Sequence record: MT682711.1 | Strand: one strand, 5' to 3' | Source: Escherichia phage vB_EcoM_FB | DNA: 64,000 nucleotides | Part shown: positions 1 through 64,000 of the stretch, piece after piece | How the letters are laid out: the number at the start of each line of letters is the position of its first letter | Numbering within the stretch: position 1 is the first letter of the stretch | Made by a program: the position numbers and the translations under genes | The notes under the pieces: generated by a model | The model's input: only the letters and a program-made list of their open reading frames with translations | The model's database searches: none | Told to the model about the DNA's origin: nothing

Positions 1-231
1 CGCCCTGAATTACAGAGAAATGAAGGTATTAATATCCCTGAGTTTAGTGAGCTTGATTTAATGCCTGTTAAGAATATCGACGGATTGGCTGATATCTCCG
101 ACATTCAATATGAAGAGGTCAATGAGATTAATGCTGAAGCGGCGGAATTCGTACATCCTTATGTTGTAATTAATGGACGAGGAGAGGATGCTCCTCCTAC
201 AGCATTTGATGATGCTTTTTTAGATGATTAA
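1..231 (+). CDS. 14: neck protein gp14, C-terminal fragment (5' end outside window)
   Basis: Frame-1 ORF open from window edge to TAA 229-231; sits directly upstream of gene 15 as in T4; followed by a GC hairpin. Confidence 0.5.
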   Translation, partial: RPELQRNEGINIPEFSELDLMPVKNIDGLADISDIQYEEVNEINAEAAEFVHPYVVINGRGEDAPPTAFDDAFLDD

Positions 232-240
232 ATAATACAT

Positions 241-260
241 GGCGCATGGTGCGCCATTTT
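241..260 (+). terminator. rho-independent terminator-like hairpin after gene 14
   Basis: Perfect inverted repeat GGCGCA-TGG-TGCGCC followed by ATTTT. Confidence 0.55.
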
Positions 261-270
261 AGGAGGTTTG

Positions 271-1133
271 ATGTTTGGACATTGGTATAATAGTTCGCTA
301 CGTCGCTATATTGTTTTGATGGGTGATTTATTTTCCCATGTTCAAGTAGCACGTCAAAGAGAAGATACAGGACTTAAATTTATTAAGGTTCCTATTACGT
401 ATGCTTCTAAAGAAAGATTTATGGCAAATTTGGGTAAATGGACGGCAGTACAGAATATTCCAAATCCTAATATGACAGCTAAAGAACGGGCCGAACAAAA
501 AGCTAAAGTGGAAACAGTTCTTCCGCGTATGAACCTCCAAATGGTTGATATGCTTTACAACTCACAATATAAAACAGCCCTTCAAAACAGAACACAAATT
601 CAATTTGAGAATGGCGACCCACGTAAGCGTGTCAGCCAATATTCTCCTACTCCGGTTAAAATGATTTTCGAACTGGGTATTTACACTAGAACCCAAGATG
701 ATATGTTCCAAATTGTAGAACAGATTATGCCTTATTTCCAACCTCACTTCAATACAACTATCACTGAACTCTATACAAACGAAATTAAATTTGACCGTGA
801 TATCCGTATTGTGTTCCAATCTATAGCAATGGATGAACAATTAGAAGGTGATACCACTTCTAGACGTCGCTTAGAGTGGTCTATGATGTTTGAGGTTAAT
901 GGTTGGTTATATCCTCCTGTGAAGGAAATGGAAGGCGAAATTAAAACCATTTATCTTGATTTCTTTGCCAACTCAAAGGAACTCGCTCCTGAAGGTAATT
1001 TCGAATCGGTTGATAGCGAAGTGGTTCCTAGAGGTGTAGAAGAAAAAGAATGGGACGGTAAGTCCATTCAAACATATTCACAAGATATTCCAGTGCCTGT
1101 CGAGCCAGCGCCTCCAGCACCAAGGAGAAACCC

Positions 1134-1137
<4 letters not shown>
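271..1137 (+). CDS. 15: tail sheath stabilizer / tail completion protein gp15
   Basis: ATG 271 preceded by AGGAGG; translation [13 protein letters not shown]... matches my recollection of T4 gp15 along its length. Confidence 0.9.
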
Positions 1138-3447
<2,310 letters not shown>

Positions 3448-3476
3448 ACAATAAAGCATAACCAAGAGGATTCAAA

Positions 3477-5459
3477 ATGTCTTTATTATCACCGGGCATT
3501 GAGCTCAAAGAAACGTCCGTACAGAGTACTGTCGTTCGTAACGCAACGGGTCGTGCAGCGCTGGTTGGTAAATTCCAGTGGGGCCCTGCTTTCCAGGTAA
3601 CTCAGATTACTAATGAAGTTGAACTGGTCGACTTATTTGGAGGTCCTAATAACGAAGTTGCCGATTACTTCATGTCAGGTATGAACTTCCTCCAGTATGG
3701 TAACGACCTTCGTACTGTTCGTGTTGTTAACCGCGAATTCGCTAAAAACGCGTCTCCGGTAGCAGGTAACGTCCAAACCACTATTACTACTGCAGGTTCT
3801 AACTATGCGGTAGGCGATAAAATTAATATCAAATATAACCAGACTGTTGTTGAATCTGAAGGTCGTGTAACTTCGGTTGATACAGACGGTAAAATTCTAT
3901 CAGTGTTTATTCCTACCGGCAAGATTATTTCTTATGCTCGTTCTGTTAACCAGTATCCGAACCTAGGCCCTGCGTGGACTGCTGAAGCTACTTCTGCCTC
4001 TTCCGGTGTTTCTGGTACTATTACCGTCGGTAAAATCGTAACCGATTCCGGTATTCTTTTGACCGAAGCAGAGAACAGTGAAGAAGCTATTACTTCCCTA
4101 GAATTCCAAGCATCTCTTAAACAGTTTGGTATGCCTGGCGTGGTCGCTCTTTATCCTGGTGAAATTGGCAGCACCTTAGAAGTTGAAATTGTTTCTAAAG
4201 CGGCTTATGACGCTGGTTCTACTAAAATGTTGGATATTTATCCAAATGGCGGTACTCGTGCTTCTGTAGCTAAAGCGGTATTCAACTACGGTCCTCAGTC
4301 CGATAACCAGTATGCTATTATTGTTCGTCGTGATGGTGCAATCGTAGAATCCGTCGTACTTTCTACCAAAGAAGGTGAAAAAGACGTTTACGGTAATAAC
4401 ATTTATCTCGATGACTATTTCGCTAAAGGTACTTCTAACTATATTTTTGCTACCTCTTTGAACTGGCCTAAAGGCTTCAGTGGTATCATTAATCTTATGG
4501 GTGGTGTATCTGCTAACGATCAGGTTACTGCGAGTGATTTGATGCAGGGTTGGGATTTGTTTGCCGACCGTGAAGCACTCCATATTAACCTTTTGATTGC
4601 TGGTGCCGTTGCCGGTGAAGGTGATGAAGTTGCTTCTACCGTCCAGAAACACGTTGTTAGTATTGCTGATGAACGTCAGGATTGCTTGGCATTTATTTCT
4701 CCTCCTAAAGGACTGTTGGTTAACGTTCCATTGACTCGTGCAGTAGATAATCTTATCGACTGGCGTACCGGTGCAGGTACTTTCGATACCAACAACATGA
4801 ACATTAGCACCACTTATGCTGCTATTGATGGTAACTATAAATATCAGTATGACAAATATAATGACGTAAACCGTTGGGTGCCTCTGGCCGCTGATATGGC
4901 TGGTTTGTGTGCACGTACTGATGATGTTTCTCAGCCTTGGATGTCTCCGGCAGGTTATAACCGTGGCCAGATTCTTAACGTTCTGAAATTGGCAATTGAA
5001 CCACGTCAAGCACAACGTGACCGCATGTACCAGGAAGCTATTAACCCAGTTGTTGGTTTTGCTGGTGGCGATGGTTTCGTATTGTTTGGTGATAAGACTG
5101 CAACCAAAGTTCCATCTCCGATGGACCACATTAACGTTCGCCGTCTGTTCAACATGCTTAAGAAAAATATCGGTGATGCCTCTAAATATAAACTGTTTGA
5201 ATTGAACGACAACTTCACTCGTTCAAGCTTCCGTATGGAAGTTTCTCAGTACTTAGATGGTATTAAGGCACTTGGTGGGATTTATGAAGGACGTGTGGTT
5301 TGTGATACTACAGTGAACACCCCTGCGGTTATCGACCGTAACGAGTTTATTGCTAATATCTACGTTAAACCGGCCCGTTCTATTAACTACATCACGTTGA
5401 ACTTCGTTGCAACGAGCACTGGTGCTGATTTTGATGAATTGATTGGACCTTTAGTATAA
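3477..5459 (+). CDS. 18: tail sheath protein gp18
   Basis: 660 aa; matches my recollection of T4 gp18 in sequence and gene order. Confidence 0.95.
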   Translation: MSLLSPGIELKETSVQSTVVRNATGRAALVGKFQWGPAFQVTQITNEVELVDLFGGPNNEVADYFMSGMNFLQYGNDLRTVRVVNREFAKNASPVAGNVQTTITTAGSNYAVGDKINIKYNQTVVESEGRVTSVDTDGKILSVFIPTGKIISYARSVNQYPNLGPAWTAEATSASSGVSGTITVGKIVTDSGILLTEAENSEEAITSLEFQASLKQFGMPGVVALYPGEIGSTLEVEIVSKAAYDAGSTKMLDIYPNGGTRASVAKAVFNYGPQSDNQYAIIVRRDGAIVESVVLSTKEGEKDVYGNNIYLDDYFAKGTSNYIFATSLNWPKGFSGIINLMGGVSANDQVTASDLMQGWDLFADREALHINLLIAGAVAGEGDEVASTVQKHVVSIADERQDCLAFISPPKGLLVNVPLTRAVDNLIDWRTGAGTFDTNNMNISTTYAAIDGNYKYQYDKYNDVNRWVPLAADMAGLCARTDDVSQPWMSPAGYNRGQILNVLKLAIEPRQAQRDRMYQEAINPVVGFAGGDGFVLFGDKTATKVPSPMDHINVRRLFNMLKKNIGDASKYKLFELNDNFTRSSFRMEVSQYLDGIKALGGIYEGRVVCDTTVNTPAVIDRNEFIANIYVKPARSINYITLNFVATSTGADFDELIGPLV

Positions 5460-5584
5460 TCTATTATCCCAGGCTGTAATATAAAGAACCTAAAACCATT
5501 ATACCATGAGTTTGGTTACAGCGTACATCACGCAGAATTGCGCCTGGGGTTGATTATTCTTTAGGAATATGATTTATCAACTGT

Positions 5585-5592
5585 TATAAATA
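5585..5592 (+). promoter_or_regulatory. T4-type late promoter TATAAATA (gene 19)
   Basis: Exact TATAAATA 53 nt upstream of gene 19 ATG. Confidence 0.65.
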
Positions 5593-5644
5593 AATTAATC
5601 AGAACGTTCCTGGTGTGTCCAGGAACCGACTTAAGAGGCATCCC

Positions 5645-6136
5645 ATGGAGTTGACAGATATCACTCGTGCATTTGAGTCAGGTGACTTTGCACGCCCTAA
5701 CCTTTTCGAAGTGGAAATTCCATTTCTTGGTAAAAACTTTAGCTTTAAATGTAAAGCAGCACCAATGCCTGCTGGCATTGTAGAAAAAGTACCGGTTGGC
5801 TACATGAACCGTAAAATTAACGTAGCTGGTGACCGTACGTTTGATGATTGGACAATTACCATTTATAACGATGATGCACATGACACCCGTCAAGCAATTG
5901 TTGATTGGCAGAATCTCTGTCATGGTATGACCAATGAAATTACCGGTGCAGCACCTGCAGAATATAAGAAACAAGCAGTAGTTCGCCAGTTCCATCGTGA
6001 CGGCAAGACTGTGACCAAAGAAGTTACAATTTACGGCTTATGGCCTACTAACGTTGGTGAAGTCCAGATGGATTGGGACAGCAACAACGAGGTAGAAACT
6101 TTCGAATCTACGTTCGCTATCGATTGGTGGGAATGA
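5645..6136 (+). CDS. 19: tail tube protein gp19
   Basis: Start re-set to ATG 5645 (AAGAGG SD); 163 aa, same length as T4 gp19; ITRAFESGDFARPNLF conserved; track ORF starts at an upstream GTG. Confidence 0.95.
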   Translation: MELTDITRAFESGDFARPNLFEVEIPFLGKNFSFKCKAAPMPAGIVEKVPVGYMNRKINVAGDRTFDDWTITIYNDDAHDTRQAIVDWQNLCHGMTNEITGAAPAEYKKQAVVRQFHRDGKTVTKEVTIYGLWPTNVGEVQMDWDSNNEVETFESTFAIDWWE

Positions 6137-6137
6137 G

Positions 6138-6145
6138 TATAAATA
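6138..6145 (+). promoter_or_regulatory. T4-type late promoter TATAAATA (gene 20)
   Basis: Exact TATAAATA; leader then contains hairpin AAGGAGC-TTCG-GCTCCTT (6154-6171). Confidence 0.6.
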
Positions 6146-6193
6146 GAATTATCAAGGAGCTTCGGCTCCTTATCCCATTCATCGGAGACTCTA

Positions 6194-7768
6194 ATGGCAA
6201 ACTTTAATACAATATTAAGTTTTCTTAAGCCATGGGCTAATGAAGACGAAAAAGAATATAAACAACAAATTAATAACAATTTAGAGTCTGTCACCGCACC
6301 TAAGCTTGATGATGGCGCTCGCGAAATTGAGACACAAGAGCAAAATATTCCTTATAATGCTCTTATGCAACAGATGTTTGGTAGTAATGAGCCTGAAGTT
6401 AAAAATACCAGGGAACTTATTGATACCTACCGTAATTTAATGAACAACTATGAAGTCGACAACGCCGTACAGGAAATTGTGTCTGACGCTATTGTCTATG
6501 AGGATGATAAAGAAGTAGTTGCATTGAATTTAGACGGGACAGAATTTAGTCAAGCAATTAAAGATAAAATCTTGGCCGAATTCAGTGAAGTTTTAAACCT
6601 TTTAAATTTCCAACGTAAAGGTACTGACCATTTCCAACGCTGGTATGTAGACTCAAGAATTTTCTTTCATAAAATTATAAACCCTAAAAAAATGAAAGAT
6701 GGCGTACAAGAGCTTCGTCGCTTAGACCCACGCCAAGTCCAATATATTCGTGAAATCGTTACACGTATGGAAGATGGCGTTAAAGTTGTAGACGGATATC
6801 GCGAGTTTTTCGTTTATGATACAGGCCATGAAAGTTATTGCGCTGATGGACGCATTTATTCAGCCGGGACTAAAGTTAAAATTCCTCGTGCTGCAGTGGT
6901 TTATGCTCATTCTGGATTATTAGATTGTTGTGGTAAAAACATCATTGGCTATTTGCAACGTGCTATTAAGCCTGCAAACCAGCTTAAATTGATGGAAGAC
7001 GCAATGGTCATCTACCGTATTACACGTGCTCCCGACCGTCGTGTGTTTTATATCGATACAGGTAATATGCCTTCACGTAAGGCTGCAGCACAAATGCAAC
7101 ATATCATGAACACGATGAAAAACCGTGTGGTGTATGATGCTTCGACAGGTAAAATTAAAAACCAACAACACAATATGTCCATGACTGAAGACTATTGGTT
7201 GCAACGTCGTGATGGTAAAGCGGTAACAGAAGTTGATACAATGCCAGGTGCTACTGGTATGAGTGATATGGATGACGTTCTTTATTTCCGCACAGCACTT
7301 TACCGTGCGTTGCGTGTTCCTGAATCACGTATCCCTAGCGAGTCTAATTCTGGTGTTATGTTTGATGCCGGTACAGCAATCACTCGTGACGAATTAAAAT
7401 TCTCTAAATGGATTCGTCAACTACAAAACAAATTTGAAGAAATTTTCCTAGACCCGTTAAAAACAAACCTCATTCTTAAAAAGATTATTACAGAAGATGA
7501 GTGGGAAAAGGAAATAAATAATATTAAAGTTACGTTTAACCGTGATAGCTATTTCAGTGAAATGAAAGATGCTGAAATCATGGAACGCAGAATCAATATG
7601 CTAACGATGGCTGAACCATTTATTGGTAAGTATATTTCACATCAAACGGCTATGAAAGATTTCCTCCAAATGACCGACGAAGAAATTAATCAAGAAGCTA
7701 AGCAAATTGAAGAAGAGTCTAAAGAGGCTCGTTTCCAAAACCCAGATGAAGAAGAAGAGGATTTCTAA
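6194..7768 (+). CDS. 20: portal vertex protein gp20
   Basis: 524 aa, same length as T4 gp20; position after gene 19. Confidence 0.95.
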
Positions 7769-8013
7769 TGGAAGATTTAATCGAAGCTATTAAATCAAAC
7801 GACCTCGTAGCAGTTCGTAAAGCAGCAGCCCCGCTTATCGAATCTCGAGTAACCGCTTTGATTGAAGCCCGTAAAGCAGAAATTGCTCGCTCCGTTATGA
7901 TTGAAGGCGAAGAAGCTGACGAAGATGACGAAGACGACGAAAAATCCGATAAAGCAGATAAGAAAGACAAAAAAGAATCTGACGATGCGGATGATGACGA
8001 GGACGACGAATAA
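7768..8013 (+). CDS. 67: prohead core protein gp67
   Basis: 81 aa with highly acidic C-terminus; ATG overlaps gene 20 stop; T4 order 20-67-68-21. Confidence 0.8.
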
Positions 8014-8441
8014 TGTTCCTTATCCCTGATGATTACGAATTAACTCTAGAAAGCGTAGAGGCCAAAATTCCAGAAGCACAGGGACGTTTTGCTGCTCTTT
8101 CTGAAGCGCTCGAGAAAAGCGATATAAATAATCTTGTAGAGAACATGATTGCTGAAGGCGATATCGAATGTGCTATCGCTCTTGGTTCTTTAAATGAATC
8201 AATGGCTCTTAACGAATTTATAGTTAAACACGTTTCCTCTAAAGGTGAGCTTACTCGTACTAAAGATATTAAAACCCGTCAACGTAATGCGTTCCAAACG
8301 ACAGGTTTATCTAAAGCAAAACGCCGTCAGATTGCTCGTAAAGCATCTAAAACCAAACGTGCTAATCCGTCTACTCAAGTACGTGCCGAACGTAAGCGTA
8401 AGAAAGCCCGTTCTAAACGTAAAGCTTTTGGACTCAACTAA
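8013..8441 (+). CDS. 68: prohead core protein gp68
   Basis: 142 aa with basic C-terminus; overlapping start/stop with flanking genes; T4 synteny. Confidence 0.8.
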
Positions 8442-9076
8442 TGAAACCTGAATTGCTCATCGAACATTGGGGACAACCAGGTGAAATTATCGATGGGGTT
8501 CCTATGTTGGAATCTCATGATGGAAAAAATTCTGGGCTTGCTCCCGGCCTTTATATAGAAGGCATTTTCATGCAAGCAGAGGTAGTTAACCGTAATAAAC
8601 GGCTTTACCCAAAACCTATTTTGGAAAAAGCCGTTGCCGATTATATGGCAGAACAGGTTGCTACTAAACAAGCTTTAGGAGAATTAAACCACCCACCTCG
8701 TGCTAACGTTGACCCTATGCAAGCTGCTATCATTATTGAAGATATGTGGTGGAAAGGTAATGATGTTTATGGACGTGCACGTATCATCGAAGGTGACCAT
8801 GGCCCGGGTGATAAACTAGCTGCAAATATCCGAGCTGGCTGGGTTCCTGGTGTTAGTTCTCGCGGTCTTGGTTCTTTAACTGAAACCAATAAAGGATATA
8901 AGCGTGTAAACGAAGGTTATAAATTAACCGTCGGTGTTGATGCAGTATGGGGACCATCTGCTCCTGATGCTTATGTAACTCCGAAGCAAATTACAGAATC
9001 ACAAACGGTAGAAACCGATACCAGTGCCGATGACGCCTTTATGGCTCTCGCAGAGGCCATGAAAAAAGCGTTATAA
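8441..9076 (+). CDS. 21: prohead core protease gp21
   Basis: 211 aa; position and length match T4 gp21. Confidence 0.9.
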   Translation: MKPELLIEHWGQPGEIIDGVPMLESHDGKNSGLAPGLYIEGIFMQAEVVNRNKRLYPKPILEKAVADYMAEQVATKQALGELNHPPRANVDPMQAAIIIEDMWWKGNDVYGRARIIEGDHGPGDKLAANIRAGWVPGVSSRGLGSLTETNKGYKRVNEGYKLTVGVDAVWGPSAPDAYVTPKQITESQTVETDTSADDAFMALAEAMKKAL

Positions 9077-9079
9077 ATA
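9072..9079 (+). promoter_or_regulatory. T4-type late promoter TATAAATA (gene 22)
   Basis: Exact TATAAATA about 28 nt upstream of gene 22 ATG. Confidence 0.65.
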
Positions 9080-9106
9080 TTATTATCTAAACAACAGGAC
9101 TACAAA

Positions 9107-9922
9107 ATGCTTAAAGAACAACTGATCGCCGAAGCACAGAATATTGATGCTTCCGTTGCTCTTGACAGTATTTTCGAATCAGTTAATATTTCTCCGGAAG
9201 CAAAAGAAACTTTCGGCACTGTATTCGAAGCTACCGTCAAGCAACACGCCGTGAAACTGGCTGAATCTCACATCGCTAAAATCGCTGAAAAAGCGGAAGA
9301 AGAAGTCGAGAAAAATAAAGAAGAAGCTGAAGAAAAAGCCGATAAGAAAATCCAAGAAGCTGCCGGTCGTTTCCTTGACCACGTTGCTAAAGAATGGATG
9401 GCTGAAAACCAGCTGGCTGTTGATAAAGGTATTAAAGCCGAACTGTTCGAATCCATGTTGATGGGTATGAAAGAACTGTTTGTTGAACACAATGTGGTTG
9501 TTCCAGAAGAAGCAGTAGATGTTGTTGCTGAAATGGAAGAAGAACTCCAAGAGCAGAAAGATGAAACCGCTCGTCTGTTCGAAGAAGTTGGTAAGCGCGA
9601 CGCGTATATTAATTACGTACAGCGTGAAGTTGCTGTTACGGAAGCAACTAAAGACCTGACTGAATCCCAAAAAGAAAAAGTTAGTTCTCTGGTAGAAGGC
9701 ATGGATTATTCCGATGCATTCGGTAGAAAAATTGGCGCTATTGTTGAAATGGTTAAAGGTCAGTCTGACGTTGAAAACCCAATCACCGAAGCCGCTATAA
9801 ATAAAAATGTAGTCGATGCTGCGGCACTGAATTACATTTCAGAAGCAGTTGAAGAAAAAGGCGCTAAGCCTACCCTGTCCTTCGCGGACCTGTCTGCAAT
9901 CGCAGCATCACGAATTTCTTAA
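9107..9922 (+). CDS. 22: prohead core scaffold protein gp22
   Basis: 271 aa, acidic coiled-coil-like composition; T4 synteny. Confidence 0.9.
   Translation: MLKEQLIAEAQNIDASVALDSIFESVNISPEAKETFGTVFEATVKQHAVKLAESHIAKIAEKAEEEVEKNKEEAEEKADKKIQEAAGRFLDHVAKEWMAENQLAVDKGIKAELFESMLMGMKELFVEHNVVVPEEAVDVVAEMEEELQEQKDETARLFEEVGKRDAYINYVQREVAVTEATKDLTESQKEKVSSLVEGMDYSDAFGRKIGAIVEMVKGQSDVENPITEAAINKNVVDAAALNYISEAVEEKGAKPTLSFADLSAIAASRIS
9796..9803 (+). promoter_or_regulatory. T4-type late promoter TATAAATA inside 3' end of gene 22 (serves gene 23)
   Basis: Exact TATAAATA about 140 nt upstream of gene 23 ATG, within gene 22 as in T4. Confidence 0.6.
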
Positions 9923-9943
9923 TTTAATAAGGTTATACAACAC

Positions 9944-11503
9944 ATGAAAAAGAATGCATTAGTTCAAAAATGGTCCGCTCTGCTGGAAAACGAAGCTCTT
10001 CCTGAAATCGTTGGTGCTTCTAAACAAGCTATCATCGCTAAAATTTTCGAAAACCAGGAACAAGACATCCTGACTGCCCCGGAATACCGTGATGAAAAAA
10101 TCTCTGAAGCATTTGGTTCTTTCCTGACCGAAGCTGAAATTGGTGGTGACCACGGTTATGATGCTACCAATATCGCAGCTGGCCAGACTTCTGGTGCTGT
10201 AACTCAGATTGGGCCGGCAGTAATGGGTATGGTTCGTCGTGCTATTCCTCATCTGATTGCTTTTGATATTTGTGGTGTTCAGCCTCTGAATAACCCTACC
10301 GGCCAGGTATTTGCCCTGCGCGCAGTTTATGGTAAAGACCCTGTCGCTGCTGGCGCTAAAGAAGCTTTCCACCCGATGTATTCTCCGGACTCTATGTTCT
10401 CTGGTCAGGGTGCTGCTGAATCTTTCGAAGCACTGGCTGCAAGCAAAGTTCTGGAAGTTGGTAAAATTTATTCTCACTTCTTCGAAGCTACCGGTGCTGC
10501 ACACTTCCAGGCTGTTGAAGCCGTAACCGTTGATGCTGCTGCTACCGATGCCGCTAAACTGGATGCTGCTGTTACCGCTTTGATTGAAGCTGGTAAGTTG
10601 GCTGAATTGGCTGAAGGTATGGCTACTTCTATCGCTGAACTTCAGGAAGGCTTTAACGGTTCTACCGATAACCCGTGGAACGAAATGGGCTTCCGCATCG
10701 ACAAACAAGTTATCGAAGCTAAATCCCGTCAGCTGAAAGCAAGCTACTCTATCGAACTGGCACAGGACCTTCGTGCAGTACACGGTATGGATGCAGATGC
10801 TGAACTGTCCGGTATCCTTGCTACCGAAATTATGCTCGAAATCAACCGTGAAGTTATCGATTGGATTAACTACTCTGCACAGGTTGGTAAATCTGGTATG
10901 ACCAACACCGTTGGCGCTAAAGCTGGTGTGTTTGACTTCCAGGACCCGATTGATATCCGTGGTGCTCGTTGGGCCGGTGAGAGCTTTAAAGCCCTTCTGT
11001 TCCAGATTGATAAAGAAGCAGCCGAAATCGCTCGTCAGACCGGTCGTGGTGCTGGTAACTTCATCATCGCTTCCCGTAACGTAGTTAACGTACTGGCTGC
11101 AGTTGATACTTCTGTAAGTTATGCAGCTCAAGGTCTGGGTCAAGGTTTCAACGTTGACACAACCAAAGCAGTATTTGCCGGTGTTCTTGGTGGTAAATAT
11201 CGCGTTTACATCGACCAGTATGCACGTTCCGATTACTTCACCATCGGTTATAAAGGCGCTAACGAAATGGACGCAGGTATCTACTATGCTCCGTACGTTG
11301 CACTGACCCCGCTGCGTGGTTCCGATCCGAAGAACTTCCAACCGGTAATGGGCTTCAAAACTCGTTACGGTATCGGTATCAACCCGTTCGCTGACCCTGC
11401 TGCTCAGGCTCCTACCAAACGTATCCAGAATGGTATGCCTGACATCGTTAACAGCCTTGGTCTGAATGGTTACTTCCGTCGCGTATATGTTAAAGGTATC
11501 TAA
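9944..11503 (+). CDS. 23: major capsid protein gp23
   Basis: 519 aa; T4 gp23 is about 521 aa; position after gene 22. Confidence 0.95.
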   Translation: MKKNALVQKWSALLENEALPEIVGASKQAIIAKIFENQEQDILTAPEYRDEKISEAFGSFLTEAEIGGDHGYDATNIAAGQTSGAVTQIGPAVMGMVRRAIPHLIAFDICGVQPLNNPTGQVFALRAVYGKDPVAAGAKEAFHPMYSPDSMFSGQGAAESFEALAASKVLEVGKIYSHFFEATGAAHFQAVEAVTVDAAATDAAKLDAAVTALIEAGKLAELAEGMATSIAELQEGFNGSTDNPWNEMGFRIDKQVIEAKSRQLKASYSIELAQDLRAVHGMDADAELSGILATEIMLEINREVIDWINYSAQVGKSGMTNTVGAKAGVFDFQDPIDIRGARWAGESFKALLFQIDKEAAEIARQTGRGAGNFIIASRNVVNVLAAVDTSVSYAAQGLGQGFNVDTTKAVFAGVLGGKYRVYIDQYARSDYFTIGYKGANEMDAGIYYAPYVALTPLRGSDPKNFQPVMGFKTRYGIGINPFADPAAQAPTKRIQNGMPDIVNSLGLNGYFRRVYVKGI

Positions 11504-11519
11504 GATATAACCTTATTAT

Positions 11520-11545
11520 GGGAGACTTCGGTCTCCCATTCTTGT
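11520..11545 (+). terminator. rho-independent terminator after gene 23
   Basis: GGGAGAC-TTCG-GTCTCCC hairpin followed by ATTCTTGTTTCTG. Confidence 0.7.
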
Positions 11546-11552
11546 TTCTGTA

Positions 11553-11819
11553 TTATGCAATCTTAACTCGGCGGTTGATGATATCACGGAAGTCAATACG
11601 ATTTTCTTGGATTTTCAGCCAGTTACCAGATTTGTCTTTGGTATGGGTAGAGTATTCACCGTTCCACCAGAAGTCGGTAGCATAAGCCATGGCTTCGTAT
11701 TTCTTAACTAAGGCATTCACTGCATTACCATTAGGATTGTTACCGAATTTTTCTACCAGAGCTTTGATGTCTTTATCAAGAGCGGAAAGAGTAGTACGAA
11801 TAAAGTTTAACTTGTTCAT
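11553..11819 (-). CDS. hypothetical small early protein (88 aa) in the slot T4 uses for segD
   Basis: ATG at 11819 preceded by GAGGAG SD and an early promoter; track ORF extends 5 codons further to 11834; no recognizable motif. Confidence 0.5.
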   Translation of the reverse strand: MNKLNFIRTTLSALDKDIKALVEKFGNNPNGNAVNALVKKYEAMAYATDFWWNGEYSTHTKDKSGNWLKIQENRIDFRDIINRRVKIA

Positions 11820-11848
11820 TTTTAATCTCCTCATGTTTTGATAGGTCT

Positions 11849-11878
11849 ATAGTAACATGTGAGAATCTTGCTGTAAAC
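11849..11878 (-). promoter_or_regulatory. T4-type early promoter (GTTTAC -35, TACTAT -10), cassette copy
   Basis: Minus strand GTTTAC, 18-nt spacer, TACTAT; followed by conserved leader ...CATGAGGAGATTAAAAATG. Confidence 0.6.
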
Positions 11879-11884
11879 AACTTT

Positions 11885-11892
11885 TATAAATA
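11885..11892 (+). promoter_or_regulatory. T4-type late promoter TATAAATA (gene 24)
   Basis: Exact TATAAATA 29 nt upstream of gene 24 ATG. Confidence 0.65.
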
Positions 11893-11920
11893 AACATATA
11901 CCCTCAATAAGGAAAGCGCA

Positions 11921-13204
11921 ATGGCAAAGATTAACGAATTACTGCGCGAGTCAACAACTACTTCCAGCAACTCATTGGGTCGCCCTAATCTTGTTGCTTT
12001 GACCCGTGCTACAACCAAATTGATTTACCGTGATATTATCGCCGAACAACGTACTAGCCAGCCTATTGCTGCACTGTATGGTGTCAAATATCTTACCCCT
12101 GATAATGAATTTAGTTTCCAGACAGGTGCCTCTTATGGTGGTGAAGTTGGTTCTAAAGACCGTGAAACTATCCCAGAACTCACAGATAAGGCCCAGGCGA
12201 TTGCTCAGGGTGAATATTTCAAGTACCAGAATGTGGTTTATAAGGCTCTTAAAGCAAGCCCACTCGCGTCCACTAGCGCCACAGAATTGGCTGATGCTCT
12301 TCAAGAAGGTTTAGTGTCATTAACATGTCGTCTGGTTCCTGATGCTGCCCATACCACTAAATTTGAAGCGAGTGATGTAGAAATCTCTGATGCTGTATTC
12401 CAGGTTAATAAATGGAATGCTCCGGTTAAGACCCGTAAATTGAAGACGGCTTTGACTGTAGAATTAGCGCAGGATATGGAATCAAATGGCTTTGACGCGC
12501 CGGCGTTCTTAGAAGACCTCTTGGCTACAGTAATGGCAGATGAAATTAATAAAGACGTTCTGCAATCTCTAATAACCGTATCCAAACGTTATAAAGTTAC
12601 TGGTGTATCTGATAACGGCATCATCGATTTGTCTTATGACAGTGCTCCTGAATCTGCACGTAAACTTTATGAACTCGTTTGTGAGATGAATTCTGAAATC
12701 CAGAAAACTACTTCTTATTCTGGCACGTTTGTTGTGGCTTCAAGTCGTGTGGCTGCAATGCTTGCAGGTTCTGGCTGGTTAAAACATAAACCCGAAGATA
12801 ATAATTGGCTTCCGGAAACTGCATACGGATATTTGTTGAATGGTCTGCCTCTGTTTTGTGACGTTAACAGTCCATTAGATTATGTTACCGTTGGTGTTAA
12901 AGAGAATTACGGCGGTAATGAAGTTGTCGGTTCTATTTTCTACGCTCCCTATACCGAAGGCTTAGATTTAGATGACCAAGAACACGTCGGTGCTTATAAG
13001 GTTATTGTTGACCCGGATTCATTACAACCTTCTATTTCTCTGATGGTTCGTTATGCACTATCAGCTAACCCGTACACCGTGGCTAAAGACGATAAAGAAG
13101 CTCGTGTTATCGATGCAACCAATATGGATTTAATGGCTGGACAGAGCAATATGTCTTATCTGGTTGGCGTTAAACTTCCGGCAATTATTTACGAGGCTGA
13201 TTAA
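11921..13204 (+). CDS. 24: capsid vertex protein gp24
   Basis: 427 aa; N-terminus MAKINELLRESTTT... matches my recollection of T4 gp24; gp23-like fold family. Confidence 0.9.
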   Translation: MAKINELLRESTTTSSNSLGRPNLVALTRATTKLIYRDIIAEQRTSQPIAALYGVKYLTPDNEFSFQTGASYGGEVGSKDRETIPELTDKAQAIAQGEYFKYQNVVYKALKASPLASTSATELADALQEGLVSLTCRLVPDAAHTTKFEASDVEISDAVFQVNKWNAPVKTRKLKTALTVELAQDMESNGFDAPAFLEDLLATVMADEINKDVLQSLITVSKRYKVTGVSDNGIIDLSYDSAPESARKLYELVCEMNSEIQKTTSYSGTFVVASSRVAAMLAGSGWLKHKPEDNNWLPETAYGYLLNGLPLFCDVNSPLDYVTVGVKENYGGNEVVGSIFYAPYTEGLDLDDQEHVGAYKVIVDPDSLQPSISLMVRYALSANPYTVAKDDKEARVIDATNMDLMAGQSNMSYLVGVKLPAIIYEAD

Positions 13205-14484
13205 TGTCTAAGATTGTAGACCTAATTAAAGAATCCACATTGACGGCTGCCAGCTCGGTTGGCCGTCCTGCTCTTCTTTCATACACCCAAGCAACTAATA
13301 AACGAATCTTTAAAGCCCTAGTTGCTGAACAAAAAACAAATCAACCGGTTGCTGCTCTGTATGGGGTACGTGTACTGAATCCTGACGACAAAATGACTTA
13401 TCTTGGTGGAGCAACATTTGCGGGCCAGATTGGTATGACGGAACGTGAAAATATTCCAGAATTTACTGATTCATCTACAGCTTATGCGGTCGGTGATATG
13501 TTCCAGTTTGAAAGCGTAGTGTTTAAAGTTCTAGAAGCATCTCCTTTCGCCGGAACCACAGAAACCAACCTCAGCGAAGTTATTTCTGAAGCAGTGGCAG
13601 CCGGCCATATCCGTATGGTGTCGGATGCTGCTATTACTTCTAAATTTGAACAAGGCCATCCTGAAATTGCTGAAACCGGATTCCGTATCGACAAATGGCA
13701 ATCTGAAGTTAAATCACGTAAACTGAAAACTTCATTGACAGTCGAATTAGCCCAAGACCTAGAATCTAACGGGTTTAATGCTCCTAATTTCGTTGAAAAT
13801 CTGCTAGGCATTCAAATGGCAGAAGAAATTAATAAGGATGTATTACAGTCATTAATTACCGTGAGCTCTCGTTTTAAAGTCCAGGGTGTTTCTGAAAAGG
13901 GTGTATTAGACCTTACCAACCCTCGCTACGATAATGCCCAGGACCGTGCTCGCACATTATATTATTATATGTGTGAGATGAACTCTGCCGTCCAACGACA
14001 GACTTCTTTTGCCGGGACTTATGCAGTAGCTAGTTCTCGTTGTGCTGCTATTCTCGCCGCCTCTGGTTGGGTTGAGAAAAAGGAAGACCAGGACGAATTG
14101 GCTTATGGTATATTAAAGAATGGCCTACCACTTTATGCTGATATGAATAGTCTATGTGATTATGTTATTGTTGGTGTAAATGCCCAGATGGGTGAAGGAC
14201 AGACGGTCGCATCTTTATATTATGCGCCTTATACGGAAGGTTTGAATGTGGTTGACGAAGAAGGTGATACTTCAGTTGGTGAATTTAAGGTTATTGTTGA
14301 CCCGGAAAGCTTACAACCTACAGTAGCATTGCTTGCTCGTTATGCATTGACTGCAAACCCTTATACCGTCGCTAAGGACGATAAAGAAGCCCGCATTATT
14401 GATGGTTCTGATATGGACAAAATGGCTAATCAAAGTCAATTGAGTTCTTATCTCGGCGTAAAATTACCGCCTTTAGAAAAATAA
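13204..14484 (+). CDS. second gp24-like capsid vertex protein (divergent tandem paralog)
   Basis: 426 aa; shared blocks with the first copy (SRKLKT.LTVELAQD.ESNGF.AP.F.E.LL, EINKDVLQSLITVS, ANPYTVAKDDKEAR); start overlaps stop of first copy. Confidence 0.85.
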   Translation: MSKIVDLIKESTLTAASSVGRPALLSYTQATNKRIFKALVAEQKTNQPVAALYGVRVLNPDDKMTYLGGATFAGQIGMTERENIPEFTDSSTAYAVGDMFQFESVVFKVLEASPFAGTTETNLSEVISEAVAAGHIRMVSDAAITSKFEQGHPEIAETGFRIDKWQSEVKSRKLKTSLTVELAQDLESNGFNAPNFVENLLGIQMAEEINKDVLQSLITVSSRFKVQGVSEKGVLDLTNPRYDNAQDRARTLYYYMCEMNSAVQRQTSFAGTYAVASSRCAAILAASGWVEKKEDQDELAYGILKNGLPLYADMNSLCDYVIVGVNAQMGEGQTVASLYYAPYTEGLNVVDEEGDTSVGEFKVIVDPESLQPTVALLARYALTANPYTVAKDDKEARIIDGSDMDKMANQSQLSSYLGVKLPPLEK

Positions 14485-14504
14485 AAGGGACCTTACGGTC
14501 CCTT
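14485..14504. terminator. bidirectional terminator hairpin between the second gene 24 copy and rnlB
   Basis: AAGGGACC-TTAC-GGTCCCTT flanked by A-run and T-run; lies between convergent genes. Confidence 0.65.
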
Positions 14505-14510
14505 TATCGT

Positions 14511-15518
14511 TTATTTGGATACTAGTTCAACCCATACATGTCTTAATGTTTCTTTTACGCACTCAACGAGCTGCTTTTTAACTTCAACGGGATTTTCCGC
14601 ATCAGTTAATTCCAATTCTTCACGGGCGGCTTCTTCAAGGATATCCTGGACTGTCAAGCCCATCACCTTTCCGAAATCCTTCGGCGATACTTCGCCAATC
14701 TTACTGATGACATTGTTAATGCGGTTAACAGTCACATAATCGGTGAATTGCCACATCAAATCCATATCGTCTTGGGACAATACCACTGCAACTTTAATAG
14801 GCTTATCAGACTTTTTCTTCTCGCTGAATTTAGAGTTCTTACATTTAATCGCCACACGATTTCCGTTTGGAAGCCAGGTAGGAACATCAGGTTTCAATAC
14901 AAAGCCTTCAGCCGTGAATACCTTACCTTCTACCTTAGGAATAAAATCGGTTGAGTTTGCAATAGTTAAGCCTGCGTTATCCACTGCAAAATTATAATCA
15001 GGAACAACTGAATCAAAATCATTAGGAAGTTTAATAAGGTCTTCAAAGCTACCAGTGGCCAGACATGGAGCTACCTTAAACTTATGGATAATACAGAAGG
15101 CTTCCATCAATGTATCGGTTAGAACAGATTCTGAGCCATCTTCTTTAGTAACTCGGATATCGAACACATAAAAGTCTTTATCGCCGTAGTCCACATTCTT
15201 CTGGATGCCTGTCCCAGCGAATTCGCCATAAATCTGGTATGACTGATAATTAATCGATTCAATTAGATGTTGAACTGATTTAATAGAATCAGCGTAGTTC
15301 TTAAGTACAATTTCATAACCATAGAAATCTTCAGCAGGGAGGATAGGGCCAGTGCGCTTGGCGCATGTGACTGCGTCACGTTCTATGATTAAACTAAAGT
15401 TGGTTCCATGAATCTTCTCACGTGCTACCCATTCACCACCAGTCAAACCGTTAGTACGGAGTTTTTCGATAAACTTACTGTTGTAGTGGTTTTCGAGACT
15501 GCTATATTTCTTGAACAT
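14511..15518 (-). CDS. rnlB: RNA ligase 2 (Rnl2)
   Basis: 335 aa; [20 protein letters not shown]... with adenylation motif KIHGTN; strong match to my recollection of T4 Rnl2. Confidence 0.9.
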
Positions 15519-15632
15519 AAATCACCATAATAAATATAATTAAATAGAAGAGCTAGTAGTCTTCTGTCACCAAGCCAAATGGGTTAACGGAAGGACCTAG
15601 ACCCATTATATCACACCTAAATTTAAAGCATA

Positions 15633-15842
15633 TTACTTTGAACTAGAACGCGCTTTGCGCCGAACCTTGTTGTTCAATCTTTTACGATAAACAACCTTTT
15701 CTTTCGCTTTAAATTTGGCCTTGGCTTGTTCTACATCAACCCATGCTTTGGCCATGTCCTTAGCGGTCCCGCCCATTTTTTTAGCAATTTCTATAAAATT
15801 CAACCCAGATTCGTGTAAAAAATGTACTTTAACCTTATCCAT
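15633..15842 (-). CDS. hypothetical small basic protein (24.2/24.3 slot), possible helix-turn-helix
   Basis: ATG at 15842 (track ORF starts earlier); 69 aa; SGLNFIEIAKKMGGTAKDMAKAW then a lysine/arginine-rich tail. Confidence 0.45.
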   Translation of the reverse strand: MDKVKVHFLHESGLNFIEIAKKMGGTAKDMAKAWVDVEQAKAKFKAKEKVVYRKRLNNKVRRKARSSSK

Positions 15843-15924
15843 AACAATTCTCTCGTTGAGTTGGTAAACCCATCTTAACATAGAATTTTTAACTTGTAAA
15901 CAGGAATTTTGTACTTTAATGCAA

Positions 15925-15944
15925 AATGGGCCTTGCGGCCCATT
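15925..15944 (-). terminator. terminator-like hairpin downstream of hoc
   Basis: AATGGGCC-TTGC-GGCCCATT immediately after the hoc stop. Confidence 0.5.
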
Positions 15945-15945
15945 A

Positions 15946-16794
15946 TTAATAAATGTAATCGTATATAATACCAGCTTCTAAAGCGGTGCGATGAATAATT
16001 CGACCGTTACGAGATTCTTGTACATCAACCTCTGAATAGTCGGTAATCATTTTTTGAAGTGTATATCGGTGCAAATAATACGGGCTATCCGGGTCATCTG
16101 TTTTCCAGTCTTTGCCTTCAAGAGTCATTTTCTGGATTTCATCCATAACCCACCAACCAACCCAAATATATGCTGAATTACGAACAGGGAGTGGATGAAC
16201 GTAAGGTAATTCGCCATCCGGAACCGGTGCGACTTTAGCCGTGACTGTTACATTACCGGTTTTTGTGACAGTCGCCGGGTTATAATCAGTCGCCGAAACC
16301 GCAACAGAAACTTCAATAACCTGTGAACCTTCAGTGCTTGTATCGATTGCTAGAGTATCCGTGGTGCCAACTACAGGAGAACCGTCTTTCTTCCAAGAAT
16401 AGGCAAAAGTAGCACCAGCAGGAGCGCCGACCACATCCGCTTTAAAAGAAGCTGGAGTGCCTTCCGGAACATTAATCGAAGCTGGGGTTAATGTCACAGA
16501 AACACCGGAAATGGTTTTATTCTGGATAGTTAAAGTTGTTTCGGCTTCAGCTGTTTCTGGTTCGCCGTCCGCCGGTGTAGTTGTTGCAACAACTTTAATA
16601 GTCTTGCTGCCTGCCGGGCCAACAGCAACATAATCCATTGCAGCAGTCACAGAAGATTGAGGAACGCCATCAACGGTCCAGACAAATGATTCGGTACCTT
16701 CAGCTGCAGCACCGGAACCGGTCGCAGTGAAATTGGTTGTTGCTCCAATAACGGCCGTAGCCGCCAAAGGAGCCATATCTACGGTATAAGCCAT
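15946..16794 (-). CDS. hoc: Hoc outer capsid decoration protein (shortened, fewer Ig-like repeats)
   Basis: 282 aa against about 376 in T4; C-terminal capsid-binding domain strongly conserved (LPYVHPLPVRNSAYIWVGWWVMDEIQKMT...); Ig-like repeats upstream. Confidence 0.85.
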   Translation of the reverse strand: MAYTVDMAPLAATAVIGATTNFTATGSGAAAEGTESFVWTVDGVPQSSVTAAMDYVAVGPAGSKTIKVVATTTPADGEPETAEAETTLTIQNKTISGVSVTLTPASINVPEGTPASFKADVVGAPAGATFAYSWKKDGSPVVGTTDTLAIDTSTEGSQVIEVSVAVSATDYNPATVTKTGNVTVTAKVAPVPDGELPYVHPLPVRNSAYIWVGWWVMDEIQKMTLEGKDWKTDDPDSPYYLHRYTLQKMITDYSEVDVQESRNGRIIHRTALEAGIIYDYIY

Positions 16795-16803
16795 AATAAA
16801 CCC

Positions 16804-17475
16804 TTATTTTAAAGTGACAAAAGATGAGTTACGAGTTTCACGTACTAATACTGAACCATTACGATTAATGTAATAAATCAGACTAAATAATGTTTGGTGG
16901 GCAGAAGGATGTTGGAAAGCAGTTGGACGTTCTTTCCAATCCGGAGTCTCAGAAATCCATTGGTAAATCCACCAAGGAACGGTGCAATAACCTGGGTTCT
17001 TACCGATAAGCAAAAGATTAGGACTGAAGTTTTCAGGTAAAGAGAATACAGGTTTTTCAGATTCAACAACCTTGGCTATAGCCCCTTTGAATTTCTCTTC
17101 GTCAAATGGAACATCCTCTTCGATAATCTCTACCTTAGGAAGTTCGGCTACCTCAACGACTTCTACTGCAGCCTCAGGGGCATCGAACAACAGGGTGGCT
17201 TCTTCTTTAGCTGGTTCAGCACCATCAACAAATTCGTTAGCACCTGTAAGTTCGTCGGCAGCATCAATCAAATCAGAAATGGACAACCCTTCGGTTTCTG
17301 GAAGTGGTTCGTCAGCCAAGGCTTTAAAGCCTTCAGAGATATCGATAATCAAATTATCAAACGAACGGGTTTTCTTAAGTTTTAAACCGAACTGTTCGCC
17401 GTATTCGATTAACTTAGCTTTAGCTTCTTTTTTATCTTCGAGTGCACGAAGCTCTTCAATATATTGAGTATCCAT
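16804..17475 (-). CDS. inh: Inh, inhibitor of prohead protease
   Basis: 223 aa; position between hoc and uvsW; matches my recollection of T4 Inh. Confidence 0.8.
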   Translation of the reverse strand: MDTQYIEELRALEDKKEAKAKLIEYGEQFGLKLKKTRSFDNLIIDISEGFKALADEPLPETEGLSISDLIDAADELTGANEFVDGAEPAKEEATLLFDAPEAAVEVVEVAELPKVEIIEEDVPFDEEKFKGAIAKVVESEKPVFSLPENFSPNLLLIGKNPGYCTVPWWIYQWISETPDWKERPTAFQHPSAHQTLFSLIYYINRNGSVLVRETRNSSFVTLK

Positions 17476-17494
17476 AATTAGTCTCTTGTTGGTG

Positions 17495-17502
17495 TATAAA
17501 TA
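17495..17502 (+). promoter_or_regulatory. T4-type late promoter TATAAATA (uvsW)
   Basis: Exact TATAAATA 29 nt upstream of uvsW ATG. Confidence 0.6.
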
Positions 17503-17508
17503 TAACTA

Positions 17509-17516
17509 TATTTATA
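17509..17516 (-). promoter_or_regulatory. T4-type late promoter TATAAATA on minus strand (inh)
   Basis: Reverse complement is exact TATAAATA, about 35 nt upstream of inh ATG. Confidence 0.55.
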
Positions 17517-17530
17517 ACTGAGAATTACTT

Positions 17531-19027
17531 ATGCAAATTCAAGTACATTTTGATAATTTTAGTCATGTCCGTATTGAATGCGATGAATCTACATTCTACG
17601 AACTCAGAGACTATTTTAGCTTTGAAGCTGATGGATATAAATTCAACCCTAAATTTCGTTATGGCCAATGGGACGGACGTATTCGCCTTCTGGATTACAA
17701 CCGTAAACTTCCTTATGGATTGGTCCCTCAAATTAAAAAGTTCGCTGAACAATTTGAATACTCTCTGTGGATTGACCCACGTATTCTTGAACAGGAAGAT
17801 ATTTCTCGTGAAGATTTTGATTCATGGGTGGCTTCTCAAGAAATTTATTCAGGGTCTACCAAGATTGAGCCTCATTGGTATCAGAATGAAGCCGTATACA
17901 ACGGCCTGACAAAACGTCGCGCAATTCTGAATTTACCTACATCTGCAGGTAAATCATTAATCCAGGCACTCCTGAGTCGATATTACGTTGAGAACTATGA
18001 AGGTAAAATCCTCATCTTAGTTCCTACTACTGCACTTGTCGACCAGATGATTAACGACTTCATCGATTATCGTCTGTTCCCTAAAGCCGCAATGCTTGGT
18101 ATTCGTTCAGGTACTGCTCGTGATTCCGATGCAATGATTTATGTTTCAACTTATCAAACCGCTATCAAGCAACCTAAAGAATGGTTTGCTCAGTTCGGTA
18201 TGTTTATGAACGACGAATGCCATTTGGCTACAGGTAAATCTATTTCTACTATCATCGAAGGCCTAACCAACTGTATGTTTAAATTCGGTTTGTCGGGTTC
18301 TTTAAAAGATGGTAAAGCTAATTTAATGCAATATATGGGCCTGTTTGGTGATGTGTTTAAGCCAGTATCCACCTCCCAATTAATGGAAGAAGGACAGGTT
18401 ACTGACCTTAAAATCAACAGTATTTTCCTTCGATACCCTGATGAATTCACCGTTAAGATGAAAGGTAAAGATTACCAATCAGAAATTAAAGTCATTACTA
18501 AGGCTACCCGTCGTAATAAATGGGTTGCTAATTTAGCTGTTAAGCTCGCTAAGAAAGAAGAGAACGTATTCTTGATGTTTAAAAACATCGAGCACGGTAA
18601 AACTCTTTTTGAAATGGTCAAAGAGCAGCATAAAGAAGTTTATTACGTATCAGGCGAAGTTAATACAGAAACTCGTAATGCTCTTAAGTTAATGGCGGAA
18701 AACGGTAAGGGTATTATTGTTGTGGCAAGTTATGGGGTATTTTCTACAGGTATTTCTGTTAAGAATCTCCATCACGTAGTATTTGCCCATCCTGTAAAAT
18801 CTAAAATTATTGTGCTGCAAACCATCGGTCGTGTACTTCGTAAACATGCATCCAAGACCACCGCGCAGGTTTGGGATATTATAGACGACATGGGCGTTAA
18901 GCCTAAATCAGCAAATGCCAAAAAGAAGTATGTTCATTTGAATTATGCATTAAAACATGCCTTAGAACGTATTCAACGTTATGCTGACGAAAAATTTAAT
19001 TACGTAATGAAACAGGTGGATTTATGA
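17531..19027 (+). CDS. uvsW: UvsW RNA-DNA and DNA-DNA helicase
   Basis: 498 aa; Walker A TSAGKSLI and DECH box; matches my recollection of T4 UvsW. Confidence 0.95.
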   Translation: MQIQVHFDNFSHVRIECDESTFYELRDYFSFEADGYKFNPKFRYGQWDGRIRLLDYNRKLPYGLVPQIKKFAEQFEYSLWIDPRILEQEDISREDFDSWVASQEIYSGSTKIEPHWYQNEAVYNGLTKRRAILNLPTSAGKSLIQALLSRYYVENYEGKILILVPTTALVDQMINDFIDYRLFPKAAMLGIRSGTARDSDAMIYVSTYQTAIKQPKEWFAQFGMFMNDECHLATGKSISTIIEGLTNCMFKFGLSGSLKDGKANLMQYMGLFGDVFKPVSTSQLMEEGQVTDLKINSIFLRYPDEFTVKMKGKDYQSEIKVITKATRRNKWVANLAVKLAKKEENVFLMFKNIEHGKTLFEMVKEQHKEVYYVSGEVNTETRNALKLMAENGKGIIVVASYGVFSTGISVKNLHHVVFAHPVKSKIIVLQTIGRVLRKHASKTTAQVWDIIDDMGVKPKSANAKKKYVHLNYALKHALERIQRYADEKFNYVMKQVDL

Positions 19028-19251
19028 AGTCCTTTAAAGAAGTTATCTATGAAGCCTCTATCGAGAGCTTCATGTCTAAAATTAGTTCTTGTCAAACCAT
19101 GGACGGTTTGGAGGAATTGGAGAAGTATTACAAAACCCGAAGTAAAGAAGCCGAACTTCGTGATTCGGATGATATCAGTGTCCGTGATGCCCTAGCAGGT
19201 AAACGAACTGAATTAGAATCTATGGATGATGAAGAAGAGGAAGATTTCTAA
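19024..19251 (+). CDS. uvsW.1: UvsW.1 small acidic protein
   Basis: 75 aa, ATGA overlap with uvsW, acidic C-terminus; T4 synteny. Confidence 0.8.
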   Translation: MKSFKEVIYEASIESFMSKISSCQTMDGLEELEKYYKTRSKEAELRDSDDISVRDALAGKRTELESMDDEEEEDF

Positions 19252-19259
19252 ACAAAAAA

Positions 19260-19281
19260 GGCCCAACCTTTCGGAAGGGCC
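19260..19281 (-). terminator. terminator hairpin between uvsW.1 and uvsY.-2 (convergent)
   Basis: GGCCC...GGGCC stem; on minus strand followed by TTTTTTGT. Confidence 0.55.
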
Positions 19282-19310
19282 AATAACCATAAATGGCTAT
19301 ACACACTAGA

Positions 19311-19478
19311 CTAAAGTAGTAATTGGGTTTCGTTCAGCTGTTCTTCAGTGTTTTCCGTAACCGGCAAGCTTTGAACGTAATTATAGCATGAGCCCGGATG
19401 AACAGGACCTTTTTCTGTTTCAACAACCAATGCAGCATCGATTGGAGTTTTACAGACAACGCAAATCTTATCTGACAT
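19311..19478 (-). CDS. uvsY.-2: UvsY.-2-like small Cys-rich protein (55 aa); not in ORF track
   Basis: ATG 19478 with AAGGAGA SD 5 nt upstream; MSDKICVVCKTPIDAALVVETEKGPVHPGSCYNY...; zinc-ribbon-like CxxC...C. Confidence 0.55.
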   Translation of the reverse strand: MSDKICVVCKTPIDAALVVETEKGPVHPGSCYNYVQSLPVTENTEEQLNETQLLL

Positions 19479-19506
19479 GATTGTCTCCTTAGTTTATCTT
19501 ACATAT

Positions 19507-20205
19507 CTATTTATTAACTAAATTCTTTTCAAATGTTTTAACCATATAGGCCACATCTAAATCAGGAAATCCGTTCTCAACTATTATGTGTCGAAATTTC
19601 CTTCTTTTAGGCATTCCTTCCTTTATCCAAAGTTCATGAATTTCCTTTTCAAATTCCCATAATTTACTTCTCATTGAAGGCCTAGGCTGAGAATGTTTAC
19701 CTATATGAGCTTCATTAGCCTCTTTAGTACGTTTTTTACCCGACTTAGCTAACGACATAGCCTTTTTAGCTTCTTCTGTATGAGAATATGGATTTCTTTT
19801 ATGGCCATCACTTATGGCTTTTTTGGTTAATTCAGACCTTGGGATGCCTCTTATTTTTGATGCGCCTTTTTCAACAGATTCAGGGGATTTGGATGTACAA
19901 CTACCTCCTTCACCACCTGGCTTCATATTCATACAGCGAATACCTTTACCAAACTTATCCCAGGCCTCTTCTATCAAAAGCTCTTCGAATTCATAAGCAA
20001 GTTTTTCAGTATCGAAAAAGGTTCTATCGATTATTTCCATTCGGTACTTTAATCTTTTTGCATAATAGATGTAATTACCTGACCCTACATACTTATCAGA
20101 TATTTTATCAGAAGAATGCTTGCCAAAATACAGCCTAGTTCCGTTAGGCGAGTATACTAAAGTTTGGTAACACATGTGGTACTTTTTATTTTTCACCTGC
20201 TTCAA
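19507..20205 (-). mobile_element. GIY-YIG (Seg-like) homing endonuclease gene at the uvsY.-1 slot
   Basis: GIY-YIG-like N-terminus (MCYQTLVYSPNGTRLYFGKHSS, then DKYVGSG, EELLIEEAW); NUMOD3-like repeats (SHTEEAKKAMS, PRSELTKKAIS); start either TTG 20205 (AGGAA SD) or ATG 20175; overlaps uvsY 3' end. Confidence 0.6.
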
Positions 20206-20623
20206 ATTTCCTGAGCTCCAACATATTCTTTAATGAGAAACCTCTAGATTTGACCGCATCCAATGCCGAACTACAAAAGTCTTGTAATAAGGCCCAATAC
20301 TGGATTGACGTATCGATTTTAATTACGCTTGAATCCGCCGCCATTACAGTCTTTAATTCCGACTTCTCGTACTGGTCCATACAAACCTCATCACCAGGCT
20401 CTCCACGTCCCGTGTAGAAATCTAATCTCTTCTTAAGAGAGGTCTTTTTCTGGATTTCTAATCGCATTATCTCTTTCTTACAATTCGTATATAGTCTTAG
20501 CCATTTGCTGTGCAGCAAAACGTTGTTCTGTACTTCATACTGTAAACGAGTCCCATCAATCTTTAAATCTTCATCTAATGCATCTTGGAACGATTCTAAT
20601 TTATATTCAATCTCTTTACTCAT
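20186..20623 (-). CDS. uvsY: UvsY recombination mediator
   Basis: Start re-set to ATG 20623 (track ORF starts at upstream GTG); TKLQYE..NNV.L.SKWL, RLDFYTGRGE, KSRGFSLKNMLELRKFEAG match my recollection of T4 UvsY. Confidence 0.9.
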   Translation of the reverse strand: MSKEIEYKLESFQDALDEDLKIDGTRLQYEVQNNVLLHSKWLRLYTNCKKEIMRLEIQKKTSLKKRLDFYTGRGEPGDEVCMDQYEKSELKTVMAADSSVIKIDTSIQYWALLQDFCSSALDAVKSRGFSLKNMLELRKFEAGEK

Positions 20624-20681
20624 AGCATGTTTCCTGTTGAATGACCGTAGGACCATTATACACCATTCGTTTGTACAGCAA

Positions 20682-21071
20682 TTAACCACTCTGTGAGAGC
20701 TGGATTCTAATTTGCTCTAATGTGTCCGGGTCGTCAACAATACTAAACTGAACTGTTACTATAATAGAGTTGTCATCATAAACAGGGGTTACACCTACAG
20801 CAAGAGCAGAAATTCTGGGTTCGAAGTTCCGCACAGCGGAAACTATATTACGCTTAATGGTGTCTGTGATTAATGGGGTAATATTCTCAAACAACTGATT
20901 GCTAATATCACATCCAAATTCAGGCATAAAAGGGCGTGAACCTTTGCGAGTAGTAATAATGCCTAACAAACTATTTTTTACTGCACGAGCACCTGTAGCT
21001 TTAGCGACGTCTCTATTCCAAGACGTCCTCATTTCAGGGTCTAAATCTGAATACATTTTATTGATATTCAT
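20682..21071 (-). CDS. 25: baseplate wedge protein gp25
   Basis: 129 aa; T4 synteny and sequence. Confidence 0.9.
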   Translation of the reverse strand: MNINKMYSDLDPEMRTSWNRDVAKATGARAVKNSLLGIITTRKGSRPFMPEFGCDISNQLFENITPLITDTIKRNIVSAVRNFEPRISALAVGVTPVYDDNSIIVTVQFSIVDDPDTLEQIRIQLSQSG

Positions 21072-21694
21072 TACATCACCTTAAAGAACTCTTTAAGTCC
21101 CTCAATAACGTGGACGGTGTGTTCACCACATTCACAAGAAATAGGTATAGCCAAAATAGGCTTAGGGGCGACTAGTGCATCATAAACTTCTTTTATATCT
21201 TTTTCTGTTATCACAGAATAAAGGTCATCAAGTTCCGCATCGCTTAAATCGGAAAGAAAAAGCTTTTCGCCTGCAGAAGTTAAAATATAATCGATACACC
21301 CGGCGACCATCATAGCTCTATTTTTATCTTCAAAGAGTTTAGGATATCTGAAAACAATTTTAAAGTTGCCAAAGTCTTTAATAACATCCGGCTCTTTACC
21401 CAATGTTGCTCGAGTTAGTGTCATAGGGACAACCTGTGAGCGACCACAACTACAACTCCACTCACGTTCTATATTCACTTCAGCTAATGAATGGGCCCAC
21501 AGGTTTATCACCAGGAGCTCAGATTCTTGCTTGTTTAAATCACGAGCATCTGTGCAATTCGAAATGAGTTCATTGATAAAGGACTCTATTCTGCCTTCTA
21601 ATTTAGCTTGGAGCAAGTCCTTATACTCTCTGAGGGTAAATGCTCTGCATTTTATGGTTTTGTTTTTAATTTTTACGTCAAAAGTATAATTCAT
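21071..21694 (-). CDS. 26: baseplate hub protein gp26
   Basis: 207 aa; AAGGAG SD; T4 synteny. Confidence 0.85.
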   Translation of the reverse strand: MNYTFDVKIKNKTIKCRAFTLREYKDLLQAKLEGRIESFINELISNCTDARDLNKQESELLVINLWAHSLAEVNIEREWSCSCGRSQVVPMTLTRATLGKEPDVIKDFGNFKIVFRYPKLFEDKNRAMMVAGCIDYILTSAGEKLFLSDLSDAELDDLYSVITEKDIKEVYDALVAPKPILAIPISCECGEHTVHVIEGLKEFFKVM

Positions 21695-21712
21695 TGTCTT
21701 CTCCTTTAAGCT

Positions 21713-21724
21713 TATTTATAAATA
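21713..21724. promoter_or_regulatory. palindromic bidirectional late promoter TATTTATAAATA between genes 26 and 51
   Basis: TATAAATA readable on both strands (plus 21717-21724, minus 21713-21720); divergent late genes either side. Confidence 0.6.
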
Positions 21725-21744
21725 CATCAATAAGAGGACACCCT

Positions 21745-22497
21745 ATGGCTAATATAGTACGTTGTGAAATGCCTGATGGAGTCCACCGATTTAAACCTTT
21801 TACAGTAGCTGATTATCGTGATTTTATTTTGATTCGAAATGACATGAATAATAAATCGCCTGAAGAGCAAAAACAAATTTTAGGTGAGTTACTGGAAGAA
21901 TACTTCGGTGAATATCCTATGTCATGGCGCCCATATATGTTCATTGAACTTTATACGTCATCACTCGGCAAGACCAAAATTCCTATCCGATACACTTGTA
22001 GTAAGTGTGAAAAGGATAGACAAGTTTTATTCAATTTGAAACAGACCAAGTTAGATAATCCCACAATTGAAGTGGCCGGCTTGAAGCTAACATTCAAATT
22101 TCCGGAAATAGAATATCAAGACAAATCCGAATTGATTCTGAACACCCTCCAAACCGTGGAAGATGAAAACGGGAAATATAATTGGACTGACCTTTCTGAA
22201 GAAGACCAATTAGCCGTAATAGATGCTATAGACTTATCCACTTTAGAGGATATAGTCAAACAAACTAGCCCTATTAATTTTGAACTAAAATATGGATGCT
22301 GTAATCGTAGAACAATTACGTATACCGATATTTTAGAGGTGTTTAAGCTTATAGTCAACCCGGATGAGATATTTTTATTTTACCAAATAAACCATTTATT
22401 GGTAAAGAACAATTATTCATTAGAAAGCATTATGCAGATGATTCCAATCGAACGCGGTATTGCTTTGTCTTTGGTTGAAAAGGACCTTAAGAAATGA
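21745..22497 (+). CDS. 51: baseplate hub assembly catalyst gp51
   Basis: Start re-set to ATG 21745 (AAGAGGA SD); [27 protein letters not shown] matches my recollection of the T4 gp51 N-terminus. Confidence 0.85.
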
Positions 22498-23663
22498 GTT
22501 CAAAAACTATGCAACGTGAAGGCTTTCCTAATATTAGTATACGCCTTTACGAAGATTATGACGCCTGGTTAGAGCATCGTTTTGTTGAACTAGGCGCGAC
22601 ATTTACTACTCTAACAATGCGAGATGGGCTTTACGGTAGTAATGAAGGGTTGCTTCAGTTTTATGATGCAAAGAACCTTCATACTAAAATGGATGGTGAG
22701 CAGATTATTCAAATTTCTGTTAAGAATGCTAACTCTGAACGTACCCAATCAAGAATTTATGGAAGTAAACACTTTGCTGTAGGAGTGGATTCGAAGGGCG
22801 ACAATATCATAACAATACAACTCGCCCCAATCCACTTTTTAGAGAATCTTAAATTTAGTCGTATGTTCTTCCCGAGTGTTCAAGAAACATTAACTGAAAT
22901 GATTGGTGTTATTTATCAAGACCGTCCGCTTCTTGCTCCTCCTTTGAACGGGATAAACGTTTACGTTCCTAATGTTCCTTGGTGTGATTCAATGGACCGT
23001 TATATGGAATTTGTACGAGAAGTAGGTATGGCCGTTGAATCTGATAAATTTGTATTTGTCTGGGAAGATATAGATGGTATTTCTATCATGGACTACGAAT
23101 TTATGGTTAACCAAGAGCCTATTAATTTTGTAGTGGGTGAGCCGCGATTAATAGGTCAATACGTTCAAGATATGGATACACCTATCGCATTTGATTTTGA
23201 ATGGTTAACTAAAGCCAACCAACATTCCAGAAAACCATATGAAAACGCTACTGTATACGCCCACTCTTTCTTAGACAAAAACGCCACACGAATTACTTTT
23301 GGTGACGGGCAAAACAGTATATTGGTTTCTCGCTCCGGTGGATATTCTGATTATACCTACCGAAACGGTTTTGAAGAAGCTGATAGATTAGTTACTATGG
23401 CCCAATACGATGGATACGCTCATTGTAAGGTATATGGTAACTTTGAACTAACTCCAGGCGATAAGATTAATTTCTATGACCCTAAAAACCAATTCCAGTA
23501 CGATTTTTATGTAGACGAAGTTATTCATGAAGTGAGTAACAATACATCAATTACAAACCTTTATATGTTTACTAATGGTAAGCCTATTAAGATTGAAGAA
23601 CCGCCGAAGGTTAAAAATGAACTTAAAACTGATACTCCCGATCAAGAAAATAACGCTGGGTGA
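22494..23663 (+). CDS. 27: baseplate hub protein gp27
   Basis: 389 aa; T4 synteny and length. Confidence 0.9.
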
Positions 23664-24144
23664 CAAAGAGATTTCCATTCCTAAATTGGGTCTTAAACAC
23701 CAGAAATTGGTTAAAGATGAAAAGGACCCTTACAAGGCCCTCTATATGACAATGGAATCCATTTGTAAAGGACTGTCTGCAGCAGAAACAGATTTTGCTG
23801 CTTTACACCTTTTAGAATTCAACGGACGATTAAAAGAAAAAGTAACTAAAGATGGATTCACATATAATTTAAATGACCTTTATATTTGCCAACGACTTGA
23901 ATTCCAGTTCCAAGGTAAAACATTTAAATTTAAATCACACGAACCATTTCAAACATTTGGTCCTGTTGATAGTGTACTACAATCTCTTTATCTTGGTGAT
24001 GATGTACCAGATTTTCTGGATATGCCTGCCTTTGTTGCTACATGGGCCGACGATATAACTTCTACTGTAGCTATCCCTGGTCCTAATGGTCCTATCAAAG
24101 GATTGCTTAAAATCATGGATATCTTAAATGAAGAACGAATCTAA
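23617..24144 (+). CDS. 28: baseplate hub distal subunit gp28
   Basis: Start set to ATG 23617 inside the 3' end of gene 27; 175 aa, close to T4 gp28 length. Confidence 0.75.
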
Positions 24145-25864
24145 TCAGAATAGTTTTCGTCGCAATAAACTGATTGAAGAAATGGCTCCTCAGCGTCGTG
24201 CTGAGGCGCTAGCCCAAACTCAGAACGACGAATTAGGAAATATATCAGATGTTTTATCCGATTCCCAGGCGGCGTCTGAATTGCTCTCTGAAGTTGTTGA
24301 GACAAAGTCTAACCAGATTATTAATTCTGTAGACCGAGTAGACAAAAGCGTCCAAGATGTTGTCGCTGGAACAGAATTAACGGCCGAAGCCATATCAGAA
24401 CAAACCCAACAGTCTAAAGCTCTTTCGGATGCATTAAACGAAAAGATTAATAAGCTTTCTAATATGTTGGAGGCTAAATTTTCTGGTATTTCTATTCCAC
24501 CGGAAGGGAGCTCATTAAAGGTTATTGAAGACTCTATTCCAGAAGAACCTAAGGCCGAAACTCCTAAAGTTCCTGCTGTTGTTGAAGATATTCTTCCACC
24601 TGAAGATAATAAACCTGACGCCGAATTTATGCCTGAGCCTCCTAAAAATTCAGATGAAGGTAAAGAAGGTGATAAGACTTCTCTTTCCGAGAAAATCGAA
24701 GCCCTTACTAAAATAACTGAAAAGGGATTTAAAGCTTCTATAGGCGTCGCTGATAGAATTTCAGGCATGCTTTTTAAGTATACCATTACCGCTGCCGCTG
24801 AAGCTGCTAAACTCGCAGCAGGTTTAGTCCTTTTAATATTTGGTATAGATGCCATTCGCGTATACTTCCAATATTTCATGGACCAATTTGAGTCAGGGTG
24901 GAAAGAATTTAACGATAAGTTTAAAGAGTGGGGACCATTACTTGAAGGGCTAATGACATGGGCCAAGAATGCTGAAGCCATGTTTAGTGAAGGAAACTGG
25001 TTAGGTCTGGCTGAAGCTATTATTCGTGGTATGGTTAATCTTACCAAAAATATGGCACAACTTTTAATGCTTGGTATTTCTAAGTTGATTTCTGCTATTT
25101 TAAGTAAAATACCTGGTATGGGTGATTTAGCTGAAAACGTAGAGGCTTCTGCTTTAATGTCATATCAGCAAAATACCGGAGCCACTTTGGACGATGAAGA
25201 CCAAACTAAAGTGGCCAAGTACCATGATAGACGTTCAGCCGAGGCTTTAGAAACAGCCGAGAAAATGAATAAGAAGTATAAGGATAAACCTGAGCTTATA
25301 AACCAGGCAGAGAAATACGGTAATCTTACTAAAGAACAAGCCGACCAATTACGCGCAGGTGGAATTGACACAAGCTTCCGTGACCTCCCTGAAGAAGAAC
25401 GTTTAGAGTATTTCAAGAAACGTGATAAAGCTCAGGCTGATATTATTCGTTTGACACAAACCGCTGATAATATAATGAAGCCAGATTCTAAAGATATCGA
25501 AAATGCTAAAGCATTTAAAGCTGATATCGAGAAACAATTGGCCGACCCTATTATGGCTAAAGGTGGGGCACCGAAAGACCTTAATATCCAGCAATTACTT
25601 GATAAGATGAATAAATCTTTAGAGAAATTTAATGAAGCTGAAAAGCCTAAACCTGCTTCTGTAGCGGAATCTCCTGAAAATACCCAGGTTAAAAAGGTTG
25701 ATGAGCAAATGAGAGCAAAGGAAAATGCTAAATATAGTCAGCAAGCTCCAACTCAAATAAATCAGCAAACGAATATCAAGAAAACGAGTAAGACAAGCTA
25801 TAATATGCCTCCACAGTCCTCTACTCCTGCTCCTGGTATGCGTCAAGCTACTAAAGTTAATTAG
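24128..25864 (+). CDS. 29: baseplate hub / tail length determinant gp29
   Basis: 578 aa; T4 synteny. Confidence 0.9.
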   Translation: MKNESNQNSFRRNKLIEEMAPQRRAEALAQTQNDELGNISDVLSDSQAASELLSEVVETKSNQIINSVDRVDKSVQDVVAGTELTAEAISEQTQQSKALSDALNEKINKLSNMLEAKFSGISIPPEGSSLKVIEDSIPEEPKAETPKVPAVVEDILPPEDNKPDAEFMPEPPKNSDEGKEGDKTSLSEKIEALTKITEKGFKASIGVADRISGMLFKYTITAAAEAAKLAAGLVLLIFGIDAIRVYFQYFMDQFESGWKEFNDKFKEWGPLLEGLMTWAKNAEAMFSEGNWLGLAEAIIRGMVNLTKNMAQLLMLGISKLISAILSKIPGMGDLAENVEASALMSYQQNTGATLDDEDQTKVAKYHDRRSAEALETAEKMNKKYKDKPELINQAEKYGNLTKEQADQLRAGGIDTSFRDLPEEERLEYFKKRDKAQADIIRLTQTADNIMKPDSKDIENAKAFKADIEKQLADPIMAKGGAPKDLNIQQLLDKMNKSLEKFNEAEKPKPASVAESPENTQVKKVDEQMRAKENAKYSQQAPTQINQQTNIKKTSKTSYNMPPQSSTPAPGMRQATKVN

Positions 25865-25872
25865 GATTAATA

Positions 25873-26961
25873 ATGAAAGTAAAAGAACTTGACTTTGATG
25901 TAGCCTCCTTGTTTAAAGGAGGTTCAAAGACCTCCGCAGGTCAATCTAAAACACCACCAATAAAAACCACGGTAACCGCTCAGTATCCAGCTGAGCGGGC
26001 TTCAGGTAATGATACCTCAACCGATATGGTATTAAACGACCTCTATAAAAATGGATTGCTTTTTACCGCATATAATTTTAGTTCTCGTGTATCTCCGGAT
26101 TTGCGTAACGACCGTTCGAGTCAAATGACTAAAAAGTTCTCAAGTGCAGCCAGCAAATTAACAGGCAATAGTGGAACATATAGTGCTGTTAAAAACTTAT
26201 TTGGTGGAAATACTAAGGGCGTTAAATTTGATACCCAAGCCTTAGCTAATATCCTTTTACCTCGTTCTAAATCTGATGTGGATTCCGTATCACACAAATT
26301 TAATGATGTTGGTGAGTCCTTAATTACTAAAGGCGGTGGTACTGCTACAGGTATTTTAAGTAACGTTGCTAGTACCGCGGTATTTGGTGCATTAGAATCT
26401 GTGACTAACGGCGTAATGGCTGATTCAGGCGAACAGATATACACTACAGCTCGTAGTATGTACGCCGGTCCGGATAACCGTACTAAGGTATTCACTTGGG
26501 AAATGACTCCACGAAATGCCCAAGACCTTATCCAGATTATTAAAATATACGAAATCTTCAACTATTATTCTTACGGCGAAACGGGTAATTCGGCTTTCGC
26601 AGGTGAATTAAAAGAGAAGATTGATACTTGGTATCGTTCTACATTTAAAAAAGAAGCTATTGACAAGTTTGATGGTAAGCTATTAGGGGAAAGTATTACA
26701 AGCTTCCTTTCTAATGTTATTGTGGTAAGTAACCCAACCATTTGGTATATCCGAAACTTTGGTGATAGCAGTTCATATGATGGTCGTGAAGATATTTTTG
26801 GCCCATGCCAAATCCAGAGTATCCGTTTTGATAAAACTCCGGACGGCCATTTTAACGGATTGGCTATTGCTCCTAACTTACCATCTACGTTTAGTTTAGA
26901 AGTTACTTTCCGTGAAATTATTACTCTGAACCGTGGCTCACTTTATACGGAAGGATTCTAA
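25873..26961 (+). CDS. 48: baseplate tail-tube cap gp48
   Basis: 362 aa; T4 synteny. Confidence 0.9.
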   Translation: MKVKELDFDVASLFKGGSKTSAGQSKTPPIKTTVTAQYPAERASGNDTSTDMVLNDLYKNGLLFTAYNFSSRVSPDLRNDRSSQMTKKFSSAASKLTGNSGTYSAVKNLFGGNTKGVKFDTQALANILLPRSKSDVDSVSHKFNDVGESLITKGGGTATGILSNVASTAVFGALESVTNGVMADSGEQIYTTARSMYAGPDNRTKVFTWEMTPRNAQDLIQIIKIYEIFNYYSYGETGNSAFAGELKEKIDTWYRSTFKKEAIDKFDGKLLGESITSFLSNVIVVSNPTIWYIRNFGDSSSYDGREDIFGPCQIQSIRFDKTPDGHFNGLAIAPNLPSTFSLEVTFREIITLNRGSLYTEGF

Positions 26962-27902
26962 TGTATACTTTACAAGAATTTCAGAATCAGGCAATTAATA
27001 TTGACCTACAAAGGAATAACCTGTTTAGTGTGGTATTTGCCACAGTTCCTTCTTCTAAATCTCAGACGCTCCTCGACCAGTTCGGTGGAGCTTTATTTAA
27101 CAATATCCCATTGAATAGCGATTTGTTTGGTATTACACAAGGAGAGTTGACCCAAGGTGTTACGACATTAGTGACAGCGGGCACTCAGAAGTTGATTCGT
27201 AAGTCAGGCATAAGTAAATATTTGATTGGAGCTATGTCATCCAGGGTTGTGCAGAGCTTACTAGGAGAGTTTGAAGTAGGTACATATCTGATGGATTTTT
27301 TCAATATGGCCTATCCTACGGCAGGTCTTTTAGTCCACGCCGTTAAAATCCCGGATAATACTTTGAACTATGAAATGGATTTGAACCACAACTCACCTAA
27401 CATCAAAATTACCGGAAGAGAATATTCTCCATTAGTATTAAGCTTCCGTATGGATTCTGAAGCTGCTAACTACCGTGCTTTTAATGATTGGGTCAATAGT
27501 GTTCAAGACCCTATTACACAATTAAGAGCATTACCGGAGGATGTTGAAGCTGACATTCAAGTCAACCTTCATTCCCGTAATGGATTACCACATACGGTAG
27601 TAATGCTTAATGGTTGCGTTCCAATGAGCGTATCTTCCCCGGAATTATCTTACGACGGTGATAACCAAATTGCTTCATTTGATGTTACATTTGCTTATAG
27701 AAGTGTACAGACTGGTGCAGTTGGCAAACAAGCTGCTTATGAATGGTTGGAAGATAAAGTCCTTAAAGGCGTGGCGGGTATAAGTGAGAGCAATTCCCTG
27801 AGTTCTTCAGTGGCCAAATTAAGTAGACTTTCAGGAGCTTCTAGTGGATTAACAGGATTAGTTAATACATTCGGCGGGCGTGCTATTAATAATGGAATAT
27901 AG
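26961..27902 (+). CDS. 54: baseplate tail-tube initiator gp54
   Basis: 313 aa; gp19-like tube fold family; T4 synteny. Confidence 0.9.
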   Translation: MYTLQEFQNQAINIDLQRNNLFSVVFATVPSSKSQTLLDQFGGALFNNIPLNSDLFGITQGELTQGVTTLVTAGTQKLIRKSGISKYLIGAMSSRVVQSLLGEFEVGTYLMDFFNMAYPTAGLLVHAVKIPDNTLNYEMDLNHNSPNIKITGREYSPLVLSFRMDSEAANYRAFNDWVNSVQDPITQLRALPEDVEADIQVNLHSRNGLPHTVVMLNGCVPMSVSSPELSYDGDNQIASFDVTFAYRSVQTGAVGKQAAYEWLEDKVLKGVAGISESNSLSSSVAKLSRLSGASSGLTGLVNTFGGRAINNGI

Positions 27903-27920
27903 AGGTTGCTATAACAAAAA

Positions 27921-27940
27921 AGGAGAGCGTACGCTCTCCT
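27921..27940. terminator. bidirectional terminator between gene 54 and the alt-side operon
   Basis: AGGAGAGCG-TA-CGCTCTCCT perfect stem flanked by A-run and T-rich tail. Confidence 0.7.
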
Positions 27941-27948
27941 TTAGGGGT

Positions 27949-28239
27949 TTATTTACGGAACGAAATGAAACCTGCTGCAGTCATTAGTGGTTGCTTTTTA
28001 ACAAACACCGTAACTGAAATAGGAGCTTCAGATTCGAGCTGTCCTGTCACTACACCATTAAAGATATTTTCAGTTTGTTCCGGCTGAGAAAAGTTCTCAA
28101 CAGGACGGATATCAAATTGCTTATCTTCACCGAAAACTCGACGCAATTCATTACCAACTGCACTGTCAAACTCTTCGGAAGCAGGGATAACGTTTTCAAC
28201 TACCAGTTCTTGACCATTAAAACGGAATGCAGATTTCAT
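27949..28239 (-). CDS. hypothetical protein (96 aa), alt.-x slot
   Basis: ATG 28239; early promoter and GAGGAG leader upstream; no recognizable motif. Confidence 0.5.
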   Translation of the reverse strand: MKSAFRFNGQELVVENVIPASEEFDSAVGNELRRVFGEDKQFDIRPVENFSQPEQTENIFNGVVTGQLESEAPISVTVFVKKQPLMTAAGFISFRK

Positions 28240-28267
28240 AATGTTCTCCTCATGTTTGTGTAAGGTA

Positions 28268-28297
28268 ATAGTAACACCATCCTTGGCGTTTGTAAAC
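28268..28297 (-). promoter_or_regulatory. T4-type early promoter, cassette copy, immediately after the Alt-A stop
   Basis: Minus strand GTTTAC, 18-nt spacer, TACTAT, then leader ...ACATGAGGAGAACATTATG. Confidence 0.55.
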
Positions 28298-30348
28298 TAC
28301 CCTTGTACAAATTTATATTGGAGAGCGTCGATATCTATACAAGAAGCTAACAAGCCAAGACCTCTGTCTGAGTTCTTTTTCTTCTCATTAGAAACAAATG
28401 AATCAAAAGAAAGCTCACCACCATCTTTATAGACAACGAGTTCTCCTGTTTCCATTAGGGCATCACCGTCGTATACTACAGCTTCATTAAGTTCATCTGC
28501 AGTCATTACTTCGGCTTGAATAAACTTATTGTTAGAACGAGTAGTCCCGTTGTTATATGAGGCATCTGTAATTTTATTGATTTTAACCATCAACCCTCTA
28601 GGAAGAATTACTTCCATTTCGTTAGAAGGGGCTAGGTCTCCACCAGGTAAAACGACATTTACTTTATTAGCACCAGTAATGGCCCAACCGATACCTACTA
28701 AGGTATCTTTAACTGAATATACCAAGCCTTCATCAGATTTATCTAAAGCAACATCTCGACGCTTTTCATCAGGTAAAACACCAACACCAGAATCGGTCAT
28801 CCATGTACCAAAAATATTTGGATAAAGTGATGTTGATACAAAGTTCCTGAAATAGAATACTTTGTTTTTAACCATAGCCAGGTAAATATCAGGAATCATT
28901 CGTTGAGAACGATAAAGCGTGATACCTTCCGGAAGTTGTTCACCATTTTCAAAAGCAGAATCTAAGTTATTGATAGCTTTTTCTATCTCTTCATTAGTCA
29001 AAATACTGGTTCTTGTATTAGGGTCGCGGATTCCTAAAAGAACATTATTCATATCTTCGTAACCGGAGCCAACGTATTCACGAATACCACGCTTCTGTGC
29101 TGGTGTATAACGAGATACGTCTTTATTTTCTACAATAGAATGTAATTGCCAACCCGCGGTAAGAGCATAAACACGCAGTTCGCGCTGAATAATTTTGGTC
29201 TTTATAGCATTCCAAGAATTTTCGGCTAACTCTATGGCTTCGTGATAACCTAAGTGAGAATGCCGGGCCATTAGTTTTTGAAGCCAAGGGCCTTTATATT
29301 CTTCGATGACATCATCAACCACTGAAGCATAATTTTCTAGAGCTTTTACTGAAGTCACATTTAATCCATGTAATTTCTCAAAAGCTCTCATTTTTATGTC
29401 GGTATTAATTTCTTCCATTTTATCTTCTGGAATAAGAAGGTTGTCTTTAAACGACATACCGCCGGTATTAGCACTAATGGTATTTTCTAAAGCCAAGAAA
29501 GAATTAGAAATAACCTTTATTTCATTTGCTTCCGGCATTAAAGGACCTGTAGCAGGTTTATTCAATTCGACAGCATTAGACTCAAATTTCTTAAACATTG
29601 GAGTTTCGAAACGAGATGATTCTAAGGATTGCGACATAGCAATAGCACGACGTGAAATCTTAGTCTTGGTAATGACAGCCTTATCAGTACGTTTCTCTTC
29701 AACTTTAGCTATACTTGCCGAGACGGCTTCGGCCTTACTTACGGCCTGGCCAGTTTCCTTAGAAACATAAACTTCGCCAACTTTAGACTCAACCTTAGTA
29801 TAAAGCTCGGCATCAATTTCAGGCATACCCTTAATATCTTCAATATTAGTACCACGACGTACTAAAAGAACATAGGTATGTTTTCCGGTGAATTGGTACA
29901 TGGCATCAACAACTTTAAACTTACCACCAGTACGAGCCATAGCTAAACGAGCTAATACACGCTGAACAGTAGGACCCTTACCTTTCATTTTCTTGGTAGG
30001 GAACCGGAAAAGAACTGCATCCATTTTAAGTTTGTTTACTTGTTCGTATACAGTATCAAAAATGGTATTCAGCGTACCAAGTGGGTCAGAACCTAACCCA
30101 CCTTTCAACTCGGCTGGGCTACCCTTAGCAGACAAACTCATCAAAATAACATGAACATATTTGTCTCCGGGCTTAACCATTTTAATAGCGTCTCCTTGAG
30201 ACGCATAAGATACCATACGAGCAACCAGGTTATCATTACCTGGCGCTTTAATAGAGAAAATCTGTGGGATACCGGAACCTGGTTTAAGATTTATTACTGG
30301 ATAGTTTTTATCGGAATCACTATCAAAAACCTCGTTTAAATTTTCCAT
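28297..30348 (-). CDS. alt: Alt-like ADP-ribosyltransferase, paralog A
   Basis: 683 aa (T4 Alt about 682); R-S-E ART motifs (YRSQRM, FRNFVSTS, NEMEVILPRGL); strong match to my recollection of T4 Alt. Confidence 0.85.
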   Translation of the reverse strand: MENLNEVFDSDSDKNYPVINLKPGSGIPQIFSIKAPGNDNLVARMVSYASQGDAIKMVKPGDKYVHVILMSLSAKGSPAELKGGLGSDPLGTLNTIFDTVYEQVNKLKMDAVLFRFPTKKMKGKGPTVQRVLARLAMARTGGKFKVVDAMYQFTGKHTYVLLVRRGTNIEDIKGMPEIDAELYTKVESKVGEVYVSKETGQAVSKAEAVSASIAKVEEKRTDKAVITKTKISRRAIAMSQSLESSRFETPMFKKFESNAVELNKPATGPLMPEANEIKVISNSFLALENTISANTGGMSFKDNLLIPEDKMEEINTDIKMRAFEKLHGLNVTSVKALENYASVVDDVIEEYKGPWLQKLMARHSHLGYHEAIELAENSWNAIKTKIIQRELRVYALTAGWQLHSIVENKDVSRYTPAQKRGIREYVGSGYEDMNNVLLGIRDPNTRTSILTNEEIEKAINNLDSAFENGEQLPEGITLYRSQRMIPDIYLAMVKNKVFYFRNFVSTSLYPNIFGTWMTDSGVGVLPDEKRRDVALDKSDEGLVYSVKDTLVGIGWAITGANKVNVVLPGGDLAPSNEMEVILPRGLMVKINKITDASYNNGTTRSNNKFIQAEVMTADELNEAVVYDGDALMETGELVVYKDGGELSFDSFVSNEKKKNSDRGLGLLASCIDIDALQYKFVQG

Positions 30349-30351
30349 TAT

Positions 30352-32436
30352 TTACCCTTGGATGAATTTTTCTGGGATGTCATAGAGGTCTATGCATGAA
30401 GCCAAAAGAGGCAGTACATCAAACCGTGTAGATTTAACAAATGAATCAAAAGATACGGGGCTTTCGGAAGTATCGAAGTCATCTTGATATACGACCAACT
30501 CGCCGGTTTCCATTAGTACGTCACCATCATATACCACAGATTCTTGAAGCTCATCTGTTGTCATAACTTCAGCTTGGATGAGTTTTGTATTACTAGATGT
30601 TGTTCCATCATTATTAGAAGCATCTGTTATTTTATTAACTTTGACCATTAATCCACGCGGTAGAATAACTTCGGCTTCAGTTGCTATTCCGAGATTTCCT
30701 GGATATACGACATTAACTTTATGAGCCCCATCAATGGCCCATCCTATTTGAACCTTAACGTAATCGGGATTTTCCTTATACGCTCTTATTTCATTAGGAT
30801 TAATAGTTATTCCTTCTTCATTTTTATCAACTGTCAATTCGTTGCGAACTTCCGGTTCTAAAAGACCAATACCAGCGTGCGTAACACCAAAACGTCCGAA
30901 AATTATAGGAGTTAAAGAAGTAGATACAAAATTTCTAAAATAAAACACTTTATTTTTAACTAGTGCTTCGTATATAGGAGCAGTCATACTCTGGGCACGA
31001 TAAACTGTAATGCCTTCCGGTATACGGTCACCATTTTCAAAAGCTGAATCTAAATTATTTACAGCGGATTCGATATCTTTTTCGCTCATAACCTCATAGT
31101 TCTGAGGATTATAACGTCCTAAAAGAAGATTATTTATGTCTGTATATCCTGAACCACAATATTCTCTGATGCCGCGCTTTTGTGATGGGGTATATTTAGA
31201 GCCCTCACGAGCAATAGTAATATCGACCATAATACCACCACCTACACCAGCAAAACTATACACACGTTTTTTAATGAACTTAGTCTTGGCTGCTTTCCAC
31301 TTGGACTCGGTTAATTCATTCCAGACGTCGTCAGGTTGGCCTTTACGAGTTCTGTTATGGATAGCCAGCCACTCGCCTTTATATTCTTCGAAAATGGTAT
31401 TAATGGTAGAGGCATATTTTTCCAGGGCTTTAACAGATGTCAAAGGTTCATTTTTGATAGCTGTAAGAATTTTCTCTTTAATTTTCTCTTGGATTTCACC
31501 AATACCGTGAAGTGGGAACAATTTATAGTCGTAATGCAATTCTTCAGCAGTGCCTTCAGCTACTATATTAGCAACCTTATTTTTAGCCGCAGGAGAATTG
31601 TTATTAGTGACCATTTCCTGGGCCTCAGGGATTAATGGAACTGTTGCCGGTTTATTAAAATCTACTGCAGTAGCTTCATATTTCTTAAACAGCTCACTTT
31701 CATTACGATAAGATTCTAACGATTGACTTGCCGCAATAGCACGTCGAGAAATCTTAGTCTTGGTTATAACCATTTTATCAGTGCGACGTTCTTCAACCTT
31801 AGCAATACTACCGGCGATAGCAGTTTCTTTAGTAACCTGCACGCCTTCTTTTTTAGAAATATAAACTTCACCGACATCAGAATCTACCTTAGTATACAAT
31901 TCAGCATTAATTCCAGGCATACCTTTGATATCTTCTATATCAGCTTGTTTACGAACTACCAGGATGTAAGTATGTTTACCGGTAAATTGGTACATAGCCG
32001 GAACTACTTTAAAACGTCCACCTGTTTTCTGTGCTACCAAACGTTGGATAATCCGTTGAACGATAGGGCCTTGACCTTTCATTTTCTTAGTAGGGAAACG
32101 GAACATCACGGCATCCATACGAAGCTTTTTAACTTGGTCATAAACCACATCAAAAATAGTATTAATCGCATCTACGGGAGTAGGGCCTAGGCCACCTTTA
32201 AGTTCGGCAGGCGAACCTTTAGCTGAAAGGCTCATAAGGATAACGTGGGCATATTTATCACCCATCTTAACCTGTTTAATAGCATCACCTTCAGAAGCGT
32301 AGGATACCATACGCGCCACTAATTGGGATTCTGCGTCACCAATCTTCCAAATCTGGGGTACTTTAAGTTTTGGGTTCAAGTTTACTGTAGGCAGTGTGCC
32401 TTCGGACTCAAACACTTCATTTAATTGTTCGGTCAT
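30352..32436 (-). CDS. Alt-like ADP-ribosyltransferase, paralog B
   Basis: 694 aa; same architecture and ART motifs (YRAQSM, FRNFVSTS, TEAEVILPRGL); differs from A mainly between the STS and ExE motifs; only 3 nt separate B stop from A start. Confidence 0.85.
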   Translation of the reverse strand: MTEQLNEVFESEGTLPTVNLNPKLKVPQIWKIGDAESQLVARMVSYASEGDAIKQVKMGDKYAHVILMSLSAKGSPAELKGGLGPTPVDAINTIFDVVYDQVKKLRMDAVMFRFPTKKMKGQGPIVQRIIQRLVAQKTGGRFKVVPAMYQFTGKHTYILVVRKQADIEDIKGMPGINAELYTKVDSDVGEVYISKKEGVQVTKETAIAGSIAKVEERRTDKMVITKTKISRRAIAASQSLESYRNESELFKKYEATAVDFNKPATVPLIPEAQEMVTNNNSPAAKNKVANIVAEGTAEELHYDYKLFPLHGIGEIQEKIKEKILTAIKNEPLTSVKALEKYASTINTIFEEYKGEWLAIHNRTRKGQPDDVWNELTESKWKAAKTKFIKKRVYSFAGVGGGIMVDITIAREGSKYTPSQKRGIREYCGSGYTDINNLLLGRYNPQNYEVMSEKDIESAVNNLDSAFENGDRIPEGITVYRAQSMTAPIYEALVKNKVFYFRNFVSTSLTPIIFGRFGVTHAGIGLLEPEVRNELTVDKNEEGITINPNEIRAYKENPDYVKVQIGWAIDGAHKVNVVYPGNLGIATEAEVILPRGLMVKVNKITDASNNDGTTSSNTKLIQAEVMTTDELQESVVYDGDVLMETGELVVYQDDFDTSESPVSFDSFVKSTRFDVLPLLASCIDLYDIPEKFIQG

Positions 32437-32490
32437 AATAATTCCTCTTTAATAACCTTATTTATGCCAGAAAAGGCCCGAAGGCCTTTA

Positions 32491-32673
32491 TTAAAGTACT
32501 AACAGCGTACGGTACACTTCAAATTTAGGACCCTTTTCATAGCGGTCGAAATTATCTTTAAAATCAGCGAACGCGATTTCATTTTCAAATTCAAGGACAA
32601 TTTGGGACACTGCAGTGGAGACATCCCCACCTTCTTTATATCCAATAACCACGGTTTCTAAATAAGCTTTCAT
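32491..32673 (-). CDS. hypothetical small protein (60 aa) between ligase and Alt-B
   Basis: ATG 32673 lies 1 nt from the ligase stop; track ORF extends to a TTG at 32715; followed by hairpin 32472-32489. Confidence 0.35.
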   Translation of the reverse strand: MKAYLETVVIGYKEGGDVSTAVSQIVLEFENEIAFADFKDNFDRYEKGPKFEVYRTLLVL

Positions 32674-32674
32674 A

Positions 32675-34198
32675 TTATAGACCAGTTTGAGACCAATCAC
32701 CGAATACATCTTCAAATGTATCAGCTTCTGTTTTATCGAAACGCCAACCTTTAATGATTGGAAGGAAAATACCTACAGTATCAGTACGTCCTTTAGAATG
32801 AACCCAACCATTACATTCACAGTCAGCAATACGTCCAATCAACTTACCTTCACGAGCTTGTTTCATAAGAAGTTCACGGTCTAAATCAGGACGGTCTTCC
32901 AATGGAATCAATACCTTTTTACCTGATTTATCTTTCTTATGGGTAGTATCTTTAAAGCCTGAACCACAGTCACTTGTAATTCGACGACAACGTGATACTA
33001 ACTCAACACCACCTAGTTTGTTAGGGTCCTTCGAGTGTTCATAATAACCTACCACTTCTAAAGCGATATCGATTACTTCTTTGAACTTGATAAGATTCTT
33101 AGAACGGCGGTTTTCCCAGTAGGAGTCCATGTTCTTAAGGATAATGCCTTCCAGACCTTGGTCGACATATTTCTTATAAACGACTTTAGCTTCTTCAAGA
33201 TTATTAACCCACTGGTTTTCGATAGCTTCAACACGCGTTGTGCCATGCAATACGACATTATGAGCCACCATAAGTTCTAAGGCTGTAAAGCGTACATCAT
33301 ACTTATCGCCTTTAATTTTGCCTTCAGAATACACGACATCCAGTGGGACATAATCCCATGCCTGTAATACCATACCAGCGGCTTCAGTAGCCGAAATAGT
33401 TCCTTGAAGAGCCTTATTAGCCAATCCATTTGACGTAGAACGATCGGCGACAGTTTGGAATTCCTTAGCCTTACTTAATTCAGGAAGTTCCTCGTCAAAC
33501 ATACTAAACAAATCATTAGATGCTTTAGGTTCTACCTTAGGAGTATGGTAAACTAATTCGCCATCAATCATAACGCCATTAGGATGGCGTTGTCGAGCTT
33601 CTTCGGTCATGGCCATTAATTCAGCCGCCAAAAGATTAAGCCCTTGATATTCGTTACCACCACGAGTAAGGAATGTCACACCATCGTTACGAACTTCGGC
33701 AAAACAACGAGCACCATCAGCTTTTAATTGAGCAAACGCTGGCCATTTAATATTTTTCTTAATCAAAGCTTCATCATAAGAACTCGCCAACATCTGCGGT
33801 TGTTCAGGGATTAAACCTTTCCAACCCTTGTTAGCAATAGAAATCGATGCACCACATTCAAGGTCGCGCATCATTACACGACGTAATACCTCGGCATCCG
33901 GGGCCTTAGCATCAGCAATGATTTGAGCCAGTTCTTCAATAGCCGCATTACCCGTAATCTTACGTGTGGCTAATGTGAATTCAGCGAAATCAAGAAGGTC
34001 TTCAAGAGTAATCATACCAAAGGATTGAGATGTAAATCCAGGTTCTGGCCACTTTTTAATACCGTAGTTCAGACGACGGGTATAAGCCATACGATAAACA
34101 CGTTTCAGAAGCTCATTGTCCTTTTCACGAGCAATAATGGCTTCTTTAGCTTTAGTAGAATCAATAGCAGCAATTTCGTTTAAAATATCTAAAATCAT
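32675..34198 (-). CDS. 30: ATP-dependent DNA ligase gp30
   Basis: Start re-set to ATG 34198 (GAGGTGA SD); MILDILNEIAAIDSTKAK...; adenylation motif KADGARC; matches my recollection of T4 ligase. Confidence 0.95.
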   Translation of the reverse strand: MILDILNEIAAIDSTKAKEAIIAREKDNELLKRVYRMAYTRRLNYGIKKWPEPGFTSQSFGMITLEDLLDFAEFTLATRKITGNAAIEELAQIIADAKAPDAEVLRRVMMRDLECGASISIANKGWKGLIPEQPQMLASSYDEALIKKNIKWPAFAQLKADGARCFAEVRNDGVTFLTRGGNEYQGLNLLAAELMAMTEEARQRHPNGVMIDGELVYHTPKVEPKASNDLFSMFDEELPELSKAKEFQTVADRSTSNGLANKALQGTISATEAAGMVLQAWDYVPLDVVYSEGKIKGDKYDVRFTALELMVAHNVVLHGTTRVEAIENQWVNNLEEAKVVYKKYVDQGLEGIILKNMDSYWENRRSKNLIKFKEVIDIALEVVGYYEHSKDPNKLGGVELVSRCRRITSDCGSGFKDTTHKKDKSGKKVLIPLEDRPDLDRELLMKQAREGKLIGRIADCECNGWVHSKGRTDTVGIFLPIIKGWRFDKTEADTFEDVFGDWSQTGL

Positions 34199-34208
34199 AA
34201 TCACCTCA

Positions 34209-34487
34209 TTAGTCATGGATTCTATTATAAGCCACATCAGCCAAAAGCAAGTCTAATCGCTTATGATAAGAGAACACAAATCTCATTCGCCCATCAGATT
34301 TGAACTTGGACATAAAGTGGACATAAATGAATCCCTGTTCGACGCATTCGCGCCAAACAGGATGGTCTTTAGCCGGATTTACATCAAATGAGTAATCATG
34401 ATTCACATGACGAATAAACTGGTTTACATGGCCATAATCCATTGTAGTGGTAGGACCATAGTCTGAAATTGTATGAACTACAAACAT
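34209..34487 (-). CDS. hypothetical protein (30.1 slot)
   Basis: 92 aa from ATG 34487; no recognizable motif. Confidence 0.45.
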   Translation of the reverse strand: MFVVHTISDYGPTTTMDYGHVNQFIRHVNHDYSFDVNPAKDHPVWRECVEQGFIYVHFMSKFKSDGRMRFVFSYHKRLDLLLADVAYNRIHD

Positions 34488-34488
34488 A

Positions 34489-35127
34489 TTAACCTCGAGC
34501 AATCCATTCAACTGCGGCATTATTACGAAGGGATTCGATTGCTGCGATATCGTCCCATGAATTAACCTTTACGGCCAAATTAGGTTTAAAGTCACGTTCA
34601 CCACGAGCCAACCAATAAACTTGGATATCCATGAGAACATTAGATGCGGCATCACAGTGGTGAGCCAAATCATCAACATAAAACTTAATACGTTTACCGT
34701 ACGTATTTTTAGCTCTTATGAAGAGGTCTTCTTTTGATTCTGAATGACCACACATCAGAATCTCCTTGAATGCGCCAGGGAACAAAGCATTCAAATTGAA
34801 TTGTCTATTCAGCAGTGCATCAATTGAGTCGCCTAGCGCAGTCACGGCTACAAAATCGAAGTCTTTTTTGAGCTTGTTGATATGTTTTAATGCGTCCATG
34901 TAAGGAGACAGATAACGAATAAAATCTGACTGATTGTACTTCTCGATTAAACGAGCGCCTAATTCATTATCACAATTAAACAGCTCACCAGGAGATAAGA
35001 AACGTTCGTCCTGAATCATATTCAAAATATGTTCTAAAGGCAAATTATATTTCTGTGCGAAATAAGGCAAGCCGGACTGCCAACTTAAACATACTCCATC
35101 GATATCTGTTAAGATAACTGGTTTCAT
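34489..35127 (-). CDS. HAD-superfamily hydrolase-like protein (30.2 slot)
   Basis: 212 aa; N-terminal motif ILTDIDGV (HAD motif I DxDG[TV]). Confidence 0.65.
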   Translation of the reverse strand: MKPVILTDIDGVCLSWQSGLPYFAQKYNLPLEHILNMIQDERFLSPGELFNCDNELGARLIEKYNQSDFIRYLSPYMDALKHINKLKKDFDFVAVTALGDSIDALLNRQFNLNALFPGAFKEILMCGHSESKEDLFIRAKNTYGKRIKFYVDDLAHHCDAASNVLMDIQVYWLARGERDFKPNLAVKVNSWDDIAAIESLRNNAAVEWIARG

Positions 35128-35582
35128 AATAAATCTCTCAATTTGTTTAGGATGTCGATAAACTCTTTTTCAGTTAGTATTGTATCACATTCTGTAAGGT
35201 GGCTCGCCATCGAATGCTTTAAAACTTTGCCCTTTGTAGCTTGTAATGCGTCGCGGAATCCTTTGTTTTGGAGCGCTGCTTCAAAATATGCATTTGTATA
35301 CAACTCTTTCCATGATGTAGAGTATCTTGAAAAGGGAATTCCAAGCCAGAAAAGCGTCCCACGGTCCGCAGCTCTTGCATAAGCTCTTCCAGTTTGTTGT
35401 GCGGCCAGACCGGACATCCCAAATATACGTTTTTGTTGTTCATGATTTCTCACCTTACACCCTTGGAGGAATCCTTCGAGCCCTCCAAATTGGATACCAT
35501 CCATAACGAAAGGCCATTTAGCAAAGTTACTTAATGCACACGATGGCCATGGAAAATTGCTTCTTATTTCTAACTCAGACAT
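35124..35582 (-). CDS. YbiA/NADAR-like (DUF1768) protein (30.3 slot)
   Basis: LSNFAKWPFVMDGIQFGGLEGFLQGCK resembles the YbiA/NADAR signature (SNFxxxPF...E..QAxK); ATG 35582 chosen, track ORF starts at an upstream GTG. Confidence 0.55.
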   Translation of the reverse strand: MSELEIRSNFPWPSCALSNFAKWPFVMDGIQFGGLEGFLQGCKVRNHEQQKRIFGMSGLAAQQTGRAYARAADRGTLFWLGIPFSRYSTSWKELYTNAYFEAALQNKGFRDALQATKGKVLKHSMASHLTECDTILTEKEFIDILNKLRDLL

Positions 35583-35787
35583 CTTTGACACTTATAATTT
35601 CGACATCAGCCCAATGACCATAACCAGGTAGACGGTCTTCAATAGATAATCCGCCATCAGATTTCAGCATTTTAATTGTTTTAGTATATGGTTCATCTTG
35701 CGGATGCACAGGAGATAAATCAGTTACACGATAAGTCACTTCGACCATTTCCGTACCTAATAATTTCTGAATCAATTTCTTAAACAT
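35575..35787 (-). CDS. hypothetical protein (70 aa)
   Basis: ATG-initiated ORF in the 30.x early region. Confidence 0.4.
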   Translation of the reverse strand: MFKKLIQKLLGTEMVEVTYRVTDLSPVHPQDEPYTKTIKMLKSDGGLSIEDRLPGYGHWADVEIISVKDV

Positions 35788-35788
35788 A

Positions 35789-35983
35789 TTATCCTCGCTT
35801 TAAACATTTGATTACAGACAGTTCACCGCCCATGCGAACGTCTTCAGTTCCATCGACCCATAGGACGGTGTAGGCTTCTTTAATAGTAACATTACCTAAT
35901 TTAAAAGCAGGTAGAACCTTTGAAATCATTCCAGGAATACCTACGCCTTTTAACTGGACTGTTTGCGATAAAAATAGTTGCAT
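35789..35983 (-). CDS. hypothetical protein (64 aa)
   Basis: ATG-initiated ORF, start overlaps stop of upstream gene. Confidence 0.4.
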   Translation of the reverse strand: MQLFLSQTVQLKGVGIPGMISKVLPAFKLGNVTIKEAYTVLWVDGTEDVRMGGELSVIKCLKRG

Positions 35984-36270
35984 TAGAACCTCATCTGAAA
36001 GCCGTGTGATTTAACATTACCGCCGTAGATGTCAGAGGTGTTGACTTCACGGGCGGCACTAGGGTCGATATTGATATCACGGTTGAGCTTAGTGATTGCT
36101 AAGGTATCACGACCATTAACAGTACGGAATTCTACTGGACATACAACATCAGCATAGGCCTTAATAGATTCACGAGTAGGTTGTTTGTCGGCAGGAACGT
36201 CTTTACCTGCTTTAGAGAAAACAACTTCACAGAAATTTTTACGAGTATCGAAATAAGTGGTCATAAACAT
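35983..36270 (-). CDS. hypothetical protein (95 aa)
   Basis: ATG 36270 with GAGGAAAA SD; hairpin GAGGC-CGAA-GCCTC (36287-36300) just upstream. Confidence 0.5.
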   Translation of the reverse strand: MFMTTYFDTRKNFCEVVFSKAGKDVPADKQPTRESIKAYADVVCPVEFRTVNGRDTLAITKLNRDINIDPSAAREVNTSDIYGGNVKSHGFQMRF

Positions 36271-36311
36271 AATATTTTCCTCAAAGGAGGCCGAAGCCTC
36301 CATTTTTAAGA

Positions 36312-36677
36312 TTAGATGTCGAATTCGTTCAGAACTACATCAAAGATTGCTTCCAGGTGTTCAGGTTTAGCTCGGTTGCTCAGGATGTGACGAATCCAAG
36401 TTTTAACCAGAAGCTTACGATTAACACCGTTCCAGCAAGGATGGGTACCTAAATCACGTTGACGGAAATCATCATCTAAAGCGATTTTAAAAGTAGAACC
36501 TTCCATTGTGATTGAAACCGTAATACCATTTTCAAAGCGCATATAAACGTAGTTAGGAGTCATGCACTGTTCGATTTCGCACACCGCGCCGTTGTTGTGT
36601 TTCCACAGGCAAATAACTTCAGAAGAACCAGCGATACCGTTAGAAACATATTTACGTTCGAAGTTGATGTAGTTCAT
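36312..36677 (-). CDS. hypothetical protein (121 aa)
   Basis: ATG 36677 preceded by conserved promoter/leader cassette. Confidence 0.55.
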   Translation of the reverse strand: MNYINFERKYVSNGIAGSSEVICLWKHNNGAVCEIEQCMTPNYVYMRFENGITVSITMEGSTFKIALDDDFRQRDLGTHPCWNGVNRKLLVKTWIRHILSNRAKPEHLEAIFDVVLNEFDI

Positions 36678-36718
36678 TTTATTCTCCAGTTTGTTTTCGT
36701 ATTATTTGGTACAGGTCT

Positions 36719-36748
36719 ATAATAACACAACCTGTACCAAAGTAAAAC
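36719..36748 (-). promoter_or_regulatory. early promoter cassette copy (GTTTTAC -35 variant, TATTAT -10)
   Basis: About 50-nt upstream region nearly identical to the copy at 37084-37135; inverted repeat GGTACAGG/CCTGTACC around the -10. Confidence 0.45.
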
Positions 36749-36750
36749 AT

Positions 36751-37083
36751 TTATTTCACAACATTCCAATTTTTCATATCAAGTTTACCAACTTTTTTCA
36801 TCTGAGCAATCAGACGTTCAGCACGTGTACGGGCATTAACATAATAGAATTCACCATTTTTGTTTTCTTCAATACGACCAGTAATTACAGTTTTCAGTTC
36901 ATAAATCCAACCTGTAAAGAAGTTGTGAAGCTCGATGGTGAATGTAAAATCAGTACCCATACCTTCAGTTGTTTCAACTTCGATGATATCACCTTCAACT
37001 GCAGTCAGGACCCACATGGTTTCTTGATATTCACCGTTGAAACATTTAGCTTTAACAGATGCATTCAGATTTACAGTTTTCAT
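36751..37083 (-). CDS. hypothetical protein (110 aa)
   Basis: ATG 37083 preceded by cassette leader identical to that of the 36312-36677 gene. Confidence 0.55.
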   Translation of the reverse strand: MKTVNLNASVKAKCFNGEYQETMWVLTAVEGDIIEVETTEGMGTDFTFTIELHNFFTGWIYELKTVITGRIEENKNGEFYYVNARTRAERLIAQMKKVGKLDMKNWNVVK

Positions 37084-37124
37084 TTTATTCTCCAGTTTGT
37101 TTTAGTATTATTTGGTACATGTCT

Positions 37125-37152
37125 ATAGTATCATGCCTACCGGAGATGTACA
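37125..37152 (-). promoter_or_regulatory. early promoter cassette copy (TGTACA -35-like, TGATACTAT extended -10)
   Basis: Minus strand TGTACA, 16-nt spacer, TACTAT with upstream TG. Confidence 0.45.
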
Positions 37153-37180
37153 CCCTTTTTTAAAGATTTAGAAACAAAAA

Positions 37181-37200
37181 TGGGACTCCGAAGAGTCCCA
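37181..37200 (-). terminator. rho-independent terminator after the 53-aa ORF
   Basis: TGGGACTC-TTCG-GAGTCCCA followed on the minus strand by TTTTTGTTTC. Confidence 0.7.
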
Positions 37201-37204
37201 TAAC

Positions 37205-37366
37205 TTATGCCTGAGGCTTACCAAAGCAAGCAGCATCTGCACGCAATACTGCACGAGCACGAGCTTGAAGCTTATCAACTACCTGATTGATACGCTTGTT
37301 GGACGCACGCTTGTAACCAGCGCGTTTAGAGGTACCGTCAACTACTTTAACTTCTTTCTTAGCCAT
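37205..37366 (-). CDS. hypothetical small basic protein (53 aa); not in ORF track
   Basis: ATG 37366 with AAGAGA SD; MAKKEVKVVDGTSKRAGYKRASNKRINQVVDKLQARARAVLRADAACFGKPQA; terminator 4 nt after stop. Confidence 0.45.
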   Translation of the reverse strand: MAKKEVKVVDGTSKRAGYKRASNKRINQVVDKLQARARAVLRADAACFGKPQA

Positions 37367-37628
37367 TTTAAATCTCTTAAATTAGGATGCAGGACTTATT
37401 GGCGTTGCCTGCGCAAGCCCTCAAGGGGAACATAGGTTTCGGATATTTAACGACAGGATAACCATAAACCTCGTCATCATACCAACCACGACTTAGACAG
37501 ATAACCTTTTTCTGACGCGTGATAGTACAAAATACATTCAAGAGGTACACCGTAAAACTGTTGGGGTCTTAAAACTATAATGATTCGCAAATCATTAATC
37601 AAACAGTTCGACGGCTCCTCGATTTAAC

Positions 37629-37877
37629 TTACTTCAGGGTAATAATAAAATGACGTACTGCTTTACGAGCTGCTGAAGCCAAAGGCTTAGCAAATTTCAG
37701 TTCATCTTTAGCTTCCAGTTCAGCAGCCAGAGTAGCCTGAGCAGGATTCAGATGTTTGAAATAACGCAGGATTTCCAGTGCTTCGGCTTCAACATCAATA
37801 GATGCGCCGTAGTTTTCGTGACCGTTGTTCCAAGCGTTGCGTTGCAGTTCAAGAGCGTGATTCAATTGTTTGTTCAT
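37629..37877 (-). CDS. rIII: rIII-like lysis-inhibition accessory protein (by position and length)
   Basis: 82 aa, same as T4 rIII; lies immediately downstream of gene 31 as in T4; sequence identity not confirmed from memory. Confidence 0.45.
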   Translation of the reverse strand: MNKQLNHALELQRNAWNNGHENYGASIDVEAEALEILRYFKHLNPAQATLAAELEAKDELKFAKPLASAARKAVRHFIITLK

Positions 37878-38015
37878 TTTAGTTTCTCAATTCGAGATAA
37901 AGATTGGTGGACACGTTCTTCTGAATTTCACTTCCTTTCGGCAAGTCTCTCAGTTGTAGTCCACCGCTTAGGATTCTCCGGTTAACTAACTAGTCCGGCA
38001 GCCAATCCATATTAT

Positions 38016-38023
38016 TATTTATA
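38016..38023 (-). promoter_or_regulatory. T4-type late promoter TATAAATA on minus strand abutting the gene 31 stop
   Basis: Reverse complement is exact TATAAATA; followed by a 140-nt structured leader before the rIII ATG. Confidence 0.5.
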
Positions 38024-38347
38024 TCACTTATAAAGGCAAGGAATAGCTTTATAGTGACAGGTAACGAATTTTTGTTTAATTTCTTTAGGTTGTTTAATAC
38101 CCAATGCAACCAACGGATGAGGCACGTTAGCAATCTTACCAACAGGAAGTGGAGTCAAATCGCCTACTTCACAAAAATCTTCAGGGACATCAGGTCCTAC
38201 AGAATAAATTTCACAAAGTTCAGGGATTTCACCTTGATGAAGTTTGCCAATAACGATACCAGATGCAGTAGTTTCTTCATCACCAGCTTGTTTTGGTTCG
38301 GAAACGAGAATAACATATTCTCCGACCGCTTTAATAGGAAGTTCCAT
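38024..38347 (-). CDS. 31: co-chaperonin gp31 (GroES analogue)
   Basis: 107 aa; [18 protein letters not shown] and C-terminal [23 protein letters not shown] match my recollection of T4 gp31. Confidence 0.9.
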
Positions 38348-38405
38348 ATTTAATCCATGTTGTTTTGTTGATAAGATAATATTATCACATTATTCTTAAA
38401 GCATA

Positions 38406-38705
38406 TTACATGACAAGCAGAGTTTCAGTCTGGAGCCCATTAACAGAAACCAGTTTATCGAAACGGAACGAGCGCCATTCGTTGAGCTTAGTATCAAATA
38501 CCCTGATATAGCTAACAGGTTCTTTACTAGCTTCTGGCTTAGGGGCCTGGATTTCTTTATATGGGAGCAGGTCCAGGTCGCGAGTACAAGTCATACGACG
38601 GACACTGCCATCTGCTTTTTCAAACAGAACTTCATGAAAGCCGACAGACAAGATAGTCTTGACTTTTTCACGAAGACAGATAGTTTCTTGTTCAGTTAAA
38701 ATCAT
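38406..38705 (-). CDS. hypothetical protein (31.1 slot)
   Basis: 99 aa, ATG start; position between 31 and cd. Confidence 0.5.
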   Translation of the reverse strand: MILTEQETICLREKVKTILSVGFHEVLFEKADGSVRRMTCTRDLDLLPYKEIQAPKPEASKEPVSYIRVFDTKLNEWRSFRFDKLVSVNGLQTETLLVM

Positions 38706-38707
38706 AA

Positions 38708-38941
38708 TTATTCCAAGACAGTTTTAATAGTGGTTGCATTACGCTCTTTTAGAGCACTTAATAGGTTACGGCAATTATCAAGAATAGGCACCGTTTTATA
38801 TTTCATGTCGGGATAAACCCACTCAGATTTATAGTACGATTTCCACCGAGAGAAAAAGTACTTTTTGTATTCTACTGAAAAGGCTACTAAGCTTTCACCT
38901 TTTGAGTTCAGACCTGAAAACTTAACTAAACGAAATTTCAT
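38708..38941 (-). CDS. hypothetical protein (31.2 slot)
   Basis: 77 aa, ATG start overlapping cd stop. Confidence 0.5.
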   Translation of the reverse strand: MKFRLVKFSGLNSKGESLVAFSVEYKKYFFSRWKSYYKSEWVYPDMKYKTVPILDNCRNLLSALKERNATTIKTVLE

Positions 38942-39486
38942 TATTCACCACAATAGTTTTGAATTGATTCCCAGTTCAGAGAACGGAGGCCTGTACGGTT
39001 ATACTGGATAACTTCAATCCCTGATTCACGGAGGATATCGTCCCAACCTTCAGGATTTCGGTCATAGAGCTCAGCATAAACCAATGTTTTAATTCCGGAC
39101 TGCGCAATAGACTTAGCACAATCAGCGCACGGAGATAACGTCACGTACATCGTAGCGCCATCAATAGAACTTCCGGTACGAGCTGCAAACAAAATAGCAT
39201 TCAGTTCGGCATGGATTTCATTTTTAGATGACCATGCAGCGTGAGCCATTCGGTGTTCTTTAAGAAGAACGGATTTATGCGACATTCGCGTCGGGTCATA
39301 CACAACACGGGTCCAGTCCTGTTCTACAGCATGGTCACAACAGTTAACACCACCGGAAGGCGAACCGTTATAACCTGTAGAGATAATGCGACCATTCTTT
39401 TCGATAACCGCACCCACTTTCCACGAACAACATTTTGATTCTTGAGAAATCAGATATGCAATCTGAAGGTATGTGCTTGCTTTCAT
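38941..39486 (-). CDS. cd: dCMP deaminase
   Basis: 181 aa; zinc-binding motifs HAELNAI and PCADCA; T4 synteny. Confidence 0.9.
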   Translation of the reverse strand: MKASTYLQIAYLISQESKCCSWKVGAVIEKNGRIISTGYNGSPSGGVNCCDHAVEQDWTRVVYDPTRMSHKSVLLKEHRMAHAAWSSKNEIHAELNAILFAARTGSSIDGATMYVTLSPCADCAKSIAQSGIKTLVYAELYDRNPEGWDDILRESGIEVIQYNRTGLRSLNWESIQNYCGE

Positions 39487-39824
39487 TACATCACCACTAG
39501 ATAAGCTGTATTATTGGTTTCGACACGATATAAATCGGTACGAAGTTTAGTGATAGATTTCACACGTGAGGTTAATATACCATAACCGTCTGGGAAGCGT
39601 TTTTGTTTATCGAAAAATACCGCTGCCGGAATTCGATCACCAATTTCAACCGGAAGAACAGTAGCCAGCACAGCATCATATGTTGAAGTATGGATGCTTT
39701 GGAAATCTTCACTCAGTTTAAAAAGGTCTTTGATGTACTGAGTAGCCTTTTCAGAGAGACCTCGATGGTCTCCGTCTTCGTCAGATTGTAAGGTGGCATT
39801 AACTGCCGGTTTTAAATTAAGCAT
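39486..39824 (-). CDS. hypothetical protein (cd.x slot)
   Basis: ATG 39824 chosen; track ORF begins at TTG 39866. Confidence 0.4.
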   Translation of the reverse strand: MLNLKPAVNATLQSDEDGDHRGLSEKATQYIKDLFKLSEDFQSIHTSTYDAVLATVLPVEIGDRIPAAVFFDKQKRFPDGYGILTSRVKSITKLRTDLYRVETNNTAYLVVM

Positions 39825-40053
39825 CAATATACACCCGCTGCGCTTCGACCAGACCATCAGAACCAAGTTTCAATTGGGTAACCTGGCCGCCATTTTTAAG
39901 ATTAACTATAACCAATACCGCACGTGGTGTTTCCTGGATTACTCGCAGAGTTGCATCAGGAAAATGTACAGAAACCTTATTAATCAGGGCCTGAGCAAAT
40001 TCTTTAACTTTAACTTGGAACTGCTCTACAGTAATAGGTTGTTCGCTCAGCAT
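39817..40053 (-). CDS. hypothetical protein (78 aa)
   Basis: ATG start overlapping upstream stop (TAATG). Confidence 0.4.
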   Translation of the reverse strand: MLSEQPITVEQFQVKVKEFAQALINKVSVHFPDATLRVIQETPRAVLVIVNLKNGGQVTQLKLGSDGLVEAQRVYIDA

Positions 40054-40607
40054 TAGATGGTCTCCAACTTAAGTTGTTTGGTAGTGGTAGCTTGGGTAAC
40101 GTCGCCTTTAACAATATAACACACTTGTTGGAACGAATTAGTCAAAAGCTCTTCAGCCTGACGATCGGCTTGTTCCTTTGTGTTATGGCGAGAATGAACT
40201 TCAATCTTACCATTTTTAACAATAAGCACTTTCCAATCGGCTGGAGTTTTAATAGGTTTGATTTCAGGGTTCTGGAAAACTAACTGCACTTCTTTAGGGT
40301 CTACCACTTCGATAAAGTATTCGAATTCATGGCTAAAAAAGCCCGCTGAATTAAAAAGAACACTATTTGCATCGTCAGGATTACCTGTCATTTTGCTCGG
40401 GTCGACAAACATCATCTCGTCATATACACGAATTCGGCTTACACGTTCACGCCCATTATGGTAATCAATTTCAACTTCAAACGGATTCATACCTACATAC
40501 TTAGCAAAAGCCGTATTGAGGCCATAAGCACCGTTATTAGTGAATTTGTTTTTAGTGTATTCACCAACGAACTTGTAAAACTTACGCTCTTCAAAGAACT
40601 TACTCAT
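40053..40607 (-). CDS. hypothetical protein (184 aa)
   Basis: ATG start; no recognizable motif. Confidence 0.5.
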   Translation of the reverse strand: MSKFFEERKFYKFVGEYTKNKFTNNGAYGLNTAFAKYVGMNPFEVEIDYHNGRERVSRIRVYDEMMFVDPSKMTGNPDDANSVLFNSAGFFSHEFEYFIEVVDPKEVQLVFQNPEIKPIKTPADWKVLIVKNGKIEVHSRHNTKEQADRQAEELLTNSFQQVCYIVKGDVTQATTTKQLKLETI

Positions 40608-40674
40608 TTCGATTTCCTCATTTGTTTCGGTAAGGTCATCATATCACCGTCCTTGGTGAAAGTAAACACCTTTT

Positions 40675-40953
40675 TTAAATTGCTTCGACAACTACCGTTT
40701 GTTTCTGGAAGTCCATTTTGCATGAAATAGCCAAAATGTGGTTATCAATTTTAAATGGAACAATTGCAAATGCTGCACCAGGCGTGAGTTGAACAGTGAT
40801 TGCATCAACTGCATCCGGGAACATGATTTCCAGAATAGCAGACAAACGACCATGCACCTTTAGTTCAGTCGACGTGTCGACGGGTTCGTATAGGTAATCA
40901 GATACAATCTGACTAAAAACTACTTTAACAATTTCAGAATAAGTAGGGAACAT
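40675..40953 (-). CDS. hypothetical protein (92 aa)
   Basis: ATG 40953 with GAGGTAA SD. Confidence 0.5.
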   Translation of the reverse strand: MFPTYSEIVKVVFSQIVSDYLYEPVDTSTELKVHGRLSAILEIMFPDAVDAITVQLTPGAAFAIVPFKIDNHILAISCKMDFQKQTVVVEAI

Positions 40954-40960
40954 AATTACC

Positions 40961-41176
40961 TCAGTGTACAGTATGGACCTTCACGTTAACAATAAACCGG
41001 TCAACGACTTCAGTCAGAGGAACGAACTCAACATAGTACTCGCCTTTGTAACGTTCATTGAGGTCATTACGAAGGGCTGCTAGTGAGTTAATGAGGGTAG
41101 GAGACATATTCTGACCTACCAGTTTCTGAAGCTCTTTATAAGCTTCTTCTTCAACTTCGTGGTGTTTGTTATACAT
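40961..41176 (-). CDS. hypothetical protein (71 aa)
   Basis: Internal ATG 41176 chosen to avoid a 113-nt out-of-frame overlap with the upstream gene. Confidence 0.35.
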   Translation of the reverse strand: MYNKHHEVEEEAYKELQKLVGQNMSPTLINSLAALRNDLNERYKGEYYVEFVPLTEVVDRFIVNVKVHTVH

Positions 41177-41365
41177 AATGTTCTTCCAAGAAGGCAAGGA
41201 GTTCAGGAGCGGATTTAAAAATACCACCATCGACCTTGTCTTCATCTTTATAGTCCATAACATCCAGGCCAATACGTCCATCAGTTAAAGGCCATACGCC
41301 GAAGAAAAAGCATTTACGTTTTTCAATTTCTTCGATTGTACGAAAAATCTTTTCGATATTATTCA

Positions 41366-41366
<1 letters not shown>
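41169..41366 (-). CDS. hypothetical protein (65 aa)
   Basis: ATG overlapping pseT stop. Confidence 0.45.
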
Positions 41367-42570
<1,204 letters not shown>

Positions 42571-42604
42571 AATAATTTCCTCAATTTTTATAATCCGTAG
42601 GAGC

Positions 42605-42634
42605 ATTATACTCTGCTCCCAAGAGTTTGTAAAC
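42605..42634 (-). promoter_or_regulatory. T4-type early promoter (GTTTAC -35, TATAAT -10)
   Basis: Minus strand GTTTAC, 18-nt spacer, TATAAT. Confidence 0.55.
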
Positions 42635-42737
42635 TACTTTCCGAAAAGACCATGCATACACATGCTGAACACAATCCCAAAACAAAAGAATGCAGCGCCA
42701 AATCTAACGGCATCCCAACCGCAAACGCATGTCTCAA

Positions 42738-43028
42738 TCATTTGCACTTCCCCTCTTTTAGTCCAGAACGATAATAACATAACATAGATTTCTGGTCTTG
42801 TACATATCTTTTTACGTCATTCAACCAAATACGATGTTCTTGGGAGTCTTCGAAAGGCATTCCAACCCAGGCCTTACCGTCGATTACCTTAACCTGCCAT
42901 TTAACATTATGTTCGGCGATAGGTTGTGGCCATGAAGGATGCAGTTGTTGCTTAGGCACTACAGGGATGTCCTGGGCACATCCAACTAACAAGCCAATAG
43001 ATAATACTACCGCAGATAATTTAATCAT
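42738..43028 (-). CDS. o-spanin (outer-membrane lipoprotein, Rz1-like)
   Basis: Signal peptide with lipobox LLVGC; 96 aa; directly downstream of an i-spanin-like gene. Confidence 0.7.
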   Translation of the reverse strand: MIKLSAVVLSIGLLVGCAQDIPVVPKQQLHPSWPQPIAEHNVKWQVKVIDGKAWVGMPFEDSQEHRIWLNDVKRYVQDQKSMLCYYRSGLKEGKCK

Positions 43029-43378
43029 TCTGTAATGCTCCTGAAGTCTTGGGCAAAGGAATCGAAGGACTTGTTGATTTGTTTTTCGACCAATCCTGGC
43101 TTACTTGCCACCACGTGCGCCTTCTTCGAATCTTTACGGAGCTTTTCATTTTCTACCTTAATTTTATCCATTCGGGCATTCATTTCAGTAGTACGGAATT
43201 CAATATCCGAGTATTGGCCACGTAGGTCCTCTACGGCTTCGGCATTCTGTTTGGCCGTTTGCTGGGTAGTTTTCAGTTCTTCAGTAAGGGTATCAATACG
43301 ACTTGATTGATACGAAATAAAACCGTAAGCACCTACTGCAATGGCTCCAGCTAAAAGGTAAATACTTAATTTAGACAT
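43025..43378 (-). CDS. i-spanin (Rz-like)
   Basis: N-terminal transmembrane segment IYLLAGAIAVGAYGFISY followed by a charged coiled-coil region; 117 aa. Confidence 0.7.
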   Translation of the reverse strand: MSKLSIYLLAGAIAVGAYGFISYQSSRIDTLTEELKTTQQTAKQNAEAVEDLRGQYSDIEFRTTEMNARMDKIKVENEKLRKDSKKAHVVASKPGLVEKQINKSFDSFAQDFRSITE

Positions 43379-43866
43379 TTGGTAATAATCTCGATGATGT
43401 CATCACGTGACAGGGAATTAATAAGAACTGTTTTAGGATTTTCACACTGAATTTTGTACGTTTCGAACATAAAACACAATTCTTCAGCGGTATGGTAAGG
43501 ACTTGAAATGCCAAGGCGATTAAACTTGTCGCTTAATGGGTCACAAATCAAATAGAAAGTGATGCCTGAGATTTTAACATTAGGTTGGCTAATATTAATG
43601 AACACCTCGGCATCGTACTTGGAAAGGTTGTTTCGGAGAAACTCGACCATAGAGTTAACAGCTTGAGGCATTGCTTCACGCTTTTCTTCAGCGTAACGGG
43701 TAGAGTATTCTTTTTGCTTGATTTTCTTTTTAGCATTTTTAGCTAAAGTAACACGAAGATCGGTCAGGTAACCTACTGCACGAGAACCTTTAAAAACTTG
43801 GATGCCGTCAGTAGAGTCACCAAAAGCCTTAACAACCATTTCGTTAGTAATCATTTGCATATTCAT
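43366..43866 (-). CDS. alc: Alc-like protein (transcription unfolding on cytosine DNA), by position and size
   Basis: 166 aa; between the spanins and rnlA as in T4; cassette promoter upstream. Confidence 0.55.
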   Translation of the reverse strand: MNMQMITNEMVVKAFGDSTDGIQVFKGSRAVGYLTDLRVTLAKNAKKKIKQKEYSTRYAEEKREAMPQAVNSMVEFLRNNLSKYDAEVFINISQPNVKISGITFYLICDPLSDKFNRLGISSPYHTAEELCFMFETYKIQCENPKTVLINSLSRDDIIEIITKCLN

Positions 43867-43896
43867 TTTGTTTTCTCCTCATTAGTTGGTAAGTCT

Positions 43897-43925
43897 ATAC
43901 TAACACGTCATGAGGAGATGTAAAC
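43897..43925 (-). promoter_or_regulatory. early promoter cassette copy (GTTTAC -35, TAGTAT -10) overlapping the rnlA stop
   Basis: Minus strand GTTTAC...TAGTAT, leader CAACTAATGAGGAGAAAACAAAATG. Confidence 0.55.
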
Positions 43926-45073
43926 TACTCTACCACAATTTCTTTCAAATATTTTTCAGGGATTTGGGCCTTATGATTTTTCAAGAACACAGAGTTAATC
44001 TGGTCCATGACCGTATCATAATTAATACCGCCTACGTACGCCTGCATAAGAATAGAGAACAACCCTGGGAAGTCCTTAAGGATTAGCTGTCCAGTAACGG
44101 CATAGTCTTTACGGTCGCGACCTTTGAGTTGAGAGTAAGCTGCTTCTAACAAGGCTAATGATTGTTCTAGGTAATCTAAATGGATGCGTTCAAAGGCATC
44201 GATTTTCTCGATAGCAAAGGAATCTGTACTGAACAGACCACGAAGGTCATCAGTTCCACCAGCCACTACAACTTCAAACAAACGTTCGTTGTTGTTAATG
44301 GAATCTTTGGTATGATGCAGTGCACTGTACCAGGCGGTTTTGAGTTTAAAGAACGTACCATCTTTCAGTACAAAGATGAAACCTTCAATGCCTTCCTGCT
44401 TACGGATGTTTTCTACGAAATCGCCCTCAGCGAGCTCATAACTTTCAACCAAATGTTTACGCAGTGCACTGTCCTTAAACAGCTCGGTATACGGAACATA
44501 TTCACCCGTTTCATTATTACGAACGTTCAACAGGATGAGGTTCGTTTCTTGGTAAGCCAGCACAATACGGTTAGTAGGTGCAACATATTCAAGGTTGCAG
44601 GTATACCCAGCTTTGGTGATTTCTTCTAGACGTGCGGCAAAAGCCTCGTTCTCAGGGAGACGAAGGAACCGTAAAGAATCATGCACCATTGATGAATGGA
44701 TAGAGCCTTTAGATTTAACAGAAAGATACTGTCGGTCCATGAATGTAGAAATCAGAGAACCATCTTCCTTAGCCATTACGAGGTCAATATTTTCTGGTGA
44801 CAAATCTAGACCGATGGTCAGAGGGTTTTCGTCAAGGTTAAAGAACTTTTGCATAGGACGAGCAGCAATACGTACTGGACCGTTCTCGTCCATTTCAAAC
44901 ATAATGCCTCGGCACTCTAGTGCGCCGTCTTCCAACCAATCACTGTACGATGCATAGTTATAACTAAAGATGCGATAGTTGACTCCTAGCGCACTCTGAA
45001 AGTCTTTAAAGAAGAACTTAGATTTAGTCGAGTTTTTAACCAGGGCCATCAAGTTATCATATAATTCAATCAT
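43925..45073 (-). CDS. rnlA: RNA ligase 1 (Rnl1)
   Basis: 382 aa; adenylation motif KEDGSL; matches my recollection of T4 RnlA. Confidence 0.9.
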   Translation of the reverse strand: MIELYDNLMALVKNSTKSKFFFKDFQSALGVNYRIFSYNYASYSDWLEDGALECRGIMFEMDENGPVRIAARPMQKFFNLDENPLTIGLDLSPENIDLVMAKEDGSLISTFMDRQYLSVKSKGSIHSSMVHDSLRFLRLPENEAFAARLEEITKAGYTCNLEYVAPTNRIVLAYQETNLILLNVRNNETGEYVPYTELFKDSALRKHLVESYELAEGDFVENIRKQEGIEGFIFVLKDGTFFKLKTAWYSALHHTKDSINNNERLFEVVVAGGTDDLRGLFSTDSFAIEKIDAFERIHLDYLEQSLALLEAAYSQLKGRDRKDYAVTGQLILKDFPGLFSILMQAYVGGINYDTVMDQINSVFLKNHKAQIPEKYLKEIVVE

Positions 45074-45483
45074 TGCTTTATCCTATGTTGGGTATTCCAA
45101 GGTGGATTAAATTTCTTTATGAACATTGGCTCTTCAAGAGACATGGTCTCAACTGACATAGTTCCAAGTTCGTTAGTCATCGACAGATTAAAGCACTGCC
45201 GTGCATAGAACTCTACCTTTTTACCTGCCATTAATGCTTCATGAATCAGAATGGACTTGGTCGAATCTGACGTTTGGTCCTTACGATTAATAGCGGTTCG
45301 GTAGTAGTTGATGCGCTTACGAAGATTTTTAGTCTTCCCGATGTAGACTAGTATATCATCAACCGCTATAGCATATATGACATTTTGTTTATTTGGTACT
45401 GTGAGTGGAGCAATGCTGGCGTCATCTTGGAGTTCTAGGGTGACGTACTTGATAAAGCTAAATTCGTCTGCGATTTCTTTCAT
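45070..45483 (-). CDS. denA: endonuclease II (DenA)
   Basis: Start re-set to ATG 45483 (track ORF starts earlier); 137 aa, T4 DenA about 136; VIYAIAVDDILVYIGKTKNLRKRINYYR conserved. Confidence 0.85.
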   Translation of the reverse strand: MKEIADEFSFIKYVTLELQDDASIAPLTVPNKQNVIYAIAVDDILVYIGKTKNLRKRINYYRTAINRKDQTSDSTKSILIHEALMAGKKVEFYARQCFNLSMTNELGTMSVETMSLEEPMFIKKFNPPWNTQHRIKQ

Positions 45484-45510
45484 AGCAATAAGGGGCCGAA
45501 GCCCCATTCC

Positions 45511-46689
45511 TTAAAAATATTTCTTGTACGATGCCATTACTTTTTCATCGACATCGTTATCAATTTGTGCTACAAGGTAAGAACTGATTTCCACTTCCTG
45601 AGGAGCAGCCTGTACAGCATCAGAGTTCAGGTATTCGCGAATCCAAGGATAAGGATGGCGGGCAGGAGCATCAGTAATAGGACACGGTAAGCCACATTGC
45701 TTCATACGAGAAACTGTCAGGTAATCGACAAAAGCACCCATGTTCTGAGTATTTAATCCAGGGCAAGTACCATCTTTGAACAGGTGAGCAGCCCATTCTT
45801 TTTCTTGACGGTTAACTTCCATGAAAATATCAACTGCTTCTTGTTCACACTCTTGAGCAATTTTAACCCATTCGTCACCGTCAGTACCAAGTTGGAGTTG
45901 ACGAATAATGTACTGAGTACCTTTAAGGTGAAGCTGTTCATCACGTGCAATGAACTTCATAATCTTAGCATTACCTTCCATGATTTCCATGTTTTTATGG
46001 AAGTTAAAGGTGCATGCGAAAGATACATAAAAACGAATAGCTTCCAATGCGTTGATTACATGAAGGCAAAGGTAAAGGGATTTCATTAGCTCACGCTTCC
46101 AATACATCTCATGCTCAATAGCATCTTCAATATCGTCTTCGTCTGCATTAATTTCTTTTTGGTATTCGATATCAGCTTTAGCATTCTGCCAATAGCGAGT
46201 TTTCTCAATAACGTCGTCGTAATAACGACCAATAGATTCAGCACGTTTCATAATAGCGTCATCTAACAGAATTTCATCAAATACCTTTGACGGGTCTGTA
46301 TAGAGGTTACGCATGATATGGGTATATGAACGAGAGTGAATAGTCTCACTAAAGGTCCATGTAGCCACCCATGTATCAAGGCTAGGGTCTGAAATCAAGG
46401 CTTGAAGTGCAGCAGAAGGAGCACGTCCTTGGATACTATCCAGAAGTGATTGATACTTCAGGTTATTGGTAAAAATATTTTGTTGGAATTGTGGAAGCTT
46501 ATTAAATTGAGCAGCATCCATCATCAAGTTGACTTCTTCTGGACGCCAGAAAAAACTCAACTGCTTTTCACAAAGCTCTTCGAATACTTTATGACGTTGG
46601 ATATCATAACGGGCAATACCCAATCCTGAACCAAAGAACATCGGCTCGACTAAAACATCAACTGGGGTGGTATTAAAAACTGTAGACAT
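45511..46689 (-). CDS. nrdB: ribonucleotide reductase beta subunit, uninterrupted
   Basis: Start re-set to ATG 46689 (MSTVFNTTPVD...); continuous ORF with no intron-like interruption. Confidence 0.95.
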   Translation of the reverse strand: MSTVFNTTPVDVLVEPMFFGSGLGIARYDIQRHKVFEELCEKQLSFFWRPEEVNLMMDAAQFNKLPQFQQNIFTNNLKYQSLLDSIQGRAPSAALQALISDPSLDTWVATWTFSETIHSRSYTHIMRNLYTDPSKVFDEILLDDAIMKRAESIGRYYDDVIEKTRYWQNAKADIEYQKEINADEDDIEDAIEHEMYWKRELMKSLYLCLHVINALEAIRFYVSFACTFNFHKNMEIMEGNAKIMKFIARDEQLHLKGTQYIIRQLQLGTDGDEWVKIAQECEQEAVDIFMEVNRQEKEWAAHLFKDGTCPGLNTQNMGAFVDYLTVSRMKQCGLPCPITDAPARHPYPWIREYLNSDAVQAAPQEVEISSYLVAQIDNDVDEKVMASYKKYF

Positions 46690-46742
46690 ATTATTCTCAT
46701 TTGTTAGTGACTCATCCATGAGTCAATTATAATCAGATTTTA

Positions 46743-48998
46743 TTAAAGCTTACATGCTGCACAATCGTCGGCTTTAGGAGTTTCGATTTCGTAGTCATCA
46801 GTACCAGAGCCATCACGGGTATTATGATAGTAAAGGTTCTTACCACCGTAGTACCAGAAATACAGCAGGTCATCAAGCATTACCGACATCGGAACTTTTC
46901 CTTTTGGAAAAATCTGTGGGTCATAATATGTATTAGCTGATGCCGATTGACACACCCATTTCAACGCTATTGCCACTTGGGTAAGATAAGGTTTATTACC
47001 TTTCTTAGCGAGGCTCCAAGCGTAATCGTAGAGTCCTTGGTTATGTTCTACATTAGGAACTACCTGACGGAAGTTACCTTCTTTAGATTCTTTAATACTT
47101 ACCGGACCACGTGGAGGTTCGATACCGTTTGTAGAGTTGGAAACCTGGCTGCTTGATTCACACGGCATAAGTGCTGATAATGTGCTATTACGGATGCCAT
47201 GTTTAGCCAAGTCTTCCCGCAACGACGTCCAGTCACAAATATAGTTAGGGGCTGCGATTTGGTCAATCTTTTTATTGTACCAGTCGATAGGTAATTCGCC
47301 TCGAGACCATTTAGTGTCTGAATAATACTCGCAATGTCCTTTTTCTTCGGCCAGCTTGATGGATGCTCGGATAAGTCCATATTGTAATCTCTCAAACAAT
47401 TCATGAGTTAAATCGTTAGCGTCTTCATAAGAAGCAAAGTTGCTTGCTAACCAAGCGGCGTAGTTCGTAACACCAACACCCAGGTTACGACGTTTCTTAG
47501 CCTTCAGAGCTTCAGGAACAGGATAATCTTGATAGTCCAACAGGTTATCAAGTGCACGTACTTGTACTTCAGCCAGCTCGTTGATTTTGTCTTGGTCCTG
47601 CCAATCGAAGTTATCCAATACGAATGCAGACAACGTACACAAACCAATTTCAGCGTCAGGACTATTCACGTCAGTAGTCGGGATAGCAATTTCACAACAC
47701 AAGTTGCTCTGGCGAATAGGAGCTTTCTCACGAATAAATGGTGTGAAGTTGTTAGTGTTATCAACGAATTGAGGATAAATTCGTGCAGTGCCTGAACGTT
47801 CAGTCATGAACAATTCAAAGAGGTCACGTGCTTTAATACGTTTCTTACGAATACTAGGGTCTTTTTCTGCCGCTTCATACAATTCACGGAAACGGTCTTG
47901 GTCTTCGAAATAAGAATAGTAAAGCTCACCACCCATTTCATGAGGACTAAACAACGTGATGTAATCATTTTTACCGAAACGTTCCATCATAAGGTCGTTC
48001 ATCTGGATTCCGTAGTCCATATGGCGAATACGGTTCTCATCGACACCTTTGTTGTTTTTCAGAACGAGCAGATTTTCAACTTCCAAATGCCAAATAGGAT
48101 AATAAGCAGTAGCAGCGCCGCCACGGATTCCACCTTGTGAACATGATTTAACAGCAGTCTGGAAATGTTTCCAGAATGGAATAACACCGGTATGCTTGAC
48201 TTCGCCCATGCCAATACGAGAACCTTCAGCACGAATCATACCAACGTTGATACCAATACCGGCACGTTTAGAAATGTATTCAATTATTGAGTTAGCAGTT
48301 TTGTTAATAGATTTCAGTGAGTCGCCTGCTTCAATAACCACACAAGAACTAAATTGACGGGTTGGTGTACGTGCTCCAGCCATAATAGGAGTTGGTAATG
48401 AAACCTGACGGGTACTTACAGCATCATAAAAACGAATAATATGTGCTAAACGATTACCTGGCTCGTCTTGGTGTAAGGCCATACCAATACACATGATAGC
48501 GAACTGAGGGGTTTCGTAGATTTTACCGGTTGTTTTATCTTTAACCAGATATTTCTCTTTAAGCTGCATCGCACCAGCATAAGTCAATTCGAAATCGCGT
48601 TCATGCTTTATATGAGATTCTAAGAAAGTAATTTCTTCTGCAGAATATCGAGACAACAATTCAGGGTCATATTTACCTTCGTTAACACAATAGGAAATAT
48701 GGTCGATAAAGCTACGTGGTTCGAACTGCCCATAAACTTCTTTACGCAGTGCAAACATCAATTCTTTTGCAGCAACATATTGGTAATCAGGCTCTTCAAC
48801 CGAGATAAGGTTGGCTGCTACCTTAACAGTCAGATTTTGGATATCTTTGGTAGTCATACCGTCACGAAGATGGGATTTGATTTCTTCGTATAATTCATAG
48901 GGGTCGATTTGGGTTCCTTCACAGCCCCAAGTCAGAACTTTAATAATTTTTTGTGCGTCAAAATCTTGGGATACACCACTACTTTTTTGTACTTGCAT
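46743..48998 (-). CDS. nrdA: ribonucleotide reductase alpha subunit
   Basis: 751 aa (T4 about 754); GAGGAAA SD. Confidence 0.95.
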   Translation of the reverse strand: MQVQKSSGVSQDFDAQKIIKVLTWGCEGTQIDPYELYEEIKSHLRDGMTTKDIQNLTVKVAANLISVEEPDYQYVAAKELMFALRKEVYGQFEPRSFIDHISYCVNEGKYDPELLSRYSAEEITFLESHIKHERDFELTYAGAMQLKEKYLVKDKTTGKIYETPQFAIMCIGMALHQDEPGNRLAHIIRFYDAVSTRQVSLPTPIMAGARTPTRQFSSCVVIEAGDSLKSINKTANSIIEYISKRAGIGINVGMIRAEGSRIGMGEVKHTGVIPFWKHFQTAVKSCSQGGIRGGAATAYYPIWHLEVENLLVLKNNKGVDENRIRHMDYGIQMNDLMMERFGKNDYITLFSPHEMGGELYYSYFEDQDRFRELYEAAEKDPSIRKKRIKARDLFELFMTERSGTARIYPQFVDNTNNFTPFIREKAPIRQSNLCCEIAIPTTDVNSPDAEIGLCTLSAFVLDNFDWQDQDKINELAEVQVRALDNLLDYQDYPVPEALKAKKRRNLGVGVTNYAAWLASNFASYEDANDLTHELFERLQYGLIRASIKLAEEKGHCEYYSDTKWSRGELPIDWYNKKIDQIAAPNYICDWTSLREDLAKHGIRNSTLSALMPCESSSQVSNSTNGIEPPRGPVSIKESKEGNFRQVVPNVEHNQGLYDYAWSLAKKGNKPYLTQVAIALKWVCQSASANTYYDPQIFPKGKVPMSVMLDDLLYFWYYGGKNLYYHNTRDGSGTDDYEIETPKADDCAACKL

Positions 48999-49061
48999 AA
49001 TTTCCTCAATATGTTAGGTTCTATAATTATTCTATCATAGAACCTGTTAAGCATGGACTGA

Positions 49062-49069
49062 TATTTATA
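49062..49069 (-). promoter_or_regulatory. late-promoter consensus TATAAATA on minus strand upstream of nrdA
   Basis: Reverse complement is exact TATAAATA; followed by 9-bp perfect stem AGGTTCTAT/ATAGAACCT (49016-49045) in the nrdA leader. Confidence 0.4.
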
Positions 49070-49358
49070 GGTCTTCTAATGAGAACGTGTCTTTGAAAAG
49101 TTTGTTAACAACCAGGGCTATCACATCCCCATGACAGTCCTTAGGTTTACAGGTACACGCTATACGCATACCTCTAAGGGTTTCAAGATGTTCTCTTTTA
49201 ATTTCGCCCGATTTTATTTTAGCAATAAAGTATTCTTTAAAGTTCTTGATGTTTTCCTCGCGGGTTCCATCTTTAAATGGATTACCCCACATAGTTCCAC
49301 GTTGGATATTGACATCAAAGTCTTCTTTATACTTGTTAACAACTCTGCAAACTCTCAT
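49065..49358 (-). CDS. DUF4326-like small protein (nrdA.1 slot)
   Basis: VVNKYKEDFDVNIQRGTMWGNPF and CTCKPKDCHGDVIAL resemble the DUF4326 signature as I recall it; ATG 49358 chosen, track ORF extends to 49484 overlapping td. Confidence 0.4.
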   Translation of the reverse strand: MRVCRVVNKYKEDFDVNIQRGTMWGNPFKDGTREENIKNFKEYFIAKIKSGEIKREHLETLRGMRIACTCKPKDCHGDVIALVVNKLFKDTFSLEDL

Positions 49359-49419
49359 TATAGCACCAAATTCAGCCCAACCATAATAACCAAAAACAGA
49401 GTACAGATTATTTGAATTT

Positions 49420-50279
49420 TCATACAGCCATTTTAGCCTTAATAGTAGGGTGGGACTCGTAACCAATGAGTTTAAAATCTTCATGGACCATATGCTCTGT
49501 TACCCAATGAAGCTGTAATGTCGTGCTCCAATCAGAGAATCCTTCAGGCCATTTAATTTCCAGTTCACACAGTTCTTTAGGTTCGCGACGAAGAACTTCC
49601 TGGCATTGTTCAACGTGGTTAGAATAGATGTGCGTATTGCCGCCTGAGAACACTAAATCACCTGGAATAAGATTACACATCTTAGCTACAATATACACAA
49701 GAGCGGCGTAAGAGGCGATATTAAATGGCAATCCTAAGAACACGTCAACAGAACGCTGGTACCACTGGAGGTCAAGATGACCATTACGGACGTTGAACTG
49801 GTAAAAACAATGGCATGGCGGAAGAGCCATCTGGTTAATTTCAGCCGGGTTCCATGCTGATACGATTTGACGACGGTCATTAGGCATTTTCTTAATGCGT
49901 TCGACAATCTCTACAACCTGGTCGATACCACCAAAATCTCGCCATTGTTTCCCGTATACAGGACCCAGTTCGCCATCAGAATATCCCAAATCAACTGCTT
50001 GATTTTCATAATTCTCGTCCCAAATAGTTTTGCCTTCAGTGCGTGAACCGTGAGTACGATGACGTAGGTCATTAACGTTGGTTGAACCCGACAAGAACCA
50101 AAGGAGCTCGGCAATACAGGCTTTCCATGCTAATTTTTTAGTTGTTACTGCTGGGAAGCCCTTAGTTAAATCGAAACGCAATTTAGTACCGAACAATGCA
50201 ATTGTACCGGTGCCGGTACGGTCGTCAGTTTCGTAGCCATTTTCCAGGATATCTTTAATTAAAAATTGGTATTGTTTCA

Positions 50280-50280
<1 letters not shown>
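49420..50280 (-). CDS. td: thymidylate synthase, uninterrupted
   Basis: Start re-set to ATG 50280; 286 aa, as I recall the spliced T4 TS; active-site PPCH present; no intron. Confidence 0.95.
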
Positions 50281-51311
<1,031 letters not shown>

Positions 51312-51336
51312 TTTATTCTCCTTAGTTGATAAGGCT

Positions 51337-51366
51337 ATAGTATCACTACCATAGCCTGGTGTAAAC
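51337..51366 (-). promoter_or_regulatory. early promoter cassette copy (GTTTAC -35, TACTAT -10)
   Basis: Minus strand GTTTAC...GATACTAT; inverted repeat GGCTAT/ATAGCC around the -10. Confidence 0.55.
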
Positions 51367-51594
51367 TTATTTTTGAATTAAGCCCATATAAAATTTAGCG
51401 TCTTCCGGGTGCATACCGTCACAATACTCGTCAGCCATAAAGCGGGTAAGGTCTTCAAGAGGACCTTGGACTTCAATTTGCATACTACAGAATTGGGTAT
51501 CTTTAATATGGGTCATAACTAAAGAAGGATAACGATTACGGATAACTTCGTAAGTGTATTCAAAATCAACGATATCAATATTAACCTTAGCCAT
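51367..51594 (-). CDS. hypothetical protein (75 aa, frd.x slot)
   Basis: ATG 51594 after GAGGAA SD of cassette leader; the track start at 51612 is the ATG embedded in the leader. Confidence 0.5.
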
Positions 51595-51626
51595 TTTATT
51601 TTCCTCACTCATTAGTTGATAGGTCT

Positions 51627-51655
51627 ATAGTATCATGTTTAAAGGCATTGTAAAC
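51627..51655 (-). promoter_or_regulatory. early promoter cassette copy (GTTTAC -35, TGATACTAT -10)
   Basis: Minus strand GTTTACAATGCCTTTAAACATGATACTAT. Confidence 0.6.
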
Positions 51656-51657
51656 AC

Positions 51658-51918
51658 TTATTTTTGAATTTTATCAAGCCATTTACCAAGCTTAATCATT
51701 TCTTTGGTAGCTTTTTCCATACTTCTAAATTTAACCAGTAAAGGTTGGGCATCAACACCCATAACTAAGGTGGTTACAAGACTATGTTCACCTACAAGCC
51801 ATAATGAATAAGTTTGGATATCGAGCCCGTAATTTCGGTCTTTATGAACTCGTACACCCATCACTTCAAATTTCTCACTGGCTTTTTCTACTGCATCCAG
51901 GAAATCATCTTTAGTCAT
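51658..51918 (-). CDS. hypothetical protein (86 aa, frd.x slot)
   Basis: ATG 51918 directly after upstream stop (TAATATG); track ORF starts at TTG 51930. Confidence 0.45.
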   Translation of the reverse strand: MTKDDFLDAVEKASEKFEVMGVRVHKDRNYGLDIQTYSLWLVGEHSLVTTLVMGVDAQPLLVKFRSMEKATKEMIKLGKWLDKIQK

Positions 51919-51919
51919 A

Positions 51920-52291
51920 TTAAATTCCAAAGGTAGCTTTAATCAAGGCAATGACTTCCGCTGCATTTTTGTGATTAACCTGCACATGAATGGTTTGGGT
52001 ATCAACATCAGGAACATCGCCAACAACTTCCAGGAAGTGACAGAATTCCCATTCAGCGAGTTCAAAGTACTCATCAGGCCCACCCATACTATTCAGGATA
52101 GTGCCATCTTTCATTTCAACTTTTTCAACAAAATAATCACCTTCAATATAACTCATATCCAAGACTTTGAAGGAACTACCATGTTGTTCCATCAACTTGA
52201 CCATGCACGAATTATAATTGTCATCAGGACTACCAGCGATGAAACGTTTTTTAGCAGCAGGGTCTAATACGTAAATTTTACCAGTTTCCAT
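51920..52291 (-). CDS. hypothetical protein (123 aa, frd.x slot)
   Basis: ATG 52291 preceded by cassette leader ...CATGAGGAAATAAAAATG. Confidence 0.55.
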   Translation of the reverse strand: METGKIYVLDPAAKKRFIAGSPDDNYNSCMVKLMEQHGSSFKVLDMSYIEGDYFVEKVEMKDGTILNSMGGPDEYFELAEWEFCHFLEVVGDVPDVDTQTIHVQVNHKNAAEVIALIKATFGI

Positions 52292-52320
52292 TTTTATTTC
52301 CTCATGTAGTTGATAGGTCT

Positions 52321-52349
52321 ATAGTATCATGTTTAAAGGGGTTGTAAAC
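52321..52349 (-). promoter_or_regulatory. early promoter cassette copy (GTTTAC -35, TGATACTAT -10)
   Basis: Minus strand GTTTACAACCCCTTTAAACATGATACTAT, directly downstream of the gene 32 terminator. Confidence 0.6.
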
Positions 52350-52364
52350 CATTAAATGCCAAAA

Positions 52365-52386
52365 TGGGAAGACCGAAGTCTTCCCA
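52365..52386 (-). terminator. rho-independent terminator after gene 32
   Basis: TGGGAAGAC-TTCG-GTCTTCCCA followed on the minus strand by TTTTGGCATTT. Confidence 0.7.
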
Positions 52387-52401
52387 TTATAAATCAATAA
52401 C

Positions 52402-53313
52402 TTATAGACCAGCTAACAGGTCGTCCAGACCATCGTCATCAGAAGGACTTACTGACGGCTCAGGAGTAGTGGAACGAGCTGGTGTAGACGGTTTGGAGTC
52501 ATATGCATCAAGGTCTGCACTGAATGCGTCCAGGTCATCACCAATCTTATCAGCGGCTGCAGAAGCTTTAGCGGCAGCACCACCAAGAGCAGCTGTACCA
52601 ACAACTTTCTTAAACTTGGCTTCGTTAGTTTCAAAGGATTTGAATTCGAGCAGTTTAGAAAGGTCGTGCATTTCTTCCATCAATTTAGCTTGGTAAGCTT
52701 CATCATTGATGTTAGGAATTTCAGACTGACCCATGAATTTGGAATCGTCATAGTTCTTGAAGTCGCCAACTTTCTTAGATTTCAGTACGAAGTTCGCACC
52801 ATCAAACGGACATGTTACGTCAACCGGCACTTCACCAATATCGGTATCAACTTCAACCATCTGGTTGATTTTATCCATAATTTTCTGACCGAAACGGAAT
52901 TTAAACACTTTACCTTCGTTAGCAGGCACTGCACTATCCTTAATAACAAGGATGTTAGCCCAGAAGGAAGTTTTACGTTTCATCAGTTTGTATTCGGCAT
53001 TATTAGTATTAAAAGTATCGTTCTGGTTCATGTATTTACATACAGGACATGAATCGAAATCACCATGAGTAGACGTACATGATTCGATATACCACTGACC
53101 ATTTTTCTTAAAACCATGGTTAACAAGCTTAACGAATGGGGATGGATTAGCTTCGTTTTTCGAAGGAAGGAATCGAATAACTGCGGTTCCTACGCCATTG
53201 TCATCTTTCAATTTCCATTCGGATTTGTCATCAGACGAGAAAGAAGAGCCACCTTTCATTGCAGACAGTTGAGCAGCAAGTTCAGCAGGATTACGGCGTT
53301 TAAACATAGACAT
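52402..53313 (-). CDS. 32: single-stranded DNA-binding protein gp32
   Basis: 303 aa; matches my recollection of T4 gp32 including C-terminal [11 protein letters not shown]; AAGGT SD. Confidence 0.95.
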
Positions 53314-53365
53314 ATTATTTACCTTATTTGATATATTTAATAAATTTATTAACAGTTGTTGTTAT
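53314..53365 (-). promoter_or_regulatory. A/U-rich leader of gene 32 (candidate gp32 autoregulatory operator)
   Basis: Minus-strand leader ...AAATTTATTAAATATATCAAATAAGGTAAATAATATG is almost pure A/U, as in the T4 gene 32 operator. Confidence 0.5.
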
Positions 53366-53411
53366 CACGTTTACCTTGATAACTAGGTTTTGAAGATGAA
53401 GTAATTATATA

Positions 53412-54029
53412 TCACTTCGAATAAAGCATTTTTAACTTAATGAATTCAGGGTCATCATTAGGAACCCAACCCTCATTAAATTGTTTAATCATACTCTTTG
53501 ATGTAGTTTCACTAACATTTATACCAGAGTTAATGAGACGCCTCCATCCACAAGCTCTTCCACTAGAATTAATTATACAATAATTAGTATAAGCAATATC
53601 ACTAAGCATCCAATCTAAAGGGTTTGCTCTAGAAGTTTTCCAAGGACGGTAATCGGGTTGATTCATATAGTTAGCAGCTTTCATATGGGCTCTAACTTCA
53701 GGACGTTTGGCTGGGTGAGTGCATCCAAAGACTCCAAATCCGCCACCGGCATAAACCAAATTAAAATAATCATCATTATCTCTAGCTTGAACTTCCAATT
53801 GTTCTGAACGTTCAATATTAATAACAATATCAAATGGCGTTATAGCCAAAATTTCAACAATAGGTTTTTCTTCTTCGATGGCCTCTTTAAATCTTGATTG
53901 CTCGCAAGAGGTCCAATACTCTTTACCTTTACAGTCAATAATCACGCCATTTTCAAAAGTACAATTAGTTTTAGAACCTATGTACGAAAACGGCTTAATA
54001 TTATTAGCCTGACGATTAAGCCAAGTCAT
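53412..54029 (-). CDS. hypothetical protein (205 aa) in the slot T4 uses for segG
   Basis: First ATG at 54029 (track ORF starts at TTG 54047); no SD; no confident domain match. Confidence 0.45.
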   Translation of the reverse strand: MTWLNRQANNIKPFSYIGSKTNCTFENGVIIDCKGKEYWTSCEQSRFKEAIEEEKPIVEILAITPFDIVINIERSEQLEVQARDNDDYFNLVYAGGGFGVFGCTHPAKRPEVRAHMKAANYMNQPDYRPWKTSRANPLDWMLSDIAYTNYCIINSSGRACGWRRLINSGINVSETTSKSMIKQFNEGWVPNDDPEFIKLKMLYSK

Positions 54030-54043
54030 TTTATAAACTATAT

Positions 54044-54697
54044 TCAAAATTTACAACCCTTAATTGTTTCAATGAACAATTTACGAGCCTCAATAGAATC
54101 TACTATAAGAATTTTTTTGTAAGCATTTAATTTAGTCGAATACTTAGACCACACTAAATCGTTAGTCTTTTCATCGTGCTTATCAATTATATCCATAAAT
54201 GAATCAAGCAAAATAAACGTTTCGAATGAAATAACATTCGATTGAAGGAGCTTAAAAATATAACTCGAGTTAACTTTTTTATTATAATCAAAAATTTCAG
54301 AAAGCGCTTGAACTTCCACTTTCTTACTAAAATAATAAATGTTTTTGATATCATCCTCAAAAACTTGTTTTATTCTTTTAAGTCTACCGATATATTCTCG
54401 GTAAAAGACTAAGGCGTCAGCATCACTGATGTCGCCAATCCATGCGTCTTGGTTAGCTACCAAGTTACTCATGAATATAAGAGCAAGCTCTTTCAAAGTG
54501 TATTTATCACTCAATTTCTCAAAGAAATATTTGTCACGACGTTTTTGATAAGCCGTATCAGAGATTCGCATGACCCAGTTGTATTTGATAACGTCGTATT
54601 TGGCGTTGAAATGATGCTTTAACATCAAATATAGGGAATATACACTTTTGCCGTTCACCATACGGTTATTGTTTGGTGGCATGCGAATCTTAATCAT
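54044..54697 (-). CDS. 59: helicase loader gp59
   Basis: 217 aa; near-identical to my recollection of T4 gp59 (GKSVY.LYLM.K, ANQDAWIGDISDADALVFYREYIGRLK). Confidence 0.9.
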   Translation of the reverse strand: MIKIRMPPNNNRMVNGKSVYSLYLMLKHHFNAKYDVIKYNWVMRISDTAYQKRRDKYFFEKLSDKYTLKELALIFMSNLVANQDAWIGDISDADALVFYREYIGRLKRIKQVFEDDIKNIYYFSKKVEVQALSEIFDYNKKVNSSYIFKLLQSNVISFETFILLDSFMDIIDKHDEKTNDLVWSKYSTKLNAYKKILIVDSIEARKLFIETIKGCKF

Positions 54698-54996
54698 AAC
54701 AAGAAATCCAGGGTATTAGTCTTTTGCGTTCGAGCCATTGAAGGTCGAAGCAAGTTATCATCAATGGCTTCGTTCATAATTTTATCAATAATTCCTGCAG
54801 GCAAATAACGAGCAAAGTTACCTTCAGGGATGCTGTTCTCTTCCAACCATGCGGTAGCCGCTTCGAGGTAACTACAACCTTCAGCCTCAACAAAGGCCTC
54901 AATATCAAGGCCATTCTGTTGTTTGTTTACCAATACATGGACGGGTTCAGAAGCGGTATTAACCGCTCCATCAAAATCATTCAAAGATTGTGTCAT
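54694..54996 (-). CDS. 33: late transcription accessory protein gp33
   Basis: 100 aa; position between 59 and dsbA. Confidence 0.8.
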   Translation of the reverse strand: MTQSLNDFDGAVNTASEPVHVLVNKQQNGLDIEAFVEAEGCSYLEAATAWLEENSIPEGNFARYLPAGIIDKIMNEAIDDNLLRPSMARTQKTNTLDFLL

Positions 54997-55246
54997 ACAG
55001 TTCTACCACTTCAGTTTTTTCGTCTTCGAAACGTTCGCGAGTGCCTTTATGGTACAGGGAGAACAGCTGGTTAAACATTTTACCGTCTACACCAAGTTCA
55101 GTCTTAGCACGGTCTTTGATATCTTTAATTTCGTCACCGTAGGCTTCCATTTTTAATTTAGTATCGGAAGCGGTTTTAATCAGTTGTGCTAATGTGTTAC
55201 CATGTTCTTCTTGATTGAATTCAACTTTCACTTTTTCTTTAGCCAT
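54977..55246 (-). CDS. dsbA: double-stranded DNA-binding protein DsbA
   Basis: ATG 55246 with AAGGTGA SD (track ORF starts at GTG 55255); 89 aa as in T4. Confidence 0.8.
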   Translation of the reverse strand: MAKEKVKVEFNQEEHGNTLAQLIKTASDTKLKMEAYGDEIKDIKDRAKTELGVDGKMFNQLFSLYHKGTRERFEDEKTEVVELYDTIFE

Positions 55247-55256
55247 TATATTCACC

Positions 55257-56204
55257 TTAATAAAAATCAGCTACTGTAGCGGTTAGTTTAGACAAACCGG
55301 ATTTAACGAAATAAGGATAAACTTTAGATTTCGAAGGTTTGTTATACGTATTATATCTTTCAGTAATTAAAGCAACAATATCATCTGGAATAAAGTCCAT
55401 ATCAATTAAGATTTGGTTTTCACAGAAACGTTCATATTGTTCTTCAGTAAGAAGTGTTTTAATTATATCATGGTCATAATAATTAAGAGCAATTGCTTCA
55501 AGTTCCTTGGCACGAGTGCTAGGAGTACGCTCGCCTTCAACCATGGTCAACCAATAATCACCACGAACTTTAATACTCGCGACGTTATCTTTACGGTCAC
55601 CTTTAACAACCTTGGTTACACAATCCAGTAATGAATCACCAGATTTTGTTTTGACGAATTTTTTCTGCATTGGAGACCATTGTTTTACCCCAGGGAATTT
55701 ATGGAGTTGAGTAAAGTCGCCATCAGAGGAACCAATCATAACCGGATGGCCTAAAGCCGTAAGGATTCGGGTTAAAACAGCAATATGGTCATCAGCCTCG
55801 ACAGTATCGATGTTCATAACAATATAAGGCATGTTATGTTCAAGCTCATCAATAATCAAATGCATTGCCGTAAATAAGCCTTCCCAATCAAATAATGATT
55901 CTTCACGAGCCTTGGCACGGTTTTTCTTATAATAAGGTGAATAGCGACGTCGCCAATAACCTGATTTAGAGTTATCAACACAAATAACCAGTTGGTTGTA
56001 ACCTTGTTTTTTAAAGTCTTTAATGTTTTTCTTAATTGAATTCAACACGAGGTGTCGAAGCATTGCTGTAGTTACTTTAGGAAATCCAGCATTTTCACCA
56101 AATTCTTGGAATGCTGCTGCCATAATGATTTGGCTAAAGTCTAACAACAAGAATCCATCTTTTTGACGTTCTTCTTCAGGAAGTAAAAAATCTAAATCGT
56201 TCAT
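55257..56204 (-). CDS. rnh: RNase H (5'-3' exonuclease, FEN-like)
   Basis: Start re-set to ATG 56204; conserved blocks GYWRR..Y.YYKKNR.KAREES, DDHIAVL, SSDGDFTQLHK, KDNVAS.KVR. Confidence 0.9.
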   Translation of the reverse strand: MNDLDFLLPEEERQKDGFLLLDFSQIIMAAAFQEFGENAGFPKVTTAMLRHLVLNSIKKNIKDFKKQGYNQLVICVDNSKSGYWRRRYSPYYKKNRAKAREESLFDWEGLFTAMHLIIDELEHNMPYIVMNIDTVEADDHIAVLTRILTALGHPVMIGSSDGDFTQLHKFPGVKQWSPMQKKFVKTKSGDSLLDCVTKVVKGDRKDNVASIKVRGDYWLTMVEGERTPSTRAKELEAIALNYYDHDIIKTLLTEEQYERFCENQILIDMDFIPDDIVALITERYNTYNKPSKSKVYPYFVKSGLSKLTATVADFY

Positions 56205-56235
56205 ATGAACCTCTGTCCAATTAGTGTAGAGGTTC

Positions 56236-56264
56236 ATTATATCATGGGTTTTAAGGAAGTAAAC
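56236..56264 (-). promoter_or_regulatory. T4-type early promoter (GTTTAC -35, TGATATAAT extended -10) for rnh
   Basis: Minus strand GTTTACTTCCTTAAAACCCATGATATAAT. Confidence 0.6.
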
Positions 56265-56271
56265 ATCTTGC

Positions 56272-56279
56272 TATAAATA
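56272..56279 (+). promoter_or_regulatory. T4-type late promoter TATAAATA (gene 34)
   Basis: Exact TATAAATA 33 nt upstream of gene 34 ATG. Confidence 0.65.
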
Positions 56280-56311
56280 GTTCTATACCCTGAAAACGAA
56301 AAGGAAATAAA

Positions 56312-59300
56312 ATGGCCGATATTTTAAAACCTGCCTTCCGTGCTACATCCGGACTCGATGCTGCAGGCGAGAAAGTTATCAATGTTGCCAAAGCCGATTA
56401 CAATGTATTAGACGACGGCGTCAACGTTGAATTCTTTATAGATGAGAACACCATCCAGGCGTACGACGAGACGCGTGGATATAAGAAAGGGTTTGCAGTA
56501 ATCCATGACCAACGTATCTGGGTTTCTCAACGTGAAATTCCTTCTCCTGCAGGAACCTTTACACCGGGTTATTGGACTGCTACCCGTACTGACCCTAAGT
56601 GGATTACCGTAGCATCTCCTACCCGTCAGTTGGCTTCCGGTGAATATATTGCGGTGGATTCCGCTGCTAGCTTTACTACATTTACCCTGCCTCCTAACCC
56701 TACAGATGGCGATACCGTTGTAATTAAAGATATCGGTGGACGTGTCGGTTATAACGAAATCAAGGTCCAATCTAGTTCTGCGCCTGGCGGCGGTAACCAG
56801 AAAATTGTTCGTTTTGGTAATCAGTTCTCTGAAACCCTGATAACCAAACCATTTTCTTATAACATGCTTATCTTTGCCAACCGTTTATGGCATTTCTGGG
56901 AAGCAGGTAATGAAGAACGTGGTATTCGTGTAGAACCGAACACGGCCCAGTTCCAATCACAAGCAGGTGATAACGTTCTCCGTCGTTATACTTCAGGTGC
57001 AGTAATTAAGTTTACTCTTCCTAAGTATGCGAACCAGGGTGATATTATTAAAACCGTTGATATTGATGGTTTAGGAAGTAAATTCCATTTAATCGTCGAA
57101 ACGTTTGATGCCTCGTCTTCATTAGGTAAGCTTGGTCAGCATAGCATGGAATTCCGTACCTCCGGTGATGGATTCTTTGTTTATAACTCTACCGAAAAAT
57201 TATGGTATGTTTGGGACGGTGACCGTCAAACTCGTTTACGCGTAATTCGTGACGATGTTGAGCTCTTGGCTAATGAAAGTGTTATTGTTTTTGGTCCTAA
57301 TAATACGACGCCGCAGACGATTAATATCACATTACCTACAGGCGTAGCCCAGGGTGATGTCGTTAAGATTGCTCTGAACTATCTCCGTAAAGCTCAGACG
57401 GTAAATATTAAGGCCACCGTAGGAGATAAAATTGCTTCTTCGGTTCAATTGCTCCAGTTCCCTAAACGTTCTGAATATCCGCCGGATACTGAATGGGTGT
57501 TGAATGATGTACTGACCTTTAATGGCGATATAAGTTATACTCCGGTTATTGAACTGAGTTATATCGAAGACACCACTACAGGTGGCAAATATTGGGTTGT
57601 TGCTCAGAACGTTCCTACTATAGAACGTGTAGATTCTAAAGATGATTTAACTCGTGCTCGTTTAGGTGTTATTGCCCTTGCGTCGCAGACTCAGGCAAAC
57701 GTTGACCATGAAAATAACCCTGAGAAAGAACTTGCAATTACTCCACAGACTTTAGCTAATCGTGTAGCGACTGAATCTCGTCGTGGTATTGCTCGTATTG
57801 CTACTACTGCTCAGGTGAACCAGGACACAACCTTCGCATTCCAGGACGATTTGATTATTTCTCCTAAGAAATTAAACGAACGTACTGCAACCGAAACTCG
57901 CCGTGGTGTTGCTGAAATTGCTACGCAAGTTGAAACTAACACGGGTACAGATGATACTACAATCATCACTCCTAAGAAGCTACAAGCACGCCAGGGTTCG
58001 GAAAGTCTTTCAGGTATTGTAACATATACCTCTACTGTAGGAACCACTCCTGCGACTGCTAGAGACACTGTAGGTACTAACGTTTATAATAAGAACGTAG
58101 GCAATTTGGTTATTTCTCCTAAAGCTCTCGACCAGTATAAAGCTACCCAAGTTCAACAGGGTACGGTATATCTTTCTAACCAATCTGAAGTTAACGCAGG
58201 TCAAACTGCAAGTGGATTTGCCAACAGTGCTGTTTCTCCGGAAACATTACATGCCCGTGTGGCTCTTGATACTCGTACAGGGTTAATTGAAATTGCTACG
58301 CAAGCAGAGACTGATACTGGAACAGATTATACTCGTGCAGTAACGCCTAAGACGTTAAATGATAGGAAAGCTACGGAAGGATTGACTGGTATTGCTAGAA
58401 TTGCAACACAGGTAGAATTTGATGCAGGTACGTTAGATAATGTTATTTCAACTCCGTTGAAAATTAAAACAAGATTTAATGATACTGCTAGAACTTCTGT
58501 CTCAGCAGCCAGCGGTTTGGTTGAATCAGGAACCTTATGGAACCATTATACACTAGATATTAGAGAAGCAAATGAGACACAACGTGGTACTGCTCGCCTG
58601 GCAACCCAGACCGAAGTCAACGTTGGTACTGATGACAAAACTATCATCACTCCTTTGAAATTACACTCTAAAAAATCTACTGAAAGTTCTGAGGGTATTA
58701 TTCGTGTTGCAACTAATACCGAAACAACCGCAGGAACTTCTAAAGTTTTGGCTGTAAGCCCTTCTGGTTTAAAATATGTAGTACAGACCGAAACCACTTG
58801 GGAAGCTACTGCACTTCGTCGTGGATTTGTTAAACTAACCGAAGGTGCTTTAACCCATTCAGGAAATAAAGTTACCGGTTCCGGTGTTAAATTTAACTCA
58901 GGCACAGGCCTTTATGAGAACGATGATACTGTTCTGAACGCAGCGAACTACCCTAAAACGGGTTATGCTGTTTCATCTTACGAGATGAATAAAACTTTAC
59001 AGAACTTTTTACCTATAAATGCTACGGCTGTGAACTCCGAGAAATTGGATGGCCTGGATTCACTTCAGTTCATTCGTAGAGACGTCGACCAAACGGTTAA
59101 TGGTTCTTTAACCCTGACCAAACAATTGAACCTGGCAGCTCCTCTAGTGTCTTCTAGTACTGCTAATATTACTGGCAATACTATTTTAGGTTCTCTAGAA
59201 GTAACTGGAAATTCTACTTTTAAAAATGATGTATCTGTTAGCTCAGGTAAATCTATTAAATTTGTAGGACCCCAGTCTGGCGCAGGTTCTTGGGATTCTC

Positions 59301-60364
59301 AGGCAACTAATTTTGCACCTATTTTCTCTGAGATAAATTCTACTGTTGATGCTAGTTATCACCCTATTGTTAAGCAACGATTAGGGCAGGGTACTTTCTC
59401 TTTAGGTACTTTAAATGACGGTTCCGGCGATTTTAAAATCCATCATATCAGCAGTGCTTCTGGTGCTTTAAAATCTTCCTACTGGACCTTTAATACGACC
59501 GGTGATTTTGCTGTTAATAGTGGTTCTATTAGTATTTCCAAGAACGCTAATATCACAGGTACAACTACTTCTAACGGTGTTTCTACAACTACATTAAATG
59601 CTTCTGCTCTGTCTTCGTTGCAAAACGTAACTACTTCAGGTACTATCGTTTCCACCGGACAGGTATCGGCAAATAATGGTTTGGTTGCTCAAAAATACGT
59701 CCGTTCTGTTGGTGTTAAACCTACATTAGCATCCCAGGCCCCTACTGCAGAAACCGTTGGCTTCTGGTCTGTCGATATCAATGATTCGGCTACATTTAAC
59801 CTGTTCCCTGGTTATTGGACGATGAAAACTAAACGTCAGGTTAATATCGATACGGTCCAAACTAAACCTGCCGGTGTTTCTGATGAGATATGGAATGCTT
59901 CTGGTTGGTTGACAGAAACGGGTGCATTTAGTTCTCCGGCTATTCGTTATAGTAACGAAGACGGTAGTTTTGGTGACGAAGTTCTCGGTACATCAGGTCA
60001 GAAATTACGTGGTACTTGGTTTGATTATTCTGTTCGTGATAAGGAAGTTAAATATCCTGGTACGTTAACTCAGTTTGGTAATACATTGGATTCATGTTAT
60101 CAAGATTGGGTGTGCTATCCTACAGGACTGAATGGTGGTACTATTCGTTATACACGTACCTGGCAGAAAAATAAAAACGCATGGACTACGTTCTCTATGG
60201 TCTATACGGCAGATAACCCTCCTTCTGCGGAAGAGGTTGGTGCATTGCCTGCTGATAACGCTACAATGGGTAACATTACAATCCTTGATTGGTTACGTAT
60301 TGGCAACGTTCGTATTATTCCTGACCCGGTCACTAAATCCGTTAAGTTTGAGTGGATTGAATAA
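56312..60364 (+). CDS. 34: long tail fiber proximal subunit gp34
   Basis: 1350 aa (T4 about 1289); contains repeated tail-fiber motif ..(I/V)(S/T)P..L..(R/K)..TE...G.(A/I)(R/E)IAT..E...GTD. Confidence 0.95.
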   Translation: MADILKPAFRATSGLDAAGEKVINVAKADYNVLDDGVNVEFFIDENTIQAYDETRGYKKGFAVIHDQRIWVSQREIPSPAGTFTPGYWTATRTDPKWITVASPTRQLASGEYIAVDSAASFTTFTLPPNPTDGDTVVIKDIGGRVGYNEIKVQSSSAPGGGNQKIVRFGNQFSETLITKPFSYNMLIFANRLWHFWEAGNEERGIRVEPNTAQFQSQAGDNVLRRYTSGAVIKFTLPKYANQGDIIKTVDIDGLGSKFHLIVETFDASSSLGKLGQHSMEFRTSGDGFFVYNSTEKLWYVWDGDRQTRLRVIRDDVELLANESVIVFGPNNTTPQTINITLPTGVAQGDVVKIALNYLRKAQTVNIKATVGDKIASSVQLLQFPKRSEYPPDTEWVLNDVLTFNGDISYTPVIELSYIEDTTTGGKYWVVAQNVPTIERVDSKDDLTRARLGVIALASQTQANVDHENNPEKELAITPQTLANRVATESRRGIARIATTAQVNQDTTFAFQDDLIISPKKLNERTATETRRGVAEIATQVETNTGTDDTTIITPKKLQARQGSESLSGIVTYTSTVGTTPATARDTVGTNVYNKNVGNLVISPKALDQYKATQVQQGTVYLSNQSEVNAGQTASGFANSAVSPETLHARVALDTRTGLIEIATQAETDTGTDYTRAVTPKTLNDRKATEGLTGIARIATQVEFDAGTLDNVISTPLKIKTRFNDTARTSVSAASGLVESGTLWNHYTLDIREANETQRGTARLATQTEVNVGTDDKTIITPLKLHSKKSTESSEGIIRVATNTETTAGTSKVLAVSPSGLKYVVQTETTWEATALRRGFVKLTEGALTHSGNKVTGSGVKFNSGTGLYENDDTVLNAANYPKTGYAVSSYEMNKTLQNFLPINATAVNSEKLDGLDSLQFIRRDVDQTVNGSLTLTKQLNLAAPLVSSSTANITGNTILGSLEVTGNSTFKNDVSVSSGKSIKFVGPQSGAGSWDSQATNFAPIFSEINSTVDASYHPIVKQRLGQGTFSLGTLNDGSGDFKIHHISSASGALKSSYWTFNTTGDFAVNSGSISISKNANITGTTTSNGVSTTTLNASALSSLQNVTTSGTIVSTGQVSANNGLVAQKYVRSVGVKPTLASQAPTAETVGFWSVDINDSATFNLFPGYWTMKTKRQVNIDTVQTKPAGVSDEIWNASGWLTETGAFSSPAIRYSNEDGSFGDEVLGTSGQKLRGTWFDYSVRDKEVKYPGTLTQFGNTLDSCYQDWVCYPTGLNGGTIRYTRTWQKNKNAWTTFSMVYTADNPPSAEEVGALPADNATMGNITILDWLRIGNVRIIPDPVTKSVKFEWIE

Positions 60365-60372
60365 GAGGTATT

Positions 60373-61494
60373 ATGGAAAGATTTATGGCAGAATTTGGAC
60401 AAGGATATGTCCAGGTTCCTACATTATCTGAAAACAATGCTGTAAGGTATAAACTTAGTATAGCGGGTAGTTGTACTAAGTCTACCACAAAAGCATATGT
60501 TAAATTTCAAGATGGGAACTTCGGTTCCCAGAATTTTAAAAATGGATTAAACCTTATAGAAATCGATGTTAGTGCTGAACCCAAAATAGTGGCTAACAAA
60601 ACTTATAGTTTTACAAAAGATTTTGATGTTATTTCTGAAGCTTTTATAACGTATATAAATTCTATACCGGCTAATAGAATAGTTTGTTTAGTATCTTCTG
60701 GTAGATTAAATGCTTCACAAAAACTTATCGATTGGTTCCGTGCAGCAGGAAGTACCGCATTTCCATCTAAATGGCTAATAGACCGCTTCGAGCCGTCTTA
60801 TTCGGCATTTTATGTTTCAGGAAGGAATGCTATAGTAATGGAACATGTGCTTTATAATGATGGGGTATTGGTCGAAGATGTTTCTACCCCATTAGAAGTG
60901 GTATTTGATGATATCAGCGACGTTGGTGGTACAGGATATCCTGTCAGAATTGTTGAAGACGAAAGCACTTATCTAAGCAATGATGGAGATGAAATTAAGC
61001 GATTTCCTACCGAATCTCCTACAACCCCATTAACAGATTATAATATGAAACCAGGTGAATTCTTTTACCTTAAGTTTCAATTAATGCGCGACCAAGCTTT
61101 AAAAGACGTAGGGACTTCTCAGATGTCTGTTAGATTTTTTAATGCCTCAGGTGCTTTAACTGGGACAGTTAATATGGACGTTCCTTCCAACGTTCCTGCT
61201 GGTGCATGGATGACATTTGAACGGGTAGTAATGGTTCCTGAAGGTACTACAGACTTCACCCTTTATGCCAGAAAAACCGCTTCGGCTGGCCAAGGTGGAG
61301 TTCGAAATGTTATGTTCGGTGAGATATCTGAATCAGAACCTCAGCCAAAACCTGCTGAATTTGGTGTTAACGGTATTCGTATGAACTTTGGTACGGAAAC
61401 TAAAAATATGGGTACTACCATAGCCCAGCTATATGATAAAACAGGCACTAAACCTGGTCAGGTTTGGGTCGCTGAATTTAGAGAAAAATATTAA
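60373..61494 (+). CDS. 35: long tail fiber hinge protein gp35
   Basis: 373 aa; position after gene 34. Confidence 0.85.
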   Translation: MERFMAEFGQGYVQVPTLSENNAVRYKLSIAGSCTKSTTKAYVKFQDGNFGSQNFKNGLNLIEIDVSAEPKIVANKTYSFTKDFDVISEAFITYINSIPANRIVCLVSSGRLNASQKLIDWFRAAGSTAFPSKWLIDRFEPSYSAFYVSGRNAIVMEHVLYNDGVLVEDVSTPLEVVFDDISDVGGTGYPVRIVEDESTYLSNDGDEIKRFPTESPTTPLTDYNMKPGEFFYLKFQLMRDQALKDVGTSQMSVRFFNASGALTGTVNMDVPSNVPAGAWMTFERVVMVPEGTTDFTLYARKTASAGQGGVRNVMFGEISESEPQPKPAEFGVNGIRMNFGTETKNMGTTIAQLYDKTGTKPGQVWVAEFREKY

Positions 61495-61522
61495 GGAACC
61501 TTCGGGTTCCTTTTTCGTTTTC
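61495..61522 (+). terminator. rho-independent terminator after gene 35
   Basis: GGAACC-TTCG-GGTTCC followed by TTTTTCGTTTTC. Confidence 0.7.
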
Positions 61523-61569
61523 TACGACCATAAATATATAAAAGGCTATAACTCCCAAAGGAAACTCAA

Positions 61570-62217
61570 ATGGCAGATTTAAAATTAGGTTCTACAGCAG
61601 GAGGTTCAGTATTATGGCACCAAGGTAATTTTCCCTTAACGCCTGTATCAAACGACCTTCTTTACAAAACATATAAAGTTTACACCGAATATAATAAACC
61701 ACAAGCCGCTGATAACGACTTTGTTTCAAAAGCAAATGGTGGTAATTATAAGAATAACGTGTATTTTGAAAAAGGGCTGACCTTTAATGATACTAATGGA
61801 TACGGTATTAAATTAGGAGCAAGAACTGGCGGAGCACCGTTCACGGCTTCTTTCCGTATTAAAGGCGCTTTTGGATATGAAACGGAAGACGCTACTCCGT
61901 TCATAATATTCAACCCAAGTACAGTAGTAGGTGCTAAACGCCTTACAGTAATGGGTGATTCATTATTCCGTCAAGTTTATGACGAATCAGGTCGTGTATT
62001 CAGCCCAGGCAACACCCCTACTAAAGCTCAAGTAGGATTATCGTTAGTAGATAACGCAAAACAAGTCCAAATAAATAATACTAACATGCAAACAATGACC
62101 GGAGTACTTGCTGCTCCTAACTTTATTTCGCTGAATCCGGCCTCTGACGCAGGACACGTTCCTCGTTTTGACCAGATTGTCATTAAAGATTCTATTCAAG
62201 ATTTTGGTTATTATTAA
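61570..62217 (+). CDS. 36: long tail fiber distal subunit gp36
   Basis: 215 aa; position between 35 and 37. Confidence 0.85.
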   Translation: MADLKLGSTAGGSVLWHQGNFPLTPVSNDLLYKTYKVYTEYNKPQAADNDFVSKANGGNYKNNVYFEKGLTFNDTNGYGIKLGARTGGAPFTASFRIKGAFGYETEDATPFIIFNPSTVVGAKRLTVMGDSLFRQVYDESGRVFSPGNTPTKAQVGLSLVDNAKQVQINNTNMQTMTGVLAAPNFISLNPASDAGHVPRFDQIVIKDSIQDFGYY

Positions 62218-62225
62218 GAGGCATT

Positions 62226-64000
62226 ATGGCTACTTTAAAGCAAATCCAATTTAAAAGAAGTAAAGTAGCCGGTGTACGTCCGGCACCGGCCCAGTTGGCT
62301 GAAGGCGAACTGGCTATTAACTTAAAGGACCGTTTACTTTTTACTAAAGACGATACTGGAGCTATTATCGACCTCGGTTTTGCTAAAGGCGGTAATATCG
62401 ACGGTAATGTTATCCATAAAGGAAATTACACCCAAACCGGCGATTATACCCTAAATGGTACCTTTACCCAAACAGGTGATTTTAATTTAACCGGTGTTGC
62501 TCGTGTAACTCGTGACATTATTGCCGCTGGCCAGATAATGACCGAAGGCGGCGAGCTTATTTCTAAGAGTGCATCGACGTCCCATTTGAGATTTTTTGAC
62601 GGCGCATCCCGCGAACGTGGCATTATCTTTTCGCCAAATAATGCTGGAGCGACCACTCAGGTAGTTAATATTCGCGTACAAGATTATGCGACAAGTGGCG
62701 AAAGCACTTATGCGTTTTCAGGCAATGGTGTGTTTTCTTCCCCTGAAGTTTTTGGATGGAAATCTGTATCAACTCCGGTAATTTATACCAATAAAGTTAT
62801 TACCAACGGTAAAGTTGCAGGCGATTATGATATCTATTCATTAGCAAATAACACCCCGTTGGCAGAAAGCGAAACGGCTATTAACCATCTCCGTGTTATG
62901 CGAAATGCAGTTGGTTCGAGCATTTTCCATGAAGTTAAAGATAATGACGGAATAACCTGGTATTCCGGCGATGGCTTAGAAGCTTATCTTTGGTCGTTTA
63001 CCTGGTCCGGCGGATTGAAAGCAGGTCATTCCATGTCTGTTGGTCTTCCACACGGCCCTAAAGGATATTCTGAATTAGGAACGGCTTCAATTGCTCTTGG
63101 TGATAATGATACCGGCTTACAATGGCACCAAGATGGTTATTTCTTTAGTGTAAACAACGGCACAAGAACTTTCCTGAGCGGCCCTGCAGAAACTACTAGT
63201 CTTAGAAAAATGGTTATGGGTTATTCTGTAAACGGCACTGATTTAACTACGCCTCCGTCAGAAAACTATGCTTTGGCTACTGTTGTCACTTATCATGATA
63301 ATAACGCATATGGCGATGGCCAAACTCTTTTAGGTTATTATCAAGGTGGAAATTATCATCACTATTTCCGTGGTAAAGGTACTACAAACGTTAACACCGC
63401 CGGAGGTTTGTTAGTCACTCCCGGTAATATAGATGTGGTCGGTGGTTCAGTTAATATTGATGGCCGCAACAACGCTTCGACTCTTATGTTCAGAGGAAAT
63501 ACAACAGGAACTAGTTCAGTTGATAATATGACTATCAGCGTTTGGGGTAATACCTTTACTAATGTTGATGGCGACCGTAAAAACGTAATGGAAATATCTG
63601 ATGCTACTAGCTGGATGCAATATATTCAACGAACAACTGCTGGTAAAGTCGAATCGGTTCTAAATGGCACCCAGATTGTTAATGAAAACTTGACTGTAGT
63701 AAAAAATGCTACATTTGACGGTACAATCAGCGCAGCCGGTGAAATCGCGACAAATGCTGTAAATGGTCTTCGTATTTGGAACAATGATTACGGTGCCATT
63801 TTTAGACGTTCAGAAGGAAGTCTTCATATTATTCCAACTGCTTACGGTGAAGGTAAAAATGGTGATATCGGACCACTTCGTCCATTTAGTTTGGCTTTAG
63901 ATACCGGTAAGGTTGTTATTCCTGACCTAGATTTGAGTTATGCTTCTTTTGCAGCAAACGGCTATATTAAATTCGGTGGACATGGTGCAGGTGCAGGCGG
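62226..64000 (+). CDS. 37: long tail fiber distal subunit gp37, N-terminal part (3' end outside window)
   Basis: ATG 62226; MATLKQIQFKRSKVAGVRPAPAQLAEGELAINLKDR... matches my recollection of the conserved gp37 N-terminus; ORF open to window end. Confidence 0.9.
   Translation, partial: MATLKQIQFKRSKVAGVRPAPAQLAEGELAINLKDRLLFTKDDTGAIIDLGFAKGGNIDGNVIHKGNYTQTGDYTLNGTFTQTGDFNLTGVARVTRDIIAAGQIMTEGGELISKSASTSHLRFFDGASRERGIIFSPNNAGATTQVVNIRVQDYATSGESTYAFSGNGVFSSPEVFGWKSVSTPVIYTNKVITNGKVAGDYDIYSLANNTPLAESETAINHLRVMRNAVGSSIFHEVKDNDGITWYSGDGLEAYLWSFTWSGGLKAGHSMSVGLPHGPKGYSELGTASIALGDNDTGLQWHQDGYFFSVNNGTRTFLSGPAETTSLRKMVMGYSVNGTDLTTPPSENYALATVVTYHDNNAYGDGQTLLGYYQGGNYHHYFRGKGTTNVNTAGGLLVTPGNIDVVGGSVNIDGRNNASTLMFRGNTTGTSSVDNMTISVWGNTFTNVDGDRKNVMEISDATSWMQYIQRTTAGKVESVLNGTQIVNENLTVVKNATFDGTISAAGEIATNAVNGLRIWNNDYGAIFRRSEGSLHIIPTAYGEGKNGDIGPLRPFSLALDTGKVVIPDLDLSYASFAANGYIKFGGHGAGAG

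Follow-up and report, generated by a model that had tools for sequence, protein, structure and literature searches.

Several small T4 early proteins, such as MotB, Ndd, Arn and Acb2/Vs.4, act in host takeover or counter-defence. SegD-like GIY-YIG homing endonucleases comprise a catalytic domain and a DNA-binding domain and are about 220 aa long, and the internal proteins of T4 are expressed late or both early and late and carry an N-terminal capsid-targeting sequence ending in an L/I-x-E gp21 site. MotB is described in PMC6070864 as a DNA-binding protein, and it is basic, as is the protein analysed in this study. The moron concept (Hendrix/Juhala) is summarised in PMC2839356, and the same paper (Arbiol et al. 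2010) described the PeSL cassettes of RB49 and phi1 and their T-even analogues at IP loci. The consensus of T4-type early promoters was described in PMC1524935, and the supplementary files of that study (Nolan et al. 2006) list two predicted promoters, Pe:109605 (early) and Pl:109573 (late), at the RB69 site homologous to the one analysed here. For T4 segD, a 2010 review found no segD-specific promoter identifiable and expected vanishingly low expression (PMC2988022); in time-resolved omics of T4, segD RNA was classed as early and SegD protein was detected and classed as middle (PMC9697503, supplements).

A stretch of 64,000 nucleotides from Escherichia phage vB_EcoM_FB (sequence record MT682711.1), hereafter the window, was used for the analysis. 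An earlier note on this DNA had drawn attention to a small minus-strand gene between the capsid genes 23 and 24. This gene is already known as an annotated hypothetical protein grouped in PHROG 6003, and its RB69 promoter was predicted in 2006.

Gene order and signals at the locus

The gene order in the window was 21, 22 and 23 on the plus strand, an 88-aa ORF on the minus strand, and 24a and 24b again on the plus strand. The ORF was found at 11553-11819, within the interval 11520-11920 of the earlier note. Because a segment of 1.4 kb around it is 99.9% identical to QL01 and vB_EcoM-E33, 99.7% to Bp7 and 95% to JS98, the window can be assigned to Dhakavirus as a JS98/Bp7/QL01-like T-even phage; the gene 23 region (99.9% DNA identity to QL01) is annotated as major head protein in QL01. 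The capsid vertex gene is duplicated in tandem (24a, 427 aa; 24b, 426 aa), is likewise annotated in JS98, IME08 and VR7, and occurs as a single copy in Mosigvirus and T4. Coordinates of the features are listed in Table 1.

Table 1. Features of the gene 23-24 locus and of related loci. Positions refer to the window unless another record or an extracted segment is named.
Feature	Positions	Strand	Basis
Gene 23, major capsid protein, upstream late neighbour	9944-11503	+	ORF list; QL01 and JS98 annotation
G+C-rich hairpin ATGGGAGAC-TTCG-GTCTCCCAT, 9-bp	11518-11539	both strands	terminator scan; RNA fold -16.4 kcal/mol
Whole cassette (early promoter, leader and ORF), about 330 nt	about 11550-11884, approximate boundaries	minus	alignment to RB27 and JD18
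88-aa ORF including stop codon; protein start MNKLNFIRTTLSALDKDIK	11553-11819	minus	ORF list; sequence; homologues
Shine-Dalgarno GAGGAG, 7 nt 5' of ATG 11819	11832-11827	minus	sequence; leader recurs at other early promoters
Extended -10 TGtTACTAT of early promoter	11849-11857 (TACTAT 11854-11849, TG 11857-11856)	minus	promoter scan
-35 GTTTAC of T4-type early promoter	11873-11878	minus	motif count; conservation; RB69 counterpart Pe:109605
Late promoter TATAAATA of gene 24a	11885-11892	+	motif positions; conserved in all aligned phages; RB69 Pl:109573
Gene 24a, capsid vertex protein, downstream late neighbour	11921-13204	+	ORF list; JS98 annotation
Gene 24b	13204-14484	+	ORF list; JS98 annotation
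ORF and segD in IME08	HM071924 segment 3563-4519		
Siphovirus-like family member (L007)	extracted segment 6001-6255		
rV5-like family members (L013, L015)	extracted segments 8001-8267 (L013) and 8001-8264 (L015)		

The ORF begins with ATG at 11819 and ends with a TAA stop at 11555-11553. An alternative in-frame ATG upstream, at 11834, would make a protein of 93 aa and is unlikely to be used because it falls inside the Shine-Dalgarno sequence. The elements of a T4-type early promoter (-35, spacer, TG-extended -10 and A-rich upstream sequence) were all present at the ORF, with a spacer of 18 nt between GTTTAC and TACTAT and ATAAAAG upstream; a generic promoter scan read the same site as TTTACA-17-TACTAT with TG. 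The transcript is predicted to start near 11842. The early -35 and the late box TATAAATA stand back to back, 6 nt apart, with the start of gene 24a lying 29 nt beyond the late box, and the complement of TATAAATA falls in the A/T-rich region upstream of the early -35.

The hairpin downstream of gene 23 has a T-rich tail on the plus strand only, and for this reason it is read as the intrinsic terminator of gene 23. On the minus strand it would form the 3' stem-loop of the ORF transcript, where termination may be leaky since this side has no U tract. The gene had been placed by the earlier note antisense inside the late capsid operon. The antisense orientation holds; since gene 23 has its own hairpin terminator and gene 24a its own late promoter, the gene lies between two late transcription units and not in one operon.

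Early promoter and recurrent leader module

A search of the window for GTTTAC-N16-19-TAYWAT yielded seven matches, every one of them on the minus strand. The number expected from shuffles is 0.34, and a count of seven was reached by none of 100 shuffles. Five of the seven sites have in common a promoter-plus-leader module of the form GTTTACA ... TG(A/T)TACTATAGACCTATCAA ... TGAGGA(G/A) ... AAAATG. The claims that the ORF has its own GTTTAC/TACTAT early promoter and a conserved GAGGAG leader are both supported by this analysis. The -35 GTTTAC is invariant across Dhakavirus, Gaprivervirus and Mosigvirus and reads ATTTAC in T4. The late box and the hairpin are also conserved across the three genera; the hairpin is kept in JS98, PhAPEC2, T4, RB27 and JD18, and the stem sequence of VR7 differs yet pairs. 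From the motif matches and the analogy with T4 segD, expression of the 88-aa gene is predicted to be early in infection.

Near-identical copies of the module, GTTTACA...TGATACTATAGACCTATCAACTA...TGAGGA...AAAATG, precede several minus-strand genes (28268-28297, 51337-51366, 51627-51655 and 52321-52349), and two more divergent copies occur at 42605-42634 and 56236-56264. The repeated modules are possible substrates for modular shuffling of the PeSL kind.

Coding evidence and predicted protein

Pairwise dN/dS of the ORF was 0.10 against JS98 and against IME08 and 0.08-0.11 against VR7; in the VR7 comparison dS was saturated and 64% of the residues were kept. Full-length homologues of 84-93 aa aligned without large gaps down to about 27-40% identity in a family alignment of 13 sequences, in which M1, K3, F6, L11, L14, N30, G31, N32, N35, A45 and Q71 were invariant. 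AlphaFold2 run on this alignment gave a mean pLDDT of 89.5 and a fold consisting of a helix (3-25), a second helix (31-47), a beta-hairpin (52-61, 67-71) and a third helix (77-87). An independent BFVD model of the homologue from Acinetobacter phage ABPH49 superposed on the ORF model with a TM of 0.77. The PHROG 6003 profile matched the protein in hmmscan with E = 6.8e-50, residues 1-88 aligning to profile positions 1-88 of 90. The protein has a pI of 9.6, and the basic charge is common to the family (pI 9.5-9.8, net charge +4 to +5.5).

On the strength of a dN/dS of about 0.1, the full-length homologues, the pLDDT of 89.5 and the superposition with the ABPH49 model, the ORF is judged to be a real protein-coding gene. 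Strong purifying selection together with retention at one site in three genera shows that this is not a throwaway gene. The role of the NGN..N motif and Q71 may be wholly structural, or these residues may belong to an active site not yet recognised as such.

Homologues and their distribution

By homology, the ORF is the gene annotated as JS98 orf173, as VR7ORF190c and as RB69ORF188c/189c, and it is assigned to PHROG 6003. These are the same gene, with nothing structurally different between them, and are annotated as hypothetical. The family was detected by tblastn in 237 phage records. Identity was at least 90% in 86 records, with Dhakavirus (for example JS98 orf173) among the matches listed, and 60-80% in 32 records, with Gaprivervirus (for example VR7ORF190c) among the matches listed. 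Among the other 119 records, all below 60%, were Mosigvirus genomes (about 36%) and a single record from Vequintavirinae (ABPH49, 39%). At the protein level, identity to the ORF was 100% in Bp7, LHE83 and LQ5 and 97.7% in JS98; it was about 64-67% in VR7-like phages and fell to about 33-36% in Mosigvirus. The antisense position between genes 23 and 24 is constant in Dhakavirus, Gaprivervirus and Mosigvirus. Divergence is fast, with 33% identity between Dhakavirus and Mosigvirus, much faster than that of the capsid neighbours.

In the RB69 reference (NC_004928, segment 5292-5532) the homologue is annotated as two pieces, ORF189c (29 aa) and ORF188c (41 aa). Compared with PhAPEC2, whose 89-aa gene is intact, RB69 has two frameshifts that account for the split; the RB69 copy is a genuine pseudogene, or else it reflects an error in the sequencing of 2003. 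Disrupted alleles were also found in phage 310Ecol104PP (P0007) and phage mogra (P0014). Such alleles, present in some of the deposited genomes, suggest a gene that may be dispensable; they could also be sequencing errors.

Family members were also present outside the T-even phages. In rV5-like phages of 141 kb, the homologue lies within long arrays of co-oriented ORFs of 34-190 aa without Pfam matches, and in a siphovirus-like contig of 32 kb its place is behind the tail gene gpJ, at the boundary with the replication module. The presence of members in these genomes indicates that the gene has moved horizontally between coliphages of unrelated types. An exhaustive HMMER profile search of 1.84 billion representative proteins retrieved only about eight clusters of the family, of 84-90 aa or truncated; word-index searches of 5.8 billion proteins found nothing beyond the family itself, and a scan of IMG/VR found only T-even isolates that were already sequenced. 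The family is narrow.

Four further profile matches are probably spurious. Three long proteins (P0021-P0023; 996, 1347 and 2170 aa, with 6-9 matched stretches over the three) are most likely repeat artefacts: P0021 (996 aa) is built up of SNSNGNQITAIAD-like units repeated many times, which match the region of the NGN motif, and P0022 (six matched stretches) and P0023 (nine) were judged by analogy with it. The fourth, P0024 (160 aa, from a metagenome), has 30 residues nearly identical to residues 33-62 of the ORF and is otherwise unrelated, and is most likely an assembly chimera.

Empty sites and comparison with described cassettes

Comparison of the spacer between genes 23 and 24 revealed phages in which the cassette is absent. 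In RB27 (Tequatrovirus) and JD18 (Jiaodavirus) the spacer measures 83 nt, against 417 nt in the window, and is made up solely of the gene 23 stop, the hairpin, TATAAATA and the start of gene 24. An early promoter is lacking, and the hairpin of gene 23 is immediately followed by the late promoter of gene 24. In the alignment, the additional sequence of the window, about 330 nt, is placed precisely between hairpin and late box. When the end of gene 23 and the start of gene 24 were used as queries in a distant-mode search, the spacing proved to be much shorter in most of the Tequatrovirus, Jiaodavirus and Moonvirus genomes sampled. The cassette has a G+C content of 0.36-0.38, compared with 0.48 for gene 23.

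The cassette can be described as moron-like, the classical moron being an ORFan that brings its own promoter and lies in reverse orientation within a block of late genes. It resembles morons in being a solitary ORFan with its own promoter, in running against the direction of the late genes, in its precise presence or absence and in its lower G+C content. It differs from them in having no clear terminator of its own, as it uses the resident gene 23 hairpin that empty-site phages also have, in belonging to a lytic phage, in being a gene of predicted early expression and not of lysogenic conversion, and in its stable position at one site in three genera. It recalls PeSL cassettes in a near-identical promoter-plus-leader sequence repeated before several small genes, which together with a stem-loop brackets a putatively non-essential ORFan. 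Unlike in PeSL cassettes, the promoter is of the T4 early type and not of the RB49 sigma-70-like type, the stem-loop lies outside the repeat, and the site is in a conserved block of head genes, syntenic in three genera, and not in a hyperplastic region.

Relation to segD

The earlier note had also stated that the gene occupies the slot of T4 segD. The slot is the same: in T4 (NC_000866) segD alone is found between genes 23 and 24, in the same orientation and with a homologous hairpin. The two are not mutually exclusive, as IME08-type Dhakaviruses (IME08, IME341, UP19 and LF82-33) carry both, with segD inserted between the ORF, whose stop lies 3 nt ahead of it, and the gene 23 hairpin. Thus, three states exist: ORF only, ORF with segD, and segD only (T4). 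The T4 unit differs from that of the window in that it encodes a GIY-YIG endonuclease and that the 88-aa ORF was lost or never present.

Alignment of the T4 stretch from the late box to the segD start with the promoter and leader of the ORF (window 11817-11892) gave 53 identical positions out of 77 and a score of 26; the scores of shuffled sequences averaged -3 and did not exceed 10. The putative T4 segD promoter resembles sigma-70 and T4 early promoters and reads ATTTAC-18-TATTAT, with TG upstream, and a GGAG lies before the second ATG (NC_000866 segment 6222-6300, minus strand). For the start of T4 segD, the alignment favours this second ATG (MKYLIYQ...) over the annotated MFKMKYL...; the second ATG also matches the start of IME08 SegD, which is 56% identical to T4 SegD. 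Given that T4 segD and the ORF have homologous promoters and leaders and that the IME08-type phages have the ORF followed by segD, segD was probably a later passenger in a pre-existing early transcription unit and would have replaced the ORF in T4. On grounds of homology, the T4 omics data on segD are the best available support that the stronger promoter of the window fires early.

Searches for function

The statement of the earlier note that the protein has no endonuclease or other recognizable motif agrees with our results, as Pfam, NCBIfam and PADLOC gave no significant match to it. DUF5380 matched four of the 13 family members with E values of at least 0.075, far below the DUF5380 cut-off, and a sequence profile search of the PDB retrieved only designed helical proteins, with E values of at least 0.33. 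Across these searches there was no sequence or fold relative of established function, and comparison with known anti-defence proteins and PADLOC components revealed no sequence or fold likeness to a characterised member. In the literature searched, RB69ORF188c, VR7ORF190c, JS98 orf173 and PHROG 6003 are not mentioned as such, the sole match to ORF188c being to ORFs of other phages.

A DNA mimic was ruled out by the basic character of the protein. A GIY-YIG homing endonuclease was rejected at a length of 88 aa and with no Pfam match above threshold, SegD being a separate gene of 223 aa in IME08.

Mosigvirus AV110 (OR352940) has a homologue, WPK33856.1 (segment 2501-2770). A bioRxiv preprint of September 2026 reportedly deals with an 'Elongasome-Modulating Peptide' (Emp) of AV110 that is made early and inhibits growth. 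Emp may be a member of the family described here, in which case the family would have a function in Mre-dependent peptidoglycan synthesis; an indirect search suggests, weakly, that the preprint does not treat the surroundings of the capsid genes and that Emp is a different peptide.

Proposed explanation and its alternatives

The reading that we favour is that the locus is a moron-like early accessory cassette whose product is a non-enzymatic, stoichiometric binding protein that is probably not essential; as a whole, this statement is rather probable. Its parts differ in strength. That the cassette is a real accessory unit driven by an early promoter is highly probable, and that the 88-aa protein is a stoichiometric binder is evenly poised. 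In the first minutes of infection, the host sigma-70 RNA polymerase would initiate at the T4-type early promoter (11878-11873, 11857-11849) and produce a transcript with a leader of about 23 nt and a strong GAGGAG site, followed by the 88-codon ORF and extending up to or through the gene 23 hairpin. The product would be a soluble, basic protein of about 10 kDa with a helix-helix-beta-hairpin-helix fold and no catalytic motif, which may bind an acidic partner of host or phage origin, be it a nucleic acid or a protein, and serve as an accessory takeover or counter-defence factor. Late in infection the gene would be shut off, with the early promoter class off, the late promoter of gene 24 back to back with it and late transcription opposing it. 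We infer the binding mode of action, the dispensability and any host target of the protein; the conserved basic charge is weak evidence for the binding mode.

Four other explanations were weighed against this cassette reading. The ORF might have no function of its own and be kept as a part of the segD unit (promoter, leader, translational coupling) or as hitch-hiking flank. This would suit the IME08-type arrangement, in which segD follows 3 nt after the ORF stop without its own promoter, and the use of a homologous promoter and leader by T4 segD; it is improbable in view of the lack of segD in most carriers (the window, JS98, Bp7, QL01, VR7 and Mosigvirus), the dN/dS of about 0.1 and the lack of a nuclease Pfam match in the called neighbours of the rV5-like and siphovirus-like homologues. 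T4 kept the promoter and lost the ORF, which means that segD does not need the ORF. The same T4 arrangement, with promoter kept and ORF gone, can be counted for the idea that transcription itself is the function and the peptide incidental, capsid expression being timed or tuned through promoter occlusion or antisense RNA by an early promoter convergent with gene 23. The distance of 6 nt between the early -35 and the late TATAAATA also agrees with that idea, as does a hairpin which, without a U tract on the minus strand, makes read-through antisense to gene 23 possible. Purifying selection on the protein sequence, a confidently predicted fold, family members in unrelated genomic contexts and the absence of the promoter altogether from RB27 and JD18 make this explanation slightly less probable again than that of a segD part.

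A role in head assembly, as a chaperone, a gp24 regulator or an injected internal protein, is suggested by the position between genes 23 and 24 in three genera. The N-terminus MNKLNFIR bears a faint resemblance to the capsid-targeting sequence of T4 internal proteins, and LVE at residues 21-23 would fit the L-x-E cleavage site of gp21. L-x-E is not conserved (VR7 has LVN), and none is found family-wide in the first 10-25 residues. The ORF has an early promoter only, the TATAAATA sites on its own (minus) strand being at 17509, 21713, 38016 and 49062, none of them nearby. RB27 and JD18 are confirmed empty, most sampled Tequatrovirus, Jiaodavirus and Moonvirus genomes have no room for the gene, and the rV5-like homologues lie among small ORFs and not among head genes. 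Head assembly in general is very unlikely on this evidence, and the internal-protein form of it was ruled out for want of a late promoter and a conserved cleavage motif. Chance ORFs are common in the window, one of them a 460-aa ORF antisense to gene 23, so the 88-aa ORF might be non-coding; this is barely credible against a dN/dS of about 0.1, 64% of residues kept at saturated dS in the VR7 comparison, a full-length PHROG 6003 match, a Shine-Dalgarno sequence, a promoter and a pLDDT of 89.5.

Within the accessory-cassette reading, the protein resembles the small early T4 proteins of host takeover and counter-defence in its size, its early promoter, its probable dispensability and its restriction to a lineage. 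An accessory or anti-host function, as proposed in the earlier note, is an inference that fits the genomic context of the ORF. A more specific version is tentative: a host-takeover or counter-defence effector with an orphan fold, basic and expressed early, that would neutralise a factor of Enterobacteriaceae, with N30-G31-N32..N35/Q71 as putative binding site and with the cassette exchanged among T-even, rV5-like and siphovirus-like coliphages. A role in counter-defence specifically is more doubtful still.

T-even phages have hundreds of small early ORFans, and as another of these the gene adds little by itself. It is a clean monocistronic candidate for screens of accessory genes, for which RB27 and JD18, without the gene, provide a natural comparison. 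For T4 segD, comparison with the ORF also points to a start codon and an early promoter that are both plausible. Finally, the series of ORF only, ORF with segD and segD only may illustrate the steps from the arrival of a homing endonuclease gene in an existing transcription unit to its takeover of that unit.

Follow-up and report, generated by a model that had tools for sequence, protein, structure and literature searches.

Why does one module, a promoter followed by a short leader, recur on the minus strand of this phage DNA, and does it carry genes from place to place or govern the genes behind it? The window, i.e., the whole 64-kb stretch analyzed here, comes from a Dhakavirus, a T4-like coliphage of the JS98/Bp7/IME281 group; its genome is 96-97.6% identical to those of IME281, WG01, Bp7 and MX01, and the gene order (alt..30..alc..nrdAB..td..frd..32..rnh) is that of its relatives. 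We consider it likely that the repeats are early promoters (host sigma-70, T4 'Pe' type) joined to translation-initiation signals, that the copies also serve as recombination patches, and that in most of them a hairpin would insulate the gene behind.

Anatomy and number of the units

Twelve minus-strand promoter units were counted in the window. From 5' to 3', each is laid out as an A/T tract, GTTTAC(A), a spacer of 17-18 nt, an extended -10 (TGn-TACTAT or TATAAT), a start region (AGA)CCTATCAAC, a leader of about 25-40 nt, a strong SD and ATG. The -35 and -10 boxes are of the sigma-70 early type with a spacing of 16-18 nt, an SD and a start codon close the unit at its 3' end, and the A/T-rich tract 5' of the -35 follows the consensus aaaaA..ggTTtaca in 39 units of IME281 and likewise in the 12 units of the window. 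The recurrence noted in the initial annotation is borne out by the motif excess: whereas 0.03 matches to GTTTAC-N15-19-TACTAT would be expected in the window, there are five, every one of them on the minus strand, and the -10 with the start region, TACTATAGACCTATCAAC, matches six times with up to three mismatches, against 0.1 expected. Five of these six are copies claimed before (11837, 43885, 51325, 51615 and 52309). The sixth, at 22224 on the plus strand, has no -35 box and is read as a chance match. Moreover, in an unbiased repeat search the only non-coding families with at least four copies in the window were the cassettes (D5, D6 and D8), and D10 and D18, with two copies each, likewise lay inside cassettes. 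The proposed search beyond the window found 39 units across the whole genome of IME281, which as the closest complete relative was used for the genome-wide count, and 29 in 125 kb of T4. An exact 18-mer core occurs five to nine times per Dhakavirus genome, and the T4 denV unit has the identical 18-mer with the same arms.

The module lies directly 5' of all eight ORF starts for which it had been claimed, namely 11819, 28239 (alt.-3), 36677 (30.7), 37083 (30.8), 43866 (alc), 51311 (frd.1), 51594 (frd.3) and 52291 (frd.2). Two sites described as promoter-only, 42605-42634 and 56236-56264, are indeed promoters (GTTTAC-N17/18-TATAAT), but they are not leaderless, their true starts being ATG 42570 and ATG 56204. 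All ten listed copies thus stand, and two had been overlooked, at 15901 (leading to ATG 15842) and at 40667 (leading to ATG 40607). The single common leader that had been described fits most copies, but a different and longer one (55 nt, 93% identical; repeat family D10) is common to the copies at 36677 and 37083, and the copy at 28239 matches the consensus only loosely. Nor does the leader hold up as an independent element: its 5' part, the conserved start region AGACCTATCAAC, is a start-region consensus of early promoters common to T4, and its 3' part is the SD.

The reading as early promoters with short leaders is upheld by this consensus and by orthologous promoters in T4. The T4 early promoters (PMC2988021) have the same UP-like tract, -35 GTTTAC, TGn, -10 and further conserved positions, and they occupy orthologous positions at alt.-3, alc, 30.7, 30.8, frd.3 and rnh, as well as at denV and regB. 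The preferred -10 is TACTAT here, whereas it is TATAAT in T4. Promoter activity in the window is predicted, and we infer start sites and timing from the consensus and from T4; as early promoters of the T4 type, the units would be active immediately after infection, with no need of phage protein synthesis. Similarity between copies mainly reflects a shared consensus of promoter and translation-initiation region, retained at ancient positions.

Genes behind the units and exchange between relatives

The initial annotation regarded the genes behind the cassettes as the best candidates for recent acquisition. However, seven of the ten that were scanned against Pfam fall into T4-named or T4-shared families: Alt.-3/DUF5498 (unit 28237-28297, its -35 overlapping the alt stop codon), Gp30.7 (36675-36747), Gp30.8 (37081-37153), Alc (43864-43925), Frd.1/DUF5417 (51309-51366), Frd3 (51592-51655, with the exact 18-mer core) and DUF2774, a 69-aa protein behind the newly found unit 15840-15901 (GTTTAC-N18-TAAGAT). 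The eleventh gene is that of RNase H by synteny with relatives (unit 56202-56264, GTTTAC-N17-TATAAT), and the twelfth is frd.2 by annotation in relatives (52289-52349, again with the exact 18-mer core). A 99-aa ORF lies behind the TATAAT-type cassette 42568-42634, and for the 184-aa protein behind the second new unit (40605-40667, GTTTAC-N18-TATGAT) no Pfam family was found. Most of the genes are members of long-standing T4 families and so do not count as recent acquisitions, and since the ORFs behind the copies come from unrelated families, a single duplicated block is ruled out as their source. Lineage-specific in appearance is only the 88-aa ORF 11553-11819, which is driven by the unit 11817-11878 (-35 at 11878), sits between gp23 and gp24 in antisense orientation, and occurs only in Dhakavirus and the VR20/SP18 group.

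Differences among relatives repeatedly break at the units, with breakpoints at 36746|37077, 37121, 42567-71, 51321|51375 and 52270-52333. The 30.8 allele is swapped between bounds at 36746 and 37077, with cassettes at either side; an extra ORF of about 475 bp is inserted in relatives exactly at ATG 42570; a deletion junction in JS10 lies in SD microhomology; and frd.2 paralogue a, b or a+b stands behind one cassette, depending on the relative. Spacer types alternate among relatives at the orthologous frd.3 locus, JS98 and JS10 have chimeric cassettes, and IME341 has a copy of cassette+frd.2 inserted at a different cassette. Between paralogous copies, runs of 48-55 nt are 92-93% identical. Such near-identity over 30-55 nt would act as homology patches through which alleles, paralogues and whole cassette+ORF units are exchanged between relatives, as has been published for PeSLs (promoter-early stem-loops). 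Of some 20 distinct events between 28 and 56 kb, about seven involve a cassette, a modest enrichment over ordinary gene boundaries. The comparison of flanked genes that had been suggested gave a divided answer: alleles and paralogues are exchanged at cassettes, but most of the genes are old T4 families. In one relative, an orphan half cassette adjoins a full promoter.

These observations bear on two other readings. The cassettes could be nothing but strong early promoters and ribosome-binding sites inherited at fixed positions, with no part in gene shuffling. This would suit the fact that T4 and the window phage have promoters at corresponding genes, the old T4 families behind most units and the early-region indels outside cassettes, about two thirds of the total (homing endonucleases, cd.1, nrdA.1 and others). 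We nevertheless think it unlikely, given the chimeric cassettes and alternative spacer types at one orthologous locus, the allele swap bounded by cassettes, the IME341 insertion and an identity between paralogous copies that exceeds what a consensus needs. The opposite reading, the strong one of the initial annotation, would make the cassettes actively mobile and recent carriers of new accessory genes. The 88-aa ORF, with its own cassette and its confinement to two related genera, and the orphan half cassette would fit it, but the T4-wide families among the scanned genes, the orthologous promoters in T4, the lack of target duplications at the cassettes and the fact that no recombinase or element ends were seen make it highly improbable.

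The module is thus best placed, as the initial annotation had suggested, with a known kind of T4-like regulatory cassette, and it fits the published concept of PeSLs (promoter-early stem-loops) of T4-type phages (Arbiol et al., 2010, PMC2839356; Comeau et al., 2014, PMC4122927); that several differences between relatives break inside cassettes agrees with this likeness. Both kinds are conserved units of about 60-100 bp that combine an A/T-rich tract and an early promoter with a stem-loop, an SD and an ATG, recur in many copies and point the same way as the early genes; the stem may precede the promoter, lie within it or overlap it. PeSLs occur in hyperplastic regions beside indels or replacements that distinguish close relatives, and some window units likewise lie at such differences; recombination between neighboring PeSLs would give circular excision products. 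The phages in which PeSLs have been described are RB49/phi1, PST/T4 and nt-1/KVP40, and JS98 was mentioned only at the g43 locus (PMC2839356, PMC4122927). The window units differ in their -10 TACTAT and nearly invariant start region, in stems that are not G-run/C-run, and in a 3' arm that is the SD in about a third of cases, a feature not discussed in the PeSL papers; the words 'sequester' and 'translation' are absent from PMC2839356.

Hairpins built into the promoters

Terminator hairpins had been reported to precede some copies, and three were found: at 37182-37199 before the 30.8 unit, at 52366-52385 directly before the frd.2 unit (the gene 32 hairpin, CUUCGG followed by ATTTTGG, which the terminator scan did not call), and, previously unlisted, at 15928-15941, followed by ATTTTG, upstream of the promoter at 15901. 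The initial annotation considered only such stem-loops 5' of the promoter; most of the stems are built into the promoter. In most units with no preceding terminator, the complement of the spacer is either the -10/start region, which defines class A, or the SD, which defines class B, so that the units overall have a promoter-associated stem-loop, whether upstream, inside or overlapping.

Class B, with the SD or AUG in the 3' arm and the promoter inside the hairpin, is represented in the window by alc and 30.8 and in IME281 by about 13 of 39 units. In alc, the promoter spacer pairs with the SD in a 9-bp stem, TCTCCTCAT (43918-43910) with ATGAGGAGA (43882-43874), of -17.6 kcal/mol (z -4.1), and in 30.8 the stem TCTCCGGT (37146-37139) / ACTGGAGA (37096-37089) covers the SD. 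Class A stems do not include the SD or AUG in their 3' arm, and the SD stays open. The -10 is surrounded in 30.7 by TTTGGTACAGG (36741-36731) / CCTGTACCAAA (36715-36705), with z -3.9 and the same stem in T4 30.7; it is contained in frd.1 in AGGCTATGGTA (51357-51347) / TACTATAGCCT (51342-51332), with z -2.8 and a compensatory change relative to the consensus; and it is overlapped in the 42634 unit by TGGGAGCA (42621-42614) / TGCTCCTA (42605-42598), with z -2.9. The alt.-3 hairpin is contained in the spacer, the 11819 unit has a weak SD-covering stem (-8.4 kcal/mol), and the leader hairpin of rnh, GAACCTCT (56235-56228) / AGAGGTTC (56214-56207), lies within its own transcript (z -2.9). Window folds gave no stem for frd.3 (51655) and no embedded stem for frd.2 (52349), both among the best-conserved window copies; the frd.3 spacer is of the frd.2 type, while the spacer of JS98 and IME281 at the frd.3 locus forms a stem. 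Neither a clear stem nor a terminator is present in two window units, 51655 and 40667.

What is new is a covariation of the promoter spacer with either the start region or the SD, which gives a hairpin around the -10. In IME281, the pairing energy is -12.3 kcal/mol for cognate arms and -8.5 for non-cognate ones, and in T4 it is -12.8 and -7.8, values reached in 0 of 10,000 permutations in either phage; on 39 distinct cassettes, the observed covariation was reached by 0 of 500 shuffles, and slid registers scored lower. In the regB and nrdC.8 units, the arm sequences differ between T4 and IME281 and the stem is the same. Units directly behind an intrinsic terminator have stems at background level (-7.9 vs -13.6 kcal/mol, p 0.002). 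The sense strand folds more stably than the antisense strand (p 0.037 in IME281, p 0.004 in T4), and 13% of the pairs in T4 stems are G.U. The strand asymmetry and the G.U pairs, together with the dispensability of stems where an RNA terminator precedes the promoter, speak against inverted repeats that act in DNA as cruciforms or hairpins, targets of recombination or replication proteins. Such a role, about which the PeSL authors speculated in terms of DNA binding or recombination (PMC2839356), would agree with breakpoints falling between the -10 and the SD, but we regard it as improbable.

Read-through transcripts and the early window

At the RNA level, the hairpin would form only in read-through RNA from an upstream promoter, since RNA started at the unit's own promoter would not contain the 5' arm. 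It would thereby shield the gene from read-through transcripts, by SD masking in class B and by attenuation or processing in class A, and expression would then come essentially from the gene's own immediate-early promoter. Many spacers have CTCC-like tracts. Mean SD masking in read-through RNA was not cognate-specific (unpaired probability 0.35 for cognate and 0.35 for non-cognate upstream halves); cognate-specific masking was seen only in individual class B units, e.g., 0.00 vs 0.47 in alc. It is quite possible, if short of an even chance, that the embedded hairpins are instead attenuators or 3'-end stabilizers of the upstream mRNA with no effect on downstream translation. One RB49 PeSL stem-loop reduced lacZ expression to the same extent as a terminator did (PMC2839356), embedded stems take the place of intrinsic terminators, and those of class A leave the SD open; however, the embedded stems are poor intrinsic terminators because they have no U tract, the 3' arm of class B is the SD itself, and the spacer shows covariation with bases next to the SD.

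Insulation by masking has a known counterpart in the RBS-sequestering hairpins with an internal promoter of T4 e, soc, 49 and I-TevI (PMC3014915), where the SD is likewise part of the 3' arm, the hairpin encloses the promoter, and the promoter's own transcripts, which do not contain the 5' arm, are translatable while read-through RNA is masked. There a late internal promoter delays expression, whereas the window units have early sigma-70-type promoters and a predicted restriction to immediate-early expression; only the class B subset fits this type.

A second limit on expression may lie in the SDs. The RegB/S1 consensus GGAGAAUAAAA (PMC1702504), for which a target is an 11-nt single-stranded GGAGRAYARAA at an intergenic SD, has only three matches in the 64 kb, all exact and all cassette SDs: GGAGAATAAAA at 36687-36677 (30.7), 37093-37083 (30.8) and 51321-51311 (frd.1). 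Therefore, the phage RegB nuclease probably inactivates the mRNAs of these three genes once the early period is over. As in T4 RegB/S1 sites (PMC1702504, PMC3014915), the predicted ones have GGAG in the SD followed by an A-rich 7-mer; several window cassettes differ in having GGAA, a poor substrate, and the GGAA-type SDs of frd.2, frd.3, 40607 and 42570 do not match the consensus. The regB gene lies outside the window, and RegB is annotated in IME281.

Taken further, and only tentatively, nearly every early promoter of T4 and its relatives that has no upstream terminator may be built into an RNA hairpin with the spacer as its 5' arm, such that read-through transcripts, delayed-early or middle, fold over the start region or SD of the next gene, leaving translation and RegB cleavage to RNA started at the gene's own promoter. 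A limited literature search found no earlier description of such a device at early promoters. If true, this general, genome-wide device would mirror the late-promoter hairpins of e, soc, 49 and I-TevI and would restrict dozens of genes, alc and regB among them, to immediate-early expression.

Promoter cassettes and their genomic setting

By megablast, the window belongs to the JS98/Bp7/IME281 group of T4-like coliphages (genus Dhakavirus), with 96-97.6% identity to IME281, WG01, Bp7 and MX01 across most of 28-56.5 kb. Judged from annotated relatives, the minus strand carries alt.-3, two alt paralogues, 30, 30.1-30.9, rIII, 31, cd, pseT and alc, followed by rnlA, denA, nrdB, nrdA, td, frd, frd.1-3, 32, 59, 33, dsbA and rnh; the late genes occupy the plus strand, at 1-14.5 kb and onward from 56.3 kb. 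The two tandem paralogues of the alt ADP-ribosyltransferase (28297-32436) share ~73% DNA identity, with a third copy present in WG01 and QL01, and the head-vertex gene gp24 is likewise represented by two tandem paralogues (11921-14484). A 211-aa ORF between genes 32 and 59 (53412-54047, minus strand) is missing from most relatives (alignment break 53282|54042), and Bp7 and MX01 have a homing endonuclease annotated within this stretch.

The repeated minus-strand module described in the initial annotation is real: GTTTAC-N15-19-TACTAT matches five times where 0.03 matches are expected, always on the minus strand, and the -10 with its start region, TACTATAGACCTATCAAC, has six at <=3 mismatches (0.1 expected), five of them copies already claimed. 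The sixth (22224-22241, plus strand) has no -35 box and was treated as chance. The module precedes every ORF start that had been listed, and a broader scan added two overlooked copies, with -35 boxes at 15901 and 40667. The two sites thought to be promoter-only, 42634 and 56264, are indeed promoters of a TATAAT version, but they possess their own start codons, at 42570 and 56204. T-run hairpins precede three copies, at 37199-37182 and 52385-52366, as had been noticed, and additionally at 15941-15928; one scan called only that at 37199-37182 terminator-like. In an unbiased repeat search, the cassettes were the only non-coding families with at least four copies in the window, the remaining large repeats being the alt and gp24 paralogues. 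A generic sigma-70 scan was uninformative alone (46 sites vs 54 expected), the enrichment being limited to the T4-type pattern.

Aligned on the -10, the copies yield the consensus aaaaA..GTTTACa..(spacer)..caTGaTActATagaCcTAtcaActaa, followed by an A-rich SD region, with conservation reaching background past the ATG and past about -45; the predicted transcription start is the A of CCTATCAAC. At 51354-51379 and 51645-51670 (minus strand) the cassette likeness runs into the final codons of the upstream ORFs (..ATTCAAAAATAA, translated as ..IQK stop), so that the A/T tract 5' of the -35 overlaps the end of that ORF. A possible extra promoter, GTGTAC-N17-TACTAT, lies at 37522-37550 (minus strand), 155 nt upstream of 30.9, and immediately past it relatives differ by small indels (37481|37526).

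The exact 18-mer forming the conserved -10 and start-region core occurs 5-9 times per Dhakavirus genome in IMG/VR and, as a promoter, is essentially absent elsewhere; an identical 18-mer is found in the T4 denV unit. In IME281, the closest relative, the same scan of the complete genome yields 39 credible units, all co-oriented with early genes, and T4 has promoters at alt.-3, alc, 30.7, 30.8, frd.3 and rnh in the syntenic region and at denV, regB, nrdC.8 and others elsewhere. T4, too, often has the motif CTATCAAC 3' of the -10, and the 'leader' is therefore, in its 5' half, part of the T4-type early promoter consensus, which reaches past the canonical elements (PMC2988021). RegB/S1 targets single-stranded GGAGRAYARAA (consensus GGAGAAUAAAA) in the SD of early mRNAs (PMC1702504, PMC3014915). 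With both strands searched, this consensus has just three matches in the window, all of them SDs of cassette genes (30.7, 30.8 and frd.1) and each abutting the ATG; other copies have GGAA instead, a poor RegB substrate (PMC1702504). RegB is encoded by IME281.

Downstream genes and exchange between relatives

By synteny and Pfam, the cassette-driven genes encode Alt.-3 (DUF5498), Gp30.7, Gp30.8, Alc, Frd.1 (DUF5417), Frd3, a DUF2774 protein and RNase H, together with one annotated as Frd.2 in relatives and three proteins without a Pfam family. One of the latter is an 88-aa ORF (11553-11819, minus strand) that has its own early cassette and is placed antisense between gp23 and gp24, both late genes; tblastn located it in 119 phage records, only of Dhakavirus and the VR20/VR25/SP18 group, and it is absent from T4. 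As it is the only lineage-specific gene among those behind the window cassettes, recent acquisition, as proposed for these genes, finds no general support. The ORFs behind the copies are unrelated, and descent of the copies from one duplicated block was rejected on that ground. Among PHROGs, the 184-aa protein behind the 40667 cassette (40053-40607, minus strand) weakly matches the goF mRNA metabolism modulator (E 3e-5).

Promoter-early stem-loop cassettes (PeSLs) unite an A/T tract and an early promoter with an SD, an ATG and a stem-loop that varies in position; they are multi-copy, occur near indels between close relatives and recombine mutually (PMC2839356; PMC4122927). The early promoter cassettes of the window, which do not represent a stand-alone RNA, are PeSL-like and bear real marks of exchange; this part of the mobile-cassette reading stands, but its picture of the downstream genes as recent arrivals does not. 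Comparison with seven relatives for indels and replacements revealed that the 30.8 coding sequence has been swapped for a divergent allele between the -35 of the 30.7 unit (36746) and the 30.8 ATG (37077), and that JS10 lacks both 30.7 and 30.8, the junction falling in SD-region microhomology TGAGGAAAA between a cassette leader and the 30.6 TIR. Behind the 42634 unit, four relatives have a ~475-bp extra ORF inserted precisely at the ATG, and in IME341 a copy of cassette plus frd.2 is inserted at the frd.1 cassette (breaks 51321|51375 and 51928-52333). Behind one same cassette, the frd.2 paralogue is a, b or a+b depending on the genome, and the spacer of the orthologous frd.3 locus is in some genomes of a stem-forming type and in others of the frd.2 type. 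Moreover, chimeric cassettes in JS98 (L042) and JS10 (L007, ~13330-13400; located at the 30.7-30.8 deletion junction) combine a 5' arm of one type with a 3' arm of another, so that the stem is broken. Breakpoint enrichment in cassettes is nevertheless modest relative to gene boundaries in general, and about two thirds of the region's indels lie outside cassettes, at homing endonucleases, an intron, cd.1 and nrdA.1.

An orphan half cassette without a -35, GGATACTATAGACCTATCAAC, directly 5' of a complete promoter in a 155,101-nt IMG/VR contig that is probably phage vB_EcoM_005 (L021, ~5744-5800), looks like a recombination scar. In T4 (L003), the alt.-3 and alc promoters with their leaders are near-identical over ~55 nt (~1033-1100 and ~14276-14340), a likeness that suggests conversion between distant cassettes.

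A hairpin embedded in the promoter

From one paralogous copy to the next, the spacer sequence immediately following the -35 stays reverse-complementary to a segment farther downstream, and the changes between copies are compensatory (arm pairs ATCTCCTGTAG/CTACAGGAGAT, CTCCAGTAG/CTACTGGAG and ATCTCCATTAG/CTAATGGAGAT); in the window, the alc arms are TCTCCTCAT/ATGAGGAGA and those of frd.1 AGGCTAT/ATAGCCT, against the consensus GGTCTAT/ATAGACC. When spacers were paired with cognate or non-cognate downstream halves, mean arm energies were -12.3 vs -8.5 kcal/mol in IME281 (n=39) and -12.8 vs -7.8 kcal/mol in T4 (n=29), and in both phages 0 of 10,000 permutations reached the observed value. Covariation was assessed in an ungapped alignment of 39 distinct cassettes with 500 shuffles, leaving out four IMG/VR rows that hold the 18-mer without a promoter (three metagenome contigs, L016, L035 and L044, and the phage contig L021 with its orphan half cassette). 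In these cassettes an 11-pair helix is 64% paired, with double-sided change in 47 cells vs 27 in shuffles; no shuffle (0/500) reached the observed covariation, and slid registers all scored lower. Between T4 and IME281, the regB and nrdC.8 orthologues differ in arm sequence and keep the stem.

In folds of the window (all minus strand), the 3' arm lies on the -10/start region in units 36747, 42634 and 51366 (class A) and on the SD in 43925, 37153 and partly 11878 (class B); copies 51655 and 52349 showed no stem. Unlike these spacer-based stems, a 10-bp hairpin in the rnh leader (56207-56235, minus strand; z -2.9) lies wholly within the unit's own transcript and covers the SD.

Possible action on read-through RNA

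Folding is stronger in the sense than in the antisense strand (p 0.037 in IME281, 0.004 in T4), and G.U accounts for 13% of pairs in strong T4 stems; together these point to a hairpin that acts in RNA rather than as a DNA cruciform. Transcripts begun at the unit's own start site lack the 5' arm, which is upstream of that site, so that only read-through RNA from an upstream promoter can form the hairpin. Moreover, the stems of units directly behind an intrinsic terminator are at background level (mean -7.9, n=13, vs -13.6 kcal/mol, n=55; p 0.002), so that upstream terminator and embedded stem substitute for each other. The strand asymmetry, the restriction to read-through RNA and this trade-off support a model in which the hairpin would insulate the gene from upstream transcription.

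In class B units, the SD would be masked in read-through RNA and open in the transcript from the unit's own promoter. Such masking is known for T4 e, soc, 49 and I-TevI (PMC3014915), where the model is alike but the internal promoter is late; on early-promoter hairpins that mask the SD, we found nothing specific in the literature searched, the coverage of which was incomplete. Predicted folding left the SD mostly paired in the read-through RNA of 18 of 39 IME281 units and in none (0/39) of their own transcripts. However, non-cognate upstream halves masked the SD equally on average (0.35 vs 0.35), and we therefore dropped SD masking as a general rule and restrict the claim to class B. In class A units the SD remains open, and attenuation, which has been measured for one RB49 stem-loop (PMC2839356), or processing is the more likely role of the stem. 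Classical intrinsic termination by the embedded stems is unlikely, since no U tract follows them.

As framed in the initial annotation, the finding is an ordinary one: early promoters and PeSL-type cassettes of T4-like phages are rediscovered and extended to the JS98 group. It provides a clean catalogue of early transcription units of use for annotation, shows sites of module exchange between therapeutic coliphages and flags a few truly lineage-specific early genes, e.g., the ORF between gp23 and gp24. The aspect of potentially greater consequence, and the one that may go beyond earlier descriptions, is the promoter-embedded hairpin, with its covariation, its strand asymmetry, its trade-off against terminators and its presence in T4 as well. 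Should it act on read-through RNA, which is directly testable in T4, it would account for the way in which T4-type phages keep immediate-early and delayed-early expression apart where long arrays of genes run in one direction.

Follow-up and report, generated by a model that had tools for sequence, protein, structure and literature searches.

A conserved pair of gp24-type capsid vertex genes downstream of gene 23 in Escherichia phage vB_EcoM_FB and its T4-like relatives

We analysed a stretch of 64,000 nucleotides from Escherichia phage vB_EcoM_FB (MT682711.1), referred to here as the window. Two genes for gp24-type proteins, 24a and 24b, lie in it directly downstream of gene 23 within the late head-gene cluster, and relatives share this gene order. 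The ORF list confirmed the two frames of 427 and 426 aa at exactly the coordinates given in the original prediction. The genes and signals of the locus are as follows.

9944..11503, plus strand: gene 23, major capsid protein, the hexamer-forming paralogue (ORF of 519 aa; Pfam PF07068, 410 bits)
11518..11539, plus strand: hairpin terminator 3' of gene 23 (9-bp stem with 5 GC pairs, then TCTTGTTTCT)
11553..11834, minus strand: conserved hypothetical ORF of 93 aa between genes 23 and 24a (PHROG 6003, unknown function, E = 8e-50)
11885..11892, plus strand: T4-type late promoter consensus TATAAATA, 29 nt upstream of the 24a start codon
11921..13204, plus strand: gene 24a, capsid vertex protein precursor, T4 gp24 orthologue (ORF of 427 aa)
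13193..13196, plus strand: Shine-Dalgarno sequence GAGG for 24b, within the last 24a codons (spacer of 7 nt)
13202..13206, plus strand: TAATG stop/start overlap (24a stop TAA at 13202-13204, 24b start ATG at 13204-13206)
13204..14484, plus strand: gene 24b, second gp24-type paralogue (ORF of 426 aa)
13264..13317, plus strand: 24b-specific N-arm signature, aa 21-38, RPALLSYTQATNKRIFKA; its counterpart in 24a and all single-copy gp24 is RPNLVALTRATTKLIY.D
14484..14505, both strands: bidirectional hairpin terminator common to 24b and the convergent rnlB (AAAGGGACCTTACGGTCCCTTT)
14511..15518, minus strand: rnlB (RNA ligase 2; ORF of 335 aa), the downstream boundary as in T4, annotated as rnlB in Bp7, JS98 and others

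The 93-aa ORF had no Pfam match; its homologues are annotated in JS98 (orf173) and VR7 (ORF190c). It stands outside the gp24 pair, and the slot between genes 23 and 24 is variable: T4, TG1, IME08 and IME341 have homing endonucleases there.

The proteins encoded by 24a and 24b were aligned by BLASTP over their full length with 234 of 428 positions identical (55%; 77% positives; E = 2e-175), in agreement with the earlier estimate by eye that the second copy is a divergent paralogue with about half of its positions identical. The PF07068 profile matched 24a with 330 bits (residues 19-417) and 24b with 322 bits (residues 19-419; cut-off 24.4), and both proteins fall into PHROG 138. The match to the solved T4 gp24 (PDB 1YUE) reached 660 bits for 24a and 500 bits for 24b and was colinear in both cases over residues 1-423/424 (1-423 for 24b), so that the N-arm, the I-linkers, the I domain and the P and A domains were all covered. 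The matches of the two copies to gp23 chains amounted to only 45-48 bits, and each copy was only 25-28% identical to the gp23 of the window, which itself is 84.7% identical to T4 gp23. These comparisons show that 24a and 24b are full-length gp24-type proteins with the HK97 fold plus insertion domain. The sequence match to PDB 1YUE leaves no doubt about the fold of 24b; an AlphaFold2 model of this protein, computed with an alignment of the three window paralogues, had a mean pLDDT of 31.7 and was unusable.

The first copy shares 69.7% identity, the 10-residue propeptide and the genomic slot with T4 gp24 (PDB 1YUE, 5VF3, 7VS5). Its orthology to T4 gp24 is clear, although the identity is looser than the close match stated in the original prediction. 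The second copy is 56% identical to T4 gp24 and agrees with it in length, domain order and cleavage motif. T4 indeed has a single gene 24, located between segD and rnlB, whereas the window has two such genes, of which 24b carries a conserved N-arm of its own.

The consensus TATAAATA at 11885-11892 is the sole match from gene 23 through the end of 24b (16 matches in the whole window vs 6.4 expected). We infer from the T4 consensus that it is a late promoter and that both genes would be transcribed from it. A GAGG or GAG was present at the same place in the junction of JS98, VR7, S16, CIP9 and Kos305, and the two genes overlapped or were separated by 0-1 nt in all seven annotated pair-carrying loci examined. 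The TAATG overlap suggests that translation of 24b is coupled to that of 24a. To summarize, 24a and 24b form a conserved two-gene operon with a predicted late promoter.

In T4, precisely the 10-residue propeptide of gp24 is removed, whereas gp23 has a propeptide of 65 residues and also an N-fist. Both copies in the window have the short type ending in (L/I)-x-E, and neither has the 65-residue propeptide or N-fist of gp23. Residues 1-10 of 24a (nt 11921-11950) end in L-R-E followed by ST, and those of 24b (nt 13204-13233) end in I-K-E followed by ST. The pattern I-x-E then ST occupied residues 8-12 in 8/8 24b sequences, the position of L-R-E/ST in T4 gp24. Judged by sequence, both copies keep the predicted cleavage motif of the gp21 prohead protease.

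The differences between the two copies are concentrated in the N-arm. Eight of the 15 fixed differences lie within residues 8-57 (Fisher p = 0.0015), and among doubly invariant columns a fixed difference was found in 8/28 within residues 1-59 vs 7/122 elsewhere (p = 0.0015). Since outgroups show the 24a state 55 times and the 24b state 13 times, 24b is the derived form. In T4 gp24, contacts to the neighbouring hexamer are made by aa 11-20 and those to the adjacent penton subunit (gp24*) by aa 22-29, aa 26-29 forming a beta-pair with its I-linker. Residues 155-427 of 24b (P and A domains) are 62-63% identical to 24a and T4 gp24, and the A-domain core at the penton centre (residues 171-230) is conserved between the copies at 0.6-0.85. 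Compared with T4 gp24, 24b is longer by 3-4 residues after 240 and by 2-3 acidic residues in the 348-359 loop, and shorter by four residues at 295-298. It has the short 293-299 loop and the KLPPL-K C-terminus in common with Ac42-type gp24.

At the DNA level, the window is 99.8% identical to the Escherichia phages Bp7, E33 and QL01 (Dhakavirus), and the pair is 93% identical to that of JS10 and 86% to that of JS98. True orthologues of 24b, each covering at least 80% of the gene, were found in 116 phage records. Six genera are represented: Dhakavirus, Gaprivervirus, Gelderlandvirus, Kanagawavirus (in part), Marfavirus and Roskildevirus. This survey does not support a reading of the pair as a duplication peculiar to this genome. 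Gene 24a was directly upstream of 24b in 24 of 24 loci checked; for IMG/VR, this held in 17/17 of the 24b-carrying loci. The window carries the same cassette, that is, 24a then 24b with an overlap or a gap of at most 1 nt, between gene 23 and rnlB. A 24b-type gene as the sole gp24 was not found in any phage or viral contig searched.

The pair is already known as a genomic observation, with annotations in public records that go back years, so that 24b is a known conserved paralogue of this phage lineage. In GenBank, the genes are named 24a/24b in JS98, JS10 and IME08, 24(1)/24(2) in vB_EcoM-VR7, and capsid vertex protein I/II in VR5, VR20, VR25, VR26 and CGG4-1. JS98, JS10, VR7, VR5 and others have the same genes as the window, in the same order, with the same tight junction and the same flanks (gene 23 and rnlB); some relatives lack the small ORF found here between genes 23 and 24a, or have a segD homing endonuclease in its place. 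The accessible literature does not discuss a second gene 24, and our literature search returned no virion proteomics or structure for a pair-carrying phage.

Within Kanagawavirus, CIP9 and Kos305 carry the pair and PEi20 has 24a only; the 24a-type genes of PEi20 and CIP9 are only 70% identical. Since PEi20 manages with 24a alone, 24b is not universally required. An extension of the blastn match hinted that the PEi20 gene might be a 24a/24b deletion chimera. This was rejected, as 27 of 28 diagnostic sites were of the 24a type, and no window of the PEi20 gene was closer to 24b. In 11 single-copy loci, searches for remnants of a lost second copy retrieved only gp24 and gp23 matches, and no gp23 residues were found to co-vary with the presence of 24b.

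Both genes are under strong purifying selection, with dN/dS of 0.03-0.13 for 24a and 0.02-0.10 for 24b at dS near saturation. There was no sign of recent gene conversion between the copies, whose best DNA stretches are 70-73% identical. The RSCU of 24b correlated with that of gp23 at 0.60 vs 0.79 for 24a, a difference only weak, and we set codon usage aside as a guide to relative expression.

The framing of the pair as a tandem duplication was not borne out by the trees, in which the copies were never closest relatives: with three distance models and 200 bootstraps, an exclusive sister clade of 24a and 24b was recovered in 0%. The 24b clade is monophyletic (99%), and its branching mirrors that of the 24a clade. 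The basal position of 24b is not explained by accelerated evolution, as the two copies are equally distant from three outgroup sets (distances to gp23 of 0.738 and 0.736). We conclude from these comparisons that 24b represents a separate old lineage that forms a fixed-order cassette with 24a in at least six genera. The gp23 tree was discarded as a proxy for the species tree because its resolution was poor and it contradicted the gp24 trees.

How 24b came to stand behind 24a can be explained in several ways. A recent tandem duplication private to this phage or species, giving redundant vertex genes of which one is drifting, would fit the adjacency, common orientation and near-equal length of the genes; it is refuted by the distribution of 24b over six genera, the bootstrap result, the saturated dS with no DNA stretch above 73% identity, and the purifying selection on both copies. 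The origin to which we give nearly even odds is that 24b is a xenologue: the gp24 of a deep-branching, unsampled T4-like lineage would have been inserted behind gene 24, and recombination of the head module would then have carried the pair from genus to genus. This is supported by the grouping of 24a with the gp24 of T4, Moon and Karamvirus (myPSH1140), with 24b outside (97%; 54-84% in a second analysis), by the identity of 24b to JD18 gp24, which is higher than to 24a (62.5% vs 54.5%), and by the features that 24b shares with Ac42-type gp24. The head module is also mosaic, with S16 grouping with Moon (100%) and Kos305 with Dhakavirus (99%) in the gp23 tree, and the one-gene and two-gene members of Kanagawavirus with their dissimilar 24a-type genes fit such a transfer. 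However, no donor lineage is known, as 24b was never found as the sole gp24, and its basal placement is weakly supported (with Ac42 23-30%, with JD18 12-26%). An ancient duplication in place near the base of the Tevenvirinae, followed by several losses of 24b that would make the single gene 24 of T4 derived and reduced, is a more tentative possibility. It would account for the mirrored trees and the clock-like rates, and for Cronus, whose 24a falls outside T4-type gp24 and the main 24a clade (82%) and which yet has 24b; if the 24a tree tracks phage history, this pattern implies at least one loss on the T4 side. Against this, at least three independent clean losses would be needed (T4/Moon/Karamvirus, JD18, TG1, Kc304, PEi20), the 11 single-copy loci hold no remnant, and gp23 is unfit here as a species tree.

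As to function, it is most likely that 24a and 24b are both processed penton subunits. Our joint explanation, to which we assign a probability of about 0.6, is a two-gene late operon whose products are both cleaved pentons, with separate homopentamers expected. The single late promoter would drive 24a and 24b, with the TAATG overlap coupling translation of the second gene to that of the first. Both precursors would enter the prohead shell with their N-termini inward, the gp21 protease would cut 10 residues from each, and both proteins would end as penton subunits at the 11 non-portal vertices. In the most speculative step, 24a and 24b would form separate homopentamers and not random mixtures, which would give the capsid corners of two kinds. 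Homopentamers are expected because 24b has a conserved N-arm segment of its own at the place where the arm of T4 gp24 pairs with the adjacent penton subunit and rests on the neighbouring hexamer; this preference is predicted solely from the location of the substitutions.

Mixed or alternative pentamers, as originally suggested, are compatible with the evidence. Heteropentamers of 24a and 24b at every vertex, in place of two kinds of homopentamer, are in our view doubtful: co-transcription and translational coupling would supply both proteins at a fixed ratio, as is typical of one complex, and the A-domain core is well conserved between the copies, but a fixed 1:1 ratio is incompatible with five-fold symmetry, and the 24b-specific fixed changes in the pairing segment (aa 22-29) would favour like-with-like assembly. 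It is unlikely, though conceivable, that pentamers of 24a and of 24b are found at vertices of different symmetry class among the 11 non-portal ones, and that T4, with its one gene 24, has secondarily simplified a two-penton design that was ancestral. The classes in question are the apical vertex on the long axis and, where cap and midsection meet, two rings of five vertices each; since all 55 gp24* subunits of T4 are conformationally alike, these classes do not obviously need different proteins. We regard it as improbable that 24b is not a stable shell subunit at all and instead acts in assembly (such as vertex nucleation or triggering of the gp21 protease), as a surface or cementing decoration, or as a decoy for capsid-sensing host defence. 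Work on T4 suggests that attachment of gp24 triggers protease activation, and a paralogue could specialise in such a transient task; 24b is also dispensable in PEi20-like genomes, and its codon usage is less gp23-like than that of 24a. Against such roles, 24b retains every gp24 domain at full length, including the lattice-building P and A domains; T4's decoration proteins Soc and Hoc have unrelated folds. The purely decorative role raised in the original prediction is less probable, as 24b retains the complete fold of the shell proteins along with the propeptide cleavage motif.

The preferred reading, two penton proteins in one shell, has parallels in T4. The paralogy of gp23 and gp24, specialists for hexamers and pentamers, goes back to an old duplication of an HK97-fold shell gene, and the copies were kept as they took distinct places in the shell; by analogy, 24a and 24b may stem from a repeat of such a process. 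However, gp23 and gp24 are only ~20-28% identical and differ in propeptide length (65 vs 10 residues) and in the N-fist. Since 24a and 24b are 55% identical and have the same architecture, any division of labour between them would be subtler. In the bypass-24 mutants of T4, gp23 (N381S, A387T, K420R) fills the vertices. They show that the occupancy of vertices in this capsid type is flexible in evolution, with more than one related protein able to form a penton. Such mutants are laboratory products in which point changes in the hexamer protein make up for the missing gp24, whereas 24b is a natural second dedicated gene kept next to the first.

Large prolate capsids have their reference model in T4, which in the textbook view has one vertex protein. 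The T4 relatives that carry the pair include therapeutic candidates against E. coli, Salmonella, Klebsiella, Enterobacter and Erwinia. If both proteins are in the shell, these phages would represent a natural experiment in the diversification of pentons and the placement of different pentons, and the pair would be relevant to the use of their heads as display or vaccine scaffolds.

The two ORFs that follow gene 23, 24a and 24b, both encode proteins of the gp24 type, i.e., the capsid vertex (penton) protein, and the original prediction of their number, position and kind was borne out in every detail by the ORF list and by alignments. The locus is organized as follows (ORF lengths from the ORF list):

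9944..11503, + strand, gp23-like (major capsid protein) ORF, 519 aa
11518-11539, hairpin terminator
11553..11834, - strand, short ORF between genes 23 and 24a, 93 aa
11885-11892, putative late promoter matching the T4 consensus TATAAATA, 29 nt upstream of the 24a start
11921..13204, + strand, 24a, 427 aa
13204..14484, + strand, 24b, 426 aa
14484-14505, hairpin terminator
14511..15518, RNA ligase gene, convergent to 24b

Pfam family PF07068 spans both proteins end to end. Over their full length they share 55% identity and 77% similarity (E = 2e-175), and each is 25-28% identical to gp23 of the window. The T4 gp24 structure (PDB 1YUE) matched 24a with 660 bits and 24b with 500 bits, whereas gp23 chains reached only ~48 bits. 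A structure prediction for 24b had a pLDDT of 31.7, and the model was discarded. The G+C content of positions 10000-11500 (gene 23) is 0.47-0.49, compared with 0.38-0.44 in the flanking genes, including both gene-24 copies.

The match at 11885-11892 is the only T4 late-promoter consensus from gene 23 to the end of 24b. The stop codon of 24a overlaps the start codon of 24b (TAATG, 13202-13206), and a Shine-Dalgarno sequence, GAGG, lies within 24a, 7 nt upstream of the 24b start. An overlap or a gap of 0-1 nt was present at this junction in all seven fetched pair-carrying loci. We infer a single bicistronic late transcript on which translation of 24a and 24b would be coupled. Elsewhere in the window, TATAAATA occurs back to back between inh and uvsW, at 17495-17502 (+) and 17509-17516 (-), and overlaps itself on both strands at 21713-21724; these pairs may be divergent late promoters.

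The slot between genes 23 and 24 is variable: it holds segD in T4, IME08 and IME341 and a 1.5-kb homing endonuclease in TG1. The 93-aa ORF found here is a conserved hypothetical one (PHROG 6003) and has no Pfam match; S16, Marfa and Cronus do not have it. Phages dhaeg, dhabil and CLB_P2 match in two pieces with 91% coverage, and the 93-aa ORF is unannotated in them. Downstream of the gene pair, VR7 (6534-7817) and Cronus (4827-5840) carry a 'tail fiber protein' gene, whose product the VR7 record calls a collagen triple-helix repeat protein; the gene adjoins a Hoc-like head decoration gene, whereas the window has a conventional Hoc-like ORF instead (15946-16794, - strand).

The pair is an already recognized and annotated feature. 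The 3.1-kb region is 99.7-99.8% identical to that of Escherichia phages Bp7, vB_EcoM-E33 and QL01, 93% to JS10 and 86% to JS98, all of the genus Dhakavirus, and two vertex genes lie beneath the match in every annotated relative. They are named '24a' and '24b' in JS98, JS10 and IME08, '24(1)' and '24(2)' in VR7, and 'capsid vertex protein I/II' or 'head vertex protein I/II' in VR5, VR20, VR25, VR26, CGG4-1 and ZX14. The second copy is thus a well-known conserved paralog of the lineage, the very case that the original prediction had given as its refutation, and not a novelty. The accessible literature contained no report of proteomics, genetics or structure for a pair-carrying phage.

A tblastn census (E <= 1e-60) found gp24 homologues at 1,496 places in 1,378 phage records, hence about 118 records with two. 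At E <= 1e-175, a cut-off that shuts out every non-24b gene, a 24b orthologue was present in 116 records, covering at least 80% of 24b in all of them. In the fetched loci of six genera, Dhakavirus (JS98), Gaprivervirus (VR7), Gelderlandvirus (S16), Kanagawavirus (CIP9, Kosakonia 305), Marfavirus (Marfa) and Roskildevirus (Cronus), the genes stand in tandem with a constant order and a tight junction. In IMG/VR, 24a lies directly upstream of 24b in 17 of 17 contigs with 24b, and none of these has 24b without 24a. T4, JD18, TG1, Kc304, myPSH1140, Moon, Ac42, MP1, G37-3, RB43 and Aes508, among others, have one gp24 gene only. The taxonomy line of the Marfa record places Marfavirus directly under Caudoviricetes, outside Straboviridae; despite this, its head module (genes 22, 23, 24a, 24b, rnlB, hoc) is colinear with Tevenvirinae.

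Even inside one genus the presence of the pair varies, since the Kanagawavirus type phage PEi20 carries a single gene 24 (28676-29956), whereas CIP9 and Kosakonia 305 have two. The PEi20 gene is purely of the 24a type (27 of 28 diagnostic sites) and falls inside the main 24a clade (87% bootstrap), with only ~70% identity to 24a of CIP9 and Kosakonia 305. This suggests that the head-vertex cassette has been swapped by recombination.

Both genes have evidently long been retained as protein-coding genes. Between orthologues, dN/dS (Nei-Gojobori) was 0.03-0.13 for 24a and 0.02-0.10 for 24b, with synonymous sites at or near saturation. No DNA stretch is more than 73% identical between the two genes, which indicates that there was no recent gene conversion and leaves little substrate for recombinational deletion.

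Neighbour-joining analysis of 27 gp24 sequences with bootstrapping united the 24b genes in a single clade (99%), whose order (Cronus, Marfa, then Kanagawavirus, Gelderlandvirus and Dhakavirus plus Gaprivervirus) mirrors that of the 24a clade, showing that both genes co-diverged as a unit. The 24a proteins cluster with gp24 of T4, Moon and Karamvirus (97%), and 24b lies outside this cluster. In gp23-rooted trees, 24a and 24b never formed a clade of their own (0% of 200 bootstraps under three distance corrections). A long-branch artefact behind the position of 24b was ruled out by equal distances to gp23 (0.738 for 24a, 0.736 for 24b, 0.735 for T4-type gp24) and to distant gp24s. Moreover, 24b is 62.5% identical to gp24 of JD18 vs 54.5% to the adjacent 24a. 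The indel pattern is consistent with the gp24 tree: T4 and 24a have the longer form of loop 293-299, and 24b and Ac42-type gp24 share the short form as well as a KLPPL-K C-terminus. On these sequence comparisons, the 24a/24b split is older than the split between 24a and T4 gp24, so the tandem duplication of the original prediction is wrong as a recent local event; its claim of two genes of the gp24 type, of which one resembles that of T4, stands, but the pair is ancient, widespread and annotated.

The pair may go back to an ancient duplication followed by several losses, in which case the single copy of T4 would be derived, or 24b may be a xenologue acquired behind a resident gene 24. We prefer neither origin, since no donor carrying 24b only is known from the 116-record census or the IMG/VR contigs, the 11 single-copy loci contain no remnants of a second copy, and the gp23 tree is poorly resolved (S16 plus Moon 100%, Kosakonia 305 plus Dhakavirus 99%) and conflicts with both gp24 trees and with genus assignments. 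Head genes appear to have been exchanged between Tevenvirinae genera.

According to the T4 literature, residues 1-10 of gp24 are cut off by the prohead protease, residues 11-20 rest, after expansion, against the outside of a neighbouring gp23 hexamer, and the helix 22-29 unfolds, whereupon residues 26-29 form a beta-pair with the I-linker of the adjacent gp24* of the same pentamer. I-linker 1 comprises about residues 60-81, residues 143-154 are within I-linker 2, and 348-359 is a flexible loop. The cleavage motif is present at the T4 position as L-R-E/ST in 24a and I-x-E/ST in all eight 24b sequences; its retention is an argument for incorporation of 24b into the prohead shell as a subunit. 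When these eight sequences were compared with 11 of the 24a plus T4 group, 15 positions were fixed differently, eight of them in residues 8-57. Among doubly invariant columns, such differences occupy 8 of 28 in residues 1-59 vs 7 of 122 elsewhere (odds ratio 6.6, p = 0.0015). At the 15 sites, the state in single-copy outgroups is that of 24a in 55 cases and that of 24b in 13, indicating that 24b is derived and that the ancestral arm survives in 24a. The N-arm signature reads RPNLVALTRATTKLIY in 24a, as in every single-copy gp24 gene, and RPxLLSYTKATNKRIFK in 24b; it spans the stretch engaged in pairing with the next subunit of the penton. In addition, 24b has 3-4 extra residues after 240, lacks four at 295-298 and carries 2-3 additional acidic residues in the 348-359 loop. 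Both proteins vary most in the I-linker and I-domain region (60-154).

24b may instead act outside the shell, as an assembly factor, decoration or decoy, but this reading fits poorly with its fully conserved shell fold and cleavage site. Since the subunit-pairing segment is remodelled in 24b, the positions of the substitutions make two kinds of homopentamer more plausible than random mixtures, although all 55 gp24* subunits of T4 are conformationally alike, PEi20 manages with 24a alone, and gp23 has no residue that covaries with the presence of 24b. The most probable reading is that 24a and 24b, which would share the 11 vertices of the prolate head, are both processed penton subunits, with 24a as the conventional vertex protein and 24b as a second, specialized one.

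Follow-up and report, generated by a model that had tools for sequence, protein, structure and literature searches.

Freestanding homing endonuclease genes of the Seg type are already well described in T4-like phages. A review (PMC2988022) describes SegA as cutting uvsX and SegE as cutting uvsW, at sites distant from the insertion and with co-conversion, and SegF as cutting gene 56 and mediating marker exclusion. SegH of phages RB3 and T6, likewise the product of a freestanding Seg-type gene with a GIY-YIG domain and NUMOD3 repeats, replaces mobC between nrdD and nrdG (Sandegren et al. 2005, as cited in PMC2988022). I-TevI, represented by structures 1LN0/1MK0 and 1I3J, is encoded by the td intron, unlike the freestanding gene described here. 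What is new in the present case is the position between uvsY and uvsY.-2, a locus without a previously characterised Seg-type gene.

The window, meaning the whole stretch of 64,000 nt that was analysed, is from Escherichia phage vB_EcoM_FB (MT682711.1), a T4-type phage of the JS98 group (Dhakavirus). On its minus strand lies an ORF whose longest form, 232 aa from a TTG start, occupies 19507-20205, exactly the extent given in the initial annotation, and the motifs quoted there (CYQ, LYFGKHSS, YVGSG, and EELLIEEAW) are all present in the translation. The coding sequence from the GTG start covers 19507-20196 (minus strand, 229 aa, stop codon TAG at 19507-19509); residue numbers below follow the 232-aa form. 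The upstream neighbor is uvsY (20186-20620, minus strand; Pfam UvsY, 2.8e-53), whose 3′ end is overlapped by the ORF, with gp25, gp26, and gp51 as the next genes beyond it. The downstream neighbor is uvsY.-2 (19311-19478, minus strand; Pfam DUF2685, 2.2e-28), and uvsW (17531-19027) and uvsW.1 (19024-19251) lie on the plus strand. The domain matches on both neighbors bear out the placement between uvsY.-2 and uvsY that had been proposed. Within the window, uvsY is uninterrupted and full length, and the gene stands free between its neighbors with no intron or intein. T4 segA is alike in lying directly downstream of a recombination gene, in that case uvsX. The base composition of the gene is not distinct from that of its flanks, and a search with the family HMM found no paralogues in the 64-kb window. 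The reading preferred here, with a probability of roughly 0.75, is that the product of this ORF is a functional, freestanding member of the T4 Seg family of homing endonucleases, apparently built from a GIY-YIG domain, four NUMOD3-like helices, and a SegA-type helix-turn-helix (HTH) domain, and presumably catalytic.

Comparison with proteins drawn from the T4 genome and the RB3 segH record gave significant similarity to all seven studied Seg proteins. The best-scoring characterised relative in BLASTP was SegH (E 2e-16, 31% identity over 210 aa), and matches were also found to SegE (E 1.5e-11), SegA (E about 6e-12 to 6e-11, full length over aa 1-225, 24% identity), SegF (E 2e-8, 26% identity), SegC (2e-7), SegB (6e-7), and SegD (2e-4), while pairwise similarity to I-TevI was not detectable by BLASTP (E 2.3). 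The alignment with SegA includes the Lys-rich N-terminus (MK..K.KKY), the GIY-YIG core, the NUMOD3-like repeats, and the HTH with its W...ELW...GFP motif. SegA differs in its ATG start, its uvsX locus, and a loop after the 'GIY' strand that is 2-3 residues longer in the window protein, and SegA passes the Pfam GIY-YIG (3e-9) and NUMOD3 models, which the window protein does not. SegH differs in its length of 276 aa, in its locus, and in a C-terminal end of the I-TevI/SegD type rather than a SegA-type domain. SegF resembles the window protein in having a start that overlaps the 3′ end of its upstream gene, gene 56, by 11 nt, and in its C-terminal EIHELW motif; it differs in its ATG start and its locus, and its activity and target are known experimentally, whereas those of the window protein are predicted.

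Broader searches point to the same family. The protein matches the 'homing endonuclease' family PHROG_314 at 1.4e-16, and BFVD matches are Seg-like endonucleases throughout. A phmmer search of 1.84 billion cluster representatives found 476 relatives at E≤1e-3 and just one at E≤1e-30, so the protein appears to lie on a minor and divergent branch within a large family. Sixty-one of the 476 relatives make up alignment A3, among which Pfam matches NUMOD3 in 39, SegE_GIY-YIG in 20, and GIY-YIG in 18. On the window protein itself no curated nuclease model in Pfam or NCBIfam scored above threshold, and PF01541 and PF19835 gave no match even at E≤10. Since T4 SegF, an experimentally established active enzyme (L009 15606-16280), likewise has no Pfam match at E≤10, the missing match is a limit of model sensitivity and not a biological criterion. 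Used as a single query against PDB sequences, the protein retrieved nothing by phmmer, and no GIY-YIG structure came up when the PDB was searched by Foldseek with the full-length model. The A3 profile, on the other hand, aligned with I-TevI in hhalign (probability 95%, E 2.6e-8, 144 columns), and among PDB sequences it matched only 1LN0, the catalytic domain of I-TevI, where the motifs line up. With A3 as its alignment, AlphaFold2 gave a confident model (mean pLDDT 89.9), which predicts a three-stranded sheet with flanking helices, which is the GIY-YIG fold. The proposal that the ORF is a GIY-YIG homing endonuclease is upheld by these Seg, profile, and fold matches.

The GIY-YIG nuclease domain is placed at aa 9-101 (19903-20181, minus strand). 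Its recognizable residues are Tyr13 of the 'GIY' element, Tyr26-Phe27-Gly28 of the 'YIG' element, Lys29-His30, Asp37, Tyr39-x-Gly41-Ser42-Gly43, Glu74, Asn93, and Gly97-Gly98. Six columns (Tyr26, Gly28, Gly41, Glu74, Asn93, and Gly97) are invariant among the 61 relatives and seven more (Tyr13, His30, Asp37, Tyr39, Ser42, Gly43, and Gly98) nearly so, and the window protein has the consensus residue at every one of them. Tyr13, within C-Y-Q on strand beta-1, falls in a column that is Tyr in 59 of 61 sequences and aligns with Tyr6 of I-TevI. On strand beta-2, Tyr26-Phe27-Gly28 (Tyr and Gly in 61 of 61) aligns with I-TevI Y17-V-G19. Glu74 and Asn93, each present in 61 of 61, align with E75 and N90 of I-TevI, respectively. 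The match to I-TevI that had been looked for is therefore found at both Tyr positions, at Glu, and at Asn.

The remaining position is less simple. A central catalytic Arg is given as a feature of the GIY-YIG superfamily (PMC1564403), and the canonical residue, R27 of I-TevI, has no alignable counterpart here: in the hhalign alignment, I-TevI D23-H31 faces a gap across the Seg-like sequences, and the model has a predicted loop at aa 33-43 where I-TevI has helix alpha-1. No basic residue is invariant between YIG and Glu, the best being Lys29 (46/61), His30 (59/61), and Arg51 (K/R in 39/61). I-TevI differs in having the Arg27 helix, which is without a counterpart in the Seg family, and the window protein has no zinc finger. 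The initial annotation had proposed the loss of the catalytic Arg, Glu, or Asn as grounds for discarding the assignment; Glu74 and Asn93 are in place, and the Arg is unalignable throughout the Seg family, including T4 SegA-F and SegH. Because active T4 Seg enzymes share its absence, the missing Arg is best read from the alignments as a trait of the family and not as evidence against the window protein.

The unalignable Arg, together with the absence of any curated nuclease model over threshold, nonetheless favors a different reading, in which the gene is a Seg relic, domesticated or without catalytic activity, kept as a DNA-binding protein or for the expression of uvsY.-2 or an altered UvsY C-terminus. 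It gains some further weight from the T4 endonuclease genes reported in PMC2988022 to embed host-gene signals, from synonymous divergence in the gene equal to that of its flanks, which suggests long vertical residence, and from occupation of the same slot in a lineage only ∼72% identical. However, all family-invariant catalytic positions are kept, the absence of the Arg is common to active T4 Seg enzymes, most close relatives live without the gene, and no uvsY.-2 promoter was found inside it. The pattern of selection also counts against a relic. In comparison with the IME08 orthologue, dN/dS is 0.10 for the whole gene, 0.06 for the nuclease part, 0.09 for the NUMOD3-like part, and 0.23 for the HTH part; in comparison with the more distant orthologue from the uncultivated phage P0002 (L005), it is 0.16 for the whole gene, 0.10 for the nuclease part, and 0.33 for the NUMOD3-like part, with the HTH value not computable (dS saturated). 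The gene is under purifying selection, strongest on the nuclease domain (0.06-0.10 vs 0.09-0.33 for the DNA-binding parts), which argues against a decaying or nuclease-dead relic, and that reading is considered unlikely.

The possibility that the ORF arose by chance or by mis-assembly and is not a gene might be raised by its non-ATG start, by its lack of annotation in the IME08 RefSeq record, and by the annotation of only 141 aa in IME341. It is refuted by intactness in six independent sequences (the window, IME08, IME281, IME341, L005, and the partial contig L019), by dN/dS of ∼0.1, by homology reaching E 1e-151 among close relatives and 1e-16 for SegH, and by the confident fold prediction.

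Downstream of the nuclease domain, four NUMOD3-like helical repeats of ∼18 aa each span aa 104-175 (19681-19896, minus strand; TSKSPESVEKGASKIRGI, PRSELTKKAISDGHKRNP, YSHTEEAKKAMSLAKSGK, and KRTKEANEAHIGKHSQPR) and follow the pattern [ST]-x-E...K..S...G. Two such repeats had been proposed earlier; their NUMOD3-like character holds, but the number is four in both the AlphaFold2 model (helices at 108-118, 125-137, 144-154, and 161-172) and the family HMM alignment. Pfam NUMOD3 reaches the third unit only, below threshold (E 0.012; 16 bits vs a cut-off of 20.4). A feature absent from the earlier description is the C-terminal three-helix HTH-like DNA-binding domain at aa 176-232 (19510-19680, minus strand), which is common to T4 SegA and SegF and carries the motif W-x5-I-x-E-L-W ... 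G-F-P. The NUMOD3-like helices and this domain would together read an extended DNA site. Five database proteins of 260-390 aa (P0013, P0018, P0022, P0057, and P0062) match the C-terminal ∼60 residues or the NUMOD3 region alone, which suggests, at the level of sequence similarity, that the DNA-binding module is common to endonucleases of other architecture.

The 20-nt overlap with uvsY reported in the initial annotation is real as an overlap; its length holds only for the TTG start at 20205 (232 aa). Three starts can be considered. The TTG was not kept as the most likely start, as L005, an orthologue with 68% identity, has TCG there. The ATG at 20175 (222 aa) is conserved in L005; it too was rejected, since it would remove the conserved [FY]-His (Y9, H10) and part of strand beta-1. 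In the family, residues 9-10 are [FY]-His (41 of 61 relatives have the His), and the AlphaFold2 model has the strand beginning at residue 9. The GTG at 20196 is conserved in the window, IME08, and L005, gives an 11-nt overlap, and was picked by gene callers for P0001, P0002, and IME281. It is likely, on this pattern of conservation, to be the start of the gene. A Shine-Dalgarno-like AGGAAA motif (20207-20212, minus strand) lies within the Arg-Lys codons of uvsY and is a putative ribosome-binding element; the arrangement AGGAAA-N10-GTG is identical in the window and L005, whereas type-A uvsY alleles, introduced below, have AGACAA at that position.

At the start of the endonuclease gene there is no ribosome-binding site that is both strong and optimally spaced, and no support was found for a start-sequestering RNA hairpin (z 0.14). 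No sigma-70-like promoter was found on the minus strand near the gene, nor any late-promoter box (TATAAATA) closer to it than 21713, upstream of gp26. No convincing minus-strand terminator was found near the gene; one weak terminator-like hairpin lies inside it, at 20149-20133. Two overlapping TATAAATA boxes on opposite strands are present at 21713-21724, between gp26 and gp51, and no late promoter upstream of gp26-gp25-uvsY and the endonuclease gene lies closer to them than the minus-strand box. Because the gene lacks a dedicated promoter and its start shows no significant RNA structure, we infer transcription by read-through, probably from promoters of gp26, gp25, and uvsY, and weak, uvsY-coupled translation, probably initiated at the GTG within the last uvsY codons from the AGGAAA inside uvsY. 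Expression of T4 seg genes is described in similar terms, as read-through with weak translation, in PMC2988022.

The gene occupies what was earlier called the uvsY.-1 slot. This is right by position, and neither a uvsY.-1 homologue nor the JS98-type 32-aa ORF was found anywhere in the 64-kb window. The slot holds uvsY.-1 in VR5 and T4 and the 32-aa ORF in JS98 and UP19, in each case with no endonuclease gene. Among the dozens of related genomes in the phage collection the only carriers are IME08, IME281, and IME341 (∼91% amino acid identity to the window protein), and of 84 records whose DNA is ≥80% identical over the region, 6 have the gene. When IMG/VR and JGI metagenomes were scanned for further carriers, the yield was IME281, IME341, and a single short contig, OERM01002434.1 (L019). 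Identity to the window protein is 91% in the IME phages, 95% in L019, and 68% in L005. The comparison of phages with and without the gene that had been suggested thus sets three carriers in the collection against JS98, VR5, UP19, and others that lack it. All orthologues, from IME08, IME281, and IME341, from P0002/L005-L007, and from L019, are alike in slot, GTG start, and AGGAAA motif, and the IME08 orthologue differs in its surroundings, the window having a VR5-like and not an IME08-like backbone.

The junctions of the slot can be placed by alignment and translation. At the left junction (19507-19516, minus strand), the endonuclease ORF and the 32-aa ORF of JS98 and UP19 finish with identical codons, AAT AAA TAG, and continue into a common downstream spacer, and the right junction lies at or just past the uvsY stop. 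Besides uvsY.-1, VR5 has an unannotated small frame (L003 1984-2123) that ends in MKSNK and a stop, with its last codons and spacer in common with the JS98/UP19 32-aa ORF and the end of the endonuclease gene. The uncultivated lineage P0002/L005-L007, which is without a close cultivated relative, has the gene in the same slot, with flanking genes only ∼72% identical in DNA. Because of this shared position, and because the gene and its flanks have diverged to a like extent at synonymous sites (dS to IME08 of 0.39 vs 0.40-0.43), the association of the gene with the slot appears to be old. The matching divergence fits long vertical residence and recent homing equally well.

Earlier records of the gene are incomplete. 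The ORF is intact and unannotated in the IME08 RefSeq record (L001 1984-2687), and it is intact and annotated as 141 aa from an internal Met in IME341 (L013 609-1034). UniProt A0A7D5JRF4 is 177 aa long and 100% identical to the window protein, and IME281 is the only record with the 229-aa GTG form, under the name 'putative endonuclease'. No description of the gene turned up in the literature that was searched, reviews included.

Other endonuclease genes lie close by in related phages. In UP19 (L004 828-1523) and, by annotation, in UGJNEcP3/4, another homing endonuclease gene with NUMOD3 repeats (231 aa) lies between uvsW and uvsW.1, and these phages have the type-B uvsY end described below without a gene of the window type. 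The UP19 endonuclease was rejected as a relative of the window gene, as its similarity is at the level of NUMOD3 only. The contig L019, which carries the 95%-identical copy in the same slot, also has a 184-aa ORF at the uvsW/uvsW.1 junction (1133-1687, minus strand) with NUMOD3-like repeats and a SegA-type C-terminal domain. Because of this extra ORF, the L019 gene copy, and T4 segE upstream of uvsW, the uvsW-uvsY interval looks like a hot spot for endonuclease genes. In the window, a second variable patch at the 3′ end of uvsW (18650-18950; 75-89% identical to IME08, JS98, and UP19 and 97-99% to VR5) adjoins the site of the extra endonuclease genes in UP19 and L019.

The 3′ end of uvsY itself exists in two forms. 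The last 70 bp in the window (20186-20255, minus strand), delimited by codon alignment, sliding identity, and megablast, end in DAVKSRGFSLKNMLELRKFEAGEK and the stop codon; this type-B end carries the endonuclease initiation region and is strongly diverged from the JS98-, VR5-, and T4-like type-A end, which ends in DAIKARGFNLKTMHEMRQFEAGK and the stop. Translated, the two end in SLKNMLELRKFEAGEK (type B) vs NLKTMHEMRQFEAGK (T4-like type A). Sliding identity over 20186-20255 is 55-74% to VR5 and JS98 and 91-96% to IME08 and UP19. The window is 99-100% identical to VR5 at about 18750-19200 and about 20350-20750, and within about 19280-20255 it is IME08/UP19-like, VR5-like outside, with a sharp right boundary at ∼20256 and a fuzzy left one. 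The last nine uvsY codons of L005 (RKFEAGEH and the stop), which hold the AGGAAA and the GTG, are as in type B. By megablast, the type-B patch occurs in only eight phages, including all three carriers in the collection; UP19, KIT01, UGJNEcP3/4, and 005 have it without the endonuclease gene, and allele and gene are not strictly linked.

The neighborhood of the gene bears clear marks of recombination. The endonuclease gene and type-B uvsY end on a VR5-like backbone look like a co-conversion tract, as judged from the alignments, although ordinary recombination could leave an identical mosaic picture. With its intergenic position, its sporadic presence among close relatives, and flanks that are mosaic as co-conversion predicts, the gene matches the freestanding mobile element that had been proposed. 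Cleavage in or near uvsY is proposed by analogy with the pairs SegA/uvsX, SegE/uvsW, SegF/56, and SegG/32 (PMC2988022). If a carrier and a relative without the gene infected the same cell, the enzyme would cut the DNA of that relative in or near the uvsY 3′ end, a target position suggested by the same reasoning. Double-strand-break repair on the carrier template would then copy the gene and the adjoining type-B uvsY end into the recipient, and the uvsY.-1 and/or 32-aa ORF of the recipient would be replaced. The type-B end is a candidate cleavage-immune allele, and those type-B phages that lack the gene may have arisen by conversion of the target only or by secondary loss.

These gene-less phages also bear on a reading in which the enzyme is active and its main effect is not its own spread but the exclusion of type-A uvsY markers, or break-induced local rearrangement or amplification. 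UP19, KIT01, UGJNEcP3/4, and 005 are what would be expected if repair converts the site only; marker exclusion by Seg enzymes is established according to PMC2988022, and PMC13096335 reports that SegB drives the amplification of anti-defence loci. The same phages could, however, equally be losses by recombination at the uvsY stop codon, and no anti-defence locus was identified near the gene. As this reading differs from homing only in emphasis and shares its cleavage-and-repair mechanism, it is regarded as improbable as a separate account, and the gene continues to be treated here as a functional homing endonuclease. A more specific and tentative idea, which we consider possible but somewhat doubtful, is that the type-B 70 bp (20186-20255) serve both as the translation-initiation cassette of the endonuclease and as its cleavage-immune allele.

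For annotation, the analysis supplies a gene that is absent, truncated, or vaguely named in IME08, IME341, and the UniProt entry, and gives its likely GTG start. It also indicates that a whole branch of active-looking Seg nucleases, to which T4 SegF belongs, escapes the curated domain models. The genomes form a natural set, with gene and type-B end, type-B end without the gene, and type-A end without the gene, which is suited to the mapping of Seg targets and the study of partial co-conversion. The presence of the endonuclease gene would explain why the uvsY.-1 slot differs in content among Dhakaviruses and why they have two C-terminal alleles of uvsY, a gene on which homing itself depends. 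If the 70-bp end does act as both cassette and immune allele, UP19, KIT01, UGJNEcP3/4, and 005 would be footprints of cut-and-repair events in which the target was converted and the gene was not, and across the Dhakavirus population the element would be rewriting the C-terminus of the very recombination mediator, UvsY, on which its homing relies.

Follow-up and report, generated by a model that had tools for sequence, protein, structure and literature searches.

Two Alt-family ADP-ribosyltransferase genes with different enzyme halves in the tandem alt array of a T4-like Escherichia phage

Results

The alt locus and its surroundings

The window analysed here, a stretch of 64,000 nucleotides from Escherichia phage vB_EcoM_FB (MT682711.1), is from a phage of the T4-like genus Dhakavirus: the aligned part is 100% identical to IME540, and identity to Bp7 is 93.7%. 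As the first-pass annotation had described, two open reading frames (ORFs) of 694 and 683 aa lie in tandem on the minus strand, 3 nt apart. We refer to the upstream gene as altB (product B) and to the downstream gene as altA (product A). The genes and their control elements are as follows.

30352..32436, minus strand: altB, slot 1, upstream Alt gene, 694 aa, T6-Alt-type enzyme half (ORF, Pfam, PHROG)
30349..30351, minus strand: altB/altA spacer, 3 nt (ATA), junction sequence CAAGGGTAAATAATGGAA
28297..30348, minus strand: altA, slot 2, downstream Alt gene, 683 aa, T4-Alt-type enzyme half (ORF, Pfam, PHROG)
32442..32489, minus strand: control region of the pair (read from the sequence, functions putative)
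32472-32489, minus strand: hairpin AAAGGCC-TTCG-GGCCTTT plus T, upstream of altB
32459-32466, minus strand: late-promoter-like CATAAATA, a variant of the consensus TATAAATA
32442-32450, minus strand: altB Shine-Dalgarno sequence AAAGAGGAA

The pair is flanked by gp48/gp54 and alt.-3 on one side and by alt.1 and DNA ligase (gene 30) on the other, as judged from the window ORFs and the T4, Bp7 and RB27 maps. Pfam matches of the neighbours agree with this placement (DUF5498 for alt.-3, Phage_blade protein for alt.1). Matches to ‘Alt’ in the CmdTAC paper concern the neighbour gene alt.-3.

altB ends in the stop codon TAA, the spacer reads ATA, and altA begins with ATG. A weak Shine-Dalgarno sequence (AAGGG) lies inside the 3' end of altB, and neither a promoter nor a terminator was found between the two genes. 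The exact late-promoter octamer TATAAATA was not found in the alt region, where only the variant upstream of altB occurs; the T6 alt record has an annotated late promoter TATAAATA and a ribosome-binding site at the equivalent place. A conserved terminator upstream of alt has been described (Nolan et al. 2006, PMC1524935). Over 27.8-33 kb, a general scan for sigma-70 promoters and terminators performed no better than on shuffled sequence. Most likely, altB and altA are co-transcribed late from the one promoter-like site upstream of altB, and altA would follow after 3 nt without signals of its own.

Both genes encode complete Alt-family enzymes

PF03496 (ADPrib_exo_Tox) matched A with 102 bits and B with 125 bits (Pfam cutoff 23.4). 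PHROG 802, ‘Alt-like RNA polymerase ADP-ribosyltransferase’, a profile of 674 positions, matched residues 1-682 of A (E = 1.3e-254) and 1-693 of B (E = 2e-263). A chance origin of two ORFs of ~690 codons with such family matches is impossible. The proteins had been called paralogs of about 690 aa, and BLASTP gives 56% identity between them over the full length (E = 0). The ADP-ribosyltransferase (ART) cores are:

30541..31206, minus strand: altB ART core, residues 411-632, ending at the cleavage motif LQE-632
28483..29118, minus strand: altA ART core, residues 411-622, ending at LNE-622

The R-S-E motifs listed for both copies in the first-pass annotation are present: LYRSQRM in A and VYRAQSM in B, FRNFVSTS, and NEMEVILP in A and TEAEVILP in B. 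The catalytic set consists of R480, S505-T-S507 and E577-M-E579 in A, and of R480, S505-T-S507 and E587-A-E589 in B. These residues show little or no variation among 38 homologues, and the same holds for both L-x-E glutamates. Each copy is a full-length member of the Alt family in which the R, S-T-S and E-x-E motifs are intact, and the ART folds of both are confidently predicted and superpose on solved R-S-E ARTs (C3/VIP2-like).

When aligned with T4 Alt, the N-terminal domains of the two copies show 42-46% identity (E 1e-68 to 1e-72). Precomputed annotation places the Alt-specific N-terminal PF26846 together with PF03496 in the homologues P0006, P0009 and P0078, which are 95-99% identical to B and A. 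Searched with E up to 10, the N-domain gave no match in a Pfam release without PF26846, and its profile none among all PDB sequences; full-length A and B had no match in NCBIfam.

The R-S-E toxins C3, VIP2, iota, CDTa and Vis share 13-23% sequence identity with the Alt copies. The STS-to-ExE spacing is ~40 residues in C3 and iota but ~70-80 in A and B, owing to a variable Alt-specific insert. Unlike toxins of this kind, Alt has no pore-forming partner, since it is delivered through the phage head.

Between the window and Bp7, dN/dS over the genes is 0.08 (A) and 0.06 (B); over the ART cores it is 0.08 and 0.02, respectively. Both copies are under strong purifying selection. These values bear on the idea that one copy is decaying or non-enzymatic, for example a purely structural head component, like the second copy of T4. 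Decay in slot 2 has a precedent in T4 alt.-1/alt.-2, and Bp7 alt' has STA rather than STS; however, both window ORFs are uninterrupted with the full motif set, and their ART cores are conserved and confidently folded, so that we regard decay as extremely improbable.

Termini and predicted processing

Both proteins carry L/I-x-E motifs of the prohead protease (gp21) near both ends, which delimit the following segments together with the conserved KISRR junction.

31741..32436, minus strand: altB N-terminal domain, residues 1-232, up to the KISRR junction (identity profile)
30355..30540, minus strand: altB C-terminal tail, residues 633-694, predicted disordered (pLDDT <50 at 632-672), presumed C-propeptide
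29647..30348, minus strand: altA N-terminal domain, residues 1-234, slot-2 type (N-domain identity matrix)
28300..28482, minus strand: altA C-terminal tail, residues 623-683, predicted disordered (pLDDT <50 at 621-669)

The N-propeptides are MTEQLNE in altB, with the motif LNE-7, and MENLNE in altA, with LNE-6; the second sites are LQE-632 and LNE-622. E7 of altB is invariant in 38 sequences, and residues 1-12 are disordered in the altB N-domain model, which otherwise has an alpha/beta fold. In the homologue alignment E632, Y636, D637 and G638 of altB are invariant, as are E622 and the YDG motif of altA. The altA tail is homologous to the 63-residue C-propeptide of T4 Alt, which is cut off after LTE-619.

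T4 Alt (gpAlt; NP_049811) resembles A and B in genome position, length and four-part architecture, in its R-S-E motifs and in having L/I-x-E cleavage motifs at both ends. It is cleaved at ITE-6 and LTE-619 (PMC5694885), and ~40 copies per head are packaged and injected (PMC9026906, PMC5694885). By analogy, A and B would both be incorporated into the prohead and lose their two termini to a gp21-type protease; after injection with the DNA, they would ADP-ribosylate host proteins during the first minutes of an infection. Packaging and injection are suggested by the conserved propeptides and by the late-promoter-like site, and we consider it quite probable that both proteins are packaged and processed as T4 Alt is.

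Alt pairs are common among relatives

The duplication had been presented as if it were unusual, a view that the relatives do not bear out. Pairs are annotated in Bp7 (alt, alt'), IME08 and JS10 (alta, altb) and IME281, and three copies in QL01, AnYang and WG01, so that relatives carry 2-3; two copies are found in >300 Tequatrovirus records, including RB27. Alt paralogues, among them a full-length duplicate in 44RR, have been reported earlier (Nolan et al. 2006, PMC1524935). The ART core was found at 1,652 places in 1,177 phage records and the N-domain in 1,201 (tblastn). An apparent rarity of the N-domain, for which a word-indexed protein search returned 5 truncated proteins, was an artefact of index sensitivity, given the tblastn result.

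The Dhakavirus pairs and triplets share the array, the junctions and the B-type gene with the window, and in Bp7 both members of the pair, A and B, have counterparts with 94-98% protein identity. QL01 and AnYang alt genes are likewise separated by 3-nt gaps. RB27 has the identical layout (ligase-alt.1-alt-alt-alt.-3-gp54), and its junction, like the alt/alt.-1 junction of T4 (CAAGGATAAATCATGGAA), is the same as that of altB and altA. The statement that T4 has one alt gene holds for intact genes but overlooks alt.-1/alt.-2, a decayed second copy according to the T4 record, which has 92% identity to the N-domain of the RB27 slot-2 gene; in the window, both copies are intact. The alt pair is real yet largely ordinary, and its gene content is already known and annotated.

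Enzyme-half types are shared across genera

altB is 96-99% identical to Bp7 alt, QL01 gp200, IME281 gp077, IME08 alta, WG01 gp200 and AnYang gp135, and a B-type gene is kept in all Dhakavirus examined. Its C-half is 77% identical to T6 Alt (X69894 / CAA49518) and RB27_194; in the ART core, identity to T6/RB27-like Tequatroviruses reaches 94%. T6 Alt and RB27 gp194 also share with B the 10-aa insert (NPNEIRAYKENP(D/E)YVK), the ARTT loop, the upstream slot and an upstream late-promoter-like site. The N-domain of altB, in contrast, is of the Dhakavirus type, 45% identical to its T6/RB27 counterpart and 46% to T4. The partner gene in RB27 is of the ‘198-like’ type, whereas altA is of the T4 type.

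altA is closest to T4 Alt in the ART core (80% identity), followed by the middle region (61%) and the N-domain (45%). The T4-type half is in the upstream gene in T4 but in the downstream gene here. Among ~50 Dhakavirus records, only IME540, Ec2-ASingh and Bp7 have an A-type C-half; in most Dhakaviruses slot 2 bears a ‘198-type’ half, ~35% identical to A, and others have additional ‘199’ and ‘201’ types. That copy A recently acquired its enzyme half from T4 was considered and rejected: its C-half has 69% identity to T4, close to the 58-65% of neighbouring vertical orthologues, and the closest Tequatrovirus matches reach only ~72%.

At least five enzyme-half types were seen (T4-, T6-, 198-, 199- and 201-type), and the copies within the multi-copy genomes examined were always of different types, never two alike. 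N-domain trees group by genus and slot, and C-half trees by type across genera. Slot-2 N-domains are 89-98% alike while their C-halves are 31-35% alike, and most Dhakavirus megablast matches of altA end at query base 1348-1351 (around window position 29647), which is the domain junction. Two metagenomic proteins show other combinations: P0030 joins a slot-1 N-domain (97% to B) to an A-type C-half (95%), and P0021 has a B-type N-domain (98%) with a C-half only 57% identical.

The implied model of the first-pass annotation, a recent duplication within this phage group followed by divergence, could draw on the likeness of the A and B N-domains (69.5%, against 45% to T4) and on the clean succession of stop, 3 nt and start at the junction. 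However, A sits with T4 Alt in the C-half tree and B with the Alt of T6/RB27, both groupings crossing genus boundaries; layout and junction recur in the Tequatrovirus RB27, with a remnant in T4; A and B have diverged to saturation at synonymous sites (dS ~1.8); and slot-2 N-domains bear >=3 unrelated enzyme halves within Dhakavirus. Co-adaptation to the capsid core of the phage, or gene conversion, better accounts for the likeness of N-domains within a genome. We consider a recent duplication very unlikely, and A and B are not simple in-lineage paralogs, as their enzyme halves belong to two old types that cross genus boundaries. A and B are very probably functional Alt-family ARTs in an old modular array.

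The array is spread across T-even phages and most likely evolves by swaps of enzyme halves at the KISRR junction rather than by recent duplication. Each protein comprises a short presumed N-propeptide ending in L-x-E; an alpha/beta N-domain of ~230 aa that follows genus and array position and presumably serves to bring the protein into the prohead core; an exchangeable enzyme half, in which a helical region precedes a C3/VIP2-like ART core; and a presumed C-propeptide of ~60 aa, predicted disordered, beyond the second L-x-E site.

Divergence between the copies

Identity between A and B is 69.5% in the N-terminal domains, 38.5% at residues 237-410 and 62% in the ART cores. The segment between STS and ExE, previously named as the most divergent part, does contain a divergent block (A residues ~509-547, 25-44% identity to B), but the helical region at ~273-400, N-terminal to the ART core, is larger and more divergent (15-33% in 30-residue windows). 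Divergence limited to the STS-ExE segment was ruled out by the sliding-window identity profile. The insertion noted in B is present, with a gap of ~10 aa in A opposite NPNEIRAYKENPDYVK, and forms an extra helix (residues 547-555). The altA ARTT loop PGGDLAPSNEME is nearly identical to PGGSLAPSNEME of T4 Alt.

Fixed differences between the types are enriched in three stretches: residues 551-580, comprising a strand and the ARTT loop (23% of columns), 334-410 (17%) and 509-550 (15%); the same comparison found none in the N-domain or C-propeptide. Divergent segments were located by sequence position relative to known ART elements.

Discussion

T4 Alt modifies Arg265 of the RNA polymerase alpha subunit, among other proteins, and T-even phages with either Alt type were described in the older literature as ‘altering’ RNA polymerase. 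T4 Alt is non-essential and promiscuous (PMC9026906). Given this promiscuity, divergent substrate-facing loops are no proof of different targets. Literature searches returned no specific functional studies of Alt paralogues or of Alt in Dhakavirus.

By analogy with T4 Alt, A and B would be arginine-specific mono-ADP-ribosyltransferases packed into the capsid. Copy A, having the T4-Alt-type enzyme half, is the likely functional equivalent of T4 Alt. The fixed substitutions in the ARTT loop, the post-STS insert and the preceding helices make partly different substrate sets the most likely outcome, and from sequence comparison we give slightly better than even chances to different targets for A and B.

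The copies might instead be redundant, with the same host targets, chiefly the RNA polymerase alpha subunit, and two genes raising or securing the injected dose. Catalytic core and architecture are alike, the ART cores are still 62% identical, the genes are apparently co-transcribed without signals between them, and the dispensability and promiscuity of T4 Alt would fit. Redundancy is harder to reconcile with a dS of ~1.8 between A and B yet dN/dS <0.1 within each type, with types conserved across genera (ART core 94% for the T6 type, 80% for the T4 type), and with fixed differences in the ARTT loop and neighbouring substrate-facing elements. The multi-copy genomes examined never hold two copies of one type, although a recent identical duplicate would suffice for plain dosage. 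We therefore regard redundancy as unlikely. The explanation as a whole, a packaged and injected two-gene modular Alt array, co-transcribed late and with partly different targets, appears probable to us.

In a wider reading, alt arrays may combine slot-specific N-terminal ‘delivery’ domains tuned to the capsid core with ART ‘warheads’ swapped at the KISRR junction. Different warheads may hit different host proteins beyond RNA polymerase, possibly defence systems. In the Tequatroviruses examined (T4, T6 and RB27), the first alt gene seems to carry either a T4-type or a T6-type warhead; this lineage unusually unites both, which would argue against redundancy. The linked reading, of modular injected effectors, warheads with different host targets and non-redundant T4- and T6-type warheads, is tentative, and we rate it somewhat below an even chance. 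A further, speculative possibility is that the conserved N-domain goes back to a GNAT-like fold and does more than serve packaging.

The value lies in the comparative picture, since Alt, a textbook example of an injected enzyme of host takeover, is mostly treated as one gene of T4. Most relatives have an array of 2-3 alt genes whose enzyme halves are exchangeable, T4 being the degenerate case. If the halves differ in their targets, studies of T4 only under-sample the action of injected ARTs in the first minutes of infection, and a phage with both T4-type and T6-type halves would be a convenient system in which to compare them side by side.

A tandem pair of alt genes

Two Alt-like genes lie in tandem on the minus strand, at exactly the positions proposed in the first-pass annotation, and all of the motifs quoted there were found in the two proteins.

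28297..30348, minus strand: ORF A (altA), the downstream Alt gene (slot 2), 683 aa
30352..32436, minus strand: ORF B (altB), the upstream Alt gene (slot 1), 694 aa

The TAA stop codon of B is followed by ATA and then by the ATG of A. The proteins share 56% identity in an alignment spanning both full lengths; both score far over the cutoff for Pfam ADPrib_exo_Tox, and both are matched end to end by PHROG 802 ('Alt-like RNA polymerase ADP-ribosyltransferase'). The surroundings match T4, with plus-strand gp29, gp48 and gp54 followed by an alt.-3 homologue (DUF5498), the alt pair itself, an alt.1 homologue, and the DNA ligase gene.

The alt.-3 homologue (27949-28239, minus strand), directly downstream of altA, encodes 96 aa with 58% identity to T4 Alt.-3, in which C-terminus-extending mutations allow escape from the CmdTAC defence system (PMC11618068). 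Mechanical ORF calling gave a 74-aa alt.1 homologue with a TTG start (32491-32715, minus strand) and a 520-aa ligase (32675-34237, minus strand), overlapping by 41 nt. Because the Bp7 annotations are shorter (60 and 513 aa), the true starts are probably internal to the called ORFs.

Distribution of duplicated alt genes

Megablast placed the window in the genus Dhakavirus (JS98 group), with 100% identity to IME540 over the part that is contiguous in the IME540 record, 93.7% to Bp7 and 92.1% to Ec2-ASingh. The IME540 record (MT150133) is linearised inside altA, at window position ∼29740, and the downstream alt is therefore split over the record ends. Window bases 29740-32436 correspond to bases 1-2697 of that record, and the A enzyme half (168981-170138) is 99.7%, not 100%, identical, so that the window may derive from a phage very closely related to IME540.

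The pair had been set apart from the single alt gene of T4 as though it were unusual, a premise that fails. It is already annotated in Bp7 (alt and alt'), IME08 and JS10 (alta and altb), and IME281 (two 'Alt-like' genes), and three copies are present in QL01, AnYang, and WG01. Searches with tblastn located the Alt N-domain at 1,823 places in 1,201 phage records, and the ART core at 1,652 places in 1,177. The Tequatrovirus RB27 has the layout of the window (ligase, alt.1, alt, second alt, alt.-3, gp54), including the 3-nt spacing of the alt genes. The T4 record's own note explains alt.-1 and alt.-2 by a duplication, long ago, of the beginning of alt; this remnant shares 92% identity with the N-domain encoded by the second alt gene of RB27, and the junction reads CAAGGATAAATCATGGAA in T4, matching CAAGGGTAAATAATGGAA in the window. 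Paralogues of alt had been catalogued by Nolan et al. 2006, one of them a full-length duplicate in phage 44RR (PMC1524935). Duplicated alt genes are therefore common and old, and they have been annotated before; as gene content the pair is known, and T4, with one intact alt, is the degenerate case.

Probable packaging, processing, and expression

Each T4 head contains ∼40 copies of Alt, which enter the cell with the injected DNA (PMC9026906). The prohead protease cleaves T4 Alt at ITE-6 and LTE-619, removing 63 C-terminal residues (PMC5694885). Corresponding motifs are found in A (LNE-6 and LNE-622) and in B (LNE-7 and LQE-632); both motif glutamates are invariant across the family, and in the predicted models of A and B disorder begins exactly outside these sites. 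By analogy with T4, we infer that both proteins would be packaged and trimmed.

Upstream of B lie, in order, a hairpin, CATAAATA, and a strong Shine-Dalgarno sequence, and the T6 alt record has an annotated late promoter, TATAAATA, at the corresponding place. No comparable signals were found between B and A. This arrangement suggests that a single late transcript may cover both genes. The window contains 16 copies of the T4 late-promoter octamer TATAAATA (6.4 expected; 0 of 100 shuffles reached 16). Ten sites are on the plus strand at 2.9-17.5 kb (2938-17516, where sites are mostly on that strand), presumably preceding late structural genes.

Conserved N-domains with exchangeable enzyme halves

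Alt proteins consist of an N-domain (∼232 aa), a KISRR junction, an enzyme half (helical region and ART core), and a C-propeptide. Over residues 1-236 (A numbering), A is 69.5% identical to B and 45% to T4 Alt; the corresponding values are 38.5% and 61% in the middle part (237-410), and 62% and 80% in the ART core (411-615). These domain-wise identities show a mosaic. The enzyme half of B is matched by T6 Alt and RB27 gp194 (77% over the C-half, 94% in the ART core).

Slot-2 N-domains are 89-98% conserved among Dhakaviruses, yet the enzyme halves attached to them are mutually only 31-35% identical. The T4-type half was seen in slot 2 of the window and Bp7, a '198-type' in IME08, IME281, WG01, QL01, and AnYang, a '199-type' in QL01 and AnYang, and a fifth type in WG01, upstream of the B-type gene. 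For most Dhakaviruses the megablast match breaks off near window base 29647, at the domain junction that follows the conserved KISRR motif. Neighbour-joining analysis clustered the N-domains by genus and then by slot, and the C-halves by type across genera.

The third Alt-like gene of WG01, gp201 (6296-8191 of the WG01 record, 631 aa), located upstream of the B-type gene, has a variant N-domain (65-66% identity to A and B) with KVSKR replacing KISRR, intact catalytic motifs, and a short tail without the conserved YDGD...METGE...KFxQG C-propeptide. Two natural chimeras were also found: P0030, from an ENA metagenome contig of 2,685 bp, has a slot-1 N-domain (97% to altB) followed by an A/T4-type enzyme half (95% to altA), and P0021, from phage vB_EcoM_005, combines a B-type N-domain (98%) with an enzyme half that shares only 57% identity with that of B.

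Few Dhakaviruses have the T4-type half (4 records, representing 3 phages, among ∼50 records with the slot-2 N-domain); at ∼72% identity it occurs in ∼178 further records, Tequatrovirus judging by their top hits. A recent gift from T4 was ruled out: the C-half of A is 69% identical to that of T4, close to the 58-65% of neighbouring orthologues, and this half thus represents a T4-type lineage of long standing.

Divergence between the two proteins

The first-pass annotation had placed the greatest divergence between the STS and ExE motifs and related it to different host targets. That block is indeed divergent (25-44% identity), with a 10-aa indel seen as an additional helix in the predicted model of B, but the helical region at ∼273-400 exceeds it (15-33%). 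Positions fixed within each type and differing between types were scored in five T4-type and five T6-type sequences from both genera. Such positions account for 23% of the columns in the strand and ARTT loop (551-580), for 17% in helices 334-410, and for 15% at 509-550; in this comparison none fell in the N-domain or C-propeptide. The ARTT loop, a known determinant of substrate recognition in C3-like ARTs, is type-specific and kept across genera (PGG(D/S)LAPSNEME versus PG(N/S)LGIATEAE). The copies also differ in type in every multi-copy genome examined. Plain redundancy of the two enzymes is the alternative, and these three observations tip the balance slightly towards partly different substrates. 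The earlier interpretation is upheld in part: it loses its premise of rarity, but, judged from their sequences, both genes look active and their divergence is plausibly substrate-related.

What this adds to the known gene content is modest: a modular picture of slots with exchangeable enzyme halves, the unusual combination of T4-type and T6-type halves in this phage lineage, and recognition of the single T4 alt as the exception.
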